Origin: a virus
Virus record (IMG/VR): IMGVR_UViG_3300020048_000026
Coordinates: 90,854 to 154,853 of that record
Direction: 5' to 3' (one strand)
DNA length: 64,000 bases
Part shown: piece after piece, positions 1 to 64,000 of the stretch
Position numbering within the stretch: the first letter of the stretch is position 1
Layout of the letters: each line of letters starts with the position of its first letter
Program-made: the position numbers and the translations under genes
Notes under the pieces: generated by a model
What the model was told of the DNA's origin: nothing
The model's input: only the letters and a program-made list of their open reading frames with translations
Database searches by the model: none

Positions 1-1
1 T

Positions 2-373
2 GATTTTTTAAGCTTATTTAAGTATGATTTTCATTCAAAACAAAAATTACATTATTTGGTATCTTTAGATAAAAATGGTTCAGTTGTTCAAAGTACTTTA
101 CTTGATAATTATATTGTATCAGATTCAATTGAAAATTTTGGCGGTGATGATGAATTGGTTGAAATTAAATTAATGAATGTTAAAAGTAAAAAGATAGCCG
201 ATATTATGAGTTTTAGAGGTGTTAATAAATTGTATTGTCAAAATATTTCTGAAATAAAAAATAAACATATTGGTTTTTTAGCTTTATCATATAAGGATAT
301 AAATTATAATTTATCAGATGGTGATAAATTTGAAATTCAAAGAATAGCAGAAGAAATTGGTAGACTTATATAA
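2..373 (+). CDS. Hypothetical protein, 5'-truncated by window edge (weakly GAF-like C-terminus)
   Basis: Frame is open from position 2 to the stop at 373; ends in IGFLALSY...EIQRIAEEIGRLI. Confidence 0.55.
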   Translation, partial: DFLSLFKYDFHSKQKLHYLVSLDKNGSVVQSTLLDNYIVSDSIENFGGDDELVEIKLMNVKSKKIADIMSFRGVNKLYCQNISEIKNKHIGFLALSYKDINYNLSDGDKFEIQRIAEEIGRLI

Positions 374-388
374 AAAATAATCCTTAAT

Positions 389-568
389 ATGAATCTTTAT
401 GAATTATTAAAAGAAAAAAATTTAATTGTGAATAAAAAGGAATTTCAGGAATTGGTTTTAAATAGACAAATAAGAGTAAATAGCAAAATAATTAACGATC
501 CTAAAGAAACAATAGATTTATCAGAAAATCAAATAGTTAGAATTGGAATTCTAGAAATTCAATTCTAA
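389..568 (+). CDS. Small S4-like RNA-binding domain protein (59 aa, not in ORF track)
   Basis: ATG 389 to TAA 568, translated by hand: MNLYELLKEKNLIVNKKEFQELVLNRQIRVNSKIINDPKETIDLSENQIVRIGILEIQF; pattern resembles S4/TyrRS C-terminal domain. Confidence 0.6.
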   Translation: MNLYELLKEKNLIVNKKEFQELVLNRQIRVNSKIINDPKETIDLSENQIVRIGILEIQF

Positions 569-585
569 TTTTTTTGCTCGGAAAT

Positions 586-600
586 TTTCCGTATCTTTGC
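586..600 (+). promoter_or_regulatory. Early (host sigma) promoter, TTTCCGTATCTTTGC containing Bacteroidetes -7 element TAnnTTTG
   Basis: Identical 15-mer also at 31298 and 31541, each intergenic and just upstream of an ATG. Confidence 0.75.
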
Positions 601-616
601 CTTATAACAAAAAGAT

Positions 617-1141
617 ATGGAAATCAATAAAGAAAATATTTATAAATTAGAAAATGCCTCTGATGTTAAAAAATTTATCATTGGTGGTAAAGCCATACTG
701 ACTTTAGAAAGTACAAAAACTGGTCGTTGGTTTACATATAAAATCAAAAAAGCAAAGAAAGATGATGAAAAATCACCTTTTTTTGTATCAGTATTAACTG
801 GTGGTGATAATGAATCAGCCTATACGTATATGGGTACGATTTTTAACAATGATAGATTATCATTCAAATTAACAAAAAATTCTAAAATTGGTGAAGATGC
901 TTTATCATATAAAGCATTCAATTTCTTTTTTAATTTACTTATCAATAATGATAAACTTCATTCTGAAATGAATGTTTATCATAGAGGTATTTGTGCTGTT
1001 TGTGGTCGTCCATTAACAACTCCAGAATCCTTAATAATTGGAATTGGTCCTATTTGTGATGGTAGACTTGGAAAACCTATTGAAATTAAAAAAGTTCGTA
1101 AGAAAAAATTACAAATGTTAAACCGTAAATTGGTAAAATGA
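617..1141 (+). CDS. DUF6011-like zinc-finger phage protein, C-terminal RKxKL tag
   Basis: CAVCGRPLTTPESLIIGIGPIC motif; ends VRKKKLQMLNRKLVK. Confidence 0.7.
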   Translation: MEINKENIYKLENASDVKKFIIGGKAILTLESTKTGRWFTYKIKKAKKDDEKSPFFVSVLTGGDNESAYTYMGTIFNNDRLSFKLTKNSKIGEDALSYKAFNFFFNLLINNDKLHSEMNVYHRGICAVCGRPLTTPESLIIGIGPICDGRLGKPIEIKKVRKKKLQMLNRKLVK

Positions 1142-1470
1142 AAAAATTTGATTTGAGTACCGTAGAGGTGAGTAGTCTAAGTTCAGATGATATAATTGAA
1201 TTAAAACGATATTTGAAAACTATTTCTGTAAGAGCATGTGTAAACTTTATTTTACATGTTATGGACACGGAATATACTTTATCTGAAATAAATAAAAATA
1301 ATGATAAAGTTGAGAAATTCATAGCAGATAAGCAATTTGAATATCTTAGATATGTTATTATGCGGGTATCTGATGATGATTTTAGTGAATCTGAATGGAT
1401 TCAAATAGAAAGAGAACACACAGTAAAACAAAGGAAAGAAAAACTATCTAAAATTAATAAAAATGCGTGA
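1138..1470 (+). CDS. Hypothetical protein with C-terminal RKxKL tag
   Basis: ATGA-type overlap in operon; ends QRKEKLSKINKNA. Confidence 0.7.
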   Translation: MKKFDLSTVEVSSLSSDDIIELKRYLKTISVRACVNFILHVMDTEYTLSEINKNNDKVEKFIADKQFEYLRYVIMRVSDDDFSESEWIQIEREHTVKQRKEKLSKINKNA

Positions 1471-1873
1471 ATGTAAAATAACAAATTATATTATAAGAGC
1501 AATTAGTGTATTATTTTTAATCTTTTTTGCCGTCACTTTTAAAAGTTGTAAAGAAGGTAATAAAGAACATAAACGATTATGTACAGTGCTTAAACACTAC
1601 CAGTCTAATACCGTACATAAGGGTAGTGTTAATGATAATTTTATTTTAATATTGAAGGTTAGAAATGATACTACATTTAAAAATACTTTTGATCTTGATG
1701 TTTCCCCTTCAACTTATTATGATTGTAAAGATGGTGAAAATTGGTATTTTTTCCTTAGGGACGAACAAATTGACTCTTCAAAAAATAGAAATATGATGGA
1801 AATGTTTACGACAATATCACTTATGCTTGGAATAGTATTATTAGTTGTAAGTTTTGTGGATTTTGAGGATTAA
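1463..1873 (+). CDS. Membrane protein (two TM segments)
   Basis: Hydrophobic N- and C-terminal segments; operon overlap. Confidence 0.65.
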   Translation: MRECKITNYIIRAISVLFLIFFAVTFKSCKEGNKEHKRLCTVLKHYQSNTVHKGSVNDNFILILKVRNDTTFKNTFDLDVSPSTYYDCKDGENWYFFLRDEQIDSSKNRNMMEMFTTISLMLGIVLLVVSFVDFED

Positions 1874-1880
1874 AATAAAC

Positions 1881-1921
1881 AAAAAAGTGTTTTTTATCTA
1901 AAAATAAGAAACACTTTTTTT
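1881..1921. repeat. Inverted repeat AAAAAAGTGTTT...AAACACTTTTTT (hairpin/terminator overlapping an AAC-N18-TA element)
   Basis: Arms read directly from the intergenic gap. Confidence 0.5.
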
Positions 1922-2128
1922 ATGCCTTTTTGGAAAAAATTATTGATTGATATTATATTTATTGCAATATATTATATTTTTTATAAAGTTATCGGATTTG
2001 AATTGACTGTTATTATAGCATTAGGACAGATATTATCAACTATCTTACAAAAAGATTATCATAAAAAATCATTACCTCCTCCAACTAGTACTTACCGATT
2101 TCAGCAAAAAGGAAAAGTAAAATTTTAA
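1922..2128 (+). CDS. Small membrane protein
   Basis: 68 aa with two hydrophobic segments. Confidence 0.6.
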   Translation: MPFWKKLLIDIIFIAIYYIFYKVIGFELTVIIALGQILSTILQKDYHKKSLPPPTSTYRFQQKGKVKF

Positions 2129-2129
2129 T

Positions 2130-2810
2130 GTGATAGAATTATTTAAGCATCAAATAAGAGCATTTAACAAAATTATTAATAATGATAAAAATTTCATATT
2201 TTGGCCTCGTCAATATGGTAAAAGTCATTTAATCTCAGCTTATTTAGAACATTTTATTAATAATAATTCTAATCAAAATATTTTATTTATTTGTTATGAA
2301 AAAAATTATATTAAGTATTCTAAACAGAAATTATTAAATGATATCGGATATTTGACTGTAGATAAACACCGTACTGATGATCTATATTTTATTAATGATA
2401 ATTTTTTGAAGTTTTGCTCAATAAAACAACATTTTGATACTATATCAGGTATGTTTAAAACTTTATCTCCATCATTGATAATTTTTAATGAGGTTTATGC
2501 CTTAAGTACTAATAATATTCAAAGATTATATAGTAACAATTTTTTAAATGGAAAAATTTTATATACATCAAGTTTCATTGATATACAATTAATAAAAATG
2601 TTAGATTATAATAATGATTTTTATATAAACATAGAACAACCTGTTGATAAAATAGATACTTTCGGATTATTTAAAGATGATATTAATCTTATTTATTTTG
2701 ATATAAAAGAATTGAATTATAAACCAGATGATTTACTATATTTTTCTGATAAAGTTTATCAAAGAAAAATAAAATTAAAAAAAATAAATACAATTTCAAA
2801 TGGAATCTAA
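2130..2810 (+). CDS. Degenerate terminase-large-subunit-like ATPase fragment with RKxKL tag
   Basis: LFKHQ adenine-binding motif, WPRQYGKS Walker A, LIIFNE degenerate Walker B; only 226 aa, no nuclease domain; ends YQRKIKLKKIN. Confidence 0.55.
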   Translation: MIELFKHQIRAFNKIINNDKNFIFWPRQYGKSHLISAYLEHFINNNSNQNILFICYEKNYIKYSKQKLLNDIGYLTVDKHRTDDLYFINDNFLKFCSIKQHFDTISGMFKTLSPSLIIFNEVYALSTNNIQRLYSNNFLNGKILYTSSFIDIQLIKMLDYNNDFYINIEQPVDKIDTFGLFKDDINLIYFDIKELNYKPDDLLYFSDKVYQRKIKLKKINTISNGI

Positions 2811-3072
2811 ATGTGGACTTTGCGGAAGATTAAAAGAATTAACATTTCATCACTATATACCAAGAACATTACATACAAATAAACTATTTAAAAAGATGTA
2901 TAAAGTTGAATTTATGAAAAGTCATGGTATTGATTTGTGTGAAGATTGCCACACTAATATTCATAAATTTTTTAGCGAGAAGGAACTTGGTAGAAATTTT
3001 AATGATAAAGTTAAACTTCTTTCAGATGAAAGAGTTAGAAGATTTATAAGATGGGTAAAGAAGCAGGATTAA
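2800..3072 (+). CDS. Small HNH-family zinc-binding nuclease-like protein
   Basis: CGLCGR...TFHHYIP...LCEDCHTNIH. Confidence 0.7.
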   Translation: MESKCGLCGRLKELTFHHYIPRTLHTNKLFKKMYKVEFMKSHGIDLCEDCHTNIHKFFSEKELGRNFNDKVKLLSDERVRRFIRWVKKQD

Positions 3073-3554
3073 ATATTTGGATCTTGAATATTATCATTTA
3101 TTAAAGACTTGATTTGCTCTAATAATTCTTTTCTAAAGGTATATTTATTTCCAGTAGAATTAACATATCCAATATTTAATAAAGTTTCTAACTGGCTATT
3201 ATCTATGTTAAGTTCTATTGAAGCATCATCGGAGTAGATACTTATCACTGAGTTAATTTCAATTTGATTGTTGTTGTACTGAATAGGTGAATATGATTGT
3301 TGTGTTGGTTCAGTATAACTATTACCTTTTATATTTTTAACAATTTCTGATGCTTCTTTTAAACTTGGTCTAGTTGTTTCTGCCCAGAGATAACCTAATA
3401 TAATAGGTAATCCTGAAGTGAAATATACTGCAAGTGCATATAAGTCTGCTTTTAATAAAATAGCAAAGATTGCTAATCCTATCCAAACAGATAATACTAA
3501 GTATGTTAATTTTAATCTTCTACTTGACGACATTTTAAATTTATTTATAGCCAT
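3069..3554 (-). CDS. Two-TM membrane protein (possible holin-like)
   Basis: Two N-terminal TM helices; late-type motif at 3561-3569. Confidence 0.55.
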   Translation of the reverse strand: MAINKFKMSSSRRLKLTYLVLSVWIGLAIFAILLKADLYALAVYFTSGLPIILGYLWAETTRPSLKEASEIVKNIKGNSYTEPTQQSYSPIQYNNNQIEINSVISIYSDDASIELNIDNSQLETLLNIGYVNSTGNKYTFRKELLEQIKSLINDNIQDPNI

Positions 3555-3572
3555 AATTGGTATATATAAAAA

Positions 3573-5321
3573 TTATAAAATTTTTTCTTCTTCAATAGTT
3601 GAAAAAGACATTTTTTTATAAATTTTTATAATTCTATCAAAATAATTGATACCAAATGCTGAATTATCTGTAAAATAAACCTTTGGATCTAAAATTATAA
3701 TATTAAGATTAAACTCTTTTGTGAATTTTTTTAATACTTTCAAAGCGTATTCAACATTTTCTGGCTCCATACTTGAAAAAACCTCATCTAAAAATAGTAT
3801 ATTTAATTTTCTAAATTTCAGTATCAATTTCAAATAAGAAAGTGCAATTGCAATATTTATTTTTTTACTTTCACCCATAGATAAACTTTCTGGATGTACT
3901 TCATTTGTTAATCTTTCAAAGATATTAACATTAAATTCTTCATCTATTCTTATGTTATAAGGCGATTTTAATTCATCTAAAATATCTTTCAGATAAACAT
4001 TAATAGGCTTTACAATATTTTTTATTATACTTTTTCTAACTCCTTTATTACTAAATACTTCTTTTAATTCTTCTTGAATTTGAATATTTTTATCTATTTC
4101 ATTGATTTTATTAGAATTTTCTATATTTTTTGATTTGAGTTCATTAATATTTTTAGTGAGTTCATCAACTGATATATCATTTTTTGTTTCTTTTAATTCT
4201 CCAATTTTTTTGGTTATTAACTTCAGGTCATATACTAAATTATTTAGTGTCATATTAGTACTATTCTTCTGTTTTAAGATAGTTTCTTTTTGATTTGATA
4301 ACTGTGTTAGCTTTAAAAGTATCTCATTCTTATTCTTATCTAATTCATCCATTTTTTTGATTAATTCATCTTGTTTTGAATAGATATCACTTAAATCATG
4401 TAAATGTTTTTCATCACTTAAATTTGTATTACAAAGTGGACAGATACCTGATTCATAGACTTTTAGTTTTTCTTGTATATTTCTAAAATCCACTTTTATC
4501 TCAATAATATCATTTAAGATTATATTTTTCTGATTATCAAAATCTTGGCGTTGTTTTTCTAATTCAATTAACTTTTTATCAAATTCTAATATATCACTTT
4601 TTAGTTTAATATAAGGTTCTTTTTTAGTCATTTTTTCTTTTTCTAGATTTTGAATTTCTAATTCTTTATCTAAAATACCAGTTCTTTTTATAGTTATGAT
4701 ATTTTGATTTAATGTATTAATAGTCTGTGAATTGGTTACTATTATAGTTTCATATCTAATTTTTTCTTCTTTTTGTTGTTTTATCAAACCGTTAGTTAGG
4801 TTTAGATAATTATCTAAATCTTGAAGATTAAATAGTTTGTTTATAATATTTCTTTTTTCTTCTGGTGATAAATCTATAAAGTTTGCAAAATCTGAGACTG
4901 ACATTGAAATAAAACTTTTGTAAGTTTCAAAATCAAATCCTATAACCTTATCTCTATCTTCTTTTTTGAAATTTTTGAATTTTTTGGTTTCATCACTATC
5001 ATTAATAAAAATTTTCGCATTGGTGGGTTCTAGATTTCTTTGAATTTTAATACTATCTGATAGATTGTTAATAAATTCAATTTCAGTTTCTAAATTTTTA
5101 TTAATTCTATTTGGTAGGATTGCTTGTGGTACTCTTTTTCCATTTTTTCCCCGAACTATACCGAATATAGAAAAATCAAATGATTGTTGAAATGAAGATT
5201 TACCAGCGCCATTTTGACCTGATAGCAATATTAAATTACCAGAAGTTGTGCTGAATTCTACTGTTTGTTTGTTGTGGCCAAAGGATTTGAAATTTTTAAG
5301 CGAAATGGATTTTATAATCAT
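3573..5321 (-). CDS. SbcC/Rad50-like recombination ATPase (T4 gp46-like)
   Basis: LKNFKSF, Walker A GQNGAGKS, central CPLC zinc hook in coiled coil, signature LSMGE, Walker B LFLDEVF. Confidence 0.93.
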   Translation of the reverse strand: MIIKSISLKNFKSFGHNKQTVEFSTTSGNLILLSGQNGAGKSSFQQSFDFSIFGIVRGKNGKRVPQAILPNRINKNLETEIEFINNLSDSIKIQRNLEPTNAKIFINDSDETKKFKNFKKEDRDKVIGFDFETYKSFISMSVSDFANFIDLSPEEKRNIINKLFNLQDLDNYLNLTNGLIKQQKEEKIRYETIIVTNSQTINTLNQNIITIKRTGILDKELEIQNLEKEKMTKKEPYIKLKSDILEFDKKLIELEKQRQDFDNQKNIILNDIIEIKVDFRNIQEKLKVYESGICPLCNTNLSDEKHLHDLSDIYSKQDELIKKMDELDKNKNEILLKLTQLSNQKETILKQKNSTNMTLNNLVYDLKLITKKIGELKETKNDISVDELTKNINELKSKNIENSNKINEIDKNIQIQEELKEVFSNKGVRKSIIKNIVKPINVYLKDILDELKSPYNIRIDEEFNVNIFERLTNEVHPESLSMGESKKINIAIALSYLKLILKFRKLNILFLDEVFSSMEPENVEYALKVLKKFTKEFNLNIIILDPKVYFTDNSAFGINYFDRIIKIYKKMSFSTIEEEKIL

Positions 5322-5325
5322 ATCT

Positions 5326-5354
5326 ATTATATGTAAATATGATTAAAAAGTTAT
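5326..5354 (-). promoter_or_regulatory. AAC-N18-TATA promoter-like element upstream of gp46
   Basis: ATAAC-N18-TATAAT on minus strand; same spacing at six other replication/accessory operons. Confidence 0.5.
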
Positions 5355-5373
5355 TAAAAATTTAATTTATAGT

Positions 5374-6342
5374 TTATCTATAATAATCTTTTAAAAATTT
5401 TTTCATAGGAATATCAGATTTTTTACCTGACAATTCACCATTAATATCAACAACATGAACCAATTCATTTTCATGATCAATTGATAATACTCTAACTTTT
5501 CTTACACTTTGTCTTTTACCATAAGTAAGATGGATTTTAACTTCTTTCTCTTTCATTGATTCTGTTGTTAGTACTTCATTTAATTTTTCAAATCTCCATT
5601 TGAAATAAAAATAATCATTATTTTCAACATGATAGGTTTTATCATGTACTTTAATTATTACATAAGGTTTATTATCTGCTGACATATTATATCCTAATAC
5701 TTCAACGACTTGGTCAGTATTCATTTCAAATAATTTACCCATATTATCTTTGACTCTATTTTCATTTTTCATATTTTTATAGAATCCTTTTTCAGGAATA
5801 AACCATTTTTCTAATTTTTTGTAAAAGAAATTACCTAATTTAATTTTATAATCACCATTAAATCTATATTGATATTCAGGTTCATAAAATAATTCAGATT
5901 CAAATTTTGGTCTTACTAAACCATTAAAATTTCTAAATGCACCAAAATATTCTTCTTCATCATATTTAAATGATATAAATACATCTAATTTTAAATTGTT
6001 ATTTTCAAACATTCTTAATATTTTAAGATTTTTAAATAAATTTATATCTTCTAAAAATGGATTAGAATCTTTGTAAATTAAATCTGTTTGACTTTGAAGA
6101 TTTTTAGTTATTTGATTTAAATTTGCAACTAATCCTGATTGTCTTGCATAAAAATCTGTATAAGGACTATCTTGATAATTTCCTTGACTCATTCTAGGAT
6201 CAGTAGCGAATTGATAATTTCCGCCACCACCCGCAGTATTCATAGGTTCTATTCCGAATTGATATTGCATAAATTCCGAACCTTCTTTTAATAATTCTGT
6301 TTCATTTAAAAATGAATACCTACTATATTTAAAAATTTTCAT
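5374..6342 (-). CDS. Hypothetical, probably virion-associated protein with CTS-like N-terminus
   Basis: MKIFKYSRYSFLNE start; TTATATATA at 6347-6355. Confidence 0.7.
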   Translation of the reverse strand: MKIFKYSRYSFLNETELLKEGSEFMQYQFGIEPMNTAGGGGNYQFATDPRMSQGNYQDSPYTDFYARQSGLVANLNQITKNLQSQTDLIYKDSNPFLEDINLFKNLKILRMFENNNLKLDVFISFKYDEEEYFGAFRNFNGLVRPKFESELFYEPEYQYRFNGDYKIKLGNFFYKKLEKWFIPEKGFYKNMKNENRVKDNMGKLFEMNTDQVVEVLGYNMSADNKPYVIIKVHDKTYHVENNDYFYFKWRFEKLNEVLTTESMKEKEVKIHLTYGKRQSVRKVRVLSIDHENELVHVVDINGELSGKKSDIPMKKFLKDYYR

Positions 6343-6414
6343 AACTTATATATAAAATTTTAATTTTATTTTTTTATATATATCTCAGGAAATAAACTCA
6401 GGAATAAAGAGAAT

Positions 6415-6423
6415 TTATATATA
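6415..6423 (+). promoter_or_regulatory. Late-type promoter T(T/A)ATATATA
   Basis: Recurs in at least 13 intergenic positions within about 30 nt of a start codon. Confidence 0.6.
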
Positions 6424-6440
6424 AAGAAAAAAAGATAATC

Positions 6441-6839
6441 ATGTCAGAAGAAATTAAACAAGAAGAAGTTAAGAAAAAACCAACAACTATAAAGAAAAAG
6501 GAAACTGAAACAGTAGGTGAGCAATTAACTGAGCAATATCAATATATTCCTGAAGAAAATGAAAAACTAATCATGGATAAGCCTTCTGAACCGTTGATAA
6601 CTAAAAAAGATTTACCAGTTATGAAAAGTGAGAAAGCTATCATCAAGTCAAATAAAGAATTATATGAATCTTACATAAAGGAATTAAAGAAATTTTCATT
6701 AAGTATAAATGGTGAAATTATTTATGATTCAAGTATTGATAAAACAAAGGAATCACCTGTAAAATTTGAAAATGATTATTTTATTTTATATGGAAAAAAA
6801 TATTCTTACAATGGATTAAAAATCCAAAAAATAATGTGA
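6441..6839 (+). CDS. Hypothetical protein
   Basis: 132-aa ORF after late motif. Confidence 0.7.
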   Translation: MSEEIKQEEVKKKPTTIKKKETETVGEQLTEQYQYIPEENEKLIMDKPSEPLITKKDLPVMKSEKAIIKSNKELYESYIKELKKFSLSINGEIIYDSSIDKTKESPVKFENDYFILYGKKYSYNGLKIQKIM

Positions 6840-9487
6840 AAATAATGAAATTAACAAATATTCATGACCGTAAAGAATTTTTAAAACTTAATGAACTTAT
6901 TGGTGGTCAAAGTGGTGGTGTTGGTGAAAAGGATGGATTTGCAAATAATGCCAAATTAAAAGACACGTATCTTGGAGCATTAGTAAATGGTATTTTTAAG
7001 GGAGTAAGTTGGTTGTGGAGAAAATCAAAAGAAAATTTTATTATAAATCGGTTAATTGCACAATTAATTAATGAATTAATGCGTGGTGTTATTTTGTTTT
7101 GTTTTGTCAATAAAATTAATCTAGAAACAGGCGAAACAAGTACATCAGCAGAAGCAGTAAAAGGTGAAACAGATGACGCAGCACAGCAAGCAGCAGCAGG
7201 TGTTAACGTAGTTTCAGCTTCTGGTACAACATCTATAAGTGTTAGTCCTAATCCAATATCTGGTATAACAGCAGAGACTCAACAATTAACAGTATTAAAC
7301 CAAAATAATGAAGATGTTACAATAGATTGTATATATACAGGTGCAACAACTACTGGATTAGTAACATTTGGTGCAACAGGACATACTACAGTAACAGTAG
7401 TACATCCTGAAATTGCAACATCACCTGTTGTAGTTGATATTGAGGTATTTCCGGTGGGTACAAATTTACCTCCACCACCTACACCTCCTACTTTATCTGC
7501 TACAACAACAGCATCAGGTACAACTACAACAGCATCAGGTACAACTACAACAGCATCAGGTACAACAGCAACTACCTCTGGATCAACAGTGTCAACTCCT
7601 AAGGGATATAAACCTAGATTAGTTGAAAGAATAAAGGCTGTTAAAGACAGAAAAGAATATTTTATAATTGAGAAAGAGGCAGAAAGTAGAATTGCTTATG
7701 ATACTAGAAGAAAAAATTCATATGTTAATCAAATAAAAATTCGTGAAACAAATTTGGAAAAAAAGATAGTTCCAAAAGAAAAGATACCTTTCTATAATTC
7801 TGAAATAAAAAGAGTTAGAGAGGAAATAAGTAAAATTAAAGTCTATAATTTGGCAATAGAGGAGGCAATAGAAACAAAAAGAGTTGAATTAGGAATAAAG
7901 AAAGTAGATAGATTTGCTAATTTTGATATAATAAAAAAAGATTTACCTACTTTTTCACCAACATCTAAAACAGTTTTACCAGAACTACAAACTATTGGTG
8001 TTGTACCTTATAATAGAATTGATGTATCTAAAATTGGTAATGTTGAGTCAGAATCATATAATTTTTTGAAAACTTATATAAATGAGTATGAAAAAACAAC
8101 TGATCCAAACTTAAAGAAAAAACTACAATTGATTTATATGCAATATGCAATTATAAATTATGCAAAAAGTGTTGTCAAAAGAAAGAAAAATGAATCATTT
8201 TCAGAAGATGAAGATTATGAATTTTTATATGAATCATCAGAGTATTATGAAATAAATGAAGAAAATTTAGTTAGATCTGTTGGAAAATCTCTTGGTCAAT
8301 CTGCTGGTACTGTAAAACTCAAACAAGATGAGCCTCGTGCTGGTAAAGTTGGGTTAGCAAAATCTGTTGGAATGAAAGTTGCTGGTATTTCTGCTACTGT
8401 AGGAAATATTTTAACAAAAAGAGACAGAGATAGATATGAAAAAGATCATAAAGATGAGTATAAACTCAATATACATTCTGTGAATTTAGCTGGTATAGAA
8501 AATACTGTTACTACATTTCAAAAATCTAATCCAAAAGTTAAAACTGATGTTAGTAGTTATGTTAATCCTTATAGCTTGAAAATCATTCAATTATCAGCTG
8601 AGAAACTTTTCTTATCAAATTCTACAGCAACAAAAAATGAGGCAGTAGATAATAGCCAATTAAAACTTAGATGGGAGAGAGAAGTTAACAAAGTTTATGC
8701 TGGATTTACTAATTTGATGGATATTGATAGTATTGATATCACGAAATCTGATTTTAGATCTAATTTAAATAGTAAACTAAACGATAAGGTTGATGGTGCC
8801 GTAAATAGAACCAAATTTGAAATAGCATATAGTAAAGTTGATGATGATTTACCAATAGATCCTAAACATTATAAGATACATCAACTTGAAGGTTACTATG
8901 GAATTTTTTATTTTCAATTAGGTTCAAGTTACATGACATCAATGGCTCCTGTTCAAAGTGTTCCTGGATTATTTAGGATAACTTCAAGTTTTACATCAAT
9001 TAATAAAACTTCTCATACAATTGTTGAAGATGGTGATTTTAAAAATAAATTTTTCAATAGTAGATTACCCGTAAATGCTAATAAAAGAAATTTATATTTT
9101 TTATTACAGAAAGATGAAAAATTACCAGATACACAACCAAGAAAAGGACCTAAAATGTATGTTTTAACAGAGGTTGAAGTTGGTGGTAAAGTTTCTTTAT
9201 ATATAAAACAAAAAGGAACTGATAATATTCTTATTACAGATACGTTTATGAAAACTTTTGAGCCTAAATTATATGCACATACAATAGAATTAAATAAAGT
9301 TTCTTTATTTGATAGAACAAAAAATGCATTATTAGATATGTGGAAACCAGCATTTAAATATGTTGAATCAAAGGGTAAATTTGAAAATACTAATTTTATG
9401 ATAAATATGGGTGATCCTTTATTTTTAAGTGAACCTAATATGGCTGATCATATTAAGAATTTACAAATATATTTAAGAAATAAATAA
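6836..9487 (+). CDS. Large probable virion protein with Ig-like segment and Thr/Pro-rich linker
   Basis: 883 aa; N-terminal ...EFLKLNE; SISVSP...QQLTV...VTF Big_2-like beta stretch; TTTASG repeats. Confidence 0.7.
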   Translation: MKIMKLTNIHDRKEFLKLNELIGGQSGGVGEKDGFANNAKLKDTYLGALVNGIFKGVSWLWRKSKENFIINRLIAQLINELMRGVILFCFVNKINLETGETSTSAEAVKGETDDAAQQAAAGVNVVSASGTTSISVSPNPISGITAETQQLTVLNQNNEDVTIDCIYTGATTTGLVTFGATGHTTVTVVHPEIATSPVVVDIEVFPVGTNLPPPPTPPTLSATTTASGTTTTASGTTTTASGTTATTSGSTVSTPKGYKPRLVERIKAVKDRKEYFIIEKEAESRIAYDTRRKNSYVNQIKIRETNLEKKIVPKEKIPFYNSEIKRVREEISKIKVYNLAIEEAIETKRVELGIKKVDRFANFDIIKKDLPTFSPTSKTVLPELQTIGVVPYNRIDVSKIGNVESESYNFLKTYINEYEKTTDPNLKKKLQLIYMQYAIINYAKSVVKRKKNESFSEDEDYEFLYESSEYYEINEENLVRSVGKSLGQSAGTVKLKQDEPRAGKVGLAKSVGMKVAGISATVGNILTKRDRDRYEKDHKDEYKLNIHSVNLAGIENTVTTFQKSNPKVKTDVSSYVNPYSLKIIQLSAEKLFLSNSTATKNEAVDNSQLKLRWEREVNKVYAGFTNLMDIDSIDITKSDFRSNLNSKLNDKVDGAVNRTKFEIAYSKVDDDLPIDPKHYKIHQLEGYYGIFYFQLGSSYMTSMAPVQSVPGLFRITSSFTSINKTSHTIVEDGDFKNKFFNSRLPVNANKRNLYFLLQKDEKLPDTQPRKGPKMYVLTEVEVGGKVSLYIKQKGTDNILITDTFMKTFEPKLYAHTIELNKVSLFDRTKNALLDMWKPAFKYVESKGKFENTNFMINMGDPLFLSEPNMADHIKNLQIYLRNK
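7502..7566 (+). repeat. 21-bp tandem repeat (about 3 units, ACAACWACAACAGCATCAGGT) encoding TTTTASG
   Basis: Read directly from sequence. Confidence 0.85.
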
Positions 9488-9492
9488 TAACT

Positions 9493-9813
9493 ATGAAAAT
9501 AAGATATACAGATTTTTTATTAGAGAAAGGTTCACCACCACCTTCAAATTTTGAGGAACAATATAAAAATATTGATGTTTCACTCAAGAACTTTTGGGCT
9601 GTAGCTGCAAAACCTATAAAACCTGCTAAACCAGCATTACCAAAGGTTGAAAAAAATAAAAAATATAAATTCACAGATTCTAATAAACAAACATACGATG
9701 TTGAGGTTTTGAACAATGTTCCAGATAAAAGTGGAAAAGTACAAGTTAAGGGTAATCCACCTTCTTCAAAAAGTGAGGTAACATTTATGGCTCCAGTCAT
9801 GAATTTAAATTAA
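9493..9813 (+). CDS. Hypothetical protein with CTS-like N-terminus
   Basis: MKIRYTDFLLEK. Confidence 0.65.
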   Translation: MKIRYTDFLLEKGSPPPSNFEEQYKNIDVSLKNFWAVAAKPIKPAKPALPKVEKNKKYKFTDSNKQTYDVEVLNNVPDKSGKVQVKGNPPSSKSEVTFMAPVMNLN

Positions 9814-9822
9814 TTATAAACT

Positions 9823-10233
9823 ATGAAACATATGAAACTATTTTTAGAATTTGCTAATCCAAATACACCACAAGGATATTTAAATTCATTATCTAAACCT
9901 ACTAAAAAACCTGTGATTCAGAATAACCAGAAAAAAGTAGTTCAAACTCCAACAGAAGAAGTTGATGGTATTTTACAACAAACCGAGGAACAAAAAGCAA
10001 AAATACTTGCTCGTAAAGATTTGATTGAAAAAGGATTATTAAAAAATATTCAAACATTAGAACCTGAAAATCAACAAGATGTAAAAACTCAGGTCAATGA
10101 TTATAAAGATCAAGTAAAGGAATTTGATAAAACTGTTACACAAATTGGTAAATTGAATCAAACCTTGAAAAAATCTGATAAACCTGGTAGATTTTCTACA
10201 CAATCACAAAAAGCAAGAGGAAAAAACTTTTAA
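9823..10233 (+). CDS. Hypothetical coiled-coil protein with CTS-like N-terminus
   Basis: MKHMKLFLEF. Confidence 0.65.
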   Translation: MKHMKLFLEFANPNTPQGYLNSLSKPTKKPVIQNNQKKVVQTPTEEVDGILQQTEEQKAKILARKDLIEKGLLKNIQTLEPENQQDVKTQVNDYKDQVKEFDKTVTQIGKLNQTLKKSDKPGRFSTQSQKARGKNF

Positions 10234-10236
10234 TAA

Positions 10237-13200
10237 ATGTCTAAAATTGATGAAAAATATATAAGTGCTTTAGAATCATTCACAGAAGCATTAGCAGAAA
10301 TTGTTGAAACATTGAAAGAACAACAAAAAACTGGTAAGGCTGATACTGTTAATGAAATGCTCAAAAATAGTTCAGAAGGATTAGGAAAAGTTGTTAAAGA
10401 TCTAAAGAAAGTAACACAAGAAGGTTTCAAAGATGTAAAGAATCAAAATTCCATAATAGAGCGTAAAATTGATGGAATTAAGAAGCAGAAAGAATCTGGA
10501 ATGTTTGATAAAATTGAGGATCCTAAGAATAAAAATAAAATTGTTGATGGAATAAAAGTTGTAGTTTTGATTGCTGCTGGTGTTTTAGCATTAGGAATGG
10601 CTTTTAAAATTATAGGAAAGGTTGATTTTATTTCTGTTCTAGCACTTTCAGCAGCAATGGTTGCTATGGCTTTTGCATACACTAAAATATCGGATACTAA
10701 AGGTTTAAGTTTTGGTAAGATTTTTAGAGTTGCTATGATTTTACCTATTATGGCATTAGGTTTAGCCGCATCTGGTTATTTATTAAGAAATTTTCCAAAA
10801 ATCGGATTAATGCAAGGAATTTCAATAATGGTTGTTTCTGGTGCATTAGGACTTGCTACATATTTAATATCTAAAGCATTAGGTAAATTAAGTACCAAAT
10901 CATTGATAATGATTCCTTTGATACCTTTTATTTTACCTCTTATCGCATTAGGTATTGTTAAAGCTTCATATATATTGAAAGATGTGAAACAATTAACATT
11001 AATGCAGGTATTTTCTGTTGCTTTAGTTGGGTTAGCATTAGGTGTCGCAACTTTCGGTATAGGACTAGCATTAAAAGGAATGAAAAATATTTCTTGGAAA
11101 GAAATGTTAGCTTTACCTATTATGATTCCATTAATAGCAGGTGGTATTGTACTTGCAAGTACAATTTTTCAAGCCTTTGTGCCTATCAAAAATCCTCTAC
11201 AACTATTATTAGGTAGTTTAGTTATGGGTGTTTCTATTCTTATGTTTACACCTGCAGTTTATATATTAGGTAAATTGAATTTCAGTCAAATTGTTAAAGG
11301 TTCTATTGGTGTTTTAGCCGTAGCAGGTGCGATATTAGGTGTTGCTTGGATATTTTCATTATTACCTGCTGAAATGAGGTATCCTGGATTTATGTGGTCA
11401 TTAGGTGCTGGTTTGAGTATTATAGGTTTTGGATTACTTTCTGTCGCTTTAGGTCTTTTAACAACATTAGTTACACCAATAGTATTTGGTATTGGACTTT
11501 TGGCACTATTAGCCGTAGCAGGTGCGATATTAGGTGTTGCTTGGATATTTTCATTATTACCTGCTGAAATGAGGTATCCTGGATTTATGTGGTCATTAGG
11601 TGCTGGTTTGAGTATTATAGGTTTTGGATTACTTTCTGTCGCTTTAGGTCTTTTAACAACATTAGTTACACCAATAGTATTTGGTATTGGACTTTTGGCA
11701 CTATTAGCCGTAGCAGGTTCAATGGTTGGTGTTTCTTTAATATTAAATCAAGGTAAATGGGATGGTCCGTATCCTTCACTTGGGTGGGCATTGGGTGTAG
11801 GTGGTTCATTACTAATATTTAGTCTTGCGGCAGTTGCCGCATCAGTTGGTGGATTAGCAAGTGCGATAGGTAGTTTATTTACTGGTGGTGAAGATCCTCT
11901 TGTTAAGATGGCAAATACAATGGTATTAGTATCGTTATTGCTACAAAAAGGTATTTGGAATAAAGGATATCCCTCTTATGCCTGGTCAATGGGTGTTGGT
12001 ACAGCATTATTAATGTTTACAAGTGCTTATGCTACAATAACTGCGTTGGAAGGATTTAATAGAGTACTAAGTTTTCTAACTGGTGGTAAATCTAAGAGTT
12101 TTGATGAATTTGTATTAAGTGCAATTGGAACAATGATAGTTGCCAGAGAAATGCTTAATGTTGGTGATTGGAAAAGTGCTAAACACCCTACTTATGAGTG
12201 GTCTTTAGGTATAGGTACGGCATTGGCAACTTTTGCGTTGGCATATGCCACTATTATGGCTATTGAAGGTGCTGGTAGAGTTTTTGCATTTTTTACTGGT
12301 GGTAAATCTAAAAGTTTTGATCAATTTGTAATAAGTGCTGTTACTACTATGGTTGTTGCTAGAGATATGCTCAATATTGGTGATTGGAGTTCGGCTAAAC
12401 ATCCTACAGGTGAGTGGGCATTAGGTGTTGGTACTGCACTTGCTATGTTTGCAACGGCATATGCAGTTATTACTGGTATTGAAGGTATTGGAAGAGTTTT
12501 TTCCTTTTTGACGGGTGGAAAAGCACAAAGTTTTAATGATTTTGTAGTAAGTGCATCAAGTGCTATGTCAACTGCCAGAGGTGAATTGGCTAAAGGTGAT
12601 TGGAGCAATGCAAAATTGTTTCCTAGTAAAGAGTGGGCGGAAGGTGTAGGTATGTCATTATTTTTATTTGCAAGATCATATGCTATTATAAGTTCAGTTC
12701 CAAATTTTATGAGTAACGCAATTAAATTCTTAACTGGTAATAAAGATGATCCTTTTAATAAATTTGTAATATCTGCTATGCATACAATGATAACTGCAAG
12801 GAACATATTAAGTAAGTCAGGAACATGGAATACAGCAAATTCTTATCCATCTAAAGATTATGTTGCAGGTGTTGGTGCAATGTTAACCGTTATGGCAGAA
12901 GCATATAGTAAATTTAATTCTATGGGATTTTTTGAAACTATGGCTACTATTTTTGGTGGTAAGAAAAGAGTTTCATTAGATACTTTTGTTATTAGTGCAT
13001 CAACGTCAATAGTTACAGCATCCACAATTTTAGGAAAAGGAAATTATGGGCAATTACCAGATAAGAAATATTTAGATAATTTCGGTTATTTAATAGAAAA
13101 AATGGCAGATATAATGTCAGATTTTCAAGATGATGTTGATTTAGACGAAATTCAATCATTTAATACTGGATTTAGAATAATTATGACTACGTTAAGTATT

Positions 13201-13893
13201 ATATCAAAGGGTGATTATAAAAATTTCCCTGAAATTACTGAAACAAATAAATTAGTCTATTTTATTGTAAAATCTGCATATTCTGTTAAAAATACACCAT
13301 CACCAGAAACATTTTTAAATTTTAATATAGGTATGAGTTATTTTGTAGCAGGCATCAATAAATTATCAACATTAAAACCATTACCAACTGGTTTCATGAA
13401 TAGTTTTAATACTTTCTTAGAGTTTTTAAATAAAATGCCTGAGAAATCTTTATTCTTTTCTGATAAATATGATAATATTAAGGAAATGGCAAAATCTGTC
13501 AATATGTTAGCGGAATCTTTTTCAAATTTGAATAAAGGTATGTTATCATTTTTAGATATGTCAAAAGGATTATTTTTAATAAGTGTAATAGATGATGTAA
13601 AATTAGGTAAAGTTTTACAGTCAGTTCAAAAACATCAACAAGCACTAAAAATTGTAAATCAAGTACCAGAAGAACAATCTAATTTATTAGATGTTATTAA
13701 AAATTTATATGGAACAATACCTGCAATTATTGGTGGACAGTCAAAAGAGGAAGGACCAAAATTTGAAGGAAAAGATTCAGAAAAGAAACAGAAAGATAAA
13801 TTTTATAATGATATTGCAGAGATTAAATCTGCATTATATCAATTATTAGATAATTTTGATAAACCAACACAAGCCGGTAGTTTTCATAAATAA
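10237..13893 (+). CDS. Tape-measure-like, Ala/Gly-rich hydrophobic repeat protein
   Basis: 1218 aa, N-terminal coiled coil, many amphipathic/TM helices, periodic W...(Y/H/F)P..W.LG(V/I)G repeats. Confidence 0.6.
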   Translation: MSKIDEKYISALESFTEALAEIVETLKEQQKTGKADTVNEMLKNSSEGLGKVVKDLKKVTQEGFKDVKNQNSIIERKIDGIKKQKESGMFDKIEDPKNKNKIVDGIKVVVLIAAGVLALGMAFKIIGKVDFISVLALSAAMVAMAFAYTKISDTKGLSFGKIFRVAMILPIMALGLAASGYLLRNFPKIGLMQGISIMVVSGALGLATYLISKALGKLSTKSLIMIPLIPFILPLIALGIVKASYILKDVKQLTLMQVFSVALVGLALGVATFGIGLALKGMKNISWKEMLALPIMIPLIAGGIVLASTIFQAFVPIKNPLQLLLGSLVMGVSILMFTPAVYILGKLNFSQIVKGSIGVLAVAGAILGVAWIFSLLPAEMRYPGFMWSLGAGLSIIGFGLLSVALGLLTTLVTPIVFGIGLLALLAVAGAILGVAWIFSLLPAEMRYPGFMWSLGAGLSIIGFGLLSVALGLLTTLVTPIVFGIGLLALLAVAGSMVGVSLILNQGKWDGPYPSLGWALGVGGSLLIFSLAAVAASVGGLASAIGSLFTGGEDPLVKMANTMVLVSLLLQKGIWNKGYPSYAWSMGVGTALLMFTSAYATITALEGFNRVLSFLTGGKSKSFDEFVLSAIGTMIVAREMLNVGDWKSAKHPTYEWSLGIGTALATFALAYATIMAIEGAGRVFAFFTGGKSKSFDQFVISAVTTMVVARDMLNIGDWSSAKHPTGEWALGVGTALAMFATAYAVITGIEGIGRVFSFLTGGKAQSFNDFVVSASSAMSTARGELAKGDWSNAKLFPSKEWAEGVGMSLFLFARSYAIISSVPNFMSNAIKFLTGNKDDPFNKFVISAMHTMITARNILSKSGTWNTANSYPSKDYVAGVGAMLTVMAEAYSKFNSMGFFETMATIFGGKKRVSLDTFVISASTSIVTASTILGKGNYGQLPDKKYLDNFGYLIEKMADIMSDFQDDVDLDEIQSFNTGFRIIMTTLSIISKGDYKNFPEITETNKLVYFIVKSAYSVKNTPSPETFLNFNIGMSYFVAGINKLSTLKPLPTGFMNSFNTFLEFLNKMPEKSLFFSDKYDNIKEMAKSVNMLAESFSNLNKGMLSFLDMSKGLFLISVIDDVKLGKVLQSVQKHQQALKIVNQVPEEQSNLLDVIKNLYGTIPAIIGGQSKEEGPKFEGKDSEKKQKDKFYNDIAEIKSALYQLLDNFDKPTQAGSFHK
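11314..11718 (+). repeat. Exact 195-bp (65-aa) tandem duplication within tape-measure-like gene
   Basis: Unit begins TTAGCCGTAGCAGGT at 11314, 11509 and partially at 11704. Confidence 0.92.
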
Positions 13894-13947
13894 ACTTTTT
13901 ATCTATTAGAACCTAAACATGATTATATATAAGATAAAAAAATAATT

Positions 13948-14373
13948 ATGAAGAGATTTTTATATTTAATACGATATATTAGGCTTTTAAAAAAGAATAA
14001 AAAGAATTTATCGGAATCTAGAATTAATGATAATCCAAATCCATTGGGTATTCAATTTGATTGGATTTATAGATTATATACCGTTTTGAATTTACCATTT
14101 GAAGATAAAGAAAACATGGATAAATATGGATATTATTATATTGATAATATGGTACAAAATCATGTTGTAGAAATAAATAATTTTTTATTTCAATTAGGTA
14201 TTCTTGAATATGTTACTTTAGATATTGATAATATTCAACAAATTGATGATTTTAATGTGCGTATTGTTCTAAAATTCAAGTATTTGAACTTGAAATTTTG
14301 GGCAAGATTTTTTGTTATTTTTGTGCCTATTTTTCTTGTTTTTGGAATAATTTTTTTACTTATTTCAATATAA
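13948..14373 (+). CDS. Hypothetical protein with C-terminal TM anchor
   Basis: FFVIFVPIFLVFGIIFLLISI at C-terminus. Confidence 0.65.
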   Translation: MKRFLYLIRYIRLLKKNKKNLSESRINDNPNPLGIQFDWIYRLYTVLNLPFEDKENMDKYGYYYIDNMVQNHVVEINNFLFQLGILEYVTLDIDNIQQIDDFNVRIVLKFKYLNLKFWARFFVIFVPIFLVFGIIFLLISI

Positions 14374-14425
14374 TTAAACTTTACAATTCATTTTTAATAT
14401 ATGTTAAAAAACAAATTATATTATT

Positions 14426-14866
14426 ATGAGTAAAGAACAATTTCATGAATTATCAGACTACATCATTGAATATTTTGATGAATTGGAGAAAAAATTAAGT
14501 TTACCAGTTGATATTAAATATGTTTATCAAGCTGATGATAAACAAAAAACCCTAATAAAAATCGTAAAAATTGCTGATAGGTATTCAAATTTATTGAATG
14601 CTGATCTTTTGATTAGTTTTAATGAAGACTTTTTTGATGCATTTGATGATGAAGCAAAGAATATACTTATTGATCAAGAGTTAGCATTAATAGAATTTAA
14701 CCTTGAAAAAGGTATACTTAAACTAGGCAAAGCAGATTTAATAACATCATCTGGCGTTATAAAGAAATATGGTGTTGATGCTGTTGAAAGGGCAAATCAA
14801 GTTAAAGATTTGTATAATAGCCAACAATTGGACCACGAAAAGGACAATAAAAAAAATAATAAATAA
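14426..14866 (+). CDS. Putative phage metallopeptidase-fold protein, probably inactive
   Basis: ILIDQELALI aligns with LxDHELxH of phage metallopeptidases but lacks both His; followed by D...VIKKYG. Confidence 0.5.
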   Translation: MSKEQFHELSDYIIEYFDELEKKLSLPVDIKYVYQADDKQKTLIKIVKIADRYSNLLNADLLISFNEDFFDAFDDEAKNILIDQELALIEFNLEKGILKLGKADLITSSGVIKKYGVDAVERANQVKDLYNSQQLDHEKDNKKNNK

Positions 14867-14868
14867 AA

Positions 14869-15639
14869 ATGGAAGAAAAGAAATTTTTTGATTTTACAAC
14901 TAACAATGAATTTAATTTGAATGAAGAGTATTCAACTTTATTTAAAGATGAACAATTTAAAAGATCAAATCCTAATGAGGAAAAACTAAGAGATGCTGAA
15001 AATATCATATCAGAATTGGGTGCAAAATATGTTGAAGGATTATCTTTACAAAAATATGAAAATATTTTTGTTAACCTAACAGAATTTTTAAAGAAATTCC
15101 GTATAGATTCAGAAGAAGTTACAAACTTAACTAAGGCTGATAGAGATAAAGTTTTTGGTTATGGTAAAGAATTATTCGCATCCTATCAAGAACAATATAG
15201 CAATTTATATTTCAATTTTGAACTTTCTATTAAAGAATGGAATTATATTGAACATACTTTGACTAAAAAATTGTCTTATAATGGACAAGAATTATTTAAC
15301 TATTGGGAACTTTATATGAAATTTATTGGACCTACAAAGGAAATAGCTGATAAATTACCTAAACAATTGGAAACATTTGCTCCAGTATGTTCTATTCAAA
15401 GTTTAATTTTATTAAGTCACTTATTAATGAAACATGAAGAAAAAGCTTCAACTGACAGTTTTCATTATTTTAGAACAGTATTAACAGAAATAGCAAAAAT
15501 GACTAGATTATTTAATGCATATGGTGTTATGTTAGAAAGAACTACTAATCATTTCAATAATTGGGTCAATGCATTAAATGCGATGGATGGATACAATAAT
15601 GATGAAAGGATTGATGATGGTGAGCAACAACAACAATAA
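14869..15639 (+). CDS. Hypothetical protein
   Basis: 256-aa ORF in operon. Confidence 0.7.
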   Translation: MEEKKFFDFTTNNEFNLNEEYSTLFKDEQFKRSNPNEEKLRDAENIISELGAKYVEGLSLQKYENIFVNLTEFLKKFRIDSEEVTNLTKADRDKVFGYGKELFASYQEQYSNLYFNFELSIKEWNYIEHTLTKKLSYNGQELFNYWELYMKFIGPTKEIADKLPKQLETFAPVCSIQSLILLSHLLMKHEEKASTDSFHYFRTVLTEIAKMTRLFNAYGVMLERTTNHFNNWVNALNAMDGYNNDERIDDGEQQQQ

Positions 15640-15949
15640 GAAAGAAATATTTTCTGAACTAAGATTTTTTAATTTTCGTGATAACGAAATTAAAATCGCA
15701 TCTTTGGAAAACAAAGTTGACATTATGAATGAACTCAAAACTCTCAAAATCATAGAGTTGAATGATTTTGAGAGTTTTGAATCATATGTTAATTATGATC
15801 ATTTTTTAATATTTAAATTAAATGATGAATATTATTTTTGCGAAACAGAATTGGTTCCACAACTACAAAAAGAAAGTATGATTAAAATTTTAGATTTTAA
15901 TCATCAATTAAGAAAAGATAAAATTAAAAAAATTGAAAATGAAAACTAA
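15578..15949 (+). CDS. Hypothetical protein with C-terminal RKxKL tag (true start probably about 15614-15617)
   Basis: Ends QLRKDKIKKIENEN. Confidence 0.6.
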   Translation: MRWMDTIMMKGLMMVSNNNNKKEIFSELRFFNFRDNEIKIASLENKVDIMNELKTLKIIELNDFESFESYVNYDHFLIFKLNDEYYFCETELVPQLQKESMIKILDFNHQLRKDKIKKIENEN

Positions 15950-16190
15950 ATTACCAACACAAGAAGAAAATCCATTAGGATTACAAAATCGTTATCATGT
16001 GTCAAAAGTGAATGGTGAGCCAATAGATGAAGGAGCAGAGTATTTTTTACTAAGATTAGATGATGGTGGAAGTGATCCAATACATATTAACGCATGTAAA
16101 AAGGCAATTATGATATATGCCAAAGAAATTGAAAATCATCTACCACAATTATCAAAAGATTTAATTGATAGATACGGTGATACAAAATAA
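15933..16190 (+). CDS. Conserved small phage protein
   Basis: GLQNRYHVSK...AEYFLLRLD...ACKKAIMIYA pattern. Confidence 0.65.
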   Translation: MKMKTKLPTQEENPLGLQNRYHVSKVNGEPIDEGAEYFLLRLDDGGSDPIHINACKKAIMIYAKEIENHLPQLSKDLIDRYGDTK

Positions 16191-16200
16191 GAACTAAAAT

Positions 16201-16425
16201 ATGACAGAAGATATAAAAAATGCATTATTTTTAGATATTAATACTCTAAAATATAAAATACAAAATAAAACAAGAGGAAGAGTAAGAATTTTTTTAGGTG
16301 AATTTGTTGGTGATGATTTTAATATTACTGTAGACACAATACAAAACCTAGAATCACAAGAGCAAAGTAAATTAAGGGGATATATAAAATCTATTATTCT
16401 CTCTAAATATTCAATAATATTTTAA
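16201..16425 (+). CDS. Hypothetical protein
   Basis: 74-aa ORF. Confidence 0.55.
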   Translation: MTEDIKNALFLDINTLKYKIQNKTRGRVRIFLGEFVGDDFNITVDTIQNLESQEQSKLRGYIKSIILSKYSIIF

Positions 16426-16620
16426 TCCGGCAAAGCCGGTATCACCTTCGGTTTAGGTTTCTTGCAGCCTGTACACCCTTTCTCACGGTACAACGATAGA
16501 TTTCATTCAGAACAAGAGGGATCTACCGCTATCTACTTTAGTAATAGATTGGTTCAACCTTGTGATAACGACCATTTTAACAAGTCTTACTATGAAAGTA
16601 CAAAATGGTTAAAAATACTT
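16425..16620 (-). ncRNA. Candidate structured non-coding RNA (~200 nt), family unknown
   Basis: GC-richer ORF-free island with seven nested helices; G-U pairs favour the minus strand; TACTTTTG -7 element on minus strand at 16635-16642. Confidence 0.6.
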
Positions 16621-16700
16621 AATTTTTAATAATACAAAAGTATAACATTTTTTTAAATAAAAAAATTATTAATTTTTATTTTCAATTTTTATATATATCT

Positions 16701-17159
16701 TTGAGCATGGAGATAACATTTGAAAATTTTAAATTTTATAAAAAGGGATTGAATATAACATATTCTGGAATTGTTTTAGATAATGATTCCAAAAACCTTT
16801 TATTATCAACTTTTATTTATCCTAATCCTGAGTATTCTGATTGGATTAAAATAGCAGATCATATGACGATATGCATGGGTGAGTTACCTGAACATTTGAA
16901 AAGATATTGGTTAGATGAAGAAGTTACATTAACGGTAAGAGAAATTGGTATTAGTGATAAGGCAGTTGCTGTGAAAGTTAATGGATTTTTCATAATTTCT
17001 AAACCAAATCAATTAGAAAATGAGGGTCCAAAATTACAACACATAACATTGGCTATTAATCCTTTTGATGCTAAACCATCGGATTCTAACTATATAGAAA
17101 ATTGGAAAAGAATAACACCCATAAAATTAAGAGGTACAATTAAAGAAATTCAATTTTAA
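16701..17159 (+). CDS. 2H phosphoesterase (tRNA-ligase phosphodiesterase / Acb1-like fold)
   Basis: Two HxT motifs: DHMTI and QHITL; YSGIVL N-strand; KPSDSN; late motif at 16689-16697. Confidence 0.75.
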   Translation: MSMEITFENFKFYKKGLNITYSGIVLDNDSKNLLLSTFIYPNPEYSDWIKIADHMTICMGELPEHLKRYWLDEEVTLTVREIGISDKAVAVKVNGFFIISKPNQLENEGPKLQHITLAINPFDAKPSDSNYIENWKRITPIKLRGTIKEIQF

Positions 17160-17213
17160 TTTTAAAACAAAACAGGTATTTTATTCTATATAAAGAAAAA
17201 TAATAATACTGTT

Positions 17214-17531
17214 ATGCCAAAATCAAAAAATACTAAAGATCATAAACAGCGATTAGCTAAATACAAAGCTAATAAAAAGATTGAACAAGAATCATTCAAG
17301 AAAAAGTTGATTGATAATTATATGAAAATGCAACAAGATGCACTTGCACAATCAGAAGCACACACATCAACAGAAGATGTTGAGGGACCATCAATTGATA
17401 TTGATGAATTGAATCAAATTGAAGATTGGGAATCAACAGATGATTTACCTACTGATTTACCTGATGATTTGTTTATGGATGATGTTGTAATAGAAAATAT
17501 AGAAATTGAAAATCCAGATAAAACAGAATAA
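17214..17531 (+). CDS. Basic-N/acidic-C hypothetical protein
   Basis: MPKSKNTKDHK... then Asp/Glu-rich tail. Confidence 0.65.
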   Translation: MPKSKNTKDHKQRLAKYKANKKIEQESFKKKLIDNYMKMQQDALAQSEAHTSTEDVEGPSIDIDELNQIEDWESTDDLPTDLPDDLFMDDVVIENIEIENPDKTE

Positions 17532-17545
17532 AATAATAATTTAAA

Positions 17546-18589
17546 ATGATAACAATAACAAATAATAACATTTATCATAACGATTTCTCTATTTCTACAT
17601 TGTCCTCTATGGAAAATGTTCAGATAGTTGATATTGAAGATATTGTGAATTTTTTATCCGATCCTGTGGAATTAGGTGAAAGTGTAACTTTCAAAAAATT
17701 ATTTAGTATAGCATCATTTAATATTGAAAAATTCAATGAAATTTTTTATTCAGCTTTAGGTGGATTCAACCTTGAACCATTTTTACAAGAAATAGAAAAT
17801 AATCCTACTGAAACTATTGAAAGTGAATATCTTGAGGTTTATTGGTTTTGTGAAAAATATGAAAATGAATTAAATATTTTCCCTTCATTACACGGTGTTT
17901 CGTCAAAAGAAGTATATGGTATTGATTTTGTGTCTCTTAATAATCTTAAAAATTTTAATATTAGAATAAATCCAGTAGTTGAAATATTTGATTATAGTAA
18001 GATTAAAAATGAAAATCTTGAAAATGTTAAAGATATTGAAAAATTAGAATTAGGTGAAAAACAATTCACTTTATTTGAATTATTTTTTGCTATTTTTCAT
18101 GAAATTTCTTTCTATGGTGGACCTCAAGATAAAAAAGAAAAACTTAAAGAACTTGAAGTTTCAATTGATGATGTAGAAAATAATATTGATAAAATAAGAG
18201 AAGATTCTAAATTAACTTCTTTTGAAGATATTATGGATAAATTAGATGCTCAGGATAAATATCTTGTGAAGTATAAAGATTTAAGAGATAGAGTTGAAGA
18301 AGATAGAATCGGTAATAAAAGAAATTTAAATAAATTGAAGAATTGTTTAATTGAAAAACTTAAAATATTTGATATTATTGAAAATTCTGATGATAATTTG
18401 AAATCATATTATAAAAAATTAACAGATAACGAATATAATATGCAATTATTATATGGTGAAGATGAAGATATATCTTTTCATAGATTTTGGGAAACCCCGA
18501 AATGTACTTGTCCAAAGATAGACAATATAGAGATATATCCATCAAAAACACCTATTTTTGATAATAACTGCAAAATACATGGAAAATAA
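17546..18589 (+). CDS. Hypothetical protein with C-terminal Cys/His zinc motif
   Basis: FHRFW..PKCTCPKIDN...NCKIHG. Confidence 0.7.
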   Translation: MITITNNNIYHNDFSISTLSSMENVQIVDIEDIVNFLSDPVELGESVTFKKLFSIASFNIEKFNEIFYSALGGFNLEPFLQEIENNPTETIESEYLEVYWFCEKYENELNIFPSLHGVSSKEVYGIDFVSLNNLKNFNIRINPVVEIFDYSKIKNENLENVKDIEKLELGEKQFTLFELFFAIFHEISFYGGPQDKKEKLKELEVSIDDVENNIDKIREDSKLTSFEDIMDKLDAQDKYLVKYKDLRDRVEEDRIGNKRNLNKLKNCLIEKLKIFDIIENSDDNLKSYYKKLTDNEYNMQLLYGEDEDISFHRFWETPKCTCPKIDNIEIYPSKTPIFDNNCKIHGK

Positions 18590-19323
18590 TGAATAGAGAT
18601 AAATTAATAGATATAGTGAATGATACACTTGAAATGTGTGAAAATGAATATGATTGGATGATTGTAAAAGCATCTAATATTTTTTATAGTAATAATTACT
18701 TTACTAATAATACTTTAATAAAGAAATTTTCCAATCCAAATATAAAATTGGTAAAACAAACTACTGTTGAGGCTATTATTGATAATAAAGATAAGGTTTT
18801 TGCCGTTCTAAATTTTGCATCAGCAAAAAATCCTGGTGGTGGAGTATTAAAAGGTTCTGTTGCACAAGAAGAAGCATTAGCAAGAGTCTCATCTTTATAT
18901 CCTGTTATTAAACAATGTACAGAATTTTATGGTCCTACATCAGCGCCCTATTATACAGATAAAATCATATACTCAAAACCAATATATGTTTTTAAAGATG
19001 ATTATGGTACAGAAATAGAACCTATTGAGTGTGAAGTAATTACTTGTGCTGCACCAAATTACGCTTTTGGTGATGATATTGATATAGAAGATCACAAGAA
19101 GGTAATGACGAGGAGATTTATAAAAGTTTTAAAATCTGCTATTGAAAATAATCAGAGAAATCTTATTTTAGGTGCTTGGGGATGTGGAGTATTCAAAAAT
19201 CCTCCTGATATAAACGCTCAGATATTTAGAGATGTATTAAGTATGTTTTCTAGTTCATTTGATGAAGTGGTATTTGCTATACCAGATGATAGAAATTTTC
19301 AAATTTTTCAAAAAAATTTATAA
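18589..19323 (+). CDS. TIGR02452-family macrodomain (bacterial PARG-like ADP-ribose hydrolase)
   Basis: VLNFASAKNPGGG...AQEEAL, VITCAAP, LILGAWGCGVFKN, VVFAI. Confidence 0.92.
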   Translation: MNRDKLIDIVNDTLEMCENEYDWMIVKASNIFYSNNYFTNNTLIKKFSNPNIKLVKQTTVEAIIDNKDKVFAVLNFASAKNPGGGVLKGSVAQEEALARVSSLYPVIKQCTEFYGPTSAPYYTDKIIYSKPIYVFKDDYGTEIEPIECEVITCAAPNYAFGDDIDIEDHKKVMTRRFIKVLKSAIENNQRNLILGAWGCGVFKNPPDINAQIFRDVLSMFSSSFDEVVFAIPDDRNFQIFQKNL

Positions 19324-19324
19324 T

Positions 19325-19684
19325 ATGAAAAAATTATTTATATTTTTGTTTTTGATGGTTGTAGCTTTTGTCTCCCATTCTTTTGCTCAAAATGATAAAT
19401 GTCTTAAAGTATCAAATGATATTATTAAAGATGTAAAAGGTAAAATTATTAGTCAGAGTCTTAGTTATGATCAAAATATCTACACAATAAAAGTAGAAGT
19501 TCCAGCAACTTATGATATAAATATGGTAAAAACTGCTTGTGATTCTACTAATGCAAAAGTTGTTTTTGATTGGAAACTCAATTATGATAAGAATTATGAA
19601 AAAACATTATTAATAGGAGGTAAAAGTATGTTAATTATGTATTATCCAGGTGATAAAGTAATATATTTTGAGTTTCCTAAGTAA
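19325..19684 (+). CDS. Secreted protein with signal peptide
   Basis: MKKLFIFLFLMVVAFVSHSFAQ signal peptide. Confidence 0.7.
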   Translation: MKKLFIFLFLMVVAFVSHSFAQNDKCLKVSNDIIKDVKGKIISQSLSYDQNIYTIKVEVPATYDINMVKTACDSTNAKVVFDWKLNYDKNYEKTLLIGGKSMLIMYYPGDKVIYFEFPK

Positions 19685-19714
19685 ACAAAAACCTCGGAAG
19701 AGGTTTTTTTGTTT
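19684..19714 (+). terminator. Rho-independent terminator
   Basis: AAAAACCTC-GGAA-GAGGTTTTT hairpin with T tract. Confidence 0.8.
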
Positions 19715-19737
19715 TAAAGTATTAATATATAAACATT

Positions 19738-20889
19738 ATGAAATATCTATCTTATTTTAAAGAGAACGTTGATCAAGAGAATTTTAAAGATGATGTTGAA
19801 ACAGTTTTTGAGAGTGATGAATGGTTAGTAATTAGACCAAAATCATATGAATCTTTGTGTTTTTATGGTAAAGATACCGAATGGAGACTTGCTGATCAAG
19901 CACATGAATATTTATTTCATCCGGAGGATACTTATATAAATATCAATAAAGATGATGATAATTTAATATTATTTGATTTTTATAATTGTGATTTTTGTGA
20001 TAAAGAAGAAGATACTGTGTATTTGAAAGATTTTTTTGATATAAATAATGAGTTGTATTATTTTTATGGTGAGTTAATACAAAATAGTAATGTAGTTAAA
20101 GAAGGAGATAATTATTGGGTTGTTATTGATGATTATGTTTTTTTTACAGATTATTTTAAATTAGACAGAAATACTAGAGATGATTTTATAAAAAGAATGT
20201 TAAGTGGTGAAGATAGAGAAATTTTTAGTTATGATAGTAGAGATTTTGATATTGATGAGTTTTATGGAAAATTAAATGATAAAAATTTATTATTATTAAA
20301 AACAGTACTAAGATTAGAAAGAAATTTTGATGTTGATTATGATTATGATGTAAATGGAGTAAAAAATTATGATGATATTACATCAATAGTTAAGGAATAT
20401 GACTTAGAAGAATTAAAAAAGTTTTTAAGACATTGTGTGTGTGAGGCTCGTGAAGATGCAGATTCTTGTAAAGCCTATGAAGAAATAACAGATGAAATTT
20501 ATGATTTTTTTAATCTTGAAATTGGTTCGGCTAAATGGCAAAAGTATAAGAATTCAAAATATGATAAATTATGGATAAGATTTAAGACTAAAGCCGCAGC
20601 TTATTATTCAAAGTTTTTATTTAATGGTTATGATGATAGTTATTCTGATGAAAAAATAAACTATTATTCAAAAGATTATTATGGAGATTTAAAAGATTTG
20701 GAAATTTCTTTTAATGATGCTATTGAAAATAAGATTTTTGATTTTGACTCTGCTAATGTAAATTATAGTGATATAAAAGAATTCTTAAGTATTTGGAATG
20801 AATCAAAAGAAAAAAATCCATCAGCAACAGAAGAAGAAATTGAGAAAGATGTTGATTTTTATTTTAATGCAAAAAAATATAATTTATAA
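19738..20889 (+). CDS. Acidic hypothetical protein with N-terminal CTS-like and C-terminal KYNL tags
   Basis: MKYLSYFKEN...NAKKYNL; WLVIRPKSYESLCFYG..TEW motif; late motif at 19723-19731. Confidence 0.75.
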   Translation: MKYLSYFKENVDQENFKDDVETVFESDEWLVIRPKSYESLCFYGKDTEWRLADQAHEYLFHPEDTYININKDDDNLILFDFYNCDFCDKEEDTVYLKDFFDINNELYYFYGELIQNSNVVKEGDNYWVVIDDYVFFTDYFKLDRNTRDDFIKRMLSGEDREIFSYDSRDFDIDEFYGKLNDKNLLLLKTVLRLERNFDVDYDYDVNGVKNYDDITSIVKEYDLEELKKFLRHCVCEAREDADSCKAYEEITDEIYDFFNLEIGSAKWQKYKNSKYDKLWIRFKTKAAAYYSKFLFNGYDDSYSDEKINYYSKDYYGDLKDLEISFNDAIENKIFDFDSANVNYSDIKEFLSIWNESKEKNPSATEEEIEKDVDFYFNAKKYNL

Positions 20890-21398
20890 TGATAATAAAT
20901 TTTGATGAATTTATTAAATTAAATGAAACTGAATCTACACCATCTATTATTTTGGATTTATTTACTGATGATAGATTAAAATCTTATAATATTAATGATG
21001 ATTTTTCTTTAAGTATTGAAAGAACAAAAGGCTCATTTAAAGTTATAATTAAAGATAAAAACTTAAATAATAAGGTTATTGGTAGAGTTTATGTACAAGA
21101 GATTAAACCTAATGGCAAAAATGGATATAAAGCAGAATTGAGAAGGTTATATGTTAATGATGAGTATAGAGGTAATAAGTTTGGTGAAATATTGTTAAGA
21201 ACTGCTCTAGATTCATTTCCTGAAATTGATTTATATGGTTACCCAAGTCCAAATAGAAATAAAGATATGAATGATGATAATCTTGAAGATTATAGAAAGA
21301 GATTAATAAAATTTTATGACAGACTAGGACTAAAGAAAGTGTCTGATAAAAGTAATAAAGTTGAGAGAATTTCTTTAAAAAAATCTTTATCTTTATAA
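20889..21398 (+). CDS. GNAT acetyltransferase with CTS-like N-terminus
   Basis: RLYVNDEYRGNKFG motif A, LIKFYDRLGL; MIINFDEFIKLNE. Confidence 0.85.
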   Translation: MIINFDEFIKLNETESTPSIILDLFTDDRLKSYNINDDFSLSIERTKGSFKVIIKDKNLNNKVIGRVYVQEIKPNGKNGYKAELRRLYVNDEYRGNKFGEILLRTALDSFPEIDLYGYPSPNRNKDMNDDNLEDYRKRLIKFYDRLGLKKVSDKSNKVERISLKKSLSL

Positions 21399-21411
21399 AA
21401 AAATATAATTT

Positions 21412-22149
21412 ATGATAGAGAGATTTGAAAAATTTATAACTCCTAAAAATGAAGATAAATATCCAGCAGTAAGACACTTATCATTATATGAGTCAGCAAT
21501 ATCTATTATGGAGAATGGTTATATAATGAGTAGAAATGAAATGAAGAAAAATATTAATGATATAGATATTAATGTAATAAAGAATAAAGCGATAAATTCT
21601 AAGGATAGATGGTGGGATGAAAGGAAAGCACTTGAACATAAAAAATTTGGTACCGAAGATGTAATATATTGCACTCCTGATTGGTTTAATGATTCAGGTT
21701 ATGAAACAGGTCATGGTGCGGTTATGTTTTATTTTAAACCTTCTATTTTTGAAGATTTTAAGGTAACATTGACTATAACAGATAGTTTAATGGAAAGTAA
21801 TTTGAAAATTTATAATAGTAAAGAAATTCAAAAAATCTATTCAAATATAATAAAAGAAAATTATAATGTTGATTATGAAAAAGAAGCAAAGAAAATATTA
21901 GAAAATTTGAATAATAAAAATGAGGGTAGAATGTTCAATACAAGTAAAGGGTTGATGTTTATTGAAGGTAATAGATTTTATAATAAATATTCAGAGATTC
22001 AATTACATATAAATAGAATTCCAATTAAATATATACAGGAAATTAGGTTAACAGATAATTTTTTAGATGTAAAAGATTCTGATATTAAAAATAAAGAAAA
22101 ATTGATAAAACTATCAACACAAAAAAATATTAAAATTTATGATATATAG
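21412..22149 (+). CDS. Putative ADP-ribosyltransferase (DarT-like / H-Y-E clade) with CTS-like N-terminus
   Basis: VRHLS...ISIMENGYIMSRNE, DVIYCTP, YSEIQL..RIP..YI. Confidence 0.5.
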   Translation: MIERFEKFITPKNEDKYPAVRHLSLYESAISIMENGYIMSRNEMKKNINDIDINVIKNKAINSKDRWWDERKALEHKKFGTEDVIYCTPDWFNDSGYETGHGAVMFYFKPSIFEDFKVTLTITDSLMESNLKIYNSKEIQKIYSNIIKENYNVDYEKEAKKILENLNNKNEGRMFNTSKGLMFIEGNRFYNKYSEIQLHINRIPIKYIQEIRLTDNFLDVKDSDIKNKEKLIKLSTQKNIKIYDI

Positions 22150-23005
22150 ATTTAAAATTTTTGAGAAAATGAGCGTTGATAGTTTAACAGTTCAGATTTC
22201 AGAGAAAATTTGGAAAAAATTCTTAGAGAATAAAAATGAATCTTCTTTTAGTGTTGATATATCAGAGTTTAACATTAATTTAAGAAGCTCACGTACAAAT
22301 ATTGTACCTATAAATTATATTAATGTAAATGTAAAGAAAAATCAAGCTGAATCTGATTGTTCTAATTTCGCATATACTTACAAGGACGGTTTCTTTACAG
22401 TTATTTCAATTGGGTTGTTGGATAGAGAGTCAGACAAATATAAAACATATGGTAAAATAAAACAAGATATTATTCATGAAATTCAACATATGGTTGATGA
22501 ATCAAGAAAAATAAAATTAAATGATAAATCTCGTTTTTTTGATCCAGCACAATCAAGAGCATTATTTCGTACTGATGTTTTTGGTGCATTTAGTAATGAT
22601 AAAGGTAATTTATATAATGCTAAAAAAACAATTGATAGTTTTTTAACTTATAATGGCTTAACAGAACAATATAAAAAATTATTAATTTATCTTTATTTGG
22701 CTACAGATGATGAAATGGCTTCGCGTTTACATGAACTCTATATACAATCAAAAGAACCTGGATATTTAGATTATTTAAAACAAAAAAAAAGACCAATAAA
22801 GTATTATAAAGATATGATACAAATGAAACTTGATTATAATCTTTTTTCTAAGAAGGAAAAAGATAAAATCTCAGATTTATTCCAAGTTAGTAATATTAAG
22901 AAAGTTGAGAAATATATAAATAATCAAGGTCAAAAATTTATAAACAAAGCTTATAAATTAGCTTCTTATGAAGAACCAGATAATACCGTTAAAAATAGTT
23001 ATTAA
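22139..23005 (+). CDS. Putative zinc metallopeptidase with CTS-like N-terminus
   Basis: IIHEIQHMVD HExxH plus downstream DEMASRL; MIYRFKIFEK. Confidence 0.6.
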   Translation: MIYRFKIFEKMSVDSLTVQISEKIWKKFLENKNESSFSVDISEFNINLRSSRTNIVPINYINVNVKKNQAESDCSNFAYTYKDGFFTVISIGLLDRESDKYKTYGKIKQDIIHEIQHMVDESRKIKLNDKSRFFDPAQSRALFRTDVFGAFSNDKGNLYNAKKTIDSFLTYNGLTEQYKKLLIYLYLATDDEMASRLHELYIQSKEPGYLDYLKQKKRPIKYYKDMIQMKLDYNLFSKKEKDKISDLFQVSNIKKVEKYINNQGQKFINKAYKLASYEEPDNTVKNSY

Positions 23006-23627
23006 GTACAACAAAATCACCTTTTTTAATAAAATCAATTAATCTTATCAAATGATTATTAGAAAAAAGATGTTTATTATCTTCACTATATTCTATTAAT
23101 TTCCAAGCATCTTCTATTAAACTGAGTCTTACATTGTGTAATCCTTCACCAGAAAATGAATTTAGAAAATTTAGAAAATTTGAACGAAATCCATCTCTTT
23201 CTCCATGACCACAACAAGGTCTCATTATTTCTAATACATCAGCATCATAAACAATTATCTTATTTATATCTAAATTTAATTTTTTATTGATTAATGAAGA
23301 TGAATATTTACAAAAATTCAGACCATAACCTTTTTTCTCTAAGTAATTAGAACACAAGTTCATGCTATCGTTTTCCCATAAATCAATACCATTTGCTTGT
23401 CGTCCTGAATCGTGAAATGATACTGCATATCTAATTGCTGAAAAATCAATATCTTTATTGTTCAATTCATTATAATGAAATCTAGCCATAAATTCGGAGA
23501 AGATAATAGATCTTGCTATATGAAGTCTACCATGCACACCAACAACATCAAAAGTGTTTTCGTGTTTCTGATAAATTGGTGATATTTGTGCTGTAAATTC
23601 TCGTATGAAATTATTCCAGTTTTCCAT
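22989..23627 (-). CDS. HD-domain phosphohydrolase
   Basis: VHGRLHIARS...SFHDSGR...YDADVLE. Confidence 0.8.
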   Translation of the reverse strand: MENWNNFIREFTAQISPIYQKHENTFDVVGVHGRLHIARSIIFSEFMARFHYNELNNKDIDFSAIRYAVSFHDSGRQANGIDLWENDSMNLCSNYLEKKGYGLNFCKYSSSLINKKLNLDINKIIVYDADVLEIMRPCCGHGERDGFRSNFLNFLNSFSGEGLHNVRLSLIEDAWKLIEYSEDNKHLFSNNHLIRLIDFIKKGDFVVLNNYF

Positions 23628-23657
23628 TTTATTGTTATGAAAAAAAAGTATGAAAGT

Positions 23658-24998
23658 TTAGAAAAGTGGTTTTTTCTTTTCTTCAGGAAATTCTGGCATT
23701 CCACCTTTTTTAGGTGCACCTTCTTTTTTCTTTTTCTCTCCACCTTCTGGAATTTCACTCATTAATTTATCAACATCGGGATAAATTTGATTATCAGCAT
23801 CTGTATTAAAATTAACTTTAAAATAATCTTTAAAGTTCAAAAGGTCGTTATTTCTTAATAGATACTCACGATTAATTTTTAATACACTTTCTAAAAAATC
23901 AGATATAACATCAACTTCTTTGTTGAATAACTCAATAGTTTTTTCATTGAATATACCTATTGGTTTCTTTTTCTTTTTATTGAAAGAACCTAAAATAAGT
24001 TTGAAAATATACTCTATTTTATTACTTGATTTAATTAATTCTATTGTTGTATCGTTTTTAAGTAGAAATATATTAATTCTGAATTTATCCTCTGTGAAAA
24101 AACTTGGAATTGATAAATTCCAATCATCTAATTCCTTTTTAATATTATCAATATATTCATTGAATATAAACGATATTAGTTCAATATATAATTCATCTTT
24201 TGTTATTTCTTTTAATTTAATTTTCTCTAAATCAACTAATTGTAGAAATTCTAAAAAGTTAAGTAATATTAATGTATAAGTATCTAAATATTCTGTTTTA
24301 TTATCTAGATTCATTTTTTCATAAGAAGGATTTAATATTTCAAATGAATATTCATCATTTCCATTTATTCTTATTACTATTTTTTCTAAATTATCATTAA
24401 ATTCGTCCATTAAGAATGAATTTTCTAAATTTGGATTTAGAATTTGATAGAAAAAATATGCAAAATTATTTTCACCAAAAACATATTCTAAATCTTTTTC
24501 AGATGTGTGTAAGAATAGATTAATTATTTCTAATTGTTTTTCATTTAATTTTCCTTTGAAAATGACAGGTAATGGGTCAACATCAAATAATTTTGAGTAT
24601 TCCATTATTTCAGAATAATTATATTTATATCTTGTACCTTTAACAATACAAGTTAAGATAAGATTATTTTTTGGTATTTTTTTATATTCTATGTGAGCAG
24701 GTTGTAAATCAGGAAAATATTCAAAACAAAACCACCAATTTGTTGATAATAAATTTGTTACATAATCTGGTAATGTATGAAGGTATTGAAAGCACATAGA
24801 ATAGAATTTTTGAATTGCTAAATCTACAAAATTTAATTCTGGATTGTTTATTGATTTTGGTTTTATAACGAATTTTGATCCGTCCCATCTAACGAAGATT
24901 TGTGCGCCTTGTATATCTTCGTATACTAATAATTCTTTGTTTTGTAATAATTCTATAATAGAATCAGGTTGATCATTTAGTTTTATAATCTGTGTCAT
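23658..24998 (-). CDS. RNA-ligase-fold protein with substituted adenylation lysine
   Basis: VYEDIQGAQI (cf. EKxDG), FCFEYF, LPVIFKG, LEKIVIR. Confidence 0.45.
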   Translation of the reverse strand: MTQIIKLNDQPDSIIELLQNKELLVYEDIQGAQIFVRWDGSKFVIKPKSINNPELNFVDLAIQKFYSMCFQYLHTLPDYVTNLLSTNWWFCFEYFPDLQPAHIEYKKIPKNNLILTCIVKGTRYKYNYSEIMEYSKLFDVDPLPVIFKGKLNEKQLEIINLFLHTSEKDLEYVFGENNFAYFFYQILNPNLENSFLMDEFNDNLEKIVIRINGNDEYSFEILNPSYEKMNLDNKTEYLDTYTLILLNFLEFLQLVDLEKIKLKEITKDELYIELISFIFNEYIDNIKKELDDWNLSIPSFFTEDKFRINIFLLKNDTTIELIKSSNKIEYIFKLILGSFNKKKKKPIGIFNEKTIELFNKEVDVISDFLESVLKINREYLLRNNDLLNFKDYFKVNFNTDADNQIYPDVDKLMSEIPEGGEKKKKEGAPKKGGMPEFPEEKKKPLF

Positions 24999-25089
24999 AT
25001 AATTCTTTTGTTTTTTGAATTGTTTTTACTATATATTAATATAGTGAGGTCATTTTTAGATAATTATTTTTTATTTGGATTATTTTTCT

Positions 25090-25097
25090 TAATTTTG
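25090..25097 (+). promoter_or_regulatory. Bacteroidetes-type -7 element TAATTTTG
   Basis: Intergenic, 25 nt before ATG 25123. Confidence 0.45.
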
Positions 25098-25122
25098 GGA
25101 TATAAACTAAAATAAACTAAAA

Positions 25123-26901
25123 ATGAGAGAACTATTATTTGTATTGTTTTTGACAATATCATTATTATCAAATGGACAAGATTTGATGACTTTACAACCA
25201 AGTGGTCACATCAATGATTTTGAGCAGATTTTTACTTCAGAGCAAAATGCTGATTTAGAAAACATTTGTTCTGATTATGAAAAGAAAACATCAATTGAAA
25301 TTTGCTTAGTAACATCAGCAGATTTTAATTTAGATTTAAGTGACGACCTTGGAAATAAATGGGGTATCGGTAAGAAGGGACTTGATAATGGATTACTGAT
25401 AGTTTTATCAAAAGCACAAAGAGATTGTGCTATTAGAACTGGATATGGTTTGGAGCCATTTTTACCTGATGCAACATTAACACAATATACTGATGAAATC
25501 TATCCTAGAACATTAAGTAATGACTCATTGAAAGATAGATTCTATATAGGAATGAAAGAACTTATTCTTACTTGTCAAAAACATTTAGGAAATCAAAGTT
25601 ATGATTTTCTTGTAGAATACAAGAAATTACAAGAAAAACGAGAATCAGAAGCACAAACAGCCGCGCTTTATGAATTTATAAAAATAATTCTATTGTTAAT
25701 TATATTAGGTGGTATTGGATTTTTGATTTATCGTCATATTCAAAAATTAAAAAAATTGAGAGAACTTAAAAATTCTATTGAAACAACAGCAAAGGTTATA
25801 GAGGAATTTAAATCTGAAGTGGAAAAATTTGGTCCTCTACCAAAAGAATTACAAGATATATATGATACTAAGATAGAACCTACAAAGAGTAATATTACTC
25901 AAGAAACCTTTACACAAAATCAATATATTTATAATCAATTTATTGATTATCGTGCTATAATCAATACTATCAATAATGCAATTGTTTCAATTTCATCTGT
26001 GAATAGTGATGTAGAAAAGTACTTACAGGATAATTATCCTTATTGTGAAGAATATTTAAAAAATGAGTTAAGTTCCATTTCATTTGTGGGTCCTGATTTT
26101 GAAGATTTGAAAACAGGAGAATATCGTAGAGAAAGAATGAATAAGTTAGTTGGAATTCAAACATCATTGGATGGAAAATTAAAAGCATTCTTAAATAAGA
26201 CTGTGAAAATAAATAGTATTATTACTGACAATCTTGAAATTTCTAAAAAAACAAGTGAATTGAAAAATTCATTTGTTGAATATACTGAAAAAAGGACTAT
26301 ATTATCTAGTGTAAAAATAGGCAAAAGATATGATAGTTTAGTAAATATAGATTTTGATAATTATCTTAACAAGATTACTACAAATATATCTAGTAGTTTG
26401 AATTTTCTAAAGAACGAAGATTTTGATTCTGCCATGAACACATATGGTAATTATGTTACTACTATTTCAGTTTTAAGTAGTGCATTTGAATCTGTTACAT
26501 CATTACTTAATCAATTTAATAAAAGTGAGAAATCTATTAAAGAAAATACAAGCAAATTATCTAATTTTATATCTTCAATAGAAGGAAAAATTAATCATTC
26601 CGGAGTTTCTTATACCCGTAAATCTACTTATGAGGATATAAAATCTAATATATCTAAATATAAAATATCTTTAACATCAGATATTATTCAAGCCTCAGAT
26701 ATGTTATCTAAAATCATTAAATTGCTTGATGAATTAGAGAATGAAATTGATTCTGATATTTCAGATCATGAGAGTAATCTACGTGCCGCTGCCGCTGCTA
26801 CAGCACTTTCTAGTTCTAGTCGTAGTTCTTCTAATGGAGGTGGTTTTGGTGGTTTTGGTGGAGGAAGTTTTGGTGGAGGTGGTACACGTTCTAAATTCTA
26901 A
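25123..26901 (+). CDS. TPM (YgcG-like) domain membrane protein with long coiled coil and Gly-rich tail
   Basis: Signal peptide, INDFEQIF, WGIGKKGLDNGLLI, IRTGYGLE..LPD, TM helix, GGFGGGSFGGGG tail. Confidence 0.85.
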   Translation: MRELLFVLFLTISLLSNGQDLMTLQPSGHINDFEQIFTSEQNADLENICSDYEKKTSIEICLVTSADFNLDLSDDLGNKWGIGKKGLDNGLLIVLSKAQRDCAIRTGYGLEPFLPDATLTQYTDEIYPRTLSNDSLKDRFYIGMKELILTCQKHLGNQSYDFLVEYKKLQEKRESEAQTAALYEFIKIILLLIILGGIGFLIYRHIQKLKKLRELKNSIETTAKVIEEFKSEVEKFGPLPKELQDIYDTKIEPTKSNITQETFTQNQYIYNQFIDYRAIINTINNAIVSISSVNSDVEKYLQDNYPYCEEYLKNELSSISFVGPDFEDLKTGEYRRERMNKLVGIQTSLDGKLKAFLNKTVKINSIITDNLEISKKTSELKNSFVEYTEKRTILSSVKIGKRYDSLVNIDFDNYLNKITTNISSSLNFLKNEDFDSAMNTYGNYVTTISVLSSAFESVTSLLNQFNKSEKSIKENTSKLSNFISSIEGKINHSGVSYTRKSTYEDIKSNISKYKISLTSDIIQASDMLSKIIKLLDELENEIDSDISDHESNLRAAAAATALSSSSRSSSNGGGFGGFGGGSFGGGGTRSKF

Positions 26902-27617
26902 TCCTCTCTATTATCCTTAATAATATTCAATTTATTATTATATTTGATAATAGTATGATGATAAATATTTTTAATTAAATATTTATTATAATACTCTTTG
27001 ATTTTTGTTAAATCTCCTTTTATATTTGCTCCACCTTTCATAAAAAATTTTATCTCAATTTTTCCTAAATTTTGCCATGCACCAACTTTTTTATCGTCAA
27101 AGTTTTTTGGATCTTCATTAAATATTAATTTATAAAATTGTTTAAATTCCCATTCTTTATAACTACCGAAATATATTTTTAAATAATTTTTATCTAAATT
27201 GTAGAAATCAATTGTTTTTGATGCACCAAATTCATCTTTGAGATTAAATCTTTCCTTAAATTTTATCCATGCTATAACATCTCTAGCTTCTGGTCTATTC
27301 CAAGGTGTTGAACAAGAATCATCACTTGATAAATAAAACGTTTTTATAAATTCAAATATTTTATCATCTACATTGAATCCAGAAAAATATTTTTTTAATC
27401 TATTATCAATTTCCTCATAATCATTCAGATTTCTTAAATCTTCTTTTATTCTTTCATCATATGTTATACCTAATGTATTATTCTTACTTATTAGACTATT
27501 TATTTTTTTCTGATGAAGTTCCCAATCACTTACATGACCAAATCCTTGTTGGTCTAAAAATTTTAGAATTTGTTTTAGATCTGCTTGATTTTTAATAGTG
27601 AGTCCACTTAAATTCAT
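26898..27617 (-). CDS. Hypothetical protein
   Basis: 239-aa ORF, divergent from palindromic late motif at 27636-27647. Confidence 0.7.
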   Translation of the reverse strand: MNLSGLTIKNQADLKQILKFLDQQGFGHVSDWELHQKKINSLISKNNTLGITYDERIKEDLRNLNDYEEIDNRLKKYFSGFNVDDKIFEFIKTFYLSSDDSCSTPWNRPEARDVIAWIKFKERFNLKDEFGASKTIDFYNLDKNYLKIYFGSYKEWEFKQFYKLIFNEDPKNFDDKKVGAWQNLGKIEIKFFMKGGANIKGDLTKIKEYYNKYLIKNIYHHTIIKYNNKLNIIKDNRED

Positions 27618-27668
27618 AAAATTAGATTTTGTTTTTTATATATATAAAAAAACAAAATACATATTTTA

Positions 27669-28058
27669 ATGCTAAAAACTTATACTAGTTTTATTACAAA
27701 GATTAATGAAGGTTCAGATAGTTCTCCAACTATTATTTATTGGGATCATCAACTTGTTGATGTTCTGGATAAAGAGTGGACAAACATAACAGTTAAGATT
27801 CTCACACATTCTTCTAATATTTATACAATAGGGTTTAAAGCTGGAAATGAAAAATATGATTATTATGGTGTTTTGTTTGATAGTAGTAGTAATAGTTTAT
27901 TAGTACAAGATACTCATAATGTAGATTCTAAGTTTCAAAAAAAGTTAAATATAGAATTTTGGAAAAATGCTGTAGAATACTCTAAAAATATGGATTTTGA
28001 TCCTAAATTTTTAGGTGATGTTTCTCATATAAGAGATGCTGAAAGATATAATATGTAA
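27669..28058 (+). CDS. Hypothetical protein with CTS-like N-terminus and KYNL-variant C-terminus
   Basis: MLKTYTSFITKINE...DAERYNM. Confidence 0.7.
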   Translation: MLKTYTSFITKINEGSDSSPTIIYWDHQLVDVLDKEWTNITVKILTHSSNIYTIGFKAGNEKYDYYGVLFDSSSNSLLVQDTHNVDSKFQKKLNIEFWKNAVEYSKNMDFDPKFLGDVSHIRDAERYNM

Positions 28059-28889
28059 TTATACTGCTAATTCTAATTTTGTTGTGAGTCTTTCAATTCC
28101 TTTCACATTATATATCTCAAAATCTTCAACGTCTATATTATAGAAATCCTTATTTGTGTTTAATATAAGTTTTGGCTCTATTTCTAATGGTGTTCTACTT
28201 AATAATTCTGTAACTGAACTAAAATGTCTATCATAAATATGTAAATTTTGAACTAAATGACAAAATTTGCCTATTTTATAATTTAGTTGTGAAGCTACCA
28301 TCATTTGTAGAGCAACATATTGAATTTTATTTATATATCCTGCCATAATATAATCATTGCTACGCTGTACTAATGTCATATCAAGATAGTACTCATTTTC
28401 AAATTTTCTTACTGACCAAATTGTTTCATATGCACAAGGAAATAATCCATCTGTTTCAAGCAAATCTTGATATTGATACATATTCATTATATGTCTTCTA
28501 GAAAAAGGATCATTCTTTAATGAATAAATTAAATTATTCATTAAATTATATTTTTTTACTGTAGCACCATATCTTTGACCTATTGTATCATCACCTATAT
28601 TCCAATCATCCCACCATTTTATATCACGTTTTCTAGCACTTATAAGAGAACTATCTTGGTCTTGATAAATCCAAAGTATTTCTTTTATTCCAGTTTTTAT
28701 TGCCGTGTTTCTTAGTGTTGTAATTGGAAATTCACCTTTACTTAGATTATATTCTTCAAAAACTTGTGTTATAAATTTACTATACGCTGGTGTACCATCT
28801 AAGTATTTTGGTCTAGGATTTTCATCAAAAGAACCTTCATCAATTATTTTATTTAAATTTTCAATATAATATTTATCAGCTTTATTCAT
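28059..28889 (-). CDS. thyA: Thymidylate synthase
   Basis: FPITTLR, EILWI, IGQRYG, SRRHI, LFPC (catalytic Cys), QRSND, YINKIQY, HIYDRH. Confidence 0.95.
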   Translation of the reverse strand: MNKADKYYIENLNKIIDEGSFDENPRPKYLDGTPAYSKFITQVFEEYNLSKGEFPITTLRNTAIKTGIKEILWIYQDQDSSLISARKRDIKWWDDWNIGDDTIGQRYGATVKKYNLMNNLIYSLKNDPFSRRHIMNMYQYQDLLETDGLFPCAYETIWSVRKFENEYYLDMTLVQRSNDYIMAGYINKIQYVALQMMVASQLNYKIGKFCHLVQNLHIYDRHFSSVTELLSRTPLEIEPKLILNTNKDFYNIDVEDFEIYNVKGIERLTTKLELAV

Positions 28890-28896
28890 ATTTTAT

Positions 28897-29646
28897 TTAC
28901 ATTTTTTGAAAAAATAGAGTATTCATTGTCACTATTAATTGCAGTTCTTCCGCTGTCAAATTAGGTAATTTATCTAATTTATATCTATTTTTTATAGATT
29001 CATAAATAGGTAGTATATTTTTTAATGTTGCTACATTAATTTTAAATGTACCTTTTCTAAATCTATCCCAAATACCTTGATCAGGTATACCATGTAGGTC
29101 TGCTATTATTTGTGTTTCTAAATGCCAAAACCACATTTTTTTACATTCAATGTTTTCACATATCTTTTTAACATCCTTTATTGTTTCTTCTGTCGTTTCA
29201 AATTCATAATGATCTAATAATAAAGTGTCACATTTACCTTTATATGTCCTTGCATCACAACATATTATGTTTGCTTTTTTGAATAGAGATGGATTTACTT
29301 TTTTATGATAATCAATAACATCTTGACTTTTTTCTAAAACTGTTAGTGATTTTACATTTGTATTGTTTAATAACCAAAATTCACGTGCTGCAAATCCTAA
29401 ACCAGTAGCAATAACATTTCCACTAGCAATATAGTAATGTGAAAATAATTGTGCAGCCTGCATATGATCTTTTTGATATAGCATCCATTGTTGCCCGTGA
29501 ATATAGAGAGCATGTGTACCATTCTCAAATTTTTTAACTTCAAAAGCCTTTATTGGTCCAGTTGGGCCAAGTGTTTTGATATTATTATCTTCTATAATAT
29601 CAAAATTTGGTGGATTATAATTGAATAATTTTAATACCTCTAGCAT
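28897..29646 (-). CDS. Class I SAM-dependent methyltransferase (spermidine-synthase-like)
   Basis: VIATGLGFA, LTVLEKS.DVI, IICCDA, CDTLLLD. Confidence 0.7.
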   Translation of the reverse strand: MLEVLKLFNYNPPNFDIIEDNNIKTLGPTGPIKAFEVKKFENGTHALYIHGQQWMLYQKDHMQAAQLFSHYYIASGNVIATGLGFAAREFWLLNNTNVKSLTVLEKSQDVIDYHKKVNPSLFKKANIICCDARTYKGKCDTLLLDHYEFETTEETIKDVKKICENIECKKMWFWHLETQIIADLHGIPDQGIWDRFRKGTFKINVATLKNILPIYESIKNRYKLDKLPNLTAEELQLIVTMNTLFFQKM

Positions 29647-29993
29647 TCATTTATAATATCTATTTTTCTTAGTTTTATATCTCTCACTATTCTATCCCAT
29701 TCTTTTTTAAAACTATTTGTTGGATCATTTTTAATGTTATTAGAAACTTCTTTAACCAAATCGTTCAATTCTGGTGATGTAGTATAACGTGATATAGGAT
29801 AGATAACTTTCACTTCAGATTGTCCTTCCATTACAGGAAGCCAAATTTCTCTTATAATATAATCATCTTTTAATTCAGGATCATCAGTTAATTTATAAGT
29901 TGTCATTAAATCATGAATTGATTGTTGTGCTTGTTGCCGAGTTAATCCATTTACTGTTATTCTATAAACAATTATAATTAATTCTTTTTTCAT
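29640..29993 (-). CDS. Hypothetical protein with C-terminal RKxKL tag
   Basis: Ends VRDIKLRKIDIINEC. Confidence 0.65.
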   Translation of the reverse strand: MKKELIIIVYRITVNGLTRQQAQQSIHDLMTTYKLTDDPELKDDYIIREIWLPVMEGQSEVKVIYPISRYTTSPELNDLVKEVSNNIKNDPTNSFKKEWDRIVRDIKLRKIDIINEC

Positions 29994-31214
29994 TTACGAA
30001 TTTATTAGTTTTTTAAACAATTCTACTCTTTTTTCATTTGCGATAGAGACTTCATAAGTATTTTTAACATATTCAAACATATTTTCACCATGTTCTTTAA
30101 CTTTCTCTGGATTATCAATATAAAATTTCATTGCTTCATACCATTTCATAGATGAATCTTTATCTTCATCAATTAAGAATCCTTTTTGTTTTCCATCTAA
30201 TTTACCTTCAATATCATCTATTGTGTAAGGTCCATAATTGCTACATATAATTGGACAATGGTGTGCTCCAGCTTCTACAACTTTTAGTTGACTTTTTACA
30301 AGATTAAAAGAGTTATTATTTTTAAGTGGAGTAAGAACAACGTCCGCTTCATTATACATTGTACCATAAAGTAGAATTGGTTTAGTCCATCTTCTTTGAT
30401 AAAATTCACCTTTGAATTCTTCTTTATAGCCATAACTATCTCTACCATTGTCAGTTGCTTGTTTTAACCAAGATGAGTATTCCCCATTTTTTACCCATTT
30501 CATATTATTGGTAAAAATTGATTCAAAAAATGTCCAAGTACTTCTATTTGGATCATCTTTTTTCATACCCTGTGGTGTGTTCATCCTTAAATCATATCCA
30601 CAAAGATACATTTGTGTTTTTTCAAGGTGTTGTCTATCTAGTTTTTCAAATGCTGGTTTTAATAATCTCAAATCTACTAAGTGAGTTATTCCACCACCCC
30701 ATAGAAATCTAACTTTTTCCGTCGGTTTTTTATTAGATACCCATTGTTGTTCTTTTAGATTAACAGAATTTGGAATTACATGTACATTAGGATTGAACTC
30801 TTTAATTTTTTCTGCTAAAAATTTTGTTGTAGTTGTTATAGCATCTGCCTCCTTAATTTGATCTTCAACTACTTTTTGAGCATTCTGCTCTTTCCACATT
30901 TTGAAGTTTGGATGTGCATTTGATAGAACCCAATAATCATCAAGATCATAAACAGTTTTTATATTATTTCTCAATAACATTTCTCTAAAATTTTGTTTGA
31001 AATCTAGATTGCTGAATGGTATTGATTTATTAAAGACTATTATTTTATATTGCCTTAGAAAATTCTCATCATGTAATGGTAATGTGCTATCCATAAGTAA
31101 TCTTAAGTCAACTTCAATATCGGGGTGATTGAAACAAGAGTATGGTGAAAGTATTCGCCAATATCCTACGCCATCCATGTCACTATTAAGTACTAAAACT
31201 TTAAATTTATCCAT
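29994..31214 (-). CDS. GT-B (GT4-like) glycosyltransferase
   Basis: GVGYWRI, VYDLDDYW, ADAITTTT, VIPNSV, WGGGITH..DL, PL...FN..KSQLKVVEAG, IICSNYGPY. Confidence 0.85.
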   Translation of the reverse strand: MDKFKVLVLNSDMDGVGYWRILSPYSCFNHPDIEVDLRLLMDSTLPLHDENFLRQYKIIVFNKSIPFSNLDFKQNFREMLLRNNIKTVYDLDDYWVLSNAHPNFKMWKEQNAQKVVEDQIKEADAITTTTKFLAEKIKEFNPNVHVIPNSVNLKEQQWVSNKKPTEKVRFLWGGGITHLVDLRLLKPAFEKLDRQHLEKTQMYLCGYDLRMNTPQGMKKDDPNRSTWTFFESIFTNNMKWVKNGEYSSWLKQATDNGRDSYGYKEEFKGEFYQRRWTKPILLYGTMYNEADVVLTPLKNNNSFNLVKSQLKVVEAGAHHCPIICSNYGPYTIDDIEGKLDGKQKGFLIDEDKDSSMKWYEAMKFYIDNPEKVKEHGENMFEYVKNTYEVSIANEKRVELFKKLINS

Positions 31215-31293
31215 ATATTTACATATTTATTTTAATTGAATATATTAAATTATTTAGAAATAGTTTAAATTATGTAGTAGTTTTTTAATTTAT

Positions 31294-31315
31294 AAACTTT
31301 CCGTATCTTTGCATT
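31294..31315 (+). promoter_or_regulatory. Early host-type promoter AAACTTTCCGTATCTTTGCATT
   Basis: 22-mer identical to 31537-31558; contains TATCTTTG. Confidence 0.75.
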
Positions 31316-31334
31316 CTAACTAAAAAATGAAATT

Positions 31335-31523
31335 ATGGATATCAAGAAAAAAGAAGGTGAAAGTACTGAAGATTACTTAAAGAGATTGTTTGATCACGCT
31401 GATAACTGTGTTGCAAATTTAGACAAAACATTTGCTGATATGAAGAAGGACGGTGTAACTGGGTTCTGTCCTGAATGTGGTTGTGATATTTACAAAAACA
31501 AAGTACATAAATGTAGTGAATAA
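31335..31523 (+). CDS. Small zinc-ribbon early protein
   Basis: FCPECGC...HKC; directly after early promoter. Confidence 0.65.
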   Translation: MDIKKKEGESTEDYLKRLFDHADNCVANLDKTFADMKKDGVTGFCPECGCDIYKNKVHKCSE

Positions 31524-31536
31524 TTTTTTACTTCAA

Positions 31537-31558
31537 AAACTTTCCGTATCTTTGCATT
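31537..31558 (+). promoter_or_regulatory. Early host-type promoter AAACTTTCCGTATCTTTGCATT
   Basis: Second copy of the 22-mer. Confidence 0.75.
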
Positions 31559-31591
31559 ATCAAAAAATACTAACAATTAAAAACTAAAATT

Positions 31592-31768
31592 ATGTCAAAA
31601 ACAAAAGATTATATTTCAGAAATGATGGATAAAGGTATTGATGTACTTACCGATTCCAATGATTATGATTACGAATATGCTTTATTTCTTGAAGCTGAAT
31701 ATCAAAAGAGTTTACAGGATATGAATCAAACCTTTGAATCTGAAACCGAAACACCAAAATCAGAGTAA
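31592..31768 (+). CDS. Small acidic early protein (58 aa, not in ORF track)
   Basis: MSKTKDYISEMMDKGIDVLTDSNDYDYEYALFLEAEYQKSLQDMNQTFESETETPKSE; follows promoter; stop 3 nt before next ATG. Confidence 0.7.
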   Translation: MSKTKDYISEMMDKGIDVLTDSNDYDYEYALFLEAEYQKSLQDMNQTFESETETPKSE

Positions 31769-31771
31769 TTT

Positions 31772-32197
31772 ATGAAAAATAATATGACAGTTGATAATAC
31801 AATAGTTGTTCATCTTAAAGCAGATGTTAGTACAGGTGAGGTGGATTTTGATATGTATAGTGATGTACTTGGTCAGGATAAGGTTGATGCCGCGTATGAG
31901 GAAGAGGGTGTTCAAAGTATTGATAAAGGTGGTTTTCTTGAAGGATATCCACTTAAAATTGATGTTCTAAAAAAAATCATCGCTGATTTAGAGAAACAAG
32001 GTTGTAATTATGTTTCAATTGATTATAACTGTGATCATCCTGATTATACCTTCTATGGTGTTGATGTTCATGCTGCTACCGAAGAAGAAATTGATGAAGT
32101 AATAAATAAAGATAAAAATGAACGCCTTGTAAAAGCAGAAAAACTTCGGCAAGAAGCAGAAAAACTTATAAATGAAGCAAATAAATTAAGCAAATAA
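31772..32197 (+). CDS. Acidic hypothetical early protein
   Basis: 141-aa ORF. Confidence 0.7.
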   Translation: MKNNMTVDNTIVVHLKADVSTGEVDFDMYSDVLGQDKVDAAYEEEGVQSIDKGGFLEGYPLKIDVLKKIIADLEKQGCNYVSIDYNCDHPDYTFYGVDVHAATEEEIDEVINKDKNERLVKAEKLRQEAEKLINEANKLSK

Positions 32198-32210
32198 ATT
32201 TGTAAAACTC

Positions 32211-32492
32211 ATGAAACTCGTAGTACAATATTTTTTTATGACATTGATTATACTCCAGGGTATTCTCTTGTTTTTCTTTTTCACAAACTTAAATTTTTTG
32301 GGAGTATTATCCTGGATGGGAAGAGGAGAGAATTTAAGTATAATTAAATTATTTTTTCCTTTACTTATTTTTGGTGTAATAAAAATTTGTTATTGGTTTG
32401 CTGATCCACTTTCCAAGTTATTTATTATAATCTTGAGGTGGGTTGTTATTGCTGGAATTTTCTATTTTATTTACTGGTTATTTTTTGTGTAA
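32211..32492 (+). CDS. Three-TM membrane protein
   Basis: Strongly hydrophobic 93 aa. Confidence 0.65.
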   Translation: MKLVVQYFFMTLIILQGILLFFFFTNLNFLGVLSWMGRGENLSIIKLFFPLLIFGVIKICYWFADPLSKLFIIILRWVVIAGIFYFIYWLFFV

Positions 32493-33040
32493 TGATAGAT
32501 ATTTATACGGATTGTGCAGGTTCAACTAATATTCAAGGAATATCAGTTTTTATCATGAATGGTGATAAAGAAAAAGTTTTTAGATTTAGAACTGATACCA
32601 AACAACTAAATAAAGAATTTAGTTGTTCAGAAAAACTCAATAAGACCATTGTTGGAGAAGGTTATGCAATATATAAAGCATTATTGTATGTAAACCAAAA
32701 AAACATAAATGAAAAAGTAAGAATTTATACTGATAATCAAGGTATGTTTTTTTATTTAACTAAACTCTGTCCGATTAAGAGAAAATTAAAAGGTACAATA
32801 ATTGATGTTTTAACAGAGAAATGTTTATCATTAATGACGGATAATATTGAAATTTTGTGGATAAAGGCGCATGTTGGAGTTTATGGAAATGAAGTTGCAA
32901 ATTTTGAGGCTACAATAGCAAGAAAAAGAAAAAATTGGAATGCTACTCCTGTTTTCACTATTAAGAAAAAAATAACAGAATCACAACCAATTCATTTTCA
33001 ACTCAACAAATTTTTAGAATCAATAAAAAATATATCATGA
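32492..33040 (+). CDS. Ribonuclease HI-like protein
   Basis: IYTDC (cf. YTDG), GEGYAI, IYTDNQ, WIKAHVGVYGNEVA. Confidence 0.85.
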   Translation: MIDIYTDCAGSTNIQGISVFIMNGDKEKVFRFRTDTKQLNKEFSCSEKLNKTIVGEGYAIYKALLYVNQKNINEKVRIYTDNQGMFFYLTKLCPIKRKLKGTIIDVLTEKCLSLMTDNIEILWIKAHVGVYGNEVANFEATIARKRKNWNATPVFTIKKKITESQPIHFQLNKFLESIKNIS

Positions 33041-33450
33041 AAATTGTCAAAAAAATATATTATTATTTTATATTTCATTTCGGGTATGCATTTATTCGTA
33101 ATGATGATACTGATACTAATTTGGATATTTTACTTGTCTATTTAAATGATGTTGGAATTAGAACAGTTTCAATGGATTATCATTGGTGTACAATCACTTT
33201 TAAAGATAATACAATTTTTAAATTTTGGAATGCAAATAGATGGTATGCGTGGATGTCTCAGGGTACTATTCATTTCAGTAATGGAAAAAAATTATCTTGG
33301 AGTACTGGTATGCCTTCAAATGAAGTCTTAGTTAAATATAGTAAGGTTATTAGATTTTTAGAGAAACGACAAAAGAGAGAAGAATTTGAGAAATACTTGC
33401 CAGTTAAGGTTTTAAGAAAACAAAAATTAAATAAGTTAAACTCGTTATGA
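33037..33450 (+). CDS. Hypothetical protein with C-terminal RKxKL tag
   Basis: FWNANRWYAWMSQG; ends VLRKQKLNKLNSL. Confidence 0.7.
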   Translation: MKIVKKIYYYFIFHFGYAFIRNDDTDTNLDILLVYLNDVGIRTVSMDYHWCTITFKDNTIFKFWNANRWYAWMSQGTIHFSNGKKLSWSTGMPSNEVLVKYSKVIRFLEKRQKREEFEKYLPVKVLRKQKLNKLNSL

Positions 33451-33740
33451 TACAAGAAATTATATTAGGAATAAATTGGAACATTAAAAATCCAATTTCA
33501 GAGGTGATTGGAGATCAATTGATTGTTACAGGTAAAGATGAAAAAACAAATTCTGATGTCACAATTACAATTGAAAAATATAAAAGTGTTATAGAATGGT
33601 TGGAAAGAGAAGCAAATCTTTATAAAAATCTTTTTGACAATGTTAAAGGACCAAAATCACATTTTAAAAATTCAATGGAAGTTTATTTAAGAAGACTTCA
33701 GATTTTAAGAAAATATTCAGAAAAAGTTAATTTATCTTAA
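33447..33740 (+). CDS. Hypothetical protein
   Basis: 97-aa ORF with ATGA overlap. Confidence 0.6.
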   Translation: MIQEIILGINWNIKNPISEVIGDQLIVTGKDEKTNSDVTITIEKYKSVIEWLEREANLYKNLFDNVKGPKSHFKNSMEVYLRRLQILRKYSEKVNLS

Positions 33741-36700
33741 TTTTCTTTTTTAAGTCTTCTAATTCTGTTAGCCACATATCAATTGTTGTAATCTGAGTTA
33801 TTTTTTCAATTTCTAATTTGATTTTATCATATGATAGTTTTAAGTCTTCTAGTTTATCCTTAGATAAACTTATGAGTGAAATATTAAGTAGATAGTCATA
33901 ACTATCTTTATACATTTCAATATTTTTTGCCTCTATTTGCTTAATAATACTTTCTTTTGTTTTATTTTCAAATACAATTTCTTTTTTCAATACACAGTTT
34001 ATAAATTTCATTTTATTTACTGTGTATTTTTTTTGGTCTTCAAGTTTTTGAAGACTGTTTTTCTTTCTTAAATCATAATAATTAATTCTCAATTCAATAA
34101 ATTTATCAATAATTTCATATTGGTCCTTATATGAATTTATTTTACCGTTTTCATCAAATAGATTCATATTATTCATATTTATATATGATTCAAGATTGAA
34201 TTTTTTTATTATCATTTCGTCTGTTACATTTTGAAGGTTTTCTTCAGGTAACGATACAATAATATTAACGTCAGTATCAGTACAGTACTTATCATAATCT
34301 TTTATGTATTTTTCATCTATTAACTTATTTAAAAATTCATAGTACTTCTCATTCCAGATTAGTATTGGAAGTTCTAAGATGTTTAGGCGGTTTTTTGGTA
34401 GTCTTTTAAATATACCCCTTGATATGTATCTACCGTTATCAATATCGCTTATAATCTCACCTTTGAAGCCTTTAAACCAAGGTTCCAATACTATATTCTT
34501 CTTCGTCTTTTTAATTTTGTTTTCTATATAGTTTATAATATCTATGGGATTAAATTCTGGTACATAACTACTCCATCCAGTTCCAATACCATCGGAACCG
34601 TTAACTAAAACCATTGGTATTATTGGTACATAGTATTTTGGTTCTACTGAATATCCATCATCTATTAAATATTCTAAAATTTCATCATCATCTTCTTTAA
34701 ATATATCTCTTGTTAAAGATGCAAGTTTGGTGAAAATGTATCTACTTGCAGATGCATCTTTACCACCTTTACCTCTTGTTCCATATTCTCCTTTAGGATT
34801 CAATAAATTTATATTATTTGAGCCTGTAAAATCTTGTGCTAAACCAATAATTGTACTTTCAAGTGATTGTGGACCATGATGATATGCTGATTGCTCTAAA
34901 ACTGACCCCATAAGTAATTCAACTTTTACCTCATTTTTAAAATTTCTTTTGAATAAAGTATAAAGAATTTTTCTTTGTGAAGGTTTTAATCCATCCATAA
35001 TTGATGGTATGGATCTGATATTATCAGCCATACTAAATTCAATAAATTCATTATTGAAAAACAAATCATATGTTTGTTTAGTTTTAAATTTATCTAACTC
35101 AACACCAGGTTTATATCCTAATAACCATTCTTTCCTATTTTCAACTCTTTTTTTATTAAAAGCCAAATCAATCATATCTCTTTCCTTTTTAATATCAGAG
35201 GCATTAAATCTTATAAGATGTTTTGCAATATCTTTAAAAAACAATTTGGCTTCTTTTGGTTCAATAGTACCTAATCCTTTATAATATTTTATAAAATAAC
35301 CTGATTCTGTATTTTCAGTTTTCCATTTTTTATAATCTGATAGCCTATAAAAATATTTTACTTTTGTTCCTTTTTCAATTTTAACAATAGGAGTAATAAA
35401 CTCATAGATGAAGTCCATTTCTAGTAGTTCGGGCCAGTAAGTATCAAAGATATTTAGTACAAGTCCTTTAATATGACTACCATCTGTGTCCATATCTGAC
35501 ATAATGACAATTTTACCATACCTTAGTGTTCTTGTTGATGTATATTTTTTACCAAACTCAAGTCCTAATGCTGATATAATATTTGAAATTTCTTCATTTT
35601 CTCTCATTTTTTGTAGAGTTATATCTCTAACATTCAGAGGTTTACCTTTAAGTGGAAATAAACCAAAGTAATCATTACCTGTTACAGAAAACCCTCTTTT
35701 TGCTGTTGATGCTGCTGAATCACCTTCGGTTAAGAACAAATGACATTTCATATTATCTGGTATTTTTCCAGCTTTGTTAGCATCATCTAATTTGGCAATT
35801 CTAACTTTAACTTTTTGACCGTTTTGTGTTGATTTTTTTGCCTCTTGAAATTCTTTTATTGTTGCAAAATTAACAATATCATTTTTAATTTCTGACGTGG
35901 ATAGTTTTTTAATGAAATTTTCTGAAACTTCTATATCTTTAATTAAATCCCCTACCATTCTTGTCGTCATATTTTCTTTTGTTTGTGTTTCAAAAGAAGG
36001 ATTAGGTATTCTACAACTAAGAAATAAGAACAAGTGATTTTTTATCATTGCTTGTTTAACATTAACGCCTTTGTTTAATTTTTCAATTTTTTCACCTAAT
36101 AGTTTAACTATTTGATTTGATATATAATTTACGTGTGTACCACCAACATGTGTTGATATACCATTTACCATTGATATTTGTTGAAACATATCATTAGGTG
36201 ATCTTGCGATTCCAATTTCCCAATTTTCATTTATTTTTTCGTAGAATAATTCTTCTTCATCATTTATAAACATTCTCATGTAGTCTTTGAATGTTTTAAT
36301 AGGAATAAGTATATTGTTATAATATACTTTAACACCTGGACTATAAGCAGCAATATCTATTGCTCTTTTAAGAAAAATTGATTGAATTTCATCTGTAATT
36401 TCAACTAAATCAAATTTTTTGAAATCTGGATAATATGTAATATTTGTTAAATTTTTTGAAGATTTTGTTATTGATGGTTTTGTTTTTTTATCCATATTAT
36501 CAGTAAATGTCTGACAATATTTTTTTTTACCATCTGAGGTTTCAATAGTAAATTTAGTAGAAAATATGTTTGTCAATTTTACTCCAAGTCCATGTGTACC
36601 ACCAACCATTCTTTGATCATTTTCATCAAAATTTTCTCCTGACATAAGATTACCAAATATAAGTTCAGGAACATACATTTTATGTTCTTTATGCATCTCA

Positions 36701-37017
36701 ATTGGAATGCCTGGACCATCATTCTCTATTGATATATGATCTTTTTCTACATGAATTTTAATATATTTAACTAATCCAGTTCTTATATAGTGATCAGAAG
36801 CATTAGTTAATACTTCATCAAATAATTTGATAAATCCTGCATTATATTCTACAGTTTTATAATTGAACTTGCTTCCTTTAATCTCGTTTATATCTTCAAA
36901 TACAAACATTTTGGTTGGTTCTGTATATACATTTCCAATGTACATACCTGGCTTCTTAAGTATATGTTCTTTATGTGTGAGTTTTTTATATCGTTCTTCA
37001 ATAGTTTTTTTAGCCAT
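33727..37017 (-). CDS. Type IIA DNA topoisomerase, single-chain ATPase+TOPRIM+cleavage fusion
   Basis: EHIL.KPGMYIG, DEVLTNA, NDGPGIP, GGTHGLGVKL, TEGDSA, PLKGK, DMDTDGSHIKGL, YYKGLGT, DGLKPSQRK, YHHG, SASRYI (catalytic Tyr). Confidence 0.96.
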   Translation of the reverse strand: MAKKTIEERYKKLTHKEHILKKPGMYIGNVYTEPTKMFVFEDINEIKGSKFNYKTVEYNAGFIKLFDEVLTNASDHYIRTGLVKYIKIHVEKDHISIENDGPGIPIEMHKEHKMYVPELIFGNLMSGENFDENDQRMVGGTHGLGVKLTNIFSTKFTIETSDGKKKYCQTFTDNMDKKTKPSITKSSKNLTNITYYPDFKKFDLVEITDEIQSIFLKRAIDIAAYSPGVKVYYNNILIPIKTFKDYMRMFINDEEELFYEKINENWEIGIARSPNDMFQQISMVNGISTHVGGTHVNYISNQIVKLLGEKIEKLNKGVNVKQAMIKNHLFLFLSCRIPNPSFETQTKENMTTRMVGDLIKDIEVSENFIKKLSTSEIKNDIVNFATIKEFQEAKKSTQNGQKVKVRIAKLDDANKAGKIPDNMKCHLFLTEGDSAASTAKRGFSVTGNDYFGLFPLKGKPLNVRDITLQKMRENEEISNIISALGLEFGKKYTSTRTLRYGKIVIMSDMDTDGSHIKGLVLNIFDTYWPELLEMDFIYEFITPIVKIEKGTKVKYFYRLSDYKKWKTENTESGYFIKYYKGLGTIEPKEAKLFFKDIAKHLIRFNASDIKKERDMIDLAFNKKRVENRKEWLLGYKPGVELDKFKTKQTYDLFFNNEFIEFSMADNIRSIPSIMDGLKPSQRKILYTLFKRNFKNEVKVELLMGSVLEQSAYHHGPQSLESTIIGLAQDFTGSNNINLLNPKGEYGTRGKGGKDASASRYIFTKLASLTRDIFKEDDDEILEYLIDDGYSVEPKYYVPIIPMVLVNGSDGIGTGWSSYVPEFNPIDIINYIENKIKKTKKNIVLEPWFKGFKGEIISDIDNGRYISRGIFKRLPKNRLNILELPILIWNEKYYEFLNKLIDEKYIKDYDKYCTDTDVNIIVSLPEENLQNVTDEMIIKKFNLESYINMNNMNLFDENGKINSYKDQYEIIDKFIELRINYYDLRKKNSLQKLEDQKKYTVNKMKFINCVLKKEIVFENKTKESIIKQIEAKNIEMYKDSYDYLLNISLISLSKDKLEDLKLSYDKIKLEIEKITQITTIDMWLTELEDLKKKIKIN

Positions 37018-37252
37018 TCAATTCTATTTTTTTTAATTTTTCTTTTCTAATTTGTTTGTAATAATCTGTATCTTCTGCATAAATGTATTGTCTATGACCA
37101 TATTCACCTAATGATGATAAGTAGATAACTAAAACATCTTTTTCATTATCTGGTGAATGAGCAGGAATAAATTTATCAATATTTATATGAGTATCAATAT
37201 GTTTATTATACCAAAAATCTTTTCTGGTGGATTTAAGTATCTTTATTACCAT
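37010..37252 (-). CDS. Hypothetical protein with C-terminal RKxKL tag
   Basis: Ends QIRKEKLKKIELNG. Confidence 0.65.
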   Translation of the reverse strand: MVIKILKSTRKDFWYNKHIDTHINIDKFIPAHSPDNEKDVLVIYLSSLGEYGHRQYIYAEDTDYYKQIRKEKLKKIELNG

Positions 37253-37703
37253 TTAATTTTTTTAATTTTAATTGTCTAATATATTTTTTAGGATTATTAT
37301 CGTATAATTTTCCAGCAACATTATAGAAGTCAATTTCTAAGAGAAAATCCTGAATTCTTGTTTTTTGAAGTGATTTAATATCTAAGAAATTTTCCTTGTA
37401 CTTATATAGTATTTCACCAGTCATAGGATTTACACATGTTGTCATATTTTCTAAATACGTTGTTGGAATATTCTCAATTAGATAAGTGTGAACATTCTTT
37501 AAAAATTTTGGAAGTTTGTTTTCTTTTTCAAGTACTGCTGTATATACATTAACATATATTTCTTTTCCTTCTAAATCTCGTTTCAGTTCTAATTGATAAG
37601 AAACTTCATCTTCAATATAGGGTATCAAATATCTAATATCACTGAACACACTTTCTATAACAGGTCTCCATTTTTGAATAATTTTATTTCTATCTGTTAA
37701 CAT
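37233..37703 (-). CDS. Hypothetical protein with C-terminal RKxKL tag
   Basis: Ends YIRQLKLKKLNGNKDT. Confidence 0.65.
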   Translation of the reverse strand: MLTDRNKIIQKWRPVIESVFSDIRYLIPYIEDEVSYQLELKRDLEGKEIYVNVYTAVLEKENKLPKFLKNVHTYLIENIPTTYLENMTTCVNPMTGEILYKYKENFLDIKSLQKTRIQDFLLEIDFYNVAGKLYDNNPKKYIRQLKLKKLNGNKDT

Positions 37704-38232
37704 AACAATTTATTTGTATTAATTTTTTCTTTCTTATATCTAAATCAATTCTTTTTTTCAAATCAATTAGAGTAATTGTATAATCTCTACCCTCTATTCT
37801 TCTATACCATACTCCTGTATTTAAATTTCTACCACTTGGTATACCTGATATTTCTTTGTGATGAAAAATTTCATTATTTTGAAAATCTTCTAATTTTTTA
37901 CAACCTCTTGGTATAGTATTAAGTGAATCGTGTACTAACTTACCATCAATATAGAACCAATTACTTGTTCCCTGAAAAAATGCTTTAGGATCATCACAAT
38001 GTTTAATTAAAGCCGCACCATATAAATTATGTAGAACACCTTTTTCTAAAAAATATTCATAACCATCAAATAATAAGTGACTTATATTTTTCTTGTTTAG
38101 ATCTAAATATTCATATAATGAATAAAAATCATTAAAATCTTTTCTATATAGTTTAGTAGATGATGTTTCCAAACTTAGAAAATCTCTCCAGGATATTTTA
38201 CATTCTTTCTCACCGAAGTTATACATTATCAT
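37690..38232 (-). CDS. Hypothetical protein (one MORN-variant-like G.LH..G.A.I...W..G unit) with RKxKL tag
   Basis: GVLHNLYGAALI...WFYIDGK; ends DIRKKKLIQIN. Confidence 0.65.
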   Translation of the reverse strand: MIMYNFGEKECKISWRDFLSLETSSTKLYRKDFNDFYSLYEYLDLNKKNISHLLFDGYEYFLEKGVLHNLYGAALIKHCDDPKAFFQGTSNWFYIDGKLVHDSLNTIPRGCKKLEDFQNNEIFHHKEISGIPSGRNLNTGVWYRRIEGRDYTITLIDLKKRIDLDIRKKKLIQINCYVNR

Positions 38233-38876
38233 AGTTTTGATAGTTTTTTTAGCTTCTCTTTTCTGAAAATCATAGACATTTCATTTAATTCATCTTTTGT
38301 TATAATTTCATCTTGTGTCATATAATGATCACGCATACCAGAACAAGCAGTTAAAACAATAGGTACAGGTACAGTATCAGAAAAAGTATATTTAGATAAT
38401 TCATTTTGTCTTGCTTCATAATTAATACCAAATTCTTTATTAACAGAATATTCAGGTGATGAAATAACAACCGCTAAAACTGGAGAGTTTTTATATACTA
38501 CATTTAATGATTGACATAATTCATCATATTTAGCATCGGTAAGATTAAATTTTTGCCATCTATCAAGTAGAATGTTTTGAATTTTATCATGATCAAACCA
38601 AATTCTTCTATCTATTTTTTTTAAATGTTTTATTAGAGTTAGTCTTTGTCCAGTAGAAAAATTCTCTAAAAGATTTGTTGGTTTAAAACTATAATTATTC
38701 CAATTTTTTTGTGCTTCAACTCTATCATATAAATATAGTAATTCTGGAAATTTTTCACAAAATTCATAGTATTGATAGACCTTTGCTTTACTATTTTTTT
38801 CTTTCTTCTTTTTGAATTTCATAATGGAAAGGTCTTTTATAACTTTCAATAATTGATAAAAAGGTGAATTCATCAT
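38229..38876 (-). CDS. Hypothetical protein with C-terminal RKxKL tag
   Basis: Ends IFRKEKLKKLSKL. Confidence 0.65.
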   Translation of the reverse strand: MMNSPFYQLLKVIKDLSIMKFKKKKEKNSKAKVYQYYEFCEKFPELLYLYDRVEAQKNWNNYSFKPTNLLENFSTGQRLTLIKHLKKIDRRIWFDHDKIQNILLDRWQKFNLTDAKYDELCQSLNVVYKNSPVLAVVISSPEYSVNKEFGINYEARQNELSKYTFSDTVPVPIVLTACSGMRDHYMTQDEIITKDELNEMSMIFRKEKLKKLSKL

Positions 38877-39316
38877 GATTTTTCTATTTTTTGTAATTTT
38901 AATTTTCTTAATTCTTTAACACTTATGAAATTGTCTTTAACAACTCTTAAAGGAACTGTTAACCCACCAGATTTTTGAAATGTAATAATTGTATTTTGTT
39001 TACTTTTCTTTTCAACTTCCTTCCATGTTAGAATTTCATTACCAAATCCAACAACTCTATCCGTTTTCATTAAATGTTTATATTCCTTTTTTGAGACTTT
39101 TTTACCATTCCAAGCATATATTTTCTTAAATGGTGTTTCTCCTCTCGCATTATTTACTCCAGAAATAGTATATCCTTTTTTGTGCCAAACAGCATCAATA
39201 GTATATTCTTTAATTTGTTTGCTTTTGATATATTTTAGAGAGTTATTAAATAATTCATCTTCATATTCAATTTCTTTAGGTAGAAAAATCAGTTTTAATC
39301 CAGGTTTATATTTCAT
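38873..39316 (-). CDS. Hypothetical protein with C-terminal RKxKL tag
   Basis: Ends ELRKLKLQKIEKS. Confidence 0.65.
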   Translation of the reverse strand: MKYKPGLKLIFLPKEIEYEDELFNNSLKYIKSKQIKEYTIDAVWHKKGYTISGVNNARGETPFKKIYAWNGKKVSKKEYKHLMKTDRVVGFGNEILTWKEVEKKSKQNTIITFQKSGGLTVPLRVVKDNFISVKELRKLKLQKIEKS

Positions 39317-40947
39317 ATTTTTAATTGTTTTATTGCTTTTTGCATATATTCTGGTATAATATGTGAATTATATTTCAATAAATCGGAGAAGTTTGAATCT
39401 AAAATAAACATATCTGCTTGATCTGTATCAGACCTAACCGCTCGTCCATAAGATTGTAATGTATCAACAACAGTTTTCCAAGTATACCAATCCTTATTTG
39501 ATTTTTGTCTTGATTTTATTTTATTTGATGATATATTTGGATATGGAACTTTTAATAAAATTTGAAATCTTGCTAAATCATCTTTTAAGTCTATTCCACT
39601 CATCATAGATGGACTTACAAGAACTGTTGGGGTTGTACTATGTATATGTTTTTCAAGTATTTCATTTCTATCTTCAGTTTCATGAAAAAGTAATCTATCA
39701 TTTGTGATATTATCTTTTATCCAATCTGTTATTTCATAATTAGTTGTGTGTATAATTCCTTTACTATCTTTATATTTTGCTAGAATTTTTTCTATCCAAG
39801 GTATTTGTTTTTGAAATGTTTCTTCTTTTGTAGCCCAATTCATTTTACCAACTTTCATATAGAATATTTTTCTATTATTTACTGGAAATGGTGTTTCTAT
39901 TTCATAATAAGTCGTAATATCTTCTTCTAATCCATTGATAAAACTAAACATTTTTTTATCTAAAATAGATGCTGACATAAAAATTATATGATCATAGTGT
40001 TTCCAAACATAATCACGAATATATTCATATACCCAAACATGTTGTGTTATTAGTTCAGTACCAGAATACATTTTATCCGCCTTATTAATGAATACATCAA
40101 GAACTATATTTTCAGGATCATTTTTATAAGATTCAAATAAGTGCTTGAATGATAATAATTTACCTTCTATATTTTGTAGAAAATTACTTAATTCTATTTT
40201 CTTTTTTGGTGCAGAATAACCAAGTTCATTTTCAAATTGTGCCTTTTTTTCTTCAAGCATAGGTATCAATTTTCTTTCAAGAAATTCAAGATATTTATTC
40301 ATATATTTGATCTTAGAGATAAATCTATCATCAAGAGTTTCTATTTCTTTTAAATTAAATCCACATTTTTTTAAAGTTTTTGCACTAACTTTAGTAGATA
40401 AGAAATCACTATAAACAGATTCAAAATCATGACTTTCATCAATAATAAGAACATTTGCACCTCTACTATTAAGTGTTGATGTTTGATATAAAGATAATGT
40501 ATTGAATAAATGAAAATTTGTTAGTCCTATATCACCGGCTAACCATTTATTTTTTGCAATATCATAAGGACAAGAATCACAAGGTGATTTAAGAATTTTA
40601 CATAATTCTTTTCCATTACCACAATCAGTATCATATTTATCACAATAATAATTTGAACGACCTTTATAGTTGTTTATAAAATCAAAATCTCTTAAATATT
40701 GTTGTTGTAAAACTTTTGAATTTGTTAAAATATCAAATTTCGCTTTATCATTTACAAAATTTTTGTACCAGTTACAAAACATTGCGACTGATATAAATGA
40801 TTTACCTGTTCCTGTTGGGAGGTTAAGTAAAATATATTTCTTTTTTGTCATTATTGATTTTTTAATAAAATCAAGTGCTTCTATTTGATATTGTTTTGGT
40901 TCATATCTTATAGGAAAATATATTTTTTTGTTATTTATTTCTATCAT
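39313..40947 (-). CDS. DinG/XPD-family SF2 helicase
   Basis: PKQYQ, LPTGTGKS, Cys cluster (C..C...C..CPY), IIDESH, MSAS, GIDL, KVPYP, QSYGRAVR. Confidence 0.9.
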   Translation of the reverse strand: MIEINNKKIYFPIRYEPKQYQIEALDFIKKSIMTKKKYILLNLPTGTGKSFISVAMFCNWYKNFVNDKAKFDILTNSKVLQQQYLRDFDFINNYKGRSNYYCDKYDTDCGNGKELCKILKSPCDSCPYDIAKNKWLAGDIGLTNFHLFNTLSLYQTSTLNSRGANVLIIDESHDFESVYSDFLSTKVSAKTLKKCGFNLKEIETLDDRFISKIKYMNKYLEFLERKLIPMLEEKKAQFENELGYSAPKKKIELSNFLQNIEGKLLSFKHLFESYKNDPENIVLDVFINKADKMYSGTELITQHVWVYEYIRDYVWKHYDHIIFMSASILDKKMFSFINGLEEDITTYYEIETPFPVNNRKIFYMKVGKMNWATKEETFQKQIPWIEKILAKYKDSKGIIHTTNYEITDWIKDNITNDRLLFHETEDRNEILEKHIHSTTPTVLVSPSMMSGIDLKDDLARFQILLKVPYPNISSNKIKSRQKSNKDWYTWKTVVDTLQSYGRAVRSDTDQADMFILDSNFSDLLKYNSHIIPEYMQKAIKQLKI

Positions 40948-41708
40948 TAAAATTTCCTTTCTTTTTCCATTCTTTTTAAGCAATCATAAGGCGTTTCATT
41001 CTTTTTCATTTCATAAGAGCAACCAGTAGTTCCACCTTTCCATGAACCTTTTCTTTCTCCTATATCATCTGAAAATTGTATATCAATAACTCTACGAACA
41101 AATTTTGTCCAAGATAACCATTTGAACCATTTCCATCTCCATTCTCTTTCAACTATATTTATTGTTGCTGTACAATATTGTATCTCTCCTGATTTAGTTG
41201 TATATGTATAAGGGTATGATTCAGTATAAAAAATATTCCATTTATTAGTATCGTAAAAATCTTGTCTTTGACCTTTTCTTTCATGTATCCATTCATTCGT
41301 AGAATGATTAAGATAACTTGTGCGAATCCAATCTAAATCCCAAGGCATATAAAGGAACTTTATTTTATTACCGTAACAGATACATAAGCAATTTTCATGA
41401 TAATAAACACCATATCTAGGTGATTCACAATCATCATATTCCACCTTTTTATATTTCTTTTTATAAGAAATGTTTTTACCAGATAGTTTATTTAATTTTT
41501 CAGTTCTTAGTTCTTTTATATCAGGCTTTATTTCTATTTTTCTGTAATGTTTCCATGGTAAATATAGAAATAATTTACCCCAGATAAAGTATATCATTAA
41601 TATAGGTTTTGGTTCAAAGTAACCTGCTAATTCATAAATTAAATGAAAGCCTGACCAACCAGGTGTAAATTCATACCATGATGTTTTGTATGTTTTATGT
41701 AGTTTCAT
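40947..41708 (-). CDS. Conserved Trp-rich phage protein with internal RKxKL motif
   Basis: IGERKGSWKGG; internal ELRTEKLNKL. Confidence 0.7.
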   Translation of the reverse strand: MKLHKTYKTSWYEFTPGWSGFHLIYELAGYFEPKPILMIYFIWGKLFLYLPWKHYRKIEIKPDIKELRTEKLNKLSGKNISYKKKYKKVEYDDCESPRYGVYYHENCLCICYGNKIKFLYMPWDLDWIRTSYLNHSTNEWIHERKGQRQDFYDTNKWNIFYTESYPYTYTTKSGEIQYCTATINIVEREWRWKWFKWLSWTKFVRRVIDIQFSDDIGERKGSWKGGTTGCSYEMKKNETPYDCLKRMEKERKF

Positions 41709-41776
41709 AAAATTTATATAGAATCAAAATAAATAAGTTTAAATTTTAATATATAGATAAAATAAATGTGATTATT

Positions 41777-42121
41777 ATGAAGCATTTGAAAAAATTTGAA
41801 GGTGTTATGCTACCTTTTAAAAATGAGTATGATATTCAAAAAATTGAAGATGATTTAAGAAAAAAATTTTCAAGTGAAGAGGAATTTGAAGAATGGTGTA
41901 TGGAGGCGGATGGTAAAAGTAGATTTGAAAAAGTTGATTTATCAATTGTAGCATCCTATGATGTACCATTATTATTGGATTTACTTCCAAATGATGATAA
42001 ATTAACAGGAATATTAATTGATTTATTAACAGAAATTAATTTTGATGATTATTATGAGCCCAGAGATGGTGATAGAGAATCTTGGGATGCAAAAAACGCA
42101 GCAAAAAAATATAATTTATAA
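41777..42121 (+). CDS. CTS-like/KYNL-tagged hypothetical protein
   Basis: MKHLKKFEG...NAAKKYNL; late motif at 41747-41755. Confidence 0.75.
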   Translation: MKHLKKFEGVMLPFKNEYDIQKIEDDLRKKFSSEEEFEEWCMEADGKSRFEKVDLSIVASYDVPLLLDLLPNDDKLTGILIDLLTEINFDDYYEPRDGDRESWDAKNAAKKYNL

Positions 42122-42123
42122 TT

Positions 42124-42738
42124 ATGGCAGTAGATACAAGGAATGAAGATTTGGTAAAAAAGTACTTTGATTTGGTACAAGAAGAAATTAAAAAGTTAAT
42201 TTCACAAGATAAAGAGATAAAACCTGATCAAATTGAAACTTTTAATAATGAGATTTTTAATCAATCCGATGAAATTAGGAATCAAATCAAAGTATTTGTA
42301 GATAAGGCTACTATGAATAATTTAGATATAAATAAAGTTGCTAAAATTATCTATGATAAATTTAAATTACAAGTAAAGAACAATGTTTTTAATCAAGATG
42401 ATGTGAATGATGTACCAAATCCAATGTTAGGTGAAAGAAAACATGTTAAAACTTTTGAGAATTTTTTATTTGAATTTCAAGATGATGTGAAATTAAAATG
42501 GTCAAAAGAAGATTTTAGTAAATTGATTACACAATTGAAGAATAAAATAGCAGAAGCAAGAAAATTTTTAGGATATTCTAAAACTAATACTATTTTAGAT
42601 ATAGATAAATTATTAAGTGAATTAAAAGAAATTGAATTAACCGAAGCAGAGGAATTGATTGATGAAATTCTCATATTAATTGATATGATTAAAACTTTTA
42701 CTAGTGAAAGAAGAAGAGAAATAAGTAAATTGAATTAA
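42124..42738 (+). CDS. Hypothetical protein with internal CTS-like motif
   Basis: Internal LGERKHVKTFENFLFE. Confidence 0.7.
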   Translation: MAVDTRNEDLVKKYFDLVQEEIKKLISQDKEIKPDQIETFNNEIFNQSDEIRNQIKVFVDKATMNNLDINKVAKIIYDKFKLQVKNNVFNQDDVNDVPNPMLGERKHVKTFENFLFEFQDDVKLKWSKEDFSKLITQLKNKIAEARKFLGYSKTNTILDIDKLLSELKEIELTEAEELIDEILILIDMIKTFTSERRREISKLN

Positions 42739-43184
42739 TGATTACAAAGTTCAAATTATATGAAAATATTGGTGTTTCATGGATTAGTCCAGATATTAGA
42801 AAAATGTTAAATGAATATGGATTAGATGTAGATTTTCACAATATAGATAATTGTGAACTTACTTATGATAGAAAATTTAGTGGAGCACTTAGTAAGAGAA
42901 CTATTGATATAAATTCAACTGATTTGGAGTTTTTTCTTATTTCTTTGGATAAAGCAATAATACATTTTGAAATACCAAAAGAAAAAATAATAGAACTAAA
43001 AGATAGAATATGTGAATATGTTATTAAATTCATTAATACACCAAGAATGGAACCTGATAATCTACAAAAGATATTTAGTAATATGAGTGATGAGTTACTT
43101 AGAAAATTAGAAAATAACCCAAGATTGAGTAAAAACGCAACAGAAGAATTAGTAAAAAGATCAGCAAATAAATATAATTTATGA
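42738..43184 (+). CDS. CTS-like/KYNL-tagged hypothetical protein
   Basis: MITKFKLYEN...SANKYNL. Confidence 0.75.
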   Translation: MITKFKLYENIGVSWISPDIRKMLNEYGLDVDFHNIDNCELTYDRKFSGALSKRTIDINSTDLEFFLISLDKAIIHFEIPKEKIIELKDRICEYVIKFINTPRMEPDNLQKIFSNMSDELLRKLENNPRLSKNATEELVKRSANKYNL

Positions 43185-43185
43185 T

Positions 43186-43596
43186 ATGAAAATTAGTAGA
43201 TTTTATGAGTCAAATTTACCAAGGTGGATAAACACCACAAATAAATGGTCATTTGAAAAAGTTAAAAAATTTTTTAATGATAGAGATAGAATTGTTGAAG
43301 AGAATAAACAATTAGTGTATCTTTTAGAGTTATATTTTTATTATAATCCTGAAGTATTACCATCAGATGAATTTATTGAAGAAGTTAAAAGAGTAAAAGA
43401 GAAATATGATAAAGTAATGATACCATTTGATATTAAAAAAATTAACTTAATAGATAATTCATTAATTATAGAGATGAATTACCAGGATGAAGATAGAGGA
43501 GAGGAATTAGAATTAAAGGATGATGATTTTAAAGATTTTATAGATTTTACACAAAATCCTGAAATTTATTTTGATGTAAAAAAATACAATTTATGA
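43186..43596 (+). CDS. CTS-like/KYNL-tagged hypothetical protein
   Basis: MKISRFYES...DVKKYNL. Confidence 0.75.
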   Translation: MKISRFYESNLPRWINTTNKWSFEKVKKFFNDRDRIVEENKQLVYLLELYFYYNPEVLPSDEFIEEVKRVKEKYDKVMIPFDIKKINLIDNSLIIEMNYQDEDRGEELELKDDDFKDFIDFTQNPEIYFDVKKYNL

Positions 43597-44291
43597 TAAC
43601 AAATTTTAACAAATACAAATTAAATGAAACTTATGCTTTATCTGGAAAGCATTCATTTTTAACTTTCTTACAGATAATTTCTAATCATGATTTTCATTTC
43701 ATTGTAAATGATCAATTTACAAAACTTTATAATTATCATTTCTTCTTTTCAACAGAAACTATAAAAGATGTAGATGAGTTTGTTGATATTTTTAAGTACA
43801 AACATTCATTAGCTTCAACATATGAAATTTTGTTAAAAATTAGAACAAATAAATTAGCATTCTTTTTTGGTGTAAAAGAGAACTCATTGTTGAGATATGG
43901 ATTTTTAGATTTAGATACACAAAGAAGTTATGTTGTTGGTGAATTTCAAGTTACTGGACAATATTTCAACTCAATTTCAAAATATAAAGCATTACAGTTT
44001 ATAAACAAGGTCATACAAACAGTAAATGTTAAAAATTTATCTACAATGGCTAAGGTTAAGAGAGATTTTGAAAATTTTTATAAAAGTAAAAAAAGTAAAA
44101 AAATTAGAATTGTTGATAATAAGATAATTAACTATTTTGAAAGAAGTGAATTTACAGATGATGATTTCAAATTAAATAGACCTTTTAGAGTTTTAGATCA
44201 ATGGGTAACAAAAAAATCATGGAAAGATAGAGTTGAATATAGTGTTGATGATACAACAGACCCAATTCAATTTATCGTTATAGTAAAATGA
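43593..44291 (+). CDS. Hypothetical protein with CTS-like N-terminus
   Basis: MITNFNKYKLNE. Confidence 0.7.
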   Translation: MITNFNKYKLNETYALSGKHSFLTFLQIISNHDFHFIVNDQFTKLYNYHFFFSTETIKDVDEFVDIFKYKHSLASTYEILLKIRTNKLAFFFGVKENSLLRYGFLDLDTQRSYVVGEFQVTGQYFNSISKYKALQFINKVIQTVNVKNLSTMAKVKRDFENFYKSKKSKKIRIVDNKIINYFERSEFTDDDFKLNRPFRVLDQWVTKKSWKDRVEYSVDDTTDPIQFIVIVK

Positions 44292-44662
44292 GATATTTAA
44301 AATATTTTGAAAAAGTTATTGGATTAGAAAAAGGTGACTATGTATATTGTCAAGTTGATAGTAAGAGTTATTTAGCAGATGAGATAAATAATTTTCTTAT
44401 TAAAAATATTGGTCAATTTTCATATAAAACTGATAATTCATTTCATAAATTGCCAGCAGATTATATAGTTTACTTTAACGATATACCAAAAACTTATTCC
44501 GAATTAAATTTACCGAGAGGATTTAAAATGTCAATAGGTTCAAATTGGAAAACTTTCTATAGAGTAATTAAAGAAGACGATATAAAATTTTATTCAAAAA
44601 ATAAAGAAGAAGTATTAGATTATATGAAGTTTATTGATGATGTAAATAAATATAATTTATGA
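44288..44662 (+). CDS. CTS-like/KYNL-tagged hypothetical protein
   Basis: MRYLKYFEK...DVNKYNL. Confidence 0.75.
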   Translation: MRYLKYFEKVIGLEKGDYVYCQVDSKSYLADEINNFLIKNIGQFSYKTDNSFHKLPADYIVYFNDIPKTYSELNLPRGFKMSIGSNWKTFYRVIKEDDIKFYSKNKEEVLDYMKFIDDVNKYNL

Positions 44663-44970
44663 AATATTTAAAATATTTTGAAAATATAGTAAATGGTTGG
44701 ATTATTAGAACCGATGAACCTTACTTTGAAATAAGTTTAAGAAAAATTGGTATACCTGAGCAAATAATAAAAGATTGGCTTGAAAATAAAAACATACAAA
44801 ACTATAAAAAATTAGTAGTGTATGTAGGAGTTAATGGTAAATATTCACATTTTCCTGTGGATTTACTAAAAGATTTTAGGGAAATTATGAAATATGAGAT
44901 AATTGAACCAAATGAAGATGATTTTGAAGAATGGAGAATTAGAAAAGATGCAAATAAATATAATTTATGA
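44659..44970 (+). CDS. CTS-like/KYNL-tagged hypothetical protein
   Basis: MKYLKYFEN...DANKYNL. Confidence 0.75.
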   Translation: MKYLKYFENIVNGWIIRTDEPYFEISLRKIGIPEQIIKDWLENKNIQNYKKLVVYVGVNGKYSHFPVDLLKDFREIMKYEIIEPNEDDFEEWRIRKDANKYNL

Positions 44971-45590
44971 AATATATTAAATATTTTGAAAATAATTCAA
45001 TAGTTCAACAACCTTTTTATTTAAGGGGTGATATGCTTTATATTTCTGATGAACTTGCTAAATCTATCACTAAATTCAAATTAACAAAAAAAGACAAAAA
45101 TATATCGTGGGCTGAGCATGTTATAAAGAACAATTATGAATTTTATAAAAATGCTGAATTAGGTCATAAAAGTAATGTAAATTATGCTTTAACAGATGAT
45201 CTTTGGATTAGATATGATAATAATTCATTTAGAATGAATATTATTATTTATAAGGGTGTTACTTATGATAATGAGGCTGGTCATTTTAAATATTTCATAG
45301 GTGGAAATTCAGGTGATTATAGTATGCATGGAAAAAATATGAAGAGAGCAACAAGAGATTGCAATCTTAATTTTATGATTCATTTTTATCCAATAGTAGG
45401 TCACATAAAAGATTTTTATAAAAAATTAAAAAATGAAAGAAATTCAAACTTACAAAAACAACCATTCTTTGATATAATTAAGGAAGCAATAAAAAAAGAC
45501 AACTCTATTGTACAATACGGTGTACCAGATGAATTAATAAATGATAATGATGTGGGACACTTTATTGGAGGTTATAAATATAATTTATAA
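44967..45590 (+). CDS. CTS-like/KYNL-tagged hypothetical protein
   Basis: MKYIKYFEN...GGYKYNL. Confidence 0.75.
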   Translation: MKYIKYFENNSIVQQPFYLRGDMLYISDELAKSITKFKLTKKDKNISWAEHVIKNNYEFYKNAELGHKSNVNYALTDDLWIRYDNNSFRMNIIIYKGVTYDNEAGHFKYFIGGNSGDYSMHGKNMKRATRDCNLNFMIHFYPIVGHIKDFYKKLKNERNSNLQKQPFFDIIKEAIKKDNSIVQYGVPDELINDNDVGHFIGGYKYNL

Positions 45591-45678
45591 TAATATATAT
45601 CATAATCTTGCATGTTTTTTTCTTTTCTTTTGAGGAGTAAATTTTTTATATATAAATGAAAAATTATATTATAACAAC

Positions 45679-48600
45679 ATGCAAAATCAAAAGAGTACAT
45701 TCGTATCTTTATCAGAGCAATTAGCACTTTTAGAGAAAAATTCTATTGAGATTATGACTAAGTTAAATGATGTCGTAACAAATAGAAATTCGGTAGTTAG
45801 TGTAAATTTGATGAATAGTGATGGTACTACATCATCATATCAATTTCCAACAGTAGGTCAATTAAAAAATGAGATAGATATTGCTAATAGAAATATTAGA
45901 AAATTGGCAGGACTTGCTGATAGTACCGCATATGTTTCTGATGGTACAACTATGCGTAAAGTTTATGTTGATGATTTGAATCGTGAACCAGAGCCAATTG
46001 ATAGTTTGAATAAGATAAGCAGATTTATGTCAATTAATAATTCATTTTTTGAATCTCTTTCAAATCCTTTATTGGCTGTTCATATTGATTTAACCGATAA
46101 GATAGATAGAAAGGTTAATAAAATCTTATCTCGTAGATATATTATTAAATTTCAGAAAGATGATAATGGCAACTATACTACTGATGGTCAAACATCAAAG
46201 AAGGATTTTGAAACTAAATTTTTGAATCAGAACAATATTTTTGTTGATGATTTAACAACTTGGTATAATAATCCAAAAAATTATGGTTTATTTAGATCAA
46301 ATGAGCCTTATGATGATCAAGTTTTTGATTTGGATTATGATGAATTACAATTTTATGGTATATTTGATGTTATTGGTGTTGATAATGATACAGTTAATAA
46401 AAAATTATGGTATGTATTAAATTCAATGACATATTATGATTATTCAGGAAATACACTATCATTAAAACAAAATGATGAGTTGATTATCAATAAAAAGGAT
46501 TCATCTACAAAATGGAAAATTAAAGAGACAAGTACCGCAAAAAGTAATTATAGAGTTGTATTAGAAAGAATTGAAGGATTAGATCCTGTTCCAGTAATTT
46601 CTCAAGCATTAAAAATTTATAGTCCTGAATTAAGTAATAAATCAATTAAGGTTTCTATTGGATATGATGAATATAATGTTATTTTTATTAAACCTATTAA
46701 TACAGATGCAAATATTGTATCATCAACTTGGTCTTATGGAACTTGTTTTTATAGTAACGATTTAGTTTTAGATACAAATGATACTGTATCAATTACCAAA
46801 TATTATAGCGAAACTGTTTTTGATTATGGTTCAATATTAAAGGATATGATTGTTAAAAATATTCCAAGTAAATATGGAAAAACACCAAATAAACCAATTT
46901 TAGATGAAACTAATTTTAAGGTCTTACAAATAAACAAACATTTAACTGAAACTGCAAATTCAAATAAGATCAAAGAATTACATGCTCAAAAAACTTCTGT
47001 AAAATCACAATTAGAACAATTAGGTGATGCAATAACTGAAAAAACTAAAGAAGTTAGCACAAAACAATTCAAGTCTGGTTCTGAAAAACAAGCATCACAA
47101 AATCAATTAAATACATTAATTGCACAACAGAATTCACAGACAAAATTATATACTTCTATTGTAAATAGAATAAGTTCCGAAAATAATGGAACAACTTCGG
47201 TTGAATCACCTAAATTTAGAGTTCGTGGGTTTTGGAGTTTTCCTGAGCCAGTTATGACAGGTTATGAAGGTTATCAACAGAAACAAGAAGTTGTACAATT
47301 TAAAATTCAATATAGATATAGTTCTAAAGGTGGTTCAGAGCCAACCACAGAAGGTTTCAAGGTTAATATGACACAAACCTTCTATAAAACTGCAACATCT
47401 ACTGGTGATATCTCAGATCAAACAAAGGCGTATCTCAATCCAAGTGTATCAACACAAGTTGCAACTGTAAATGCATATTATTCTAATTGGAATCAATATT
47501 TAAGTGACGCCAGAAAAAGAACATATAATAAAGCATTAGATGTTTGGACATGGGAAATTGAAGATGTTTCTGATGCTAATACACCAAATATAAATCAATT
47601 GGATATTCCAATACAACAGAATGAAAAAGTAGAAATTAGAATAAAATCAATTTCTGAGGTAGGCTGGCCCAATGCTCCATTAGAATCAGATTGGAGTGAT
47701 GTTTTAATTATGGATTTTCCTGATGATTTATCACAAGTTGGCGGAGAAAATTCTTTAATTTTAAGAGAAGCACAAAATGAAGAAATTTATGCACAATTAG
47801 AAAGCAAATTTAATTCAAAGGGATTAACAACTCACTTACAACAATCATACTATATAAATGATTTATATGTAGCACATACTGATGTTAATCTTGGTACTTC
47901 CTTTAAGGATAGTTCAGGTAATATAATAATGTTAAATGCATATTTGAAATCTTTAAGTGATAGAATTTCATCATTAGAAGAACTATTACTTCGTGCTAAA
48001 GGTGAACTTGTTGTTAAATTAATTAAAGGCGCACAGCAAGTTACAATTGCGAATGGTGCCGCAGTTAATGTTAGTCTTCGTTGTGAGGATTACGCAGAAC
48101 AATCAGGTACTACAAGAACATACTATAATAAAGTCTATTCTACAGATGATTATGTATTACAATTTGAAAATGTTGCGGCTGGTAGTCAATTAGGGTTATT
48201 TTCATATAGACCTTATGTACCAACAGTACCAGGTGATAATAGATTTTATAATCCAACTTATGCAAAAGGTTCTTTAGCAACTTATGTAAATTCAGAGGGT
48301 AATTTAAATGTTCAGAGTGACAATCAATTTATTTGGTTTTCTGATACATCTGGTATTCAACAAATTTATTTTACAGGTAACACATCTTTATCATATGGTC
48401 AATCTTTATATTCAAAGAGTTGGAATATTGGATTAACAGGTGATACTTTTAGTACTAATGGAAGTTATGCAACGCCTATTAATATTTTAACTGATGTAGT
48501 TTGGACTGGTGTTACTTATCCAACATCTCCAGACCCAGCAGCAGCAAATTATCAAGATCCTAATACCGCGTTTCCTATTACTATTCACCCATATATTGAT

Positions 48601-48909
48601 AGTATTGAAAATTATGTATATGCAGAAAAAGATGGTGTTAAATTAATAGGTGCTGGTACACAATTTTCAGTACCTATTAAAATTTTCTTTATGTTGGCTA
48701 ATAGTTCAGCTGAGTATATTACATTTGCTTCAAATTTATCTACATCTCCTTATGTTATTAAGAAAATTAGAGTCTTTATGGAGCCAGAAAATTTAAATAG
48801 AACATTTGAATTTGAAGTTATATTCAAAATTTATAGAAATAGAACATATACCGTTAGAACAAATAATAATACTACTGTTTCTGCTGGAACACAACAATCA
48901 CAAACTTAA
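45679..48909 (+). CDS. Large probable virion structural protein (tail/baseplate)
   Basis: 1076 aa, late motif at 45646-45654, central coiled coil, FN3-like segment, S/T-rich C-terminus. Confidence 0.65.
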   Translation: MQNQKSTFVSLSEQLALLEKNSIEIMTKLNDVVTNRNSVVSVNLMNSDGTTSSYQFPTVGQLKNEIDIANRNIRKLAGLADSTAYVSDGTTMRKVYVDDLNREPEPIDSLNKISRFMSINNSFFESLSNPLLAVHIDLTDKIDRKVNKILSRRYIIKFQKDDNGNYTTDGQTSKKDFETKFLNQNNIFVDDLTTWYNNPKNYGLFRSNEPYDDQVFDLDYDELQFYGIFDVIGVDNDTVNKKLWYVLNSMTYYDYSGNTLSLKQNDELIINKKDSSTKWKIKETSTAKSNYRVVLERIEGLDPVPVISQALKIYSPELSNKSIKVSIGYDEYNVIFIKPINTDANIVSSTWSYGTCFYSNDLVLDTNDTVSITKYYSETVFDYGSILKDMIVKNIPSKYGKTPNKPILDETNFKVLQINKHLTETANSNKIKELHAQKTSVKSQLEQLGDAITEKTKEVSTKQFKSGSEKQASQNQLNTLIAQQNSQTKLYTSIVNRISSENNGTTSVESPKFRVRGFWSFPEPVMTGYEGYQQKQEVVQFKIQYRYSSKGGSEPTTEGFKVNMTQTFYKTATSTGDISDQTKAYLNPSVSTQVATVNAYYSNWNQYLSDARKRTYNKALDVWTWEIEDVSDANTPNINQLDIPIQQNEKVEIRIKSISEVGWPNAPLESDWSDVLIMDFPDDLSQVGGENSLILREAQNEEIYAQLESKFNSKGLTTHLQQSYYINDLYVAHTDVNLGTSFKDSSGNIIMLNAYLKSLSDRISSLEELLLRAKGELVVKLIKGAQQVTIANGAAVNVSLRCEDYAEQSGTTRTYYNKVYSTDDYVLQFENVAAGSQLGLFSYRPYVPTVPGDNRFYNPTYAKGSLATYVNSEGNLNVQSDNQFIWFSDTSGIQQIYFTGNTSLSYGQSLYSKSWNIGLTGDTFSTNGSYATPINILTDVVWTGVTYPTSPDPAAANYQDPNTAFPITIHPYIDSIENYVYAEKDGVKLIGAGTQFSVPIKIFFMLANSSAEYITFASNLSTSPYVIKKIRVFMEPENLNRTFEFEVIFKIYRNRTYTVRTNNNTTVSAGTQQSQT

Positions 48910-48922
48910 AATAATATAATTA

Positions 48923-51900
48923 ATGATAAATAAAAGTTTTCAATTACTAAGAGCAAATCCAGCATTGACGACAAATGTTAAACTGGTTGTTGATACAGAT
49001 TACAAATTATATTTAGAATCTTTTGATAGTAATTCACAATTATCTGATCAAAAATATAAACATTTCAGAATAAGTAAAAATCACTTATATGAAGAAATTG
49101 TAACTAGATTTTATGATGGTTTATTATCACAATTGGCATTTGATGTAAAATATGATTCTGATGATACAACTGTTTTTACAACATATGATCATCAATTTGA
49201 TGATACATATTGGTCTGGTGCTAAGTCTATTGAAGATAAATGGTTCAAACATGATTATGAATATTTAGCACCATTGTTTATAAAAAAAGGTAGTATACCG
49301 GAAGGATTTGTTGTTTTACGTGTAGATGAGGCTACTCCTTATGAGGAAAATGGAAATGAATTCAATGTTACTAAGTTAACTAAAGATAATTTTTATACTC
49401 AAATTGTGGATAAATGGAAGTGTGTAAATTTCTATGATATGAGATATCAAAGTGATTTTGGGTTCTTCTTATCTAAAAATTTTATAGAAAATACTAGATT
49501 TCCAGAAAATGCGTTTGAATTAAATTTTACGAAATATGAATATTCTAAGTTTTATGGTATAGACTATGATAATGGTGTATATGCAACAAAATCTAAATTT
49601 TTACAAGATATTTTGTATTATGAACAACCTCATTTTAGATTAGAAAAAGAAATTTTGAATACATTTAGAGATAATAGTTTGATTTTTCCACATATTTTAA
49701 ATATAAAATTTATATTTAGTGATGTTCCCGCAACACCTGATAATGTTAAAAATTATTCATTAAATAGATATTATGGATTCTATATAGATAAATTAGATTT
49801 TATAACAAATTTAACATCATATGTAACACCTGAATTAAAACCTGGTCTAACTTTGAAAAATAATATTTTTATGGATGGAACAGTTGAAAGTATAGAATCA
49901 CCATTTGTAGAAGGGTTTGAACCAGATAAGACGTATTGGCTTCATTATAATGATGATTTTTATCAAGTTATCAAAGTTTTAGAAAGTGGTAAATATGTCT
50001 ATAAGGTGATTAGTGATTTTGATATGAGTGGTATAACATTAACTAATTTTAATGATAGAACATGTTTTATAAATTATCAAGAGGGTTATAACTATAGATG
50101 TAAAACAATTCAAAATCCATCAGGATATACAAATTATATATCTGGGTTCACTTCTAATTTTCAGATTGATCCTTATTATGATAATGGAAATATTGAAACT
50201 ATGTATGGTGACCTTTATTTAATTGATATAGACGGTAGTTTTCATGTTTTGAAAAAAAGAGGTTTAGATTATTTTGTTCAATCTGATTATGCTATTAATT
50301 CATATCCAACATTTTTAGAATATTGGAAAGGTGGAAAAAGCAGTAAGTATTATATATCTAAGCCAATATATAAATATGGTGAAAAACCAATGGTTTATCC
50401 TGTTTATAGATTGAAATTTAGTGATATAAAAGATTTTGATTTTAATAGAGTTAATACACATTTTTCAGATTTTGAATATGAAAAAGATACATATCATTCA
50501 ACACAAGAACATAAATTATACGCTACTGATTATACTGATAAATCCGTACTAAATAAGAACTTTATGGTACATGCGAGAGGTGAAGATGGTCAATACCAAA
50601 TAATGAATGTTTCATCTGAGTATATTGCTGATGATGAATTATATGAAGTTGAATTTAATGATTTAAAAGATATATGGAGAAAAAATCAATCTGTTGTTAA
50701 ATGGGGGTTTGCAGGCTCAAATTCAAATTGTGATTATCCATATAAATTAAATAATTCTATTGATATTGGTGATATTTATAATAGAACTTGTAATATTAAA
50801 ATGAGTTTTCCGAAAGAAATTGAAAAAAATTTAGATTATTTTTATAGAATTGGAAATTTTTTATCAGGTAACACTTTAGGTACAAGTGGTTTAACACTTA
50901 GATATTTGAATCAAACTACTAATATTGAAACTGATCTTATGGAAAATTTCAGCAAGAAATTTAATTTAGATTTATATTTAAATTCTGAAGTTGATTATTT
51001 TGATTATTTTTTCAAGAATAAATCTTATTTTACGATAGATGATATAAATTATATAAAACCAACCAATAAATATTCAACATTTCAATCAGGTGATAAATAT
51101 ACACCATCAACAACTTTATTTAAAGGTTTAAATATTAATATTTTACCTGTTGATAGTATATCTAGAGATACTTATGGTAAAATAACAGATATTATTTATA
51201 ATAACAATAAAAATTTTAATGGATATAAATTTGCTATTATTTTAAATGATGTTTATGATTATTTTGATGCAAATACTCATGTTGGATTAAATGAAAATGG
51301 TTTAAGTGGTAATACTGTAATTGATAATTCTGTAAATGCAATTCATGTATTTTTAAATGATAAATTTAAAAATGTACTAATTGTTATTAACATTAGAATA
51401 CCAATGCAACAAAAATTGATAAATTTGAATAATGTTCCTGTTTTTGGTGAGAAATTTGGACTCTATACAACAAGAAGATTAGATGTTAAAAAATTTACAT
51501 ATCCTTTATCTGCAAGTACCGTTAAACAATATGATTCTGATCTAATTAGTGCAGCTAATTTTATTGATGCTTTTGATGATATGAATACATTATCAGAATT
51601 TGAATCTGGTATAACCTTCTATTATGTTAATTCTACTGGTGAATTTGGTTCAACTGGACCTATTAATATTTTTAATTCTGGTAATACAATGGTATCAGTA
51701 ACTAATTGGAACAAGGTTGATCCACCTTTTATTCTTACTATAAATGATCCTCAAATACTAGAAACTAAACCACAATCTTATATTAAAGAAGCAATAAAAG
51801 GACCATCAACAAATATTTATGATAAATATAAAACTTATTATACTGGTGATGAAAGACAAAACATAAATGTTACTGAACCTTTGGCAAGAACAATGAAATT

Positions 51901-52372
51901 AAATATACAGCAAAATACTAATAATACTGTATATGCATCAAACAATGTTGCTGTAAATAATCAGATTTTTAGATATAATGGTGTATATGAACCTATATTT
52001 GTAGATGTGCCTCTATTTAATAATACTTACATATACTTATCAGGTGTAACAAATAAATACTGGGAATCAAATTATAAGTTTGATACTTCGTATGAAAATT
52101 TTGGTGTTATTGAAGAACTGATATTCTCTAAGGTTAACCCAAAAATATCACCACTTAAATTAAAAAACACAGATACTGATAAATCAATCTATCCAATGGT
52201 TGATGAGTTTGGTTATCAATTTAGTTATAGATTTATTTTTAATTCTTCTTGGGATAAAGATTTTTATATTTTAACTAGTCCTGATCAAAATGTAAATAAA
52301 AAAACATTTGCGACTCTTGCAAATTATCAAAATATTATTGCAGCAGCACAAACAATAAATAGTCAATCCTAA
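48923..52372 (+). CDS. Large probable virion structural protein
   Basis: 1149 aa, co-transcribed with 45679; many SGxT motifs. Confidence 0.6.
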   Translation: MINKSFQLLRANPALTTNVKLVVDTDYKLYLESFDSNSQLSDQKYKHFRISKNHLYEEIVTRFYDGLLSQLAFDVKYDSDDTTVFTTYDHQFDDTYWSGAKSIEDKWFKHDYEYLAPLFIKKGSIPEGFVVLRVDEATPYEENGNEFNVTKLTKDNFYTQIVDKWKCVNFYDMRYQSDFGFFLSKNFIENTRFPENAFELNFTKYEYSKFYGIDYDNGVYATKSKFLQDILYYEQPHFRLEKEILNTFRDNSLIFPHILNIKFIFSDVPATPDNVKNYSLNRYYGFYIDKLDFITNLTSYVTPELKPGLTLKNNIFMDGTVESIESPFVEGFEPDKTYWLHYNDDFYQVIKVLESGKYVYKVISDFDMSGITLTNFNDRTCFINYQEGYNYRCKTIQNPSGYTNYISGFTSNFQIDPYYDNGNIETMYGDLYLIDIDGSFHVLKKRGLDYFVQSDYAINSYPTFLEYWKGGKSSKYYISKPIYKYGEKPMVYPVYRLKFSDIKDFDFNRVNTHFSDFEYEKDTYHSTQEHKLYATDYTDKSVLNKNFMVHARGEDGQYQIMNVSSEYIADDELYEVEFNDLKDIWRKNQSVVKWGFAGSNSNCDYPYKLNNSIDIGDIYNRTCNIKMSFPKEIEKNLDYFYRIGNFLSGNTLGTSGLTLRYLNQTTNIETDLMENFSKKFNLDLYLNSEVDYFDYFFKNKSYFTIDDINYIKPTNKYSTFQSGDKYTPSTTLFKGLNINILPVDSISRDTYGKITDIIYNNNKNFNGYKFAIILNDVYDYFDANTHVGLNENGLSGNTVIDNSVNAIHVFLNDKFKNVLIVINIRIPMQQKLINLNNVPVFGEKFGLYTTRRLDVKKFTYPLSASTVKQYDSDLISAANFIDAFDDMNTLSEFESGITFYYVNSTGEFGSTGPINIFNSGNTMVSVTNWNKVDPPFILTINDPQILETKPQSYIKEAIKGPSTNIYDKYKTYYTGDERQNINVTEPLARTMKLNIQQNTNNTVYASNNVAVNNQIFRYNGVYEPIFVDVPLFNNTYIYLSGVTNKYWESNYKFDTSYENFGVIEELIFSKVNPKISPLKLKNTDTDKSIYPMVDEFGYQFSYRFIFNSSWDKDFYILTSPDQNVNKKTFATLANYQNIIAAAQTINSQS

Positions 52373-52376
52373 ATAT

Positions 52377-53102
52377 ATGAAAAGTAATTTAATGTTAAAA
52401 AAATTTAATACAACTACTGTTCCTGGAACAATGAATCAAAAAGAACTAAGAACTTTTTTTGGTGGTAAAATGGTATATACCGAAGATAATATTTTAATAA
52501 ATGATGATTCTATAAAATTTAGTCAAGTTATCGGAAACTATAACAATGGATATCAATATTTTGATGGTGATACTATTCCAGATGAGTGGGAAACTACTTT
52601 TTCAGAAAATTTAGTGGATTTGAAATCCAATAATCAAACAATATCTTTATTAAGTCAATCTACAACTAATATGACAAATAATACTAGATGGCAAATAACT
52701 ATAAATGGTACCTCAATATTAAGAGATTACTTATTTTTCAGATTGAAAGAGCAAAGAATTTTTAAAATGATAAATGCAGTAGAAACATATTCAAATAATA
52801 TAAATAACGCTATTTATGATTATATTAATAATAATATTATTAGTAGATATAGATTAGTAAATGTTAATTTTTATGTTGAATATTATGATATTAAAAAACA
52901 ATCTATTTATAATACAATAAAATTACAGTATAATCCAAAATTTACTTTAGAAGTATTTGATAGTGCTAATCTTACTAATGTTAATATTGTTGGATTTGAT
53001 CCATATAAATATGATTCAATAAATATACAATACAATCAATCTAAGCCTTCTAATCAATATACTTTTGATTATTATTTTGATCTAAATTTCTCAAAAATAT
53101 AA
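52377..53102 (+). CDS. Probable structural protein
   Basis: 241 aa, same late operon. Confidence 0.6.
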   Translation: MKSNLMLKKFNTTTVPGTMNQKELRTFFGGKMVYTEDNILINDDSIKFSQVIGNYNNGYQYFDGDTIPDEWETTFSENLVDLKSNNQTISLLSQSTTNMTNNTRWQITINGTSILRDYLFFRLKEQRIFKMINAVETYSNNINNAIYDYINNNIISRYRLVNVNFYVEYYDIKKQSIYNTIKLQYNPKFTLEVFDSANLTNVNIVGFDPYKYDSINIQYNQSKPSNQYTFDYYFDLNFSKI

Positions 53103-53150
53103 ACAAATATAGATTTATACGATATATAAATAAAAAATAATGGAATTTTC

Positions 53151-53618
53151 ATGTCTGAAACCGAAGAAAAAATAGAAGAAAAAGATTCAAGAAAAGAGAT
53201 ATCAAAAAAAATGATAGAATCAACAAAACAATGGAAATCAATTGTTAAAGATTTGAGCACAAGATTAAGAGGTGATGTAAAATATGTAATTGATATTCAA
53301 TCAGAAGCAATTAGTCATCGCCAAGATGTTGTAGAAGAAATAAGAACTTATAGCATTAAAATTTATAAATTAGTTCAAAAAATGAAAGTTTTAACAAAGG
53401 CGAGATTTGAATTTTATGCAACATCATACCAAGTTAAAACATCTGGTACGGAAAAATTAAAATTAATAGAAGCAGATTTATCTGAATATCAATTATTTAT
53501 AAATGAGTTAGATGAGCATGTATCTTTTTTAAGAGAAACATCTAAAGATTTGGATTTGATAAACTATTCTGTTAAAAATAAAATAGAGTTAACAAATATT
53601 TTAGGAGGTTATAAATGA
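53151..53618 (+). CDS. UvsY-like recombination mediator
   Basis: Helical 155 aa, RFEFYA, LIEADL, INYSVKNKIEL C-terminus; upstream of UvsW as in T4-like phages. Confidence 0.6.
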   Translation: MSETEEKIEEKDSRKEISKKMIESTKQWKSIVKDLSTRLRGDVKYVIDIQSEAISHRQDVVEEIRTYSIKIYKLVQKMKVLTKARFEFYATSYQVKTSGTEKLKLIEADLSEYQLFINELDEHVSFLRETSKDLDLINYSVKNKIELTNILGGYK

Positions 53619-53929
53619 TAAACAATGTGTCAGTTGGTTATCCATCATCTATGATTGGTGATATTGATATACAGAAATATCGCATTCGATCTGTTTCTAT
53701 GATTTCAGAAGCAACTTGGACTCCAAGAATTATTATTACACATTTTGATGGTAAAGAATTTTATTATTCATTGTCAAGATTGTATATTGAAGATTTAAGA
53801 GCACAAAAGATAGATGTTACTAATCAAATAATTTGGAATCATATTAAAAAAGAATGTGCTGTCTGGTTAAGAAGAGAGAAATTAGAAAAAATAAATTCAT
53901 TAGAATTTATTGATATACAATTAAGTTAA
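53615..53929 (+). CDS. Hypothetical protein with RKxKL tag
   Basis: WLRREKLEKINSL near C-terminus. Confidence 0.65.
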   Translation: MINNVSVGYPSSMIGDIDIQKYRIRSVSMISEATWTPRIIITHFDGKEFYYSLSRLYIEDLRAQKIDVTNQIIWNHIKKECAVWLRREKLEKINSLEFIDIQLS

Positions 53930-53944
53930 AAACAAATTAAGGTT

Positions 53945-54370
53945 ATGAAAAAGATTTTCGTATTATTGTTGTTATCATTATTTATGATAGGTTTTTCATG
54001 TAAGAATGAAAAACAAGAATCTAAAATTAATTATGAGATTAATTCAGATTCATTATTTTTTGATAGTATTGGACATGTTGGTAATGTTGAATCTATTGAA
54101 ATTGTGTCTCTTGAAAAATTCAAATCAAGAGATTTATATGTAAAAAATTGTAAATTTTGTCACGGTAATTATGGTCAAGGAGATGGTATAAAGGCTAGAT
54201 TAGATACTACCCTATGTCCATATGATTTAAGTAACGAAACAAAATCTGATCAATTTGTATATTATGTAATATTAAATGGTAAAAATAAAATGCCTGATCA
54301 TAAAGATATGAATTCGGATAATAGCAAAATTCTGGTAATTTATATTAAAAGATTTAGGGATAAAAAATGA
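53945..54370 (+). CDS. c-type cytochrome lipoprotein
   Basis: Lipoprotein-like signal (IGFSC), LYVKNCKFCHG..G.GDG heme motif, I.NGKNKMP distal Met. Confidence 0.8.
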   Translation: MKKIFVLLLLSLFMIGFSCKNEKQESKINYEINSDSLFFDSIGHVGNVESIEIVSLEKFKSRDLYVKNCKFCHGNYGQGDGIKARLDTTLCPYDLSNETKSDQFVYYVILNGKNKMPDHKDMNSDNSKILVIYIKRFRDKK

Positions 54371-54383
54371 AATTAAATCCTGA

Positions 54384-55943
54384 ATGAAATTTAAATTAAA
54401 TCCAGATAATTCTAAACTCATACTAACTGAATCTTCAAAAGGTGAATATAATCAATTAAAACTTTATTTGACTAGAAAGGTGAAGAATCATCATTTTATG
54501 AAGCGTGTTAAATTAGGCGTGTGGGATGGTAGCATAGATATGTTCAAAAATGGGTTTATAGATTTTGGTTTGTGGCAAGAAGTTTATCAATGTTGTAAAC
54601 AATATGGCTATCCATTTATAATTGAAAACAAAGAACAATTTCCACTTAATAAAGATATAACTAAGGAAGGTTTACAAGAATTTGTTGATGAGTTTTATAA
54701 AGATCACAAAACACCTGCTGGCGCTGAGTTTACTCCTTATGATCATCAAGTTGATGCAATTTATCAATTATTAAAGTATCAATTTGGATTAGTTGAAATT
54801 GCTACTGCTGGAGGTAAATCTTTAGTGTTTGGTACGCTACTTTTCTATTATTTAACAAAAGTTAATGCTGATGCTAAATTTCTTTTGATTGTACCAAATA
54901 TAAGTTTAGTTACACAGTTTTACAATGACTTAAATGATTATAATTTTGGATTTCAAAGTGATAATACAACTCCATTAGATATTCGTATTGATGAGGTTAT
55001 GAGTGATAAACCAAGAAAATATAGAGATGAGGAAAAGAAACCTAATATTTATATTGGAACTTATCAAAGTTTGGAAAAATGGCCCCGAGAGTGGTTCCGT
55101 CAATTTGATGTTGTCGCTTGTGATGAGGCACATACTTGTAAAGCAAACACTCTTATTTCTATCTTAACAAGAACATTTGGTAGTGCAAAACTTCGTTTTG
55201 GTATGTCTGGAACTTATCCTTCACCAACTTCAGTTGAAATATTAACAATACAATCTTTATTAGGACCTAAATTAGTAAATGTTAGTGCTAAGAAATTGAT
55301 GGATAAAGGTTTAATTTCTGATGTGAAAATTAAGGCTATTTTATTACATCATGATAATCATAAATTTGCGGAGGGTGTTTATAATATTAAGAAAAGAGGA
55401 GATGGTCAAAAAGCGTGGCAATTAGAAAGAGAGTATGTTCATAAATCATCTAAGAGAAGAGTTTTTATTAAAAATCTTGTAGATAAGTTTAAATCAAATT
55501 CATTAATTTTATTTCATACAATAGAGTATGGTACAGAGTTATATAATTATATAAAAGATAATTGTATAGGAAAGGATGTATTTTATATTGATGGTGGTAC
55601 ATCTATGGAAAAGAGAGAGTATATAAAAAAGTTAATGGAGGTTACTACTGGAAATCCAAAAATTTTAGTTGCGAGTTATGGTACAACAAGTACAGGTGTA
55701 AATATAAAAGCTATTACTAATATTGTATTTGCTGATAGTTTTAAATCAGATCAAATTATAAGACAATCAATTGGTCGTGGATTAAGATTACATGCTGAAA
55801 AAAACAAATTAGTTGTATTTGATTTAGTTGATATTTTTCATGCTGATTATAAAACCATCTTATATAGACAATATGAATCAAGACGTGATGATGTCTATAA
55901 GAAACAAAAATATCCGTTTGATGAATTAAAAGTTAAATTATAA
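54384..55943 (+). CDS. uvsW: UvsW-like SF2 DNA helicase
   Basis: PYDHQ, ATAGGKS, LIVPNISLVTQ, TYQS, DEAH, GMSGT, ASYGTTSTGVNI, QSIGRGLR. Confidence 0.9.
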   Translation: MKFKLNPDNSKLILTESSKGEYNQLKLYLTRKVKNHHFMKRVKLGVWDGSIDMFKNGFIDFGLWQEVYQCCKQYGYPFIIENKEQFPLNKDITKEGLQEFVDEFYKDHKTPAGAEFTPYDHQVDAIYQLLKYQFGLVEIATAGGKSLVFGTLLFYYLTKVNADAKFLLIVPNISLVTQFYNDLNDYNFGFQSDNTTPLDIRIDEVMSDKPRKYRDEEKKPNIYIGTYQSLEKWPREWFRQFDVVACDEAHTCKANTLISILTRTFGSAKLRFGMSGTYPSPTSVEILTIQSLLGPKLVNVSAKKLMDKGLISDVKIKAILLHHDNHKFAEGVYNIKKRGDGQKAWQLEREYVHKSSKRRVFIKNLVDKFKSNSLILFHTIEYGTELYNYIKDNCIGKDVFYIDGGTSMEKREYIKKLMEVTTGNPKILVASYGTTSTGVNIKAITNIVFADSFKSDQIIRQSIGRGLRLHAEKNKLVVFDLVDIFHADYKTILYRQYESRRDDVYKKQKYPFDELKVKL

Positions 55944-56768
55944 ATTATATTTTTGAATATCTTCTCTTTGGTTCCAAATTATTTTACAATAGTTTATTGT
56001 CGTAAACTTTACACCTAAAAATTCTTTATGTCCAGAGACTTTTGCTGCTAATTTAACATTGTCACCTTTTTTAACTTCTTTGTTGGTTCCAATATTATAA
56101 GTCATATATTTGTTACCTTCTTTATCAATTAATTTACATCTACATTGAAATTCATCAATACCTTCAATTTTTTCAACATTATAGATTTCTGCTTCTATTT
56201 CTATTTTATCACCTATTTTACCAATAAATTGGCTTTTACTTTCTTCTAGATTTTTCTTCTTAATTGTATCAAAATAAAGATCATTATAATATTTTAATCT
56301 TTCTGCTCTTTCTGGACTTTTTCCATCATAATTTTTAGTTAACCAAATAATATATTGTGGATCTTCAACAAAAATATCTCCTAATGTTTTACCACGATAT
56401 TTACCAAATGACATTAATTCTGCTTTGGCAGATTTAAACATACCTGCATTAGTACCTGTTCTATCTATCATAACTGGTACTCTACCTGTTGCAATTTTAG
56501 CTTTTTCAACCGCAGTATTAAAATCTGTACTAAGATTTGTTATAAAATTATAAACAGTTTTTACACCTGGTTTAAATCTCCATAATGTATAATAAACTGA
56601 GTATTTTCCAGATGTATCTATATAAAAATACCCAAATTTACTTAAATCCCAACTTGGATCTTTACCTTCTTTTAAATAAATTTCAGCGTCTTGAACTTCT
56701 TTATCAGATGGTTCTTTAAGAGAAGACATTTTGTTTTCGTTGTACTGTGTAAAATTATTTATTTTCAT
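55938..56768 (-). CDS. DUF3820-like plus OB-fold protein with CTS-like and KYNL tags
   Basis: MSFGKYRGKTL.DI...DPQYIIWL; FIGKIGDK...KGDNVKLAAKV OB-like; ends DIQKYNL. Confidence 0.7.
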   Translation of the reverse strand: MKINNFTQYNENKMSSLKEPSDKEVQDAEIYLKEGKDPSWDLSKFGYFYIDTSGKYSVYYTLWRFKPGVKTVYNFITNLSTDFNTAVEKAKIATGRVPVMIDRTGTNAGMFKSAKAELMSFGKYRGKTLGDIFVEDPQYIIWLTKNYDGKSPERAERLKYYNDLYFDTIKKKNLEESKSQFIGKIGDKIEIEAEIYNVEKIEGIDEFQCRCKLIDKEGNKYMTYNIGTNKEVKKGDNVKLAAKVSGHKEFLGVKFTTINYCKIIWNQREDIQKYNL

Positions 56769-57123
56769 AAAATTTAAGACATTTATCTATTTCTTTTTGA
56801 AGTTTTGTTGGTATAAAAGGTTTTTGAACATAAAATAATGCTCCCATATCTTTTATTTTTTTTATAGCTTCATTACCACCAGCGGTTACAATAATAATTG
56901 GTATGTTATATTTTTTTGCTATAATAGAAAAAGTTTCAAAACCATCCATTTGAGGCATAAATATATCTAATAATATTAAATCTGGTGGATCTTGTTTAAT
57001 AAATTTTATAGCATCAATTCCGTTGATTGCAATCTGTGTATAATATCCTAATTTTTGTGCAATTGCCTGTTGTAAAAATGTGCTATCAGCATCATCATCA
57101 ACAATAAGAATTTTATTTTTCAT
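56755..57123 (-). CDS. Stand-alone CheY-like response regulator
   Basis: ILIVDDD, PDLILLDIFMPQMDG, PIIIVTA, GA..YVQKPF. Confidence 0.92.
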   Translation of the reverse strand: MKNKILIVDDDADSTFLQQAIAQKLGYYTQIAINGIDAIKFIKQDPPDLILLDIFMPQMDGFETFSIIAKKYNIPIIIVTAGGNEAIKKIKDMGALFYVQKPFIPTKLQKEIDKCLKFYENK

Positions 57124-57232
57124 TTCAAATATTATTTTATTGTATATATTAATTTTTATATTAAGTTAATTTAAAACAAATATTAAACTTTGTCATATAT
57201 ATGTTATATTATAGAAAAAATAACACTAACAT

Positions 57233-57718
57233 ATGATAATAACAGTAACACCAGAAGACTTAATTCGTAGATGTTTATGGTCTGATTATAAGAGATTTGT
57301 GCTAAAAGATAAATCTGAACAAGAAATACAAACCTTAGTTAAAGATAATAAACCAATTGTGTTAACAGAAGAACATGGATATGCGATAGGATTATTGAAA
57401 ATCATAGAAACTGATAATTTAGTTCATAGATTTACTGTTCATATGAAAGAAATGATAAATATGAAATCTACTATTTTTGATAAAAATGTTTATATGTCTG
57501 TAAAAATTGTTGAAAATGAATTAGAAAGTTTTAAAAAAAGATTTCCTGAATATTGGGTAGCTGATACAGTCTATGAAAAATCAATTAAAGATGTTATAAC
57601 ACACATCACACAACTTCAAGCCTTAATTAAATCATTTGAAATTTTTGAATTTAAGATTAAGGATAAGAAGGTTAGATACTTCCAATCAAAAGATATTAAA
57701 AAAATGGTTGAGAATTAA
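57233..57718 (+). CDS. Hypothetical protein
   Basis: 161 aa; AAAAC-N18-TATATA at 57173-57201. Confidence 0.7.
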   Translation: MIITVTPEDLIRRCLWSDYKRFVLKDKSEQEIQTLVKDNKPIVLTEEHGYAIGLLKIIETDNLVHRFTVHMKEMINMKSTIFDKNVYMSVKIVENELESFKKRFPEYWVADTVYEKSIKDVITHITQLQALIKSFEIFEFKIKDKKVRYFQSKDIKKMVEN

Positions 57719-57720
57719 AA

Positions 57721-58008
57721 TTATAAATTGTATTTTTTAGCATCTATTTTTATTTTTAATTCATCTATATCTTTTGATATATAAAGAATTTCTTCTGGTT
57801 TAAAAACTTGAACGGTTTGAATAGTTTTTCTATCACTTTCATCATCAATTTTAAATCTGACAAAAATATGATTGTTAGCATAATTATAAATTTGACCAAT
57901 GTGTGTTTCTAAAAAATTATTGTAACTATCTGAATACTCACGATTAGATTTTATTAAAACATAATTGTCAATTAGATTTTTATTTTCAAATAATTTAATA
58001 TATTTCAT
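57721..58008 (-). CDS. CTS-like/KYNL-tagged hypothetical protein
   Basis: MKYIKLFEN...DAKKYNL; body resembles 44288 (YV...FL...IGQ). Confidence 0.75.
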   Translation of the reverse strand: MKYIKLFENKNLIDNYVLIKSNREYSDSYNNFLETHIGQIYNYANNHIFVRFKIDDESDRKTIQTVQVFKPEEILYISKDIDELKIKIDAKKYNL

Positions 58009-60464
58009 TCCCATCTAGTGTTTTTAGAATTATCAGTATATAATTGTCTAGAAGCATTATCTGCTAAAATGAGATAGTTTGAATCATCTATTATTCTTTG
58101 TAATAACACATTAGATTTTGATTCATCTGGAACTACATCACTAAATATTCTTATATTTGTTAATTTCATATCAGAAGCATGAAGTGTTATAGTTTTATTA
58201 ATATTGAAACTTAATGGAACACTATCATATTCAGCTGATGCTAATTTTAATAAATTAGTATCAGTTAATTTAACATTGATTTCAGTATTTTTAACTGGTT
58301 TATATCCAATTGATTTATAATATGTTATACCAGTTAAATCTGTTGCATCAACTACAACACTTTGGTAATTACTTGTAAACATTGTTATGTTGTAATTATA
58401 ATTTCTTTTGAATAAATCTAAACTAACTTTTCTTTGTCTATTATCTAGGTTTATTGTTAAACCATACCAAATATTGGTTGTTAAGCCTGATACATCTAGA
58501 TAATAAACTAAATTGTTTATAGTTAATAATACTTGTTTATTACAATATGAAATTTTATAACCTTTTGAAATAAATGAATCAAAATTATCTAATAGTTGAA
58601 ATTGTGAATTATTACTTACTGTATATGATTTAAAAACATCTTCATCTATAATTTTATTTGGATCATATTTATTATTGAAATTAAACCATAAGTTGAATGC
58701 TCTATTATCACTAACTTCTAAAGTAGAGTCTTGCAATGAATATGTTACGGCAGTTTCTCCAATCGGTAATGATGATAAATTATAATATGTACTTGCTATT
58801 TTAGTACCATATAAAGAATTAAAAATATCTTTTTTAACGATTGATAATTTAGGATTTATGTCTAATCTATATACTTCATGAGTAGTTGGTTTGAATTGTA
58901 AGTTAACAACTTTATTTTCTTCTTGTTTATTATCAAAGCCAAATAATGCATCAATTGTGTTATTTTTTGTTAATGGATCAATTAATGCTTTAGAAGCAGC
59001 AGATAGATTTTGTTCGTTTGCAAGTTTTTCGTATTTTTTCAATACTACTGTATAATAAATTCCTAAGTACATTACATCTCTATGTACTTGTGCGTGTTCA
59101 ACTCTATAAAAGCGGTTAGCTTGACAAAAGAAGATTATATCTTTTTGACTTGGTCTTTTTTCAATTCCAAATGCTTTATGAAATTCGTCCTTCATTATAT
59201 TGATAGTAAAACTATCCATAGAATCTAAGAAATATTCATTAATCTGAATTTGATTATCTGGAAAATTATTTTCAGGAACAATAACTTTAATTTTTTGAAC
59301 ATCAACAATATTAAACAATTGATATTCATGTAGATATTTATCAATTCCTTTTCCATCAGGATCAGTTAAATGATAATCAACAGTCCAACCTAATATTTTA
59401 TTTGTGCTATTGGCTAACATATTATAAAATTCACCTATTTTTTGTGTATTATATGGGTCATAATTTCCAGCTTCTGCTGTTGCTGAACTATTCTGAGCGT
59501 TTAAATTTGCAATAACATTACCAGTTAAATAGCAACTTAATCCTTTTGTGAACCAATCTCTATTATAATTATAAGAAGTACCATCACCTTTATAAGATGT
59601 TTTTCCATTTAAACAGACTGCGTTTGTACCTGTTGTCATACCACTTGTACTTCCTGTATCACTAAAACTTGGATTTGTAGATGAGCAGTCTTCTCTAACA
59701 CCATATCTATTTGTTTTAAGATAATAGTTATTAATATTCTGAAAATCACCTAATAATATAATATCATAAACTTTTGATGTTATACCTGTATTAATTGGTG
59801 TGATTCCATATTGTACTTGTGCAAATCTAACTGGATTTAATTTTATTGTAGAGATATTCTCATTTGTTAGAGGTTCCCATGGAGTATATGTTCTACCATT
59901 ATCTTGTGTAAATCTATATTTAATTGTTAAATTATTAGTATTTACTCCATATAATTCATATCCTGTTAATTTGAAAACTTTATAAATATCTTTTGGTGAT
60001 AAAAGGTAGCCTTCATCTGGTATTTCAATAATTTCATCAGTTTCTTCAATATCATAGGTGCCTTCAATTACAATACTATTAATAGTAAGTGAAATGCCAT
60101 CTGTTGAATTTGTGGTGTCTATTCTATAATATTGTAAATTTAAATAAAGTAAATTATAAGGACAGTAATCTCCCGTTATACCAGTAATTGGTGCTGGTTC
60201 ACTCCAAGAAATACCTGTAGTTCCAACATATGTAACACCACTACTACGAATATTACTATAGGAAAAATATTTTTTGAAATAATGTTGAGATGTTTCACCT
60301 CTTACGATATCCGTAAAATTAGTTATAGTTTTAATGCTTTTTGCTGGAGGATCAATTGAAAATATTTTTATATCATGTGTTTTTCCGCTGGAAACTTCCT
60401 CCGGAGAACCAATCCAACTCATAGTAAATGTGCCATCAAATTTAGGTGTATAGAAATATTGCAT
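58005..60464 (-). CDS. Neck/head-completion protein (T4 gp14-like core) with N- and C-terminal extensions
   Basis: F.I.I.K.EF...F....RP.QKDIIF...NRFYRV gp14-like segment; LamG-like C-terminus (WYGLTINL, NIRIF). Confidence 0.55.
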   Translation of the reverse strand: MQYFYTPKFDGTFTMSWIGSPEEVSSGKTHDIKIFSIDPPAKSIKTITNFTDIVRGETSQHYFKKYFSYSNIRSSGVTYVGTTGISWSEPAPITGITGDYCPYNLLYLNLQYYRIDTTNSTDGISLTINSIVIEGTYDIEETDEIIEIPDEGYLLSPKDIYKVFKLTGYELYGVNTNNLTIKYRFTQDNGRTYTPWEPLTNENISTIKLNPVRFAQVQYGITPINTGITSKVYDIILLGDFQNINNYYLKTNRYGVREDCSSTNPSFSDTGSTSGMTTGTNAVCLNGKTSYKGDGTSYNYNRDWFTKGLSCYLTGNVIANLNAQNSSATAEAGNYDPYNTQKIGEFYNMLANSTNKILGWTVDYHLTDPDGKGIDKYLHEYQLFNIVDVQKIKVIVPENNFPDNQIQINEYFLDSMDSFTINIMKDEFHKAFGIEKRPSQKDIIFFCQANRFYRVEHAQVHRDVMYLGIYYTVVLKKYEKLANEQNLSAASKALIDPLTKNNTIDALFGFDNKQEENKVVNLQFKPTTHEVYRLDINPKLSIVKKDIFNSLYGTKIASTYYNLSSLPIGETAVTYSLQDSTLEVSDNRAFNLWFNFNNKYDPNKIIDEDVFKSYTVSNNSQFQLLDNFDSFISKGYKISYCNKQVLLTINNLVYYLDVSGLTTNIWYGLTINLDNRQRKVSLDLFKRNYNYNITMFTSNYQSVVVDATDLTGITYYKSIGYKPVKNTEINVKLTDTNLLKLASAEYDSVPLSFNINKTITLHASDMKLTNIRIFSDVVPDESKSNVLLQRIIDDSNYLILADNASRQLYTDNSKNTRWE

Positions 60465-60538
60465 CTAGAGATGTATGTTTTTTCTTTATATATAAAAAAT
60501 AGATTGTGGAATTTTATATATAAAGAAAAATCTTTTTT

Positions 60539-61309
60539 ATGACAAAGATAGTGCCTAATGACCTTCTTAAACCAACTGAAAAGACAATAAAAAATTGGAA
60601 TTGTTCTTTTATTGCAGTTGAAGGTCCAAATATTTTAGATAAACTAAGTTTAGAGGATTTAGCAATTCCTTATGAATCACAATATAGATCCAGAATAGTA
60701 TTAAAAGCTGGTGATATGGATCAACCTTTAATATATGGTTTTATTGGTAAAGCAGTAACTTTTTTGATGATTAAAGTCACTTATGATAGTGTTAATGACC
60801 CTTATTATACATATGAACAAGAAAATTATAATATTACATATTATTTTGAGAATGATCCTACCTTGAGACCAATAGGGCGATTAATGATACAAACTGGTTC
60901 TGCTGATAATAGAATTCCTCAAATATACTTGAATAATCCATTAGATTATGATGTTGTTTTAGATGTATTACATGCTACAACAGATTCTGATTTTGGTACT
61001 GGTTCTACATTTGATTATCATCCAAAATTTAGTATAACTAATATAAATACATCATATACAGGCTCCACAAATGATGAATATATAAGATGTTCTGGTACAA
61101 CTGATTCTGGCTCAACTTATACCGTAGTTTTACCAGCAGCAACAGGTTCTGGTAATTTTTTAACTATTAAAAACATTGTTAATGGTACAATAACTATAGT
61201 GCCCCAAGATACTGAGACAATTGATTATAATATTACTCCACTAACTAGAAATATAGCAGGAGTTTTGAGATTATTAGATGCTGAAGTTGGAAACTGGGAT
61301 GTAATATAA
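60539..61309 (+). CDS. Probable virion protein, paralog of 61325
   Basis: Shared N-domain (DL.IPY...SR.VL.A...FL..KVTY...NITYYFE...PIGRL...P.IYLNNPLDY.V...VLHA); C-terminal tail-fibre-like YTVVLPAA...W segment. Confidence 0.65.
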   Translation: MTKIVPNDLLKPTEKTIKNWNCSFIAVEGPNILDKLSLEDLAIPYESQYRSRIVLKAGDMDQPLIYGFIGKAVTFLMIKVTYDSVNDPYYTYEQENYNITYYFENDPTLRPIGRLMIQTGSADNRIPQIYLNNPLDYDVVLDVLHATTDSDFGTGSTFDYHPKFSITNINTSYTGSTNDEYIRCSGTTDSGSTYTVVLPAATGSGNFLTIKNIVNGTITIVPQDTETIDYNITPLTRNIAGVLRLLDAEVGNWDVI

Positions 61310-61324
61310 AAAAAGAAATTTAAA

Positions 61325-62878
61325 TTGACAAGAATTGTAACTAATAGCCTTTTACAACCTACTAATAGAACTATCAGTAATGTAAATTCTGTATTTATGA
61401 CTAATGATGGTCCAAATTTATCAACTAAGATAGATTTGATTGATTTGGGTATTCCATATGATACTCATTATATTTCAAGATTAGTCTTACCTGCGAATGC
61501 TGAAAATTTTCTATTAAATTATGGTACATTAACAAACACTACTTTTTTATTATTAAAAGTTACATATAATGGTGATTATGATAATCCTAAAGAGGATGAT
61601 ATGGATCCATATTATAGACAAGAACCAGAAACTTTTAATATAACATATTATTTTGAAGGTAATACAGGTGCGACATTTCCAATAGGAAGATTATTACTTT
61701 TAAGTGGGTCATTTCTAAATAAATTACCAAAAATTTATTTAAATAATCCATTAGATTATGGTGTTTCTGTACATGTATTACATGCAAATATTGAACCCTA
61801 TAAGGTAGTACCAACAACTACAGGAATAACCATTACCAATTTATATTATAGTGATATAACTACAAATCAAGTTCAATGTTTAGTTAATAGTGGATTAACT
61901 GGTTCTACTGCTTTTATTGTTTCAGGATATACGGGGGAAATAATTATACCATATAGCGCGATAACTTATATTCAGAGAGATTTACCTTTATTATCAATAT
62001 ATGTATTTACAACTACAATGGGTACAATAACTTTAAAATTTCTAACAGAATTTGATTGTAATCAGGCATATTCTAGAATGATGTTTGCAATGGTAGAAGA
62101 TACTTGTAGATATTTAACAGAAGATAATGTTTATGGTGGAATATGTAGCGGTTCTACAGATACAACATCACCTGTAATATACTATAATAATTCAATATAT
62201 TGGTCTGGTAGTGGTACAACAATACCTTATGATGTTGTTTTACCTTCTGGAACAACTTGGACTATTGACCAATTAAAATATTTGTTTATAAGCGGTATAA
62301 CTGATTGTTGGGATGGTAATATTCCTATATCAGCAGTTACATTAGAATTGTTTAATAATTGCTATAACACCACGGGAATAACCGGGGATGGTATATATAA
62401 CATTATCATAACTATAATAGATAATGCGGGAAATATAACATCTAATAATATTATAAATATTGTAGTTGATAGTTTACCTCCAGTTATTGAATATCAGTAT
62501 GGTGTATTGAATTCAGGTTTAACTGGTGATACAATAACTTATTCGGGTGCAAGTTCTGGTATAACTTCAAATATAATAATTTCAAATGGATTCATTTTAA
62601 CAGGAACTACAATATCAATAATTACTTTTTCTGGTGTTACAGGAATAACAACTGGATTTACAAATTTAGATAGAATGGATATATTAACTAATATAGTGGA
62701 AGGTGTTTATGATATAGTGGATTTAAGTTTGAATAAGTATATGTTAAATGTTTTAATTGTTGATGAATCTCTAACATATACAGAAGTATCAGTTGCAAAA
62801 GATTATTGTGTTAAATTATCTATAATTGATATTGGTGGAAACGAAGCTGTTGATTATTTAATAATGAGAGTAGTTTAA
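61325..62878 (+). CDS. Probable virion protein with Ig-like (D...PVI) repeats, paralog of 60539
   Basis: Shared N-domain; DTTSPVI, DSLPPVI, DNAGN; dense [ST]GxT. Confidence 0.65.
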   Translation: MTRIVTNSLLQPTNRTISNVNSVFMTNDGPNLSTKIDLIDLGIPYDTHYISRLVLPANAENFLLNYGTLTNTTFLLLKVTYNGDYDNPKEDDMDPYYRQEPETFNITYYFEGNTGATFPIGRLLLLSGSFLNKLPKIYLNNPLDYGVSVHVLHANIEPYKVVPTTTGITITNLYYSDITTNQVQCLVNSGLTGSTAFIVSGYTGEIIIPYSAITYIQRDLPLLSIYVFTTTMGTITLKFLTEFDCNQAYSRMMFAMVEDTCRYLTEDNVYGGICSGSTDTTSPVIYYNNSIYWSGSGTTIPYDVVLPSGTTWTIDQLKYLFISGITDCWDGNIPISAVTLELFNNCYNTTGITGDGIYNIIITIIDNAGNITSNNIINIVVDSLPPVIEYQYGVLNSGLTGDTITYSGASSGITSNIIISNGFILTGTTISIITFSGVTGITTGFTNLDRMDILTNIVEGVYDIVDLSLNKYMLNVLIVDESLTYTEVSVAKDYCVKLSIIDIGGNEAVDYLIMRVV

Positions 62879-63216
62879 CGAATTATTTGAACTGAAATTT
62901 TCTTTGAGGTTTCTTGTAATATTTCTGCCTCTATGTATGTTTTCATTAATTCTGCTTTAATTTTTTTAGAACCTTTTTTTCCTGCTGTCCAATCAACATA
63001 AACTTTTATTAATTCAATATCATTTTCATCATGTCTTCTAAGTTCATCATATAAAGATTCTCTATCATAATGTAAAGGAACTCTGGGACCTTGTCCACCT
63101 CCACCGCCTCTTTTTCTAAATACAATTTCATAACTAACCAATATCATACCTTTTGTGATATTAGAAATATTTAATAAACCTTTAGTTATTAAATTAGTTG
63201 TGATGTGATTTACCAT
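62875..63216 (-). CDS. Hypothetical protein
   Basis: 113 aa, GGGGG linker. Confidence 0.6.
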   Translation of the reverse strand: MVNHITTNLITKGLLNISNITKGMILVSYEIVFRKRGGGGGQGPRVPLHYDRESLYDELRRHDENDIELIKVYVDWTAGKKGSKKIKAELMKTYIEAEILQETSKKISVQIIR

Positions 63217-63224
63217 TAGTGAAG

Positions 63225-63875
63225 TTAATTTTTAACCACTTTATAATCTATCAGTAAGCCATTAGCATCATAAGATGCATTCATTGTATAATTTGCAAAA
63301 TTATTAACATTATTATCACAATCAGATTTTGTATAAAAAAGTTTAATTGTAACAGATGTTAATCTATTGCCACTATCATAAACATGACCACTTAATCTGT
63401 AATTTTGTTGCGATAAACCTAAAATATGTTTAACATCTAAACTTAAATCAACAATTGAAGAACTAATATTATCTAAATCTTGTGTAATTCCACTCAATGT
63501 TGTTGTAATTCCAGTTAATGAACTCTCAACATTATTTATTCCAGGTATATCTGAATTTTTTGATAAAATAGTAGAACCTGAATTTATATATGGAACAGTA
63601 TAATCATCAGAATATAGATTATCATGAATGGTCAAATTTAAATTTTGAACCAAAACTATCCAATTATTAATTAGAAAATAATAACTAGGTGCATTTTGAT
63701 TTTGTGTTGTTGGATCACCACCAAATGTTCTAAATGCTGGTAACCATTTAGAATTATCAGATTCTTGAACCCATTTCTTCCATTCAACATAAAGATCAAG
63801 TTTAACATCAATATCTGTAATACCTGTATTAATTGTAATAATTTTTGTTACTCCATCAAAAGTCACTTTGCTCAT
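63225..63875 (-). CDS. Probable tail-associated structural protein
   Basis: VTFDG..K.I.I..G...IDVK.DLY.EWK.W..GGDP...YFL.N.W; late motif at 63884-63892. Confidence 0.6.
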   Translation of the reverse strand: MSKVTFDGVTKIITINTGITDIDVKLDLYVEWKKWVQESDNSKWLPAFRTFGGDPTTQNQNAPSYYFLINNWIVLVQNLNLTIHDNLYSDDYTVPYINSGSTILSKNSDIPGINNVESSLTGITTTLSGITQDLDNISSSIVDLSLDVKHILGLSQQNYRLSGHVYDSGNRLTSVTIKLFYTKSDCDNNVNNFANYTMNASYDANGLLIDYKVVKN

Positions 63876-63910
63876 ATTCTATATATATATTAAATTAAAT
63901 TCATTTACAA

Positions 63911-64000
63911 TTATTTTACTAAAAATCTTCCGTTTTCATCAACCAAAATTCTTGTATTTTTTGTCCAAATAAATGATGGTATTTTAGTAAATATCCAACC
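63911..64000 (-). CDS. 3' end of a gene truncated by the window edge
   Basis: Open frame GWIFTKIPSFIWTKNTRILVDENGRFLVK-stop. Confidence 0.5.
   Translation of the reverse strand, partial: GWIFTKIPSFIWTKNTRILVDENGRFLVK

Follow-up and report, generated by a model that had tools for sequence, protein, structure and literature searches.

Tagged genes in the window

The window, 64,000 nucleotides of a 155-kb contig (G000) from an uncultured giant phage, contains twelve open reading frames (ORFs) with a short motif of the form R-x-x-K-[LI]-x-x-[LI] near their C-terminus (Table 1). All twelve, named in the initial annotation, were recovered by a six-frame scan, 3-11 residues before the stop codon. 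Five tagged genes lie in a row between a helicase gene and the topo II gene, ORF 37010..37252 being the last of them. The tagged proteins were small, shared no similarity apart from the tag and, for the most part, appeared not to be late-expressed; no published description of the tag was found in a literature search.

Core enzymes, namely topo II (33727-37017), UvsW (54384-55943), a gp46-like SbcC (3573-5321) and ThyA (28059-28889), did not carry the tag, as previously noted. An internal RTEKLNKL (41484-41507, ORF 40947-41708), initially listed with the tags, was discarded, since it falls within a complete Acb3 anti-CBASS domain (Pfam E 1e-48) and is thus part of the Acb3 fold. The possible decayed tag RKELLEQI had a position-matrix score of 16.7, versus 25-29 for clear tags.

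Table 1. ORFs of the window carrying the C-terminal motif, with motif positions
Feature	Coordinates	Strand	Motif	Motif coordinates	Remarks
DUF6011 zinc-ribbon protein, 174 aa	617..1141	+	RKKKLQML	1097-1120	6 aa before stop
ORF, 110 aa	1138..1470	+	RKEKLSKI	1432-1455	no known family
ORF, 226 aa	2130..2810	+	RKIKLKKI	2763-2786	N-terminus weakly ResIII / terminase-like P-loop
ORF, 123 aa	15578..15949	+	RKDKIKKI	15911-15934	no Pfam family found
ORF, 117 aa	29640..29993	-	RDIKLRKI	29661-29684	
ORF, 137 aa	33037..33450	+	RKQKLNKL	33415-33438	
ORF, 80 aa	37010..37252	-	RKEKLKKI	37025-37048	
ORF, 156 aa	37233..37703	-	RQLKLKKL	37254-37277	
ORF, 180 aa	37690..38232	-	RKKKLIQI	37711-37734	
ORF, 215 aa	38229..38876	-	RKEKLKKL	38241-38264	
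ORF, 147 aa	38873..39316	-	RKLKLQKI	38885-38908	
ORF, 104 aa	53615..53929	+	RREKLEKI	53870-53893	11 aa before stop
Possible decayed tag	3069..3554	-	RKELLEQI		13 aa before stop; position 3 Lys to Leu; weak

Sequence, placement and distribution of the tag

About one in seven proteins of this phage share a short C-terminal segment, R-K-x-K-L-x-K-L/I, predicted to be helical. Around the core R-x-x-K-[L/I]-x-x-[L/I], the form found in this phage is [hydrophobic]-R-K-x-K-L-x-K-[L/I]-N; the tag spans about 13-16 residues, and the motif lies 1-20 residues from the protein end. In a helical-wheel projection, one face carries R0, K3, L4 and L7 together with the hydrophobic residues of positions -4, -1 and +10/11.

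In a positional enrichment test of the kind proposed with the initial annotation, the core motif was found within the last 28 residues of 29 of the 217 ORFs of the contig, versus 0.53 expected when proteins were shuffled and 0.93 when only the last 28 residues were shuffled (overall, about 0.5-1.5), with a maximum of 5 in 2000 shuffles. Internal matches were at chance level over the whole contig (5 versus 4.1 expected). When gapped residue triplets were scanned without bias over the last 20 residues, R..K..K ranked first (23 versus 0.9, p 2e-25), on a par with the KYNL tag. Moreover, R..K was observed 31 times at C-termini and K..K 13 times, despite Lys being three times more common than Arg; Arg at position 0 is therefore specific, and Lys is no substitute.

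The tag almost never occurs together with capsid-type tags. As first claimed, no tagged protein was found among the 45 carrying KYNL or the N-terminal M..F[EN] tag (6.0 expected, p 7e-4), and the overlap was 4 versus 21 expected in the relative G003 (p 2e-7). The description of the carriers as non-late was roughly supported by promoter-site classes (odds ratio 4.6, p 7e-6), the gene calls and promoter classes being our own and crude, as was the classifier: tagged genes stood behind TAnnTTTG-type sites more than behind start-proximal TATATA sites, with the reverse for capsid-tagged genes.

Relatives carried the tag either on 8-16% of their genes or on nearly none (0-2%). The tagged fraction was 13% in G000, 16% in G003 and in G005, 13.5% in LR745206.1 and 8% in G004, and 2%, 0.4% and 0.2% in G001, LR756501.1 and G002, respectively; the tail was retained in none of five G001 orthologues of tagged G000 proteins. 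The tag is thus gained or lost by a genome as a whole, and its dialects are lineage-specific. In the second dialect, R-D/E-x-K-I/L-x-x-I/L-L, which is barely basic and characterizes LR745206.1 and G004, position 1 was mostly D/E and position 6 was not Lys-dominated, so that "basic helix", the initial description, holds for the present lineage and fails for the tag family. What stayed constant across dialects was R0, K3 and hydrophobicity at positions 4 and 7. The tag is phage-specific: a search with the same DNA pattern across 596 Gb of cellular genomes gave four matches, each of them internal, and in the eight viral contigs that it hit the matches were C-terminal throughout and accompanied by further tagged genes nearby.

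Unrelated heads and selection at the protein level

The carriers proved unrelated, as initially described: an all-against-all comparison of the tagged heads of this genome revealed no significant similarity, and 181 tagged proteins from four genomes corresponded to 116 head families. The comparison of homologues suggested earlier showed that the tail is a module added to the head: close homologues of a single domain family may have it or lack it. In the DUF6011 family, it directly follows the GxGPxC ribbon in 40 of the 120 homologues, the others stopping at the ribbon; in relatives, Tad3 and Pyr_excise domains are complete and are followed by an extension terminating in the tag. AlphaFold2 placed the tag of ORF 617..1141 in a helix (residues 157-173) preceded by a low-confidence linker, and that of ORF 29640..29993 in a helix (residues 96-116) of modest confidence. 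The prediction is thus of a helical tag joined through a flexible linker, in line with the portable helix on accessory proteins proposed at the outset.

Orthologues of ORF 29640..29993 at 42-52% identity retain the tail, whereas the aligned G001 orthologue stops before it; the G001 homologue of ORF 2130..2810 also lacks the tail. RKRKLKKI is retained in the L003 orthologue of ORF 33037..33450, and RSKKLKKI in the L004 orthologue of ORF 37690..38232 (48% identity). Among G000, G003 and G005, which are tag-rich, the full motif was retained in 74 of the 81 orthologue pairs, with a mean head identity of about 59%, a pattern that indicates purifying selection on the tag in these genomes.

We regard it as extremely unlikely that the tag reflects common descent, in which one fast-evolving paralogous family kept only its last helix, or a composition artefact, in which Lys/Leu/Ile-rich tails result from AT-rich codon bias. 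Tandem arrays of tagged paralogues in one relative, including a 16-member family, would fit the former, and the motif is written in the genome's commonest codons, as expected from the latter. However, the 116 families include clearly different head folds (DUF6011 ribbon, P-loop, Tad3 and Pyr_excise), composition-keeping shuffles gave far fewer matches than observed, and G002, an equally AT-rich relative, has practically no tags.

Selection on the tag acts at the protein level, not on DNA or RNA. Strong motif matches were confined to the coding frame, with none in the other two frames or in intergenic DNA. Codon use within the motif was genome-like (AGA/AGG/CGA/CGT and TTA/CTA/CTT/TTG were all present); in 43 tagged orthologue pairs, 31-35% of the identical L/I residues at positions 4 and 7 differed in codon, which is not below the flanks, and L/I exchanges involved unrelated codons (TTA, ATA, ATT, CTA). 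These results argue against an A-rich 3'-end element mimicking a peptide, whether for initiation or coupling of next-gene translation, or as a promoter, a recombination cassette boundary or an RNA-binding site. Such an element, which we consider most improbable, would be consistent with the many tagged genes that abut or overlap the next start (in 16 out of 28, 1-17 nt separate the end of the motif from that start) and with the use of ATA for Ile at position 7 (11 out of 13, versus 41% genome-wide). Nevertheless, the distance from the motif to its own stop is tight, whereas that to the next start varies from 1 to 150 nt, and 10 of the 28 tagged genes have no next gene (no same-strand start within 30 nt downstream).

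Candidate readers and comparison with known systems

The tail is probably a portable recognition helix read by one dedicated protein. Carried on a short linker at the C-terminal end of many small accessory proteins that are otherwise unrelated, it would dock through its R0/K3/L4/L7 face into a groove of this reader, and dozens of different heads would be brought to the same partner. Both the single specific reader and the downstream outcome are what we infer here. Localisation or assembly on a non-proteolytic hub, such as a replication/transcription factory or a scaffold, is a plausible but tentative outcome; delivery to an AAA+ protease or unfoldase, for the timed removal of early proteins, is more doubtful, and another protein partner is somewhat unlikely, the remainder falling to explanations without a reader. 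Phylogenetic profiling and a charge-swap screen singled out no partner. A search of the tag-positive genomes for shell, tubulin and encapsulin genes found none that could define a known compartment, so that the phage replication compartment first envisaged is not supported.

Of the roles initially proposed, a docking or degradation signal persists as the best class of explanation, and charge-driven targeting to DNA or membrane does not. As a generic anchor, a Lys/Arg-rich amphipathic helix would stick to DNA, RNA or acidic phospholipids, concentrating small proteins on the nucleoid, phage DNA or membrane. The net tail charge in this genome (about +4.2) with its hydrophobic stripe, and the DNA-acting nature of some heads (pyrimidine-dimer glycosylase, ResIII-like ATPases, DUF6011 ribbon), are compatible with this. 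However, the second dialect keeps the same core while its position 1 is acidic and its tails average a charge of +1.6 in LR745206.1, and is thus barely basic, which makes charge-driven binding to DNA or membrane very unlikely; a specific protein reader fits better. Moreover, Arg0 and Lys3 are not interchangeable, the hydrophobic face comprises just 3-4 aliphatic residues with a central Arg, unlike helices of the MinD or FtsA type, and the tail that LR756501.1 uses in its place, DPYGEExW, is strongly acidic.

The one concrete candidate for the reader is a phage-encoded ClpS/ClpC-like/ClpP protease, within the AAA+ delivery outcome. Six phylogenetically non-independent genomes were compared, four tag-positive (near-complete or largest) and two tag-negative. 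ClpP, ClpS and a ClpC-like Hsp100 with an [IV]GF ClpP-docking loop were found in G001, LR745206.1 and G004, and ClpP, ClpS and a putatively ClpP-coupled ClpC-like Hsp100 in LR756502.1; G002 had none of the three, and LR756501.1 only an Hsp100 without docking loop and M-domain. Ten of the 67 families common to G001, LR745206.1 and G004, including ClpP and ClpS, were missing from both negatives. No Clp gene was found in the tag-richest G000 (155 kb), G003 (330 kb) and G005 (143 kb), which are fragments estimated to be 20-46% complete, and for this reason we consider this candidate rather unlikely. A 45-residue N-terminal extension is conserved in the phage ClpP, which could be a virion or prohead protease.

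Degradation or delivery, a sub-case of docking that we assessed separately and hold to be unlikely, would have the helix read directly or via an adaptor by an AAA+ machine such as this one, early accessory proteins being cleared or remodelled once the machine is made. It would suit a tag that is C-terminal, dispensable for the head and absent from virion-tagged proteins; ClpP/ClpS presence agrees with tag status in 6/6 genomes, and 42 low-GC phage ClpP loci hold 80 tags versus 6.4 expected. ClpS is absent from the Bacteroides control genome, so the phage would supply its own. Besides the Clp-less tag-rich fragments and the small, phylogenetically confounded sample, several points weigh against it: ClpS recognises N-degrons, not C-terminal helices; the Hsp100 proteins of LR745206.1 and G004 lack a Clp_N domain; and a degron would come at a cost on Tad3 and other anti-defence proteins. 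Most AAA+ degrons are unstructured and located at the extreme C-terminus. The ssrA tail, the MuA-type ClpX C-motif 2 (RRKKAI) and the SspB XB peptide are, like the tag, C-terminal, portable and partly basic and hydrophobic; the tag differs in its predicted helicity, its variable distance from the end and its invariant Arg and Lys.

Among other known systems, the T4 capsid-targeting sequence (CTS) of the internal proteins IPI-III and Alt is an N-terminal signal of late proteins that the prohead protease cleaves after Glu. It resembles the tag as a short portable peptide that takes unrelated phage proteins to one destination, whereas the tag is C-terminal, has no Glu site, is encoded by mostly non-late genes and is kept off proteins of the CTS-like or KYNL kind. 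Other proteins of this phage do bear a CTS-like leader at their N-terminus. MinD/FtsA membrane-targeting helices, likewise short, C-terminal, amphipathic and Lys/Arg-rich, require a broad, often aromatic hydrophobic face and tolerate K/R swaps, whereas the face of the tag is narrow with an invariant Arg, and its sister dialect is nearly neutral. Bacterial microcompartment (BMC) encapsulation peptides and encapsulin cargo-loading peptides are terminal amphipathic helices or peptides on a flexible linker, read by one shell protein; they are comparably added to unrelated enzymes, but differ in sequence pattern, in the lack of a BMC/encapsulin shell gene in tag-positive genomes and in that the cargo here is 8-16% of the viral proteome. 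The pyrenoid Rubisco-binding motif, [D/N]W[R/K]xx[L/I/V/A], is reportedly read by the Rubisco small subunit. While it belongs to a eukaryotic alga, differs in motif and has a known reader, and is thus an analogy only, it shares with the tag a short, helical, basic and hydrophobic sequence, often C-terminal, that links unrelated proteins to one abundant partner.

The R-tag and the proteins that bear it

All 12 motifs that the initial annotation had placed near C-termini were recovered by a six-frame scan in the named ORFs, 3-11 residues ahead of the stop. Its "internal" example proved not to be a tag and lies inside the full-length anti-CBASS domain of an Acb3 homologue. The motif, hereafter the R-tag, has the core R-x-x-K-[L/I]-x-x-[L/I], with Arg numbered as position 0. 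On the whole contig (G000), with a crude gene set made for the analysis, we counted 29 C-terminal matches to R..K[LI]..[LI], versus 0.53 expected when whole proteins were shuffled and 0.93 when only the last 28 residues were (the highest count in 2000 shuffles was 5). Internal matches were at chance (5 versus 4.1 expected), and the positional enrichment was thus borne out. A pattern-free gapped-triplet scan of the last 20 residues ranked R..K..K top (23 versus 0.9, p = 2e-25), level with KYNL, a capsid-type tag of the same phage.

The sequence logo read [L/I/F/V/E/Q]-R-K-x-K-L-x-K-[L/I]-[N/E/S], with Lys enriched at position -3. On the contig, the stop followed the motif by 2-19 residues (mode 3; mode 2-3 in the relative LR745206.1), the residues downstream of the motif were variable, and every R-tag lay within 1-20 residues of the C-terminus. 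The Arg at position 0 does not simply stand for any basic residue; C-terminal R..K was observed 31 times and K..K 13 times, though Lys outnumbers Arg threefold, with several of the K..K matches being register shifts of true tags. The evidence strongly supports the R-tag as a genuine C-terminal recognition helix, apparently unpublished, for which we infer a docking partner and its consequences. No description of such a tag was found by full-text literature search, nor in a jumbo-phage comparison (PMC7824862).

The window spans bases 90854-154853 of one 154,853-bp virus contig (G+C 26.6%). Contig completeness was estimated at ~22% (CheckV), so the contig represents just a part of a far larger phage. 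A megablast search of the locus against GenBank phages gave no match, and the only GenBank relatives of the contig were 630-735-kb records of "uncultured phage", at 23-28% identity. Its genes encode UvsW, an SbcC/gp46-like ATPase, ThyA and a single-chain topoisomerase II. The T4 topoisomerase II is a split enzyme, unlike that of the window, and the homologue in a stretch of a related record (L004) appeared as two ORFs.

Once the tails were removed, the remaining parts of the contig's tagged proteins (heads) exhibited no significant pairwise similarity, and 181 tagged proteins of four genomes fell into 116 head families. Few heads could be named using Pfam and PHROGs: DUF6011 and a ResIII/terminase-like P-loop protein in the window; Tad3 (anti-Thoeris), Pyr_excise (a pyrimidine-dimer glycosylase) and DUF6794 in relatives. 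The Tad3 domain carries an R-tag in the relative G003, which indicates that known anti-defence proteins belong to the tagged class. Portability was seen directly in the DUF6011 family, in which 40 of the 120 homologues (52-80% identity) bore ...[I/V]RKKKLQK[I/L]NRKL... right after the GxGPxC zinc ribbon, while the others ended at the ribbon or had decayed tails. In an AlphaFold2 model, the tail forms a helix of its own (residues 157-173), preceded by a linker with a pLDDT of ~57; a second, less confident model placed a terminal helix at residues 96-116, after a loop. A search of the tail alone against the ESM Atlas gave no usable match.

A composition artefact is ruled out by the shuffles and by the relative G002, which is just as AT-rich but free of the tag, and a single paralogous family by the absence of head similarity and the 116 head families. 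Since many tagged genes abut the next gene, an explanation at the RNA level was also put to the test. Strong motif matches occurred in the coding frame only, and 10 of the 28 tagged genes faced a convergent neighbour or were followed by a gap exceeding 30 nt. The distance from the motif to the next start ranged from 1 to 150 nt, whereas that to the gene's own stop was tightly spaced. Codon use within the motif was that of the genome, with Arg spelled AGA, AGG, CGA or CGT and Leu spelled TTA, CTA, CTT or TTG, and position 7 switched between Leu and Ile codons two bases apart. In 43 pairs of tagged orthologues, different codons encoded 31-35% of the identical residues at positions 4 and 7, as in the flanks. 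An RNA or DNA signal serving the next gene is ruled out by frame specificity, spacing and synonymous variation, and the constraint therefore acts on the peptide. At position 7, Ile was spelled ATA in 11 of 13 cases, versus 41% genome-wide; this excess may be a vestige of interconversion between TTA and ATA or point to a slight preference at the nucleotide level.

The R-tag was said to exclude the other tags of the phage, namely KYNL and an N-terminal M..F[E/N] leader, and indeed no protein of the contig combined them (0 versus 6.0 expected, p = 7e-4); in G003, the overlap was 4 versus 21 expected (p = 2e-7). R-tagged genes lay 3' of TAnnTTTG sites and capsid-tagged genes 3' of TATATA sites close to the start (odds ratio 4.6, p = 7e-6, with a crude promoter-site classifier). 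This opposite association makes it plausible, though not proven, that R-tagged genes are non-late, as had been claimed.

Tag density and dialects in related phages

Whole related records were fetched and tagged ORFs were counted in each genome.

Tagged ORFs in the contig and in related records
Record	Length	Tagged ORFs	Form
G000 (whole contig)	155 kb	29/217	RK dialect
G003	330 kb	98/602	RK dialect
G005	143 kb	37/233	RK dialect
LR745206.1	635 kb	131/972	RD dialect
G004	436 kb, 95% complete	42/551	RD/RE dialect
G001	501 kb	17/808	RK dialect, tag-poor
G002	316 kb	1/449 (2.5 expected)	negative
LR756501.1	735 kb	4/1050 (5.9 expected)	negative

Among tag-rich genomes, the motif was kept in 74 of 81 orthologue pairs, with a mean head identity of ~59%, versus none of the five G001 orthologues of tagged G000 proteins; the tag is thus used or dropped across the whole genome. 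In 596 Gb of cellular genomes, the DNA spelling of RKEKLKK[I/L]N was found at four places, all internal; among viruses it was present on eight contigs, always C-terminally and with other tagged genes nearby. The densest array seen was on a 10.9-kb record (L051, IMGVR_UViG_3300042991_000522), where 18 of 35 small ORFs bore the R-tag and 10 a KYNL-type end.

Two forms were distinguished. In the RK form (G000, G003, G005 and G001), position 1 was K/R in 65-79% of tags and position 8 was Asn in ~45%, with a tail charge of +3.3 to +4.7. The RD form was assigned to LR745206.1 and the relative G006 by measured numbers and to G004 by its tails; in the first two, position 1 was D/E in 45-66%, position 8 was hydrophobic in ~75%, the stop came 2-3 residues on, and the mean tail charge was +1.6 and +2.6, respectively. 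R0, K3 and the hydrophobic residues at positions 4 and 7 were constant in both forms. As basic character varies by lineage and these four positions are fixed, we infer a docking helix for a specific, co-evolving protein, and not a charge-driven DNA or membrane anchor. The docking part of the proposed "basic amphipathic helix" is thus retained; its basic charge is lineage-dependent (a mean of +1.6 in LR745206.1), and charge-driven anchoring to DNA or membrane is not supported.

The tags of G001 were extended, with conserved Arg at -3 and +11. In LR756501.1 (whole record, L177-L213), ~40-42 of the 1050 ORFs ended in D-P-Y-G-E-E-x-W-x-x; this acidic-aromatic tag, unrelated to the R-tag, was absent from the six other genomes checked. 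Few orthologues were found among the tagged proteins of LR756501.1 (DPYGEExW) and LR745206.1 (RD).

Coordinates of features in the window and in related records (L-numbers denote fetched stretches)
Feature	Record	Position (strand)	Description
Topoisomerase II	window	33727-37017 (-)	one 1096-residue chain; GyrB-like ATPase, Toprim, TOPRIM_C and GyrA-like domains
TPM-phosphatase protein	window	25123-26901 (+)	592 residues; N-terminal domain, E 7e-25; untagged, kept in relatives
Acb3 (CBASS inhibitor) homologue	window	40947-41708 (-)	full length, Pfam E 1e-48; adjoins five-gene tagged cluster and helicase
Tad3 (type I Thoeris inhibitor)	G003	L062:12930-13514 (+)	complete, E 3e-34, then ~70-residue extension ending in R-tag
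Extended R-tags (examples)	G001 (L078-L103)	132275-132607, 254141-254449, 265694-266273	[I/L]-R-x-x-R-K-x-K-L-x-K-I-N-x-x-R
Phage Clp loci (ClpC-like unfoldase, ClpP, ClpS)	the genomes G001, LR745206.1, G004 and LR756502.1 taken together	L101:1116-3629 (-), L098:14950-15621 (-), L149:414-695 (-), L161:3224-5329 (+)	
Acidic protein adjoining ClpP	G004	L278:9371-9772 (-)	133 residues; ~15-Asp run, many Glu

Candidate readers of the tag

Profiling with G002 as the sole negative left 37 candidate readers on the contig. None of the 38 families common to G001, G003 and LR745206.1 fitted the full present/absent pattern. When G003 was not required, 67 families were common to G001, LR745206.1 and G004, 10 of which were missing from both negatives. 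A charge-swap screen of RK- versus RD-dialect genomes gave swaps scattered everywhere and no resolution, and nothing useful came from comparing the acidic conserved proteins of the contig with PHROGs. A comparative study of jumbo phages has described a patchy occurrence of phage ClpP and ClpS (PMC7824862).

ClpP, ClpS and a ClpC-type Hsp100 (AAA, UVR motif, AAA_2, D2-small) were identified in G001, LR745206.1, LR756502.1 and G004, and an alignment of the three Hsp100s from G001, LR745206.1 and G004 confirmed the [I/V]GF ClpP-docking loop. None of these proteins was found in G002, and LR756501.1 had only an Hsp100, without the docking loop and M-domain, such that the presence of phage ClpP/ClpS/ClpC-like proteins tallied with the tag in six of six genomes. 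That a phage ClpS/ClpC-like/ClpP machine reads the R-tag nevertheless seems to us distinctly improbable. In its favour are the finding of both ClpP and ClpS among the 10 profile families and the 80 tags counted at 42 low-GC phage ClpP loci, versus 6.4 expected. Against it, the six genomes lack independence, no Clp gene lies on the tag-rich fragments G000, G003 and G005, and ClpS recognises N-termini; moreover, phage ClpP occurs in 1-3 copies, bears a conserved extension of 45 residues at its N-terminus, and may be a protease of the virion. An acidic protein adjoins ClpP in G004, and another small one of similar acidity does so in LR745206.1 (95 aa, with an acidic C-terminal stretch); extremely acidic neighbours of this kind could be of interest as partners for basic tails.

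Wider meaning and comparison with known systems

Giant-phage genes are mostly small and not annotatable, and a tag shared by 8-16% of them in the majority of tag-positive genomes offers a handle on this dark matter. The R-tag would place proteins of unknown role in a single functional class, that of early accessory proteins, with anti-defence proteins (such as the Tad3 of a relative) among them, and it predicts a single partner that could be fished with one peptide. A broader picture, which we regard as rather doubtful, is that low-GC giant phages have a protein address code of their own, in which interchangeable, lineage-specific C-terminal tags sort the viral proteome by destination. Its labels would be R-x-x-K-hydrophobic-x-x-hydrophobic in RK and RD dialects, KYNL with the N-terminal leader, and DPYGEExW in LR756501.1. 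Early accessory proteins would be assigned by the R-tag to a reader that the phage itself encodes and that, in the boldest form, is a ClpS-ClpC-ClpP system erasing the early proteome on schedule. Should the reader be a compartment, a scaffold or a phage-owned protease, it would add a hitherto unknown level to the cell biology of uncultured megaphages, and the tag would be a compact, transferable engineering tool. The lineage dialects and the unrelated replacement tag of LR756501.1 form a natural experiment on tag/reader co-evolution.

In its working, the R-tag is akin to portable terminal labels such as the T4 capsid-targeting sequence, microcompartment encapsulation peptides, protease degrons and pyrenoid Rubisco-binding motifs, but it lacks defining features of each family that was put to the test. 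The T4-type capsid-targeting sequence is N-terminal on the precursor, ends in an [L/I]-x-E prohead-protease site and is carried by late, virion-bound proteins; the R-tag is C-terminal (1-20 residues from the end), has no conserved Glu and shows a promoter association opposite to that of the M..F[EN]/KYNL class. Degrons of the ssrA/MuA type, recognised by ClpX/ClpA, occupy the extreme C-terminus and require the free carboxylate and the last 3-6 residues, whereas the R-tag ends 2-19 residues before the stop and is followed by variable residues. No tubulin-family match that would indicate PhuZ, and thus nucleus import of the chimallivirus type, was found in five genomes, and no match to shell genes (BMC PF00936, Linocin_M18 PF04454) in G000, G001, G003, G004 (95% complete) or LR745206.1. 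Microcompartment encapsulation peptides and encapsulin cargo-loading peptides have a terminal amphipathic helix and a poorly conserved linker; a terminal helix behind a linker is likewise predicted for the R-tag by AlphaFold2. Finally, MinD/FtsA-type membrane-targeting sequences present a broad hydrophobic face and bind through their overall charge and hydrophobicity, not through particular fixed residues; in the R-tag, R0 and K3 are fixed and not interchangeable, the mean charge falls to +1.6 in the RD dialect, and hydrophobic residues are confined to positions 4 and 7 and, in part, -4, -1 and 10.

What the first reader, a model, noticed from the sequence alone, without database searches (positions are those of the whole stretch)
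19738..58008. Two-ended peptide tag system: N-terminal MKYLKxFE-like motif plus C-terminal (A)xKYNL-stop on ten mostly unrelated proteins
Seen: 19738, 41777, 42738, 43186, 44288, 44659, 44967, 55938 and 57721 end in KYNL-stop, and 27669 ends in RYNM-stop. All ten start with a variant of M-K-[YH]-[LI]-K-x-[FY]-E or ..F..[LI]NE, while their bodies are mostly unrelated. Tyr is encoded by both TAT and TAC, suggesting protein-level constraint. All lie in units headed by a T(T/A)ATATATA motif. Known: the T4 internal proteins carry a capsid-targeting sequence (MKTYQEFIAE) cleaved after Glu by the prohead protease. Inference: the N-tag packages variable cargo into the head, and KYNL is a second signal I do not recognise (e.g. 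scaffold or portal docking, or ejection order). Together they would form a modular protein-delivery system.
Basis: partly seen in the sequence, partly recalled or inferred. Interest (0 to 1): 0.9.

Follow-up and report, generated by a model that had tools for sequence, protein, structure and literature searches.

The report
Two-ended peptide tags on megaphage proteins
In a fragment of an uncultured giant phage, about a fifth of the genes encode unrelated small proteins that share one short peptide at the front and, in most cases, another (K-Y-N-L) at the very end. The front tag resembles the phage T4 signal that loads proteins into the virus head; I found no described counterpart for the end tag.

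Summary
All ten listed genes end in KYNL-stop (one in RYNM-stop) and start with the MKYIKxFE-type peptide. Genome-wide (155 kb, about 22% of a megaphage), 25 genes carry the C-tag and about 45 the N-tag. KYNL occurs 21 times at a C-terminus and once internally.

- **Spread:** the same two tags mark 144 further distinct proteins in 31 IMG/VR contigs from 17 samples.
- **Level of selection:** synonymous sites vary freely and substitutions are conservative (K/R, Y/F, L/I/M), so selection acts on the protein, not the DNA.
- **Cargo:** the bodies are unrelated (ankyrin, LRR, an SH3-like barrel, mostly unknown).
- **Structure:** in two AlphaFold models the N-tag is disordered, and the C-tag is the capped end of a confident C-terminal helix.
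- **Expression:** tagged genes sit behind the promoter motif that heads the portal, protease and tail-fibre genes. They avoid the host-type (Bacteroidota-like) promoter.
- **Head machinery:** the phage has a T4-type head, and its prohead protease is fused to CTS-like scaffold repeats.

Most likely this is a T4-style capsid-cargo system with an added, undescribed C-terminal signal. Packaging is inferred, not shown. The scan had already noted this system on an overlapping window of the same genome (e1-5790476).

The parts
19738..20889 (+). Two-tag gene, 383 aa (MKYLSYFKE ... AKKYNL)
   Evidence: promoter motif at 19723-19731
20889..21415 (+). N-tagged gene (..F..[LI]NE class), 169 aa as called to 21398. 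A KYNL-stop lies in the -1 frame behind an A7 run, ending at 21415.
21412..22149 (+). N-tag-only gene, 245 aa (MIERFEKF...; ends ..IYDI)
22139..23005 (+). N-tag-only gene, 288 aa (MIYRFKIFE...)
27669..28058 (+). Two-tag gene, 129 aa; variant tags (..F..INE at the front, RYNM at the end)
   Evidence: promoter motif at 27636-27644
41747..41755 (+). T[TA]ATATATA promoter-like motif heading the array 41777-45590
41777..42121 (+). Two-tag gene, 114 aa
42124..42738 (+). Untagged gene inside the array, 204 aa, with an internal N-tag-like octapeptide at residues 106-113 (19.8 bits)
42738..43184 (+). Two-tag gene, 148 aa (MIT class)
43186..43596 (+). Two-tag gene, 136 aa (Tyr coded TAC)
43593..44291 (+). 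N-tag-only gene, 232 aa
44288..44662 (+). Two-tag gene, 124 aa. Member of the SH3-like 'GDYV' family (25 members, 23 C-tagged). AlphaFold pLDDT 83.6.
44659..44970 (+). Two-tag gene, 103 aa; the word-index search of 5.8 billion proteins returned only this protein itself
44967..45590 (+). Two-tag gene, 207 aa
55938..56768 (-). Two-tag gene, 276 aa, with an ExoX-like_C motif in the body
   Evidence: unit headed by the motif at 57143-57151
57721..58008 (-). Two-tag gene, 95 aa from the MKYIKLFE start
   Evidence: unit headed by the motif at 60487-60495

Best explanation
A lineage of uncultured, AT-rich, T4-like megaphages marks a fast-turning-over set of small, soluble proteins with two portable peptide tags. 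Their host is probably a Bacteroidota member. Many of the proteins are binder-type (ankyrin, LRR, SH3-like).

Shown:
- Both tags are under protein-level selection.
- The two tags co-occur on unrelated folds.
- The N-tag (M-K-[YH]-[IL]-K-x-[FY]-E, or MITxFKx[FY]E) is a disordered peptide followed by a linker of variable length.
- The C-tag (A-x-K-[YF]-N-[LIM]-COOH) is the capped end of a C-terminal amphipathic helix and must be the true C-terminus.
- Tagged genes share the promoter motif of the virion genes.

Inferred:
- The N-tag works like the T4 capsid-targeting sequence. It would dock the protein onto the scaffold core of the prohead, which here is a protease-scaffold fusion with 14-residue CTS-like repeats.
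- The Glu-specific prohead protease may then remove the N-tag.
- The cargo would be delivered with the DNA into the next host as anti-defence or takeover factors.
- The C-tag is a second, lineage-specific address signal acting in the same pathway: extra docking or retention in the head, or order of exit. Its receptor is unknown.
For: - **Tags are real and linked:**
- **Protein-level constraint:** at the C-tag, TAC is 18% and AAC 26%, against 11% and 13% background. The A-ending last codon is explained by the ATGA stop/start overlap (96/97 with a TGA stop). The only substitutions are K/R, Y/F and L/I/M. N-tag codons are near background.
- **Unrelated cargo:**. A Pfam census of 147 C-tagged proteins gives 9 ANK, 4 LRR, 2 ExoX-like_C and 1 DMP19-like; the rest have no family.
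- **Structure:** residues 1-5 and 1-9 have pLDDT below 50 in two unrelated families, while the C-terminal helices score 89-97.
- **T4-type head:** portal, Peptidase_S80/S77 protease, Gp23 capsid protein and terminase are present. The protease carries about 13 repeats of Y-S-E-Y-[IL]-A-E-N-L-D, close to the T4 CTS, and the capsid protein has an L-N-E site.
- **Promoters:** T[TA]ATATATA heads the portal, protease, tail-fibre and adaptor genes and 24/25 C-tagged genes. In related loci only 1/66 tagged operon heads carry the host-type TAnnTTTG, against 36/204 of the others, p = 3e-4.
- **Cassette turnover:** a relative (L030) has 5 tagged genes where this genome has 1, between the same conserved genes.
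- **T4 precedents:** CTS residues 4 and 7 do the targeting (PMC9026906). Diverse internal proteins share only the CTS (PMC3012670). Alt is trimmed at both ends (PMC5694885).
Against: - There is no virion proteome; the phage is uncultured.
- In the main N-tag class the residue three before the Glu is usually K or T, not the I/L seen in the scaffold repeats and capsid protein. Only the MIT class (17/17) and about 20% of the main class fit [LI]-x-E.
- An N-tag profile does not score the scaffold repeats highly (best 4.6 bits).
- C-tagged proteins are mildly acidic (median pI 5.9), unlike the basic T4 internal proteins.
- The promoter motif also heads some non-structural genes (an endonuclease; SbcCD-like genes), so 'late' is not proven.
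- The C-terminal helix is predicted to pack on the body, so it is not a free tail.
- The C-tag does not resemble the protease-scaffold C-terminus beyond K-hydrophobic-N (rank 19 of 187).
- A related 243-kb genome rated complete has the C-tag on only one paralogue family, so the C-tag is not needed wherever the N-tag is used.
Confidence: 0.4

Rival explanations
1. Cytoplasmic hub-docking adaptors. Each protein joins a variable target-binding body (ankyrin, LRR, SH3-like) to constant termini. The termini plug into one common phage or host machine, such as an unfoldase/protease or another hub. This would resemble SspB docking to ClpX through a C-terminal peptide, or poxvirus ankyrin proteins using a C-terminal PRANC/F-box. 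No packaging would be involved.
For: The recognisable bodies are mostly protein-protein interaction modules. The strict need for a free C-terminus (21 terminal against 1 internal) is typical of peptide-binding domains that read a carboxylate. Y-N-L fits a hydrophobic-x-hydrophobic C-terminal ligand. The proteins are soluble and mildly acidic.
Against: No PDZ or S41 tail-specific protease domain was found on this fragment, though only about 22% of the genome is available. The promoter class is shared with virion genes and the host-type promoter is avoided. The N-tag resembles the T4 CTS in a phage with a T4-type head.
Confidence: 0.25
2. Generic end-caps with no shared partner. The N-peptide would be a favourable start for near-leaderless or re-initiated translation. 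The C-motif would be a helix-capping box (small hydrophobic at -6, Asn at -2, Leu at -1) that stabilises a terminal helix. Both would spread among cassettes by recombination because they work.
For: Tagged operon heads have the promoter motif only 4-9 nt before the ATG in 22/32 cases, against 6/53 for other genes. Many junctions are ATGA overlaps. The A/V/I at -6, N at -2 and L at -1 fit a Schellman-type cap at the end of a confident helix (the capping rule is from my own knowledge).
Against: Untagged genes with the same short spacing lack the N-tag. Near-invariant Phe7-Glu8, Lys(-4) and Tyr(-3) are not needed for translation or for capping. The profile scores are bimodal (tagged 10-33 bits, best untagged -3), which points to one specific recognised epitope.
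Confidence: 0.12
3. DNA- or RNA-level cassette boundary. The conserved junction (KYNL codons, overlapping stop/start, MKY codons) would be a recombination linker or a translational-coupling signal, with the peptides as by-products.
For: The genes form tandem arrays with ATGA overlaps. TGA stops are enriched among tagged genes (11/23 against 46/212). The number of cassettes differs between relatives at fixed sites.
Against: Synonymous sites in the tags vary at or above background, and substitutions are conservative in amino-acid space. The C-tag is kept on genes followed by no gene or by a convergent gene (for example 45590, 55938 and 57721). The tags also occur on solitary genes.
Confidence: 0.05
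4. One ancient paralogous family whose middle has diverged beyond recognition while the ends stayed conserved.
For: Some bodies form families: 25 SH3-like and 10 ankyrin proteins.
Against: The tags sit on clearly different folds (ankyrin repeats, LRR, SH3-like barrel). Lengths run from 40 to 383 aa. Ankyrin and LRR domains are ubiquitous families that normally lack these ends.
Confidence: 0.05

Closest known systems
Phage T4 capsid-targeting sequence (CTS, MKTYQEFIAE) on internal proteins IPI, IPII and IPIII
   Same: Both are N-terminal peptides of about 10 residues shared by otherwise unrelated proteins. Both have hydrophobic or aromatic residues near positions 4 and 7 and end in Glu. Both phages have a Gp23-type capsid and a Glu-specific prohead protease. 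The cargo loci are hypervariable (PMC3012670, PMC9026906; sequence as in PMC8442874).
   Different: The consensus differs (MKY[IL]Kx[FY]E). About 45 tagged genes lie on 22% of a genome, against a handful in T4. The P3 residue usually does not fit [LI]-x-E. The cargo is acidic rather than basic. Most cargo also carries a C-terminal tag. Packaging has not been shown.
T4 Alt, an ejected ADP-ribosyltransferase trimmed at both ends by gp21
   Same: It is a head-packaged protein with a processed N-terminus (ITE-6) and a C-terminal propeptide (cut at LTE-619) (PMC5694885). This is a precedent for two-ended signals.
   Different: Alt's C-terminal propeptide is 63 residues long and is not a shared short motif. 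Here the C-tag is a 4-6-residue invariant end on more than 160 proteins, with no conserved [LI]-x-E upstream of it.
Encapsulin cargo-loading peptides and scaffolding-protein C-terminal docking helices (P22, 80alpha/CpmB, herpesvirus scaffold); comparison from my own knowledge
   Same: A short C-terminal peptide or helix on unrelated cargo, or on a scaffold, docks to the inside of an HK97-fold shell.
   Different: There is no sequence similarity. Here the helix is predicted to pack on the cargo rather than hang on a flexible linker. This phage's own protease-scaffold C-terminus does not match the C-tag profile. No binding has been shown.
Adaptor and effector families with constant C-terminal docking signals (SspB XB peptide, poxvirus ankyrin-PRANC, Dot/Icm E-block signals); comparison from my own knowledge
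   Same: A variable binder body is joined to a constant C-terminal signal. The signal has an acidic stretch 10-14 residues from the end and a hydrophobic residue near -3.
   Different: Those systems belong to cells or eukaryotic viruses and have known receptors. No receptor is known here, and an N-terminal tag is also present.

Membership tests
T4-type CTS-tagged capsid cargo | The same ~10-residue N-terminal peptide on otherwise unrelated proteins | tested here: met
   About 45 genes in the contig carry it. 118/144 C-tagged proteins in relatives have it, against 40/330 of the others. The bodies are unrelated by blastp.
T4-type CTS-tagged capsid cargo | Hydrophobic or aromatic residues near positions 4 and 7, the targeting determinants in T4 (PMC9026906) | tested here: met
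   Of 144 proteins, position 3 is Y or H in 98, position 4 is I or L in 112, and position 7 is F or Y in 113. This is a sequence-level match only.
T4-type CTS-tagged capsid cargo | The tag ends at a Glu inside the prohead-protease site ([LI]-x-E in T4) | tested here: inconclusive
   Position 8 is Glu in 98/144. [LI] at P3 occurs in 17/17 of the MIT class but only 23/116 of the main class. This phage's own scaffold repeats and capsid protein show [IL]-A-E and L-N-E.
T4-type CTS-tagged capsid cargo | T4-type head machinery: Gp23-fold capsid protein, Glu-specific serine prohead protease, scaffold core | tested here: met
   PF07068 Gp23, E = 7e-25. PF20034 Peptidase_S80, 28.1 bits (cut-off 23.4). 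PF03420 S77, 22.4 bits (below its cut-off). There are 14-residue scaffold-like repeats, and the portal and terminase are present.
T4-type CTS-tagged capsid cargo | Expressed late, together with the head genes | tested here: inconclusive
   The promoter motif is shared with the portal, protease, tail-fibre and adaptor genes, and the host-type promoter is avoided. The motif also heads some non-structural genes, and no transcript data exist.
T4-type CTS-tagged capsid cargo | Protein physically present in virions with the tag removed | not testable with these tools
   The phage is uncultured and no proteome is available.
Alt-like C-terminal propeptide | A conserved protease site upstream of the C-terminal segment | tested here: inconclusive
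   Positions -14 to -11 are acid-rich and -12 is hydrophobic in 121/165, but no fixed [LI]-x-E is present.
Encapsulin-type or scaffold-type C-terminal shell-docking peptide | Short conserved C-terminal peptide on unrelated cargo | tested here: met
   K-[YF]-N-[LIM] at the end of 165 proteins. Profile scores are bimodal: 10-33 bits against at most -3.
Encapsulin-type or scaffold-type C-terminal shell-docking peptide | Peptide presented on a flexible linker | tested here: not met
   The C-terminal helix is predicted with pLDDT 89-97. Only the last 3 residues are coil.
Encapsulin-type or scaffold-type C-terminal shell-docking peptide | Same motif at the C-terminus of the phage's own scaffold | tested here: not met
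   The protease-scaffold ends in a conserved ..K-L-N-S in 18 of 25 relatives. It ranks only 19th of 187 untagged proteins against the C-tag profile.
PDZ / tail-specific-protease C-terminal recognition | A PDZ or S41 reader encoded by the phage | tested here: not met
   No PF13180 or PF03572 match in the 155-kb fragment. The fragment is about 22% of the genome, so absence is not established.

The most novel reading that the evidence does not exclude
The strictly C-terminal K-[YF]-N-[LIM] end is a new, portable address signal of tailed phages. It would be a second key that works with a CTS-like N-terminal key, for example by docking to the capsid interior or portal, or by setting exit order through the tail. 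A megaphage could then load and deliver dozens of interchangeable binder proteins, and its injected proteome could be read directly from sequence.
Probability: 0.25. Interest if true: 0.85.

Novelty: new variant of a known kind. Interest (0 to 1): 0.7.

Why it matters
If the tags are packaging signals, the full set of proteins a megaphage injects with its DNA could be listed from sequence alone. That set would be some 45 on this fragment and perhaps over 100 per genome. It would expand the T4 internal-protein idea from a handful of proteins to a large, fast-evolving arsenal of ankyrin, LRR and SH3-like binders, which are natural candidates for anti-defence factors.

The C-terminal tag would be a new short signal. 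It is only four to six residues long, so it is directly testable with reporter fusions, and it could be useful for loading foreign proteins into capsids.

Even if packaging is wrong, a two-ended tag on more than 160 unrelated proteins implies an undiscovered reader for each end.

Tried and rejected
**Searches that found nothing**
- DNA and protein searches of GenBank phages with the tagged array and with the SH3-like member: no match.
- Search of 5.8 billion proteins with the gene at 44659-44970: only itself.
- Pfam on the ten window proteins: nothing except an ExoX-like_C motif.
- PDB sequence search of the large neighbouring genes: nothing.
- Foldseek of the SH3-like model: only weak small-barrel hits, E >= 0.19.
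- ESM Atlas for the 383-aa protein: no usable hit.
- Literature: no relevant use of 'KYNL', and no paper linking capsid targeting to megaphages.
- PDZ or S41 reader on the fragment: none.

**Ideas tested and rejected**
- 'The C-tag mimics the scaffold C-terminus': the conserved K-L-N-S end looked suggestive but ranks 19th of 187 against the tag profile.
- 'The N-tag equals the scaffold repeat': the best repeat scores 4.6 bits.
- 'The N and C ends clasp each other': the N-tag is disordered in both models.
- A DNA-level junction signal: rejected on codon evidence.

**Other negative results**
- The 735-kb relative LR756501 (topoisomerase 54% identical) has no KYNL-stop pattern.
- The 9-mer promoter motif is not over-represented genome-wide (79 observed against about 75 in mononucleotide shuffles). 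Only its position before start codons is informative.

Full report
**Where the window lies.** The window is bases 90,854-154,853 of a single 154,853-bp IMG/VR virus contig with 26.6% G+C. CheckV rates the contig about 22% complete, which implies a megaphage of roughly 700 kb. The contig carries these virion and replication genes:
- a portal, a 790-aa head maturation protease, a Gp23-type major capsid protein, a tail fibre, a baseplate wedge protein, a head-tail adaptor and a large terminase;
- T4-like replication genes: topoisomerase II, helicases and an SbcC-like protein.

The nearest GenBank relative by topoisomerase is the 735-kb uncultured phage LR756501, at 54% identity.

- The DNA pattern for KYNL-stop occurs 10 times in the window against 0.08 expected from dinucleotide shuffles.
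- Genome-wide, 22 ORFs end in KYNL and 25 in [YF]-N-[LIM]. Among 212 called genes, KYNL is terminal 21 times and internal once in 48,216 residues.
- 21 of the 25 C-tagged genes also match a strict N-tag pattern, against 18 of 187 others (p = 1e-14). By eye the remaining four carry variants.
- About 20 further genes carry only the N-tag.
- With the termini trimmed, no pair of 47 tagged proteins reaches blastp E < 0.01.

**The system is widespread in uncultured phages.** I scanned IMG/VR for the 20-nt junction (KYNL codons, an overlapping TGA/ATG, then MKY codons). The scan gave 51 loci. Of these, 36 loci, from 31 contigs and 17 samples with G+C 21-29%, hold 162 genes (144 distinct) ending in [KR]-[YF]-N-[LIM]. 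One 13.8-kb locus (L052) has 20 such genes among 36 called. In these loci 118 of 144 C-tagged proteins have the N-tag, against 40 of 330 others (p = 4e-50).

The N-tag is the broader feature:
- Some related contigs have N-tagged genes without C-tags.
- A 243-kb genome rated complete has about 20 clearly N-tagged genes (34 match the loose pattern), but only four C-tagged genes, all from one paralogue family.
- LR756501 has no KYNL-stop pattern at all.

**Selection acts on the protein, not the DNA.** In 144 distinct C-tags:
- Tyr is TAC in 18% (background 11%) and Asn is AAC in 26% (background 13%), so synonymous sites are not frozen.
- The only replacements seen are K to R, Y to F and L to I or M.
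- The last codon ends in A in 96 of 97 genes with a TGA stop. The ATGA stop/start overlap explains this; with TAA stops the bias is mild.

N-tag codons sit near background, and position 4 uses six different Ile/Leu codons. The C-tag is also kept where no gene follows. A recombination-linker or translational-coupling reading is therefore not the main explanation.

**Anatomy of the tags.**
- *N-tag consensus:* M-K-[YH]-[IL]-K-x-[FY]-E, usually followed by N, S, E or T and then a hydrophobic residue. A second form is M-I-T-x-F-K-[IL]-[FY]-E and a third is ..F..[LI]-N-E.
- *C-tag consensus:* about 3 bits of information at each of the last four positions, A/S/T/V/I at -6, K/N at -5, and an acidic amphipathic stretch at -14 to -10.
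- *C-tag discreteness:* a 20-residue profile separates tagged proteins (10-33 bits) from every untagged protein (at most -3 bits), so the tag is a discrete feature.

I modelled two unrelated families with AlphaFold: an SH3-like barrel (pLDDT 83.6) and ankyrin repeats (pLDDT 89.9).
- In both, the N-tag is the only disordered part (residues 1-5 and 1-9 below pLDDT 50).
- In both, the protein ends in a confident helix followed by three coil residues, Y-N-[LI].
- In the SH3-like family the N-tag is joined to the domain by a linker of variable length.

**What the cargo is.** Of 147 C-tagged proteins, 9 are ankyrin-repeat proteins, 4 are LRR proteins, 2 have an ExoX-like_C motif and 1 matches the DMP19-like family (named for a DNA-mimic protein; from my own knowledge). 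The rest have no Pfam family. The largest body family, with 25 members including window gene 44288-44662, is a small barrel with only weak SH3/KOW-like structural matches. C-tagged proteins are short (median 114 aa), soluble and mildly acidic (median pI 5.9).

Tagged genes sit in variable islands. Between the same two conserved genes, this contig has one tagged gene and the relative L030 has five.

**Expression class.** There are two promoter-like classes.
- *Host-type:* T-rich, about 19 nt, then TAnnTTTG, the Bacteroidota sigma-A pattern (consensus from my own knowledge). It heads about a dozen untagged small genes and the tRNA region.
- *Phage-type:* T[TA]ATATATA. It heads the portal, protease-capsid operon, tail-fibre and adaptor genes. 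By operon inheritance it also heads 24 of 25 C-tagged and 20 of 22 N-only genes.

In related loci, 1 of 66 tagged operon heads has TAnnTTTG against 36 of 204 others (p = 3e-4). Tagged heads place the phage motif 13-18 nt before the ATG in 22 of 32 cases, against 6 of 53 for other genes (p = 1e-7). This suggests near-leaderless mRNAs.

There are two caveats. The 9-mer is not enriched genome-wide in this AT-rich DNA. It also precedes some non-structural genes. 'Late' is therefore an inference.

**Link to T4 head assembly.** The protease matches Peptidase_S80 above its cut-off and S77 just below. Both families cut after Glu (PMC10052503, PMC9026906). After the protease domain come about 13 tandem 14-residue repeats, Y-S-E-Y-[IL]-A-E-N-L-D-x-x-I-x. 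These closely resemble the T4 CTS MKTYQEFIAE and supply [IL]-A-E sites. The capsid protein keeps the T4-like K-W-K-P-x-L-E and has an L-N-E site.

In T4, CTS residues 4 and 7 do the targeting and residues 8 and 10 govern processing (PMC9026906). Diverse internal proteins share only the CTS (PMC3012670). Alt is trimmed at both ends (PMC5694885).

The N-tag here shares the aromatic/aliphatic pattern and the terminal Glu. Only the MIT class (17/17) and a fifth of the main class fit [LI]-x-E, and the N-tag profile scores the scaffold repeats weakly. Docking is plausible; cleavage is open.

**The C-tag's partner is unknown.**
- The protease-scaffold ends in a conserved helix plus K-L-N-S in 18 of 25 relatives, but it ranks only 19th of 187 against the C-tag profile. 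I do not claim mimicry.
- No PDZ or S41 domain is on the fragment.
- The A(-6)/N(-2)/L(-1) pattern fits a helix-capping box. That may explain part of the conservation, but not the invariant Lys and Tyr.

**Verdict.** The finding is real and robust, and I found no publication describing it. The best reading is a T4-style cargo-tagging system, greatly expanded, with an added C-terminal signal that has no described counterpart (confidence about 0.4). A cytoplasmic hub-docking adaptor family is the main rival (0.25). An overlapping window of this genome was already reported by this scan with the same reading (e1-5790476), and N-terminal tags of this kind were reported on several other huge phages.

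Noticed in passing
L002:639-3011 (contig 20639-23011, outside the window): The prohead protease (S80/S77-like) is fused to about 13 tandem 14-residue repeats, Y-S-E-Y-[IL]-A-E-N-L-D-x-x-I-x. The repeats closely resemble the T4 capsid-targeting sequence. A Pro/Gln/Ala-rich linker and a conserved C-terminal domain ending in K-L-N-S follow. The whole looks like a protease-scaffold fusion with built-in cleavage sites.
   Followed up: partly
window 21370-21415: The N-tag-only gene 20889-21398 ends just before an out-of-frame KYNL-stop. A -1 shift on the run A-AAA-AAA would read through to ..I-K-K-Y-N-L. This could be a homopolymer assembly error, a decaying C-tag or programmed slippage giving two isoforms.
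   Followed up: partly
window 592, 25090, 31304 and 31547 (+ strand) and 16642 (- strand); more in the contig at 60-71 kb: A second promoter class with the Bacteroidota sigma-A pattern (T-run, about 19 nt, TAnnTTTG; often ..CCGTATCTTTGCA). It heads untagged small genes, the tRNA region and the TPM-domain gene. This suggests a Bacteroidota host and marks the early genes.
   Followed up: partly
window 19723-19740, and contig-wide: Tagged operon heads place the T[TA]ATATATA motif only 4-9 nt before the ATG (22/32, against 6/53 for other genes). Their mRNAs may therefore be leaderless or nearly so. Virion genes keep a spacer of about 20 nt.
   Followed up: partly
window 42124-42738: An untagged 204-aa protein inside the tagged array has an internal, near-perfect N-tag octapeptide at residues 106-113 (19.8 bits; about 0.05 expected by chance in the whole proteome). 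It could be a fused cassette or a long propeptide ahead of the tag.
   Followed up: no
L001:18284-20000 (portal, contig 18284-20059): The portal protein ends in a Gly/Met/Gln/Ala-rich low-complexity tail of about 80 residues.
   Followed up: no
L094-L106 (243-kb IMG/VR genome rated complete): This relative has about 20 N-tagged genes (many beginning MIKNFKIFEQL). Only four are C-tagged, and all four belong to one paralogue family. The C-tag may have started on one family and later spread to other cassettes in the lineage of the window.
   Followed up: partly
window 45679-52372: Two very large adjacent genes (1076 and 1149 aa) lie behind the phage-type promoter, directly after the tagged array. 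They have no Pfam or PDB-sequence match (only phrog_29329, function unknown).
   Followed up: partly
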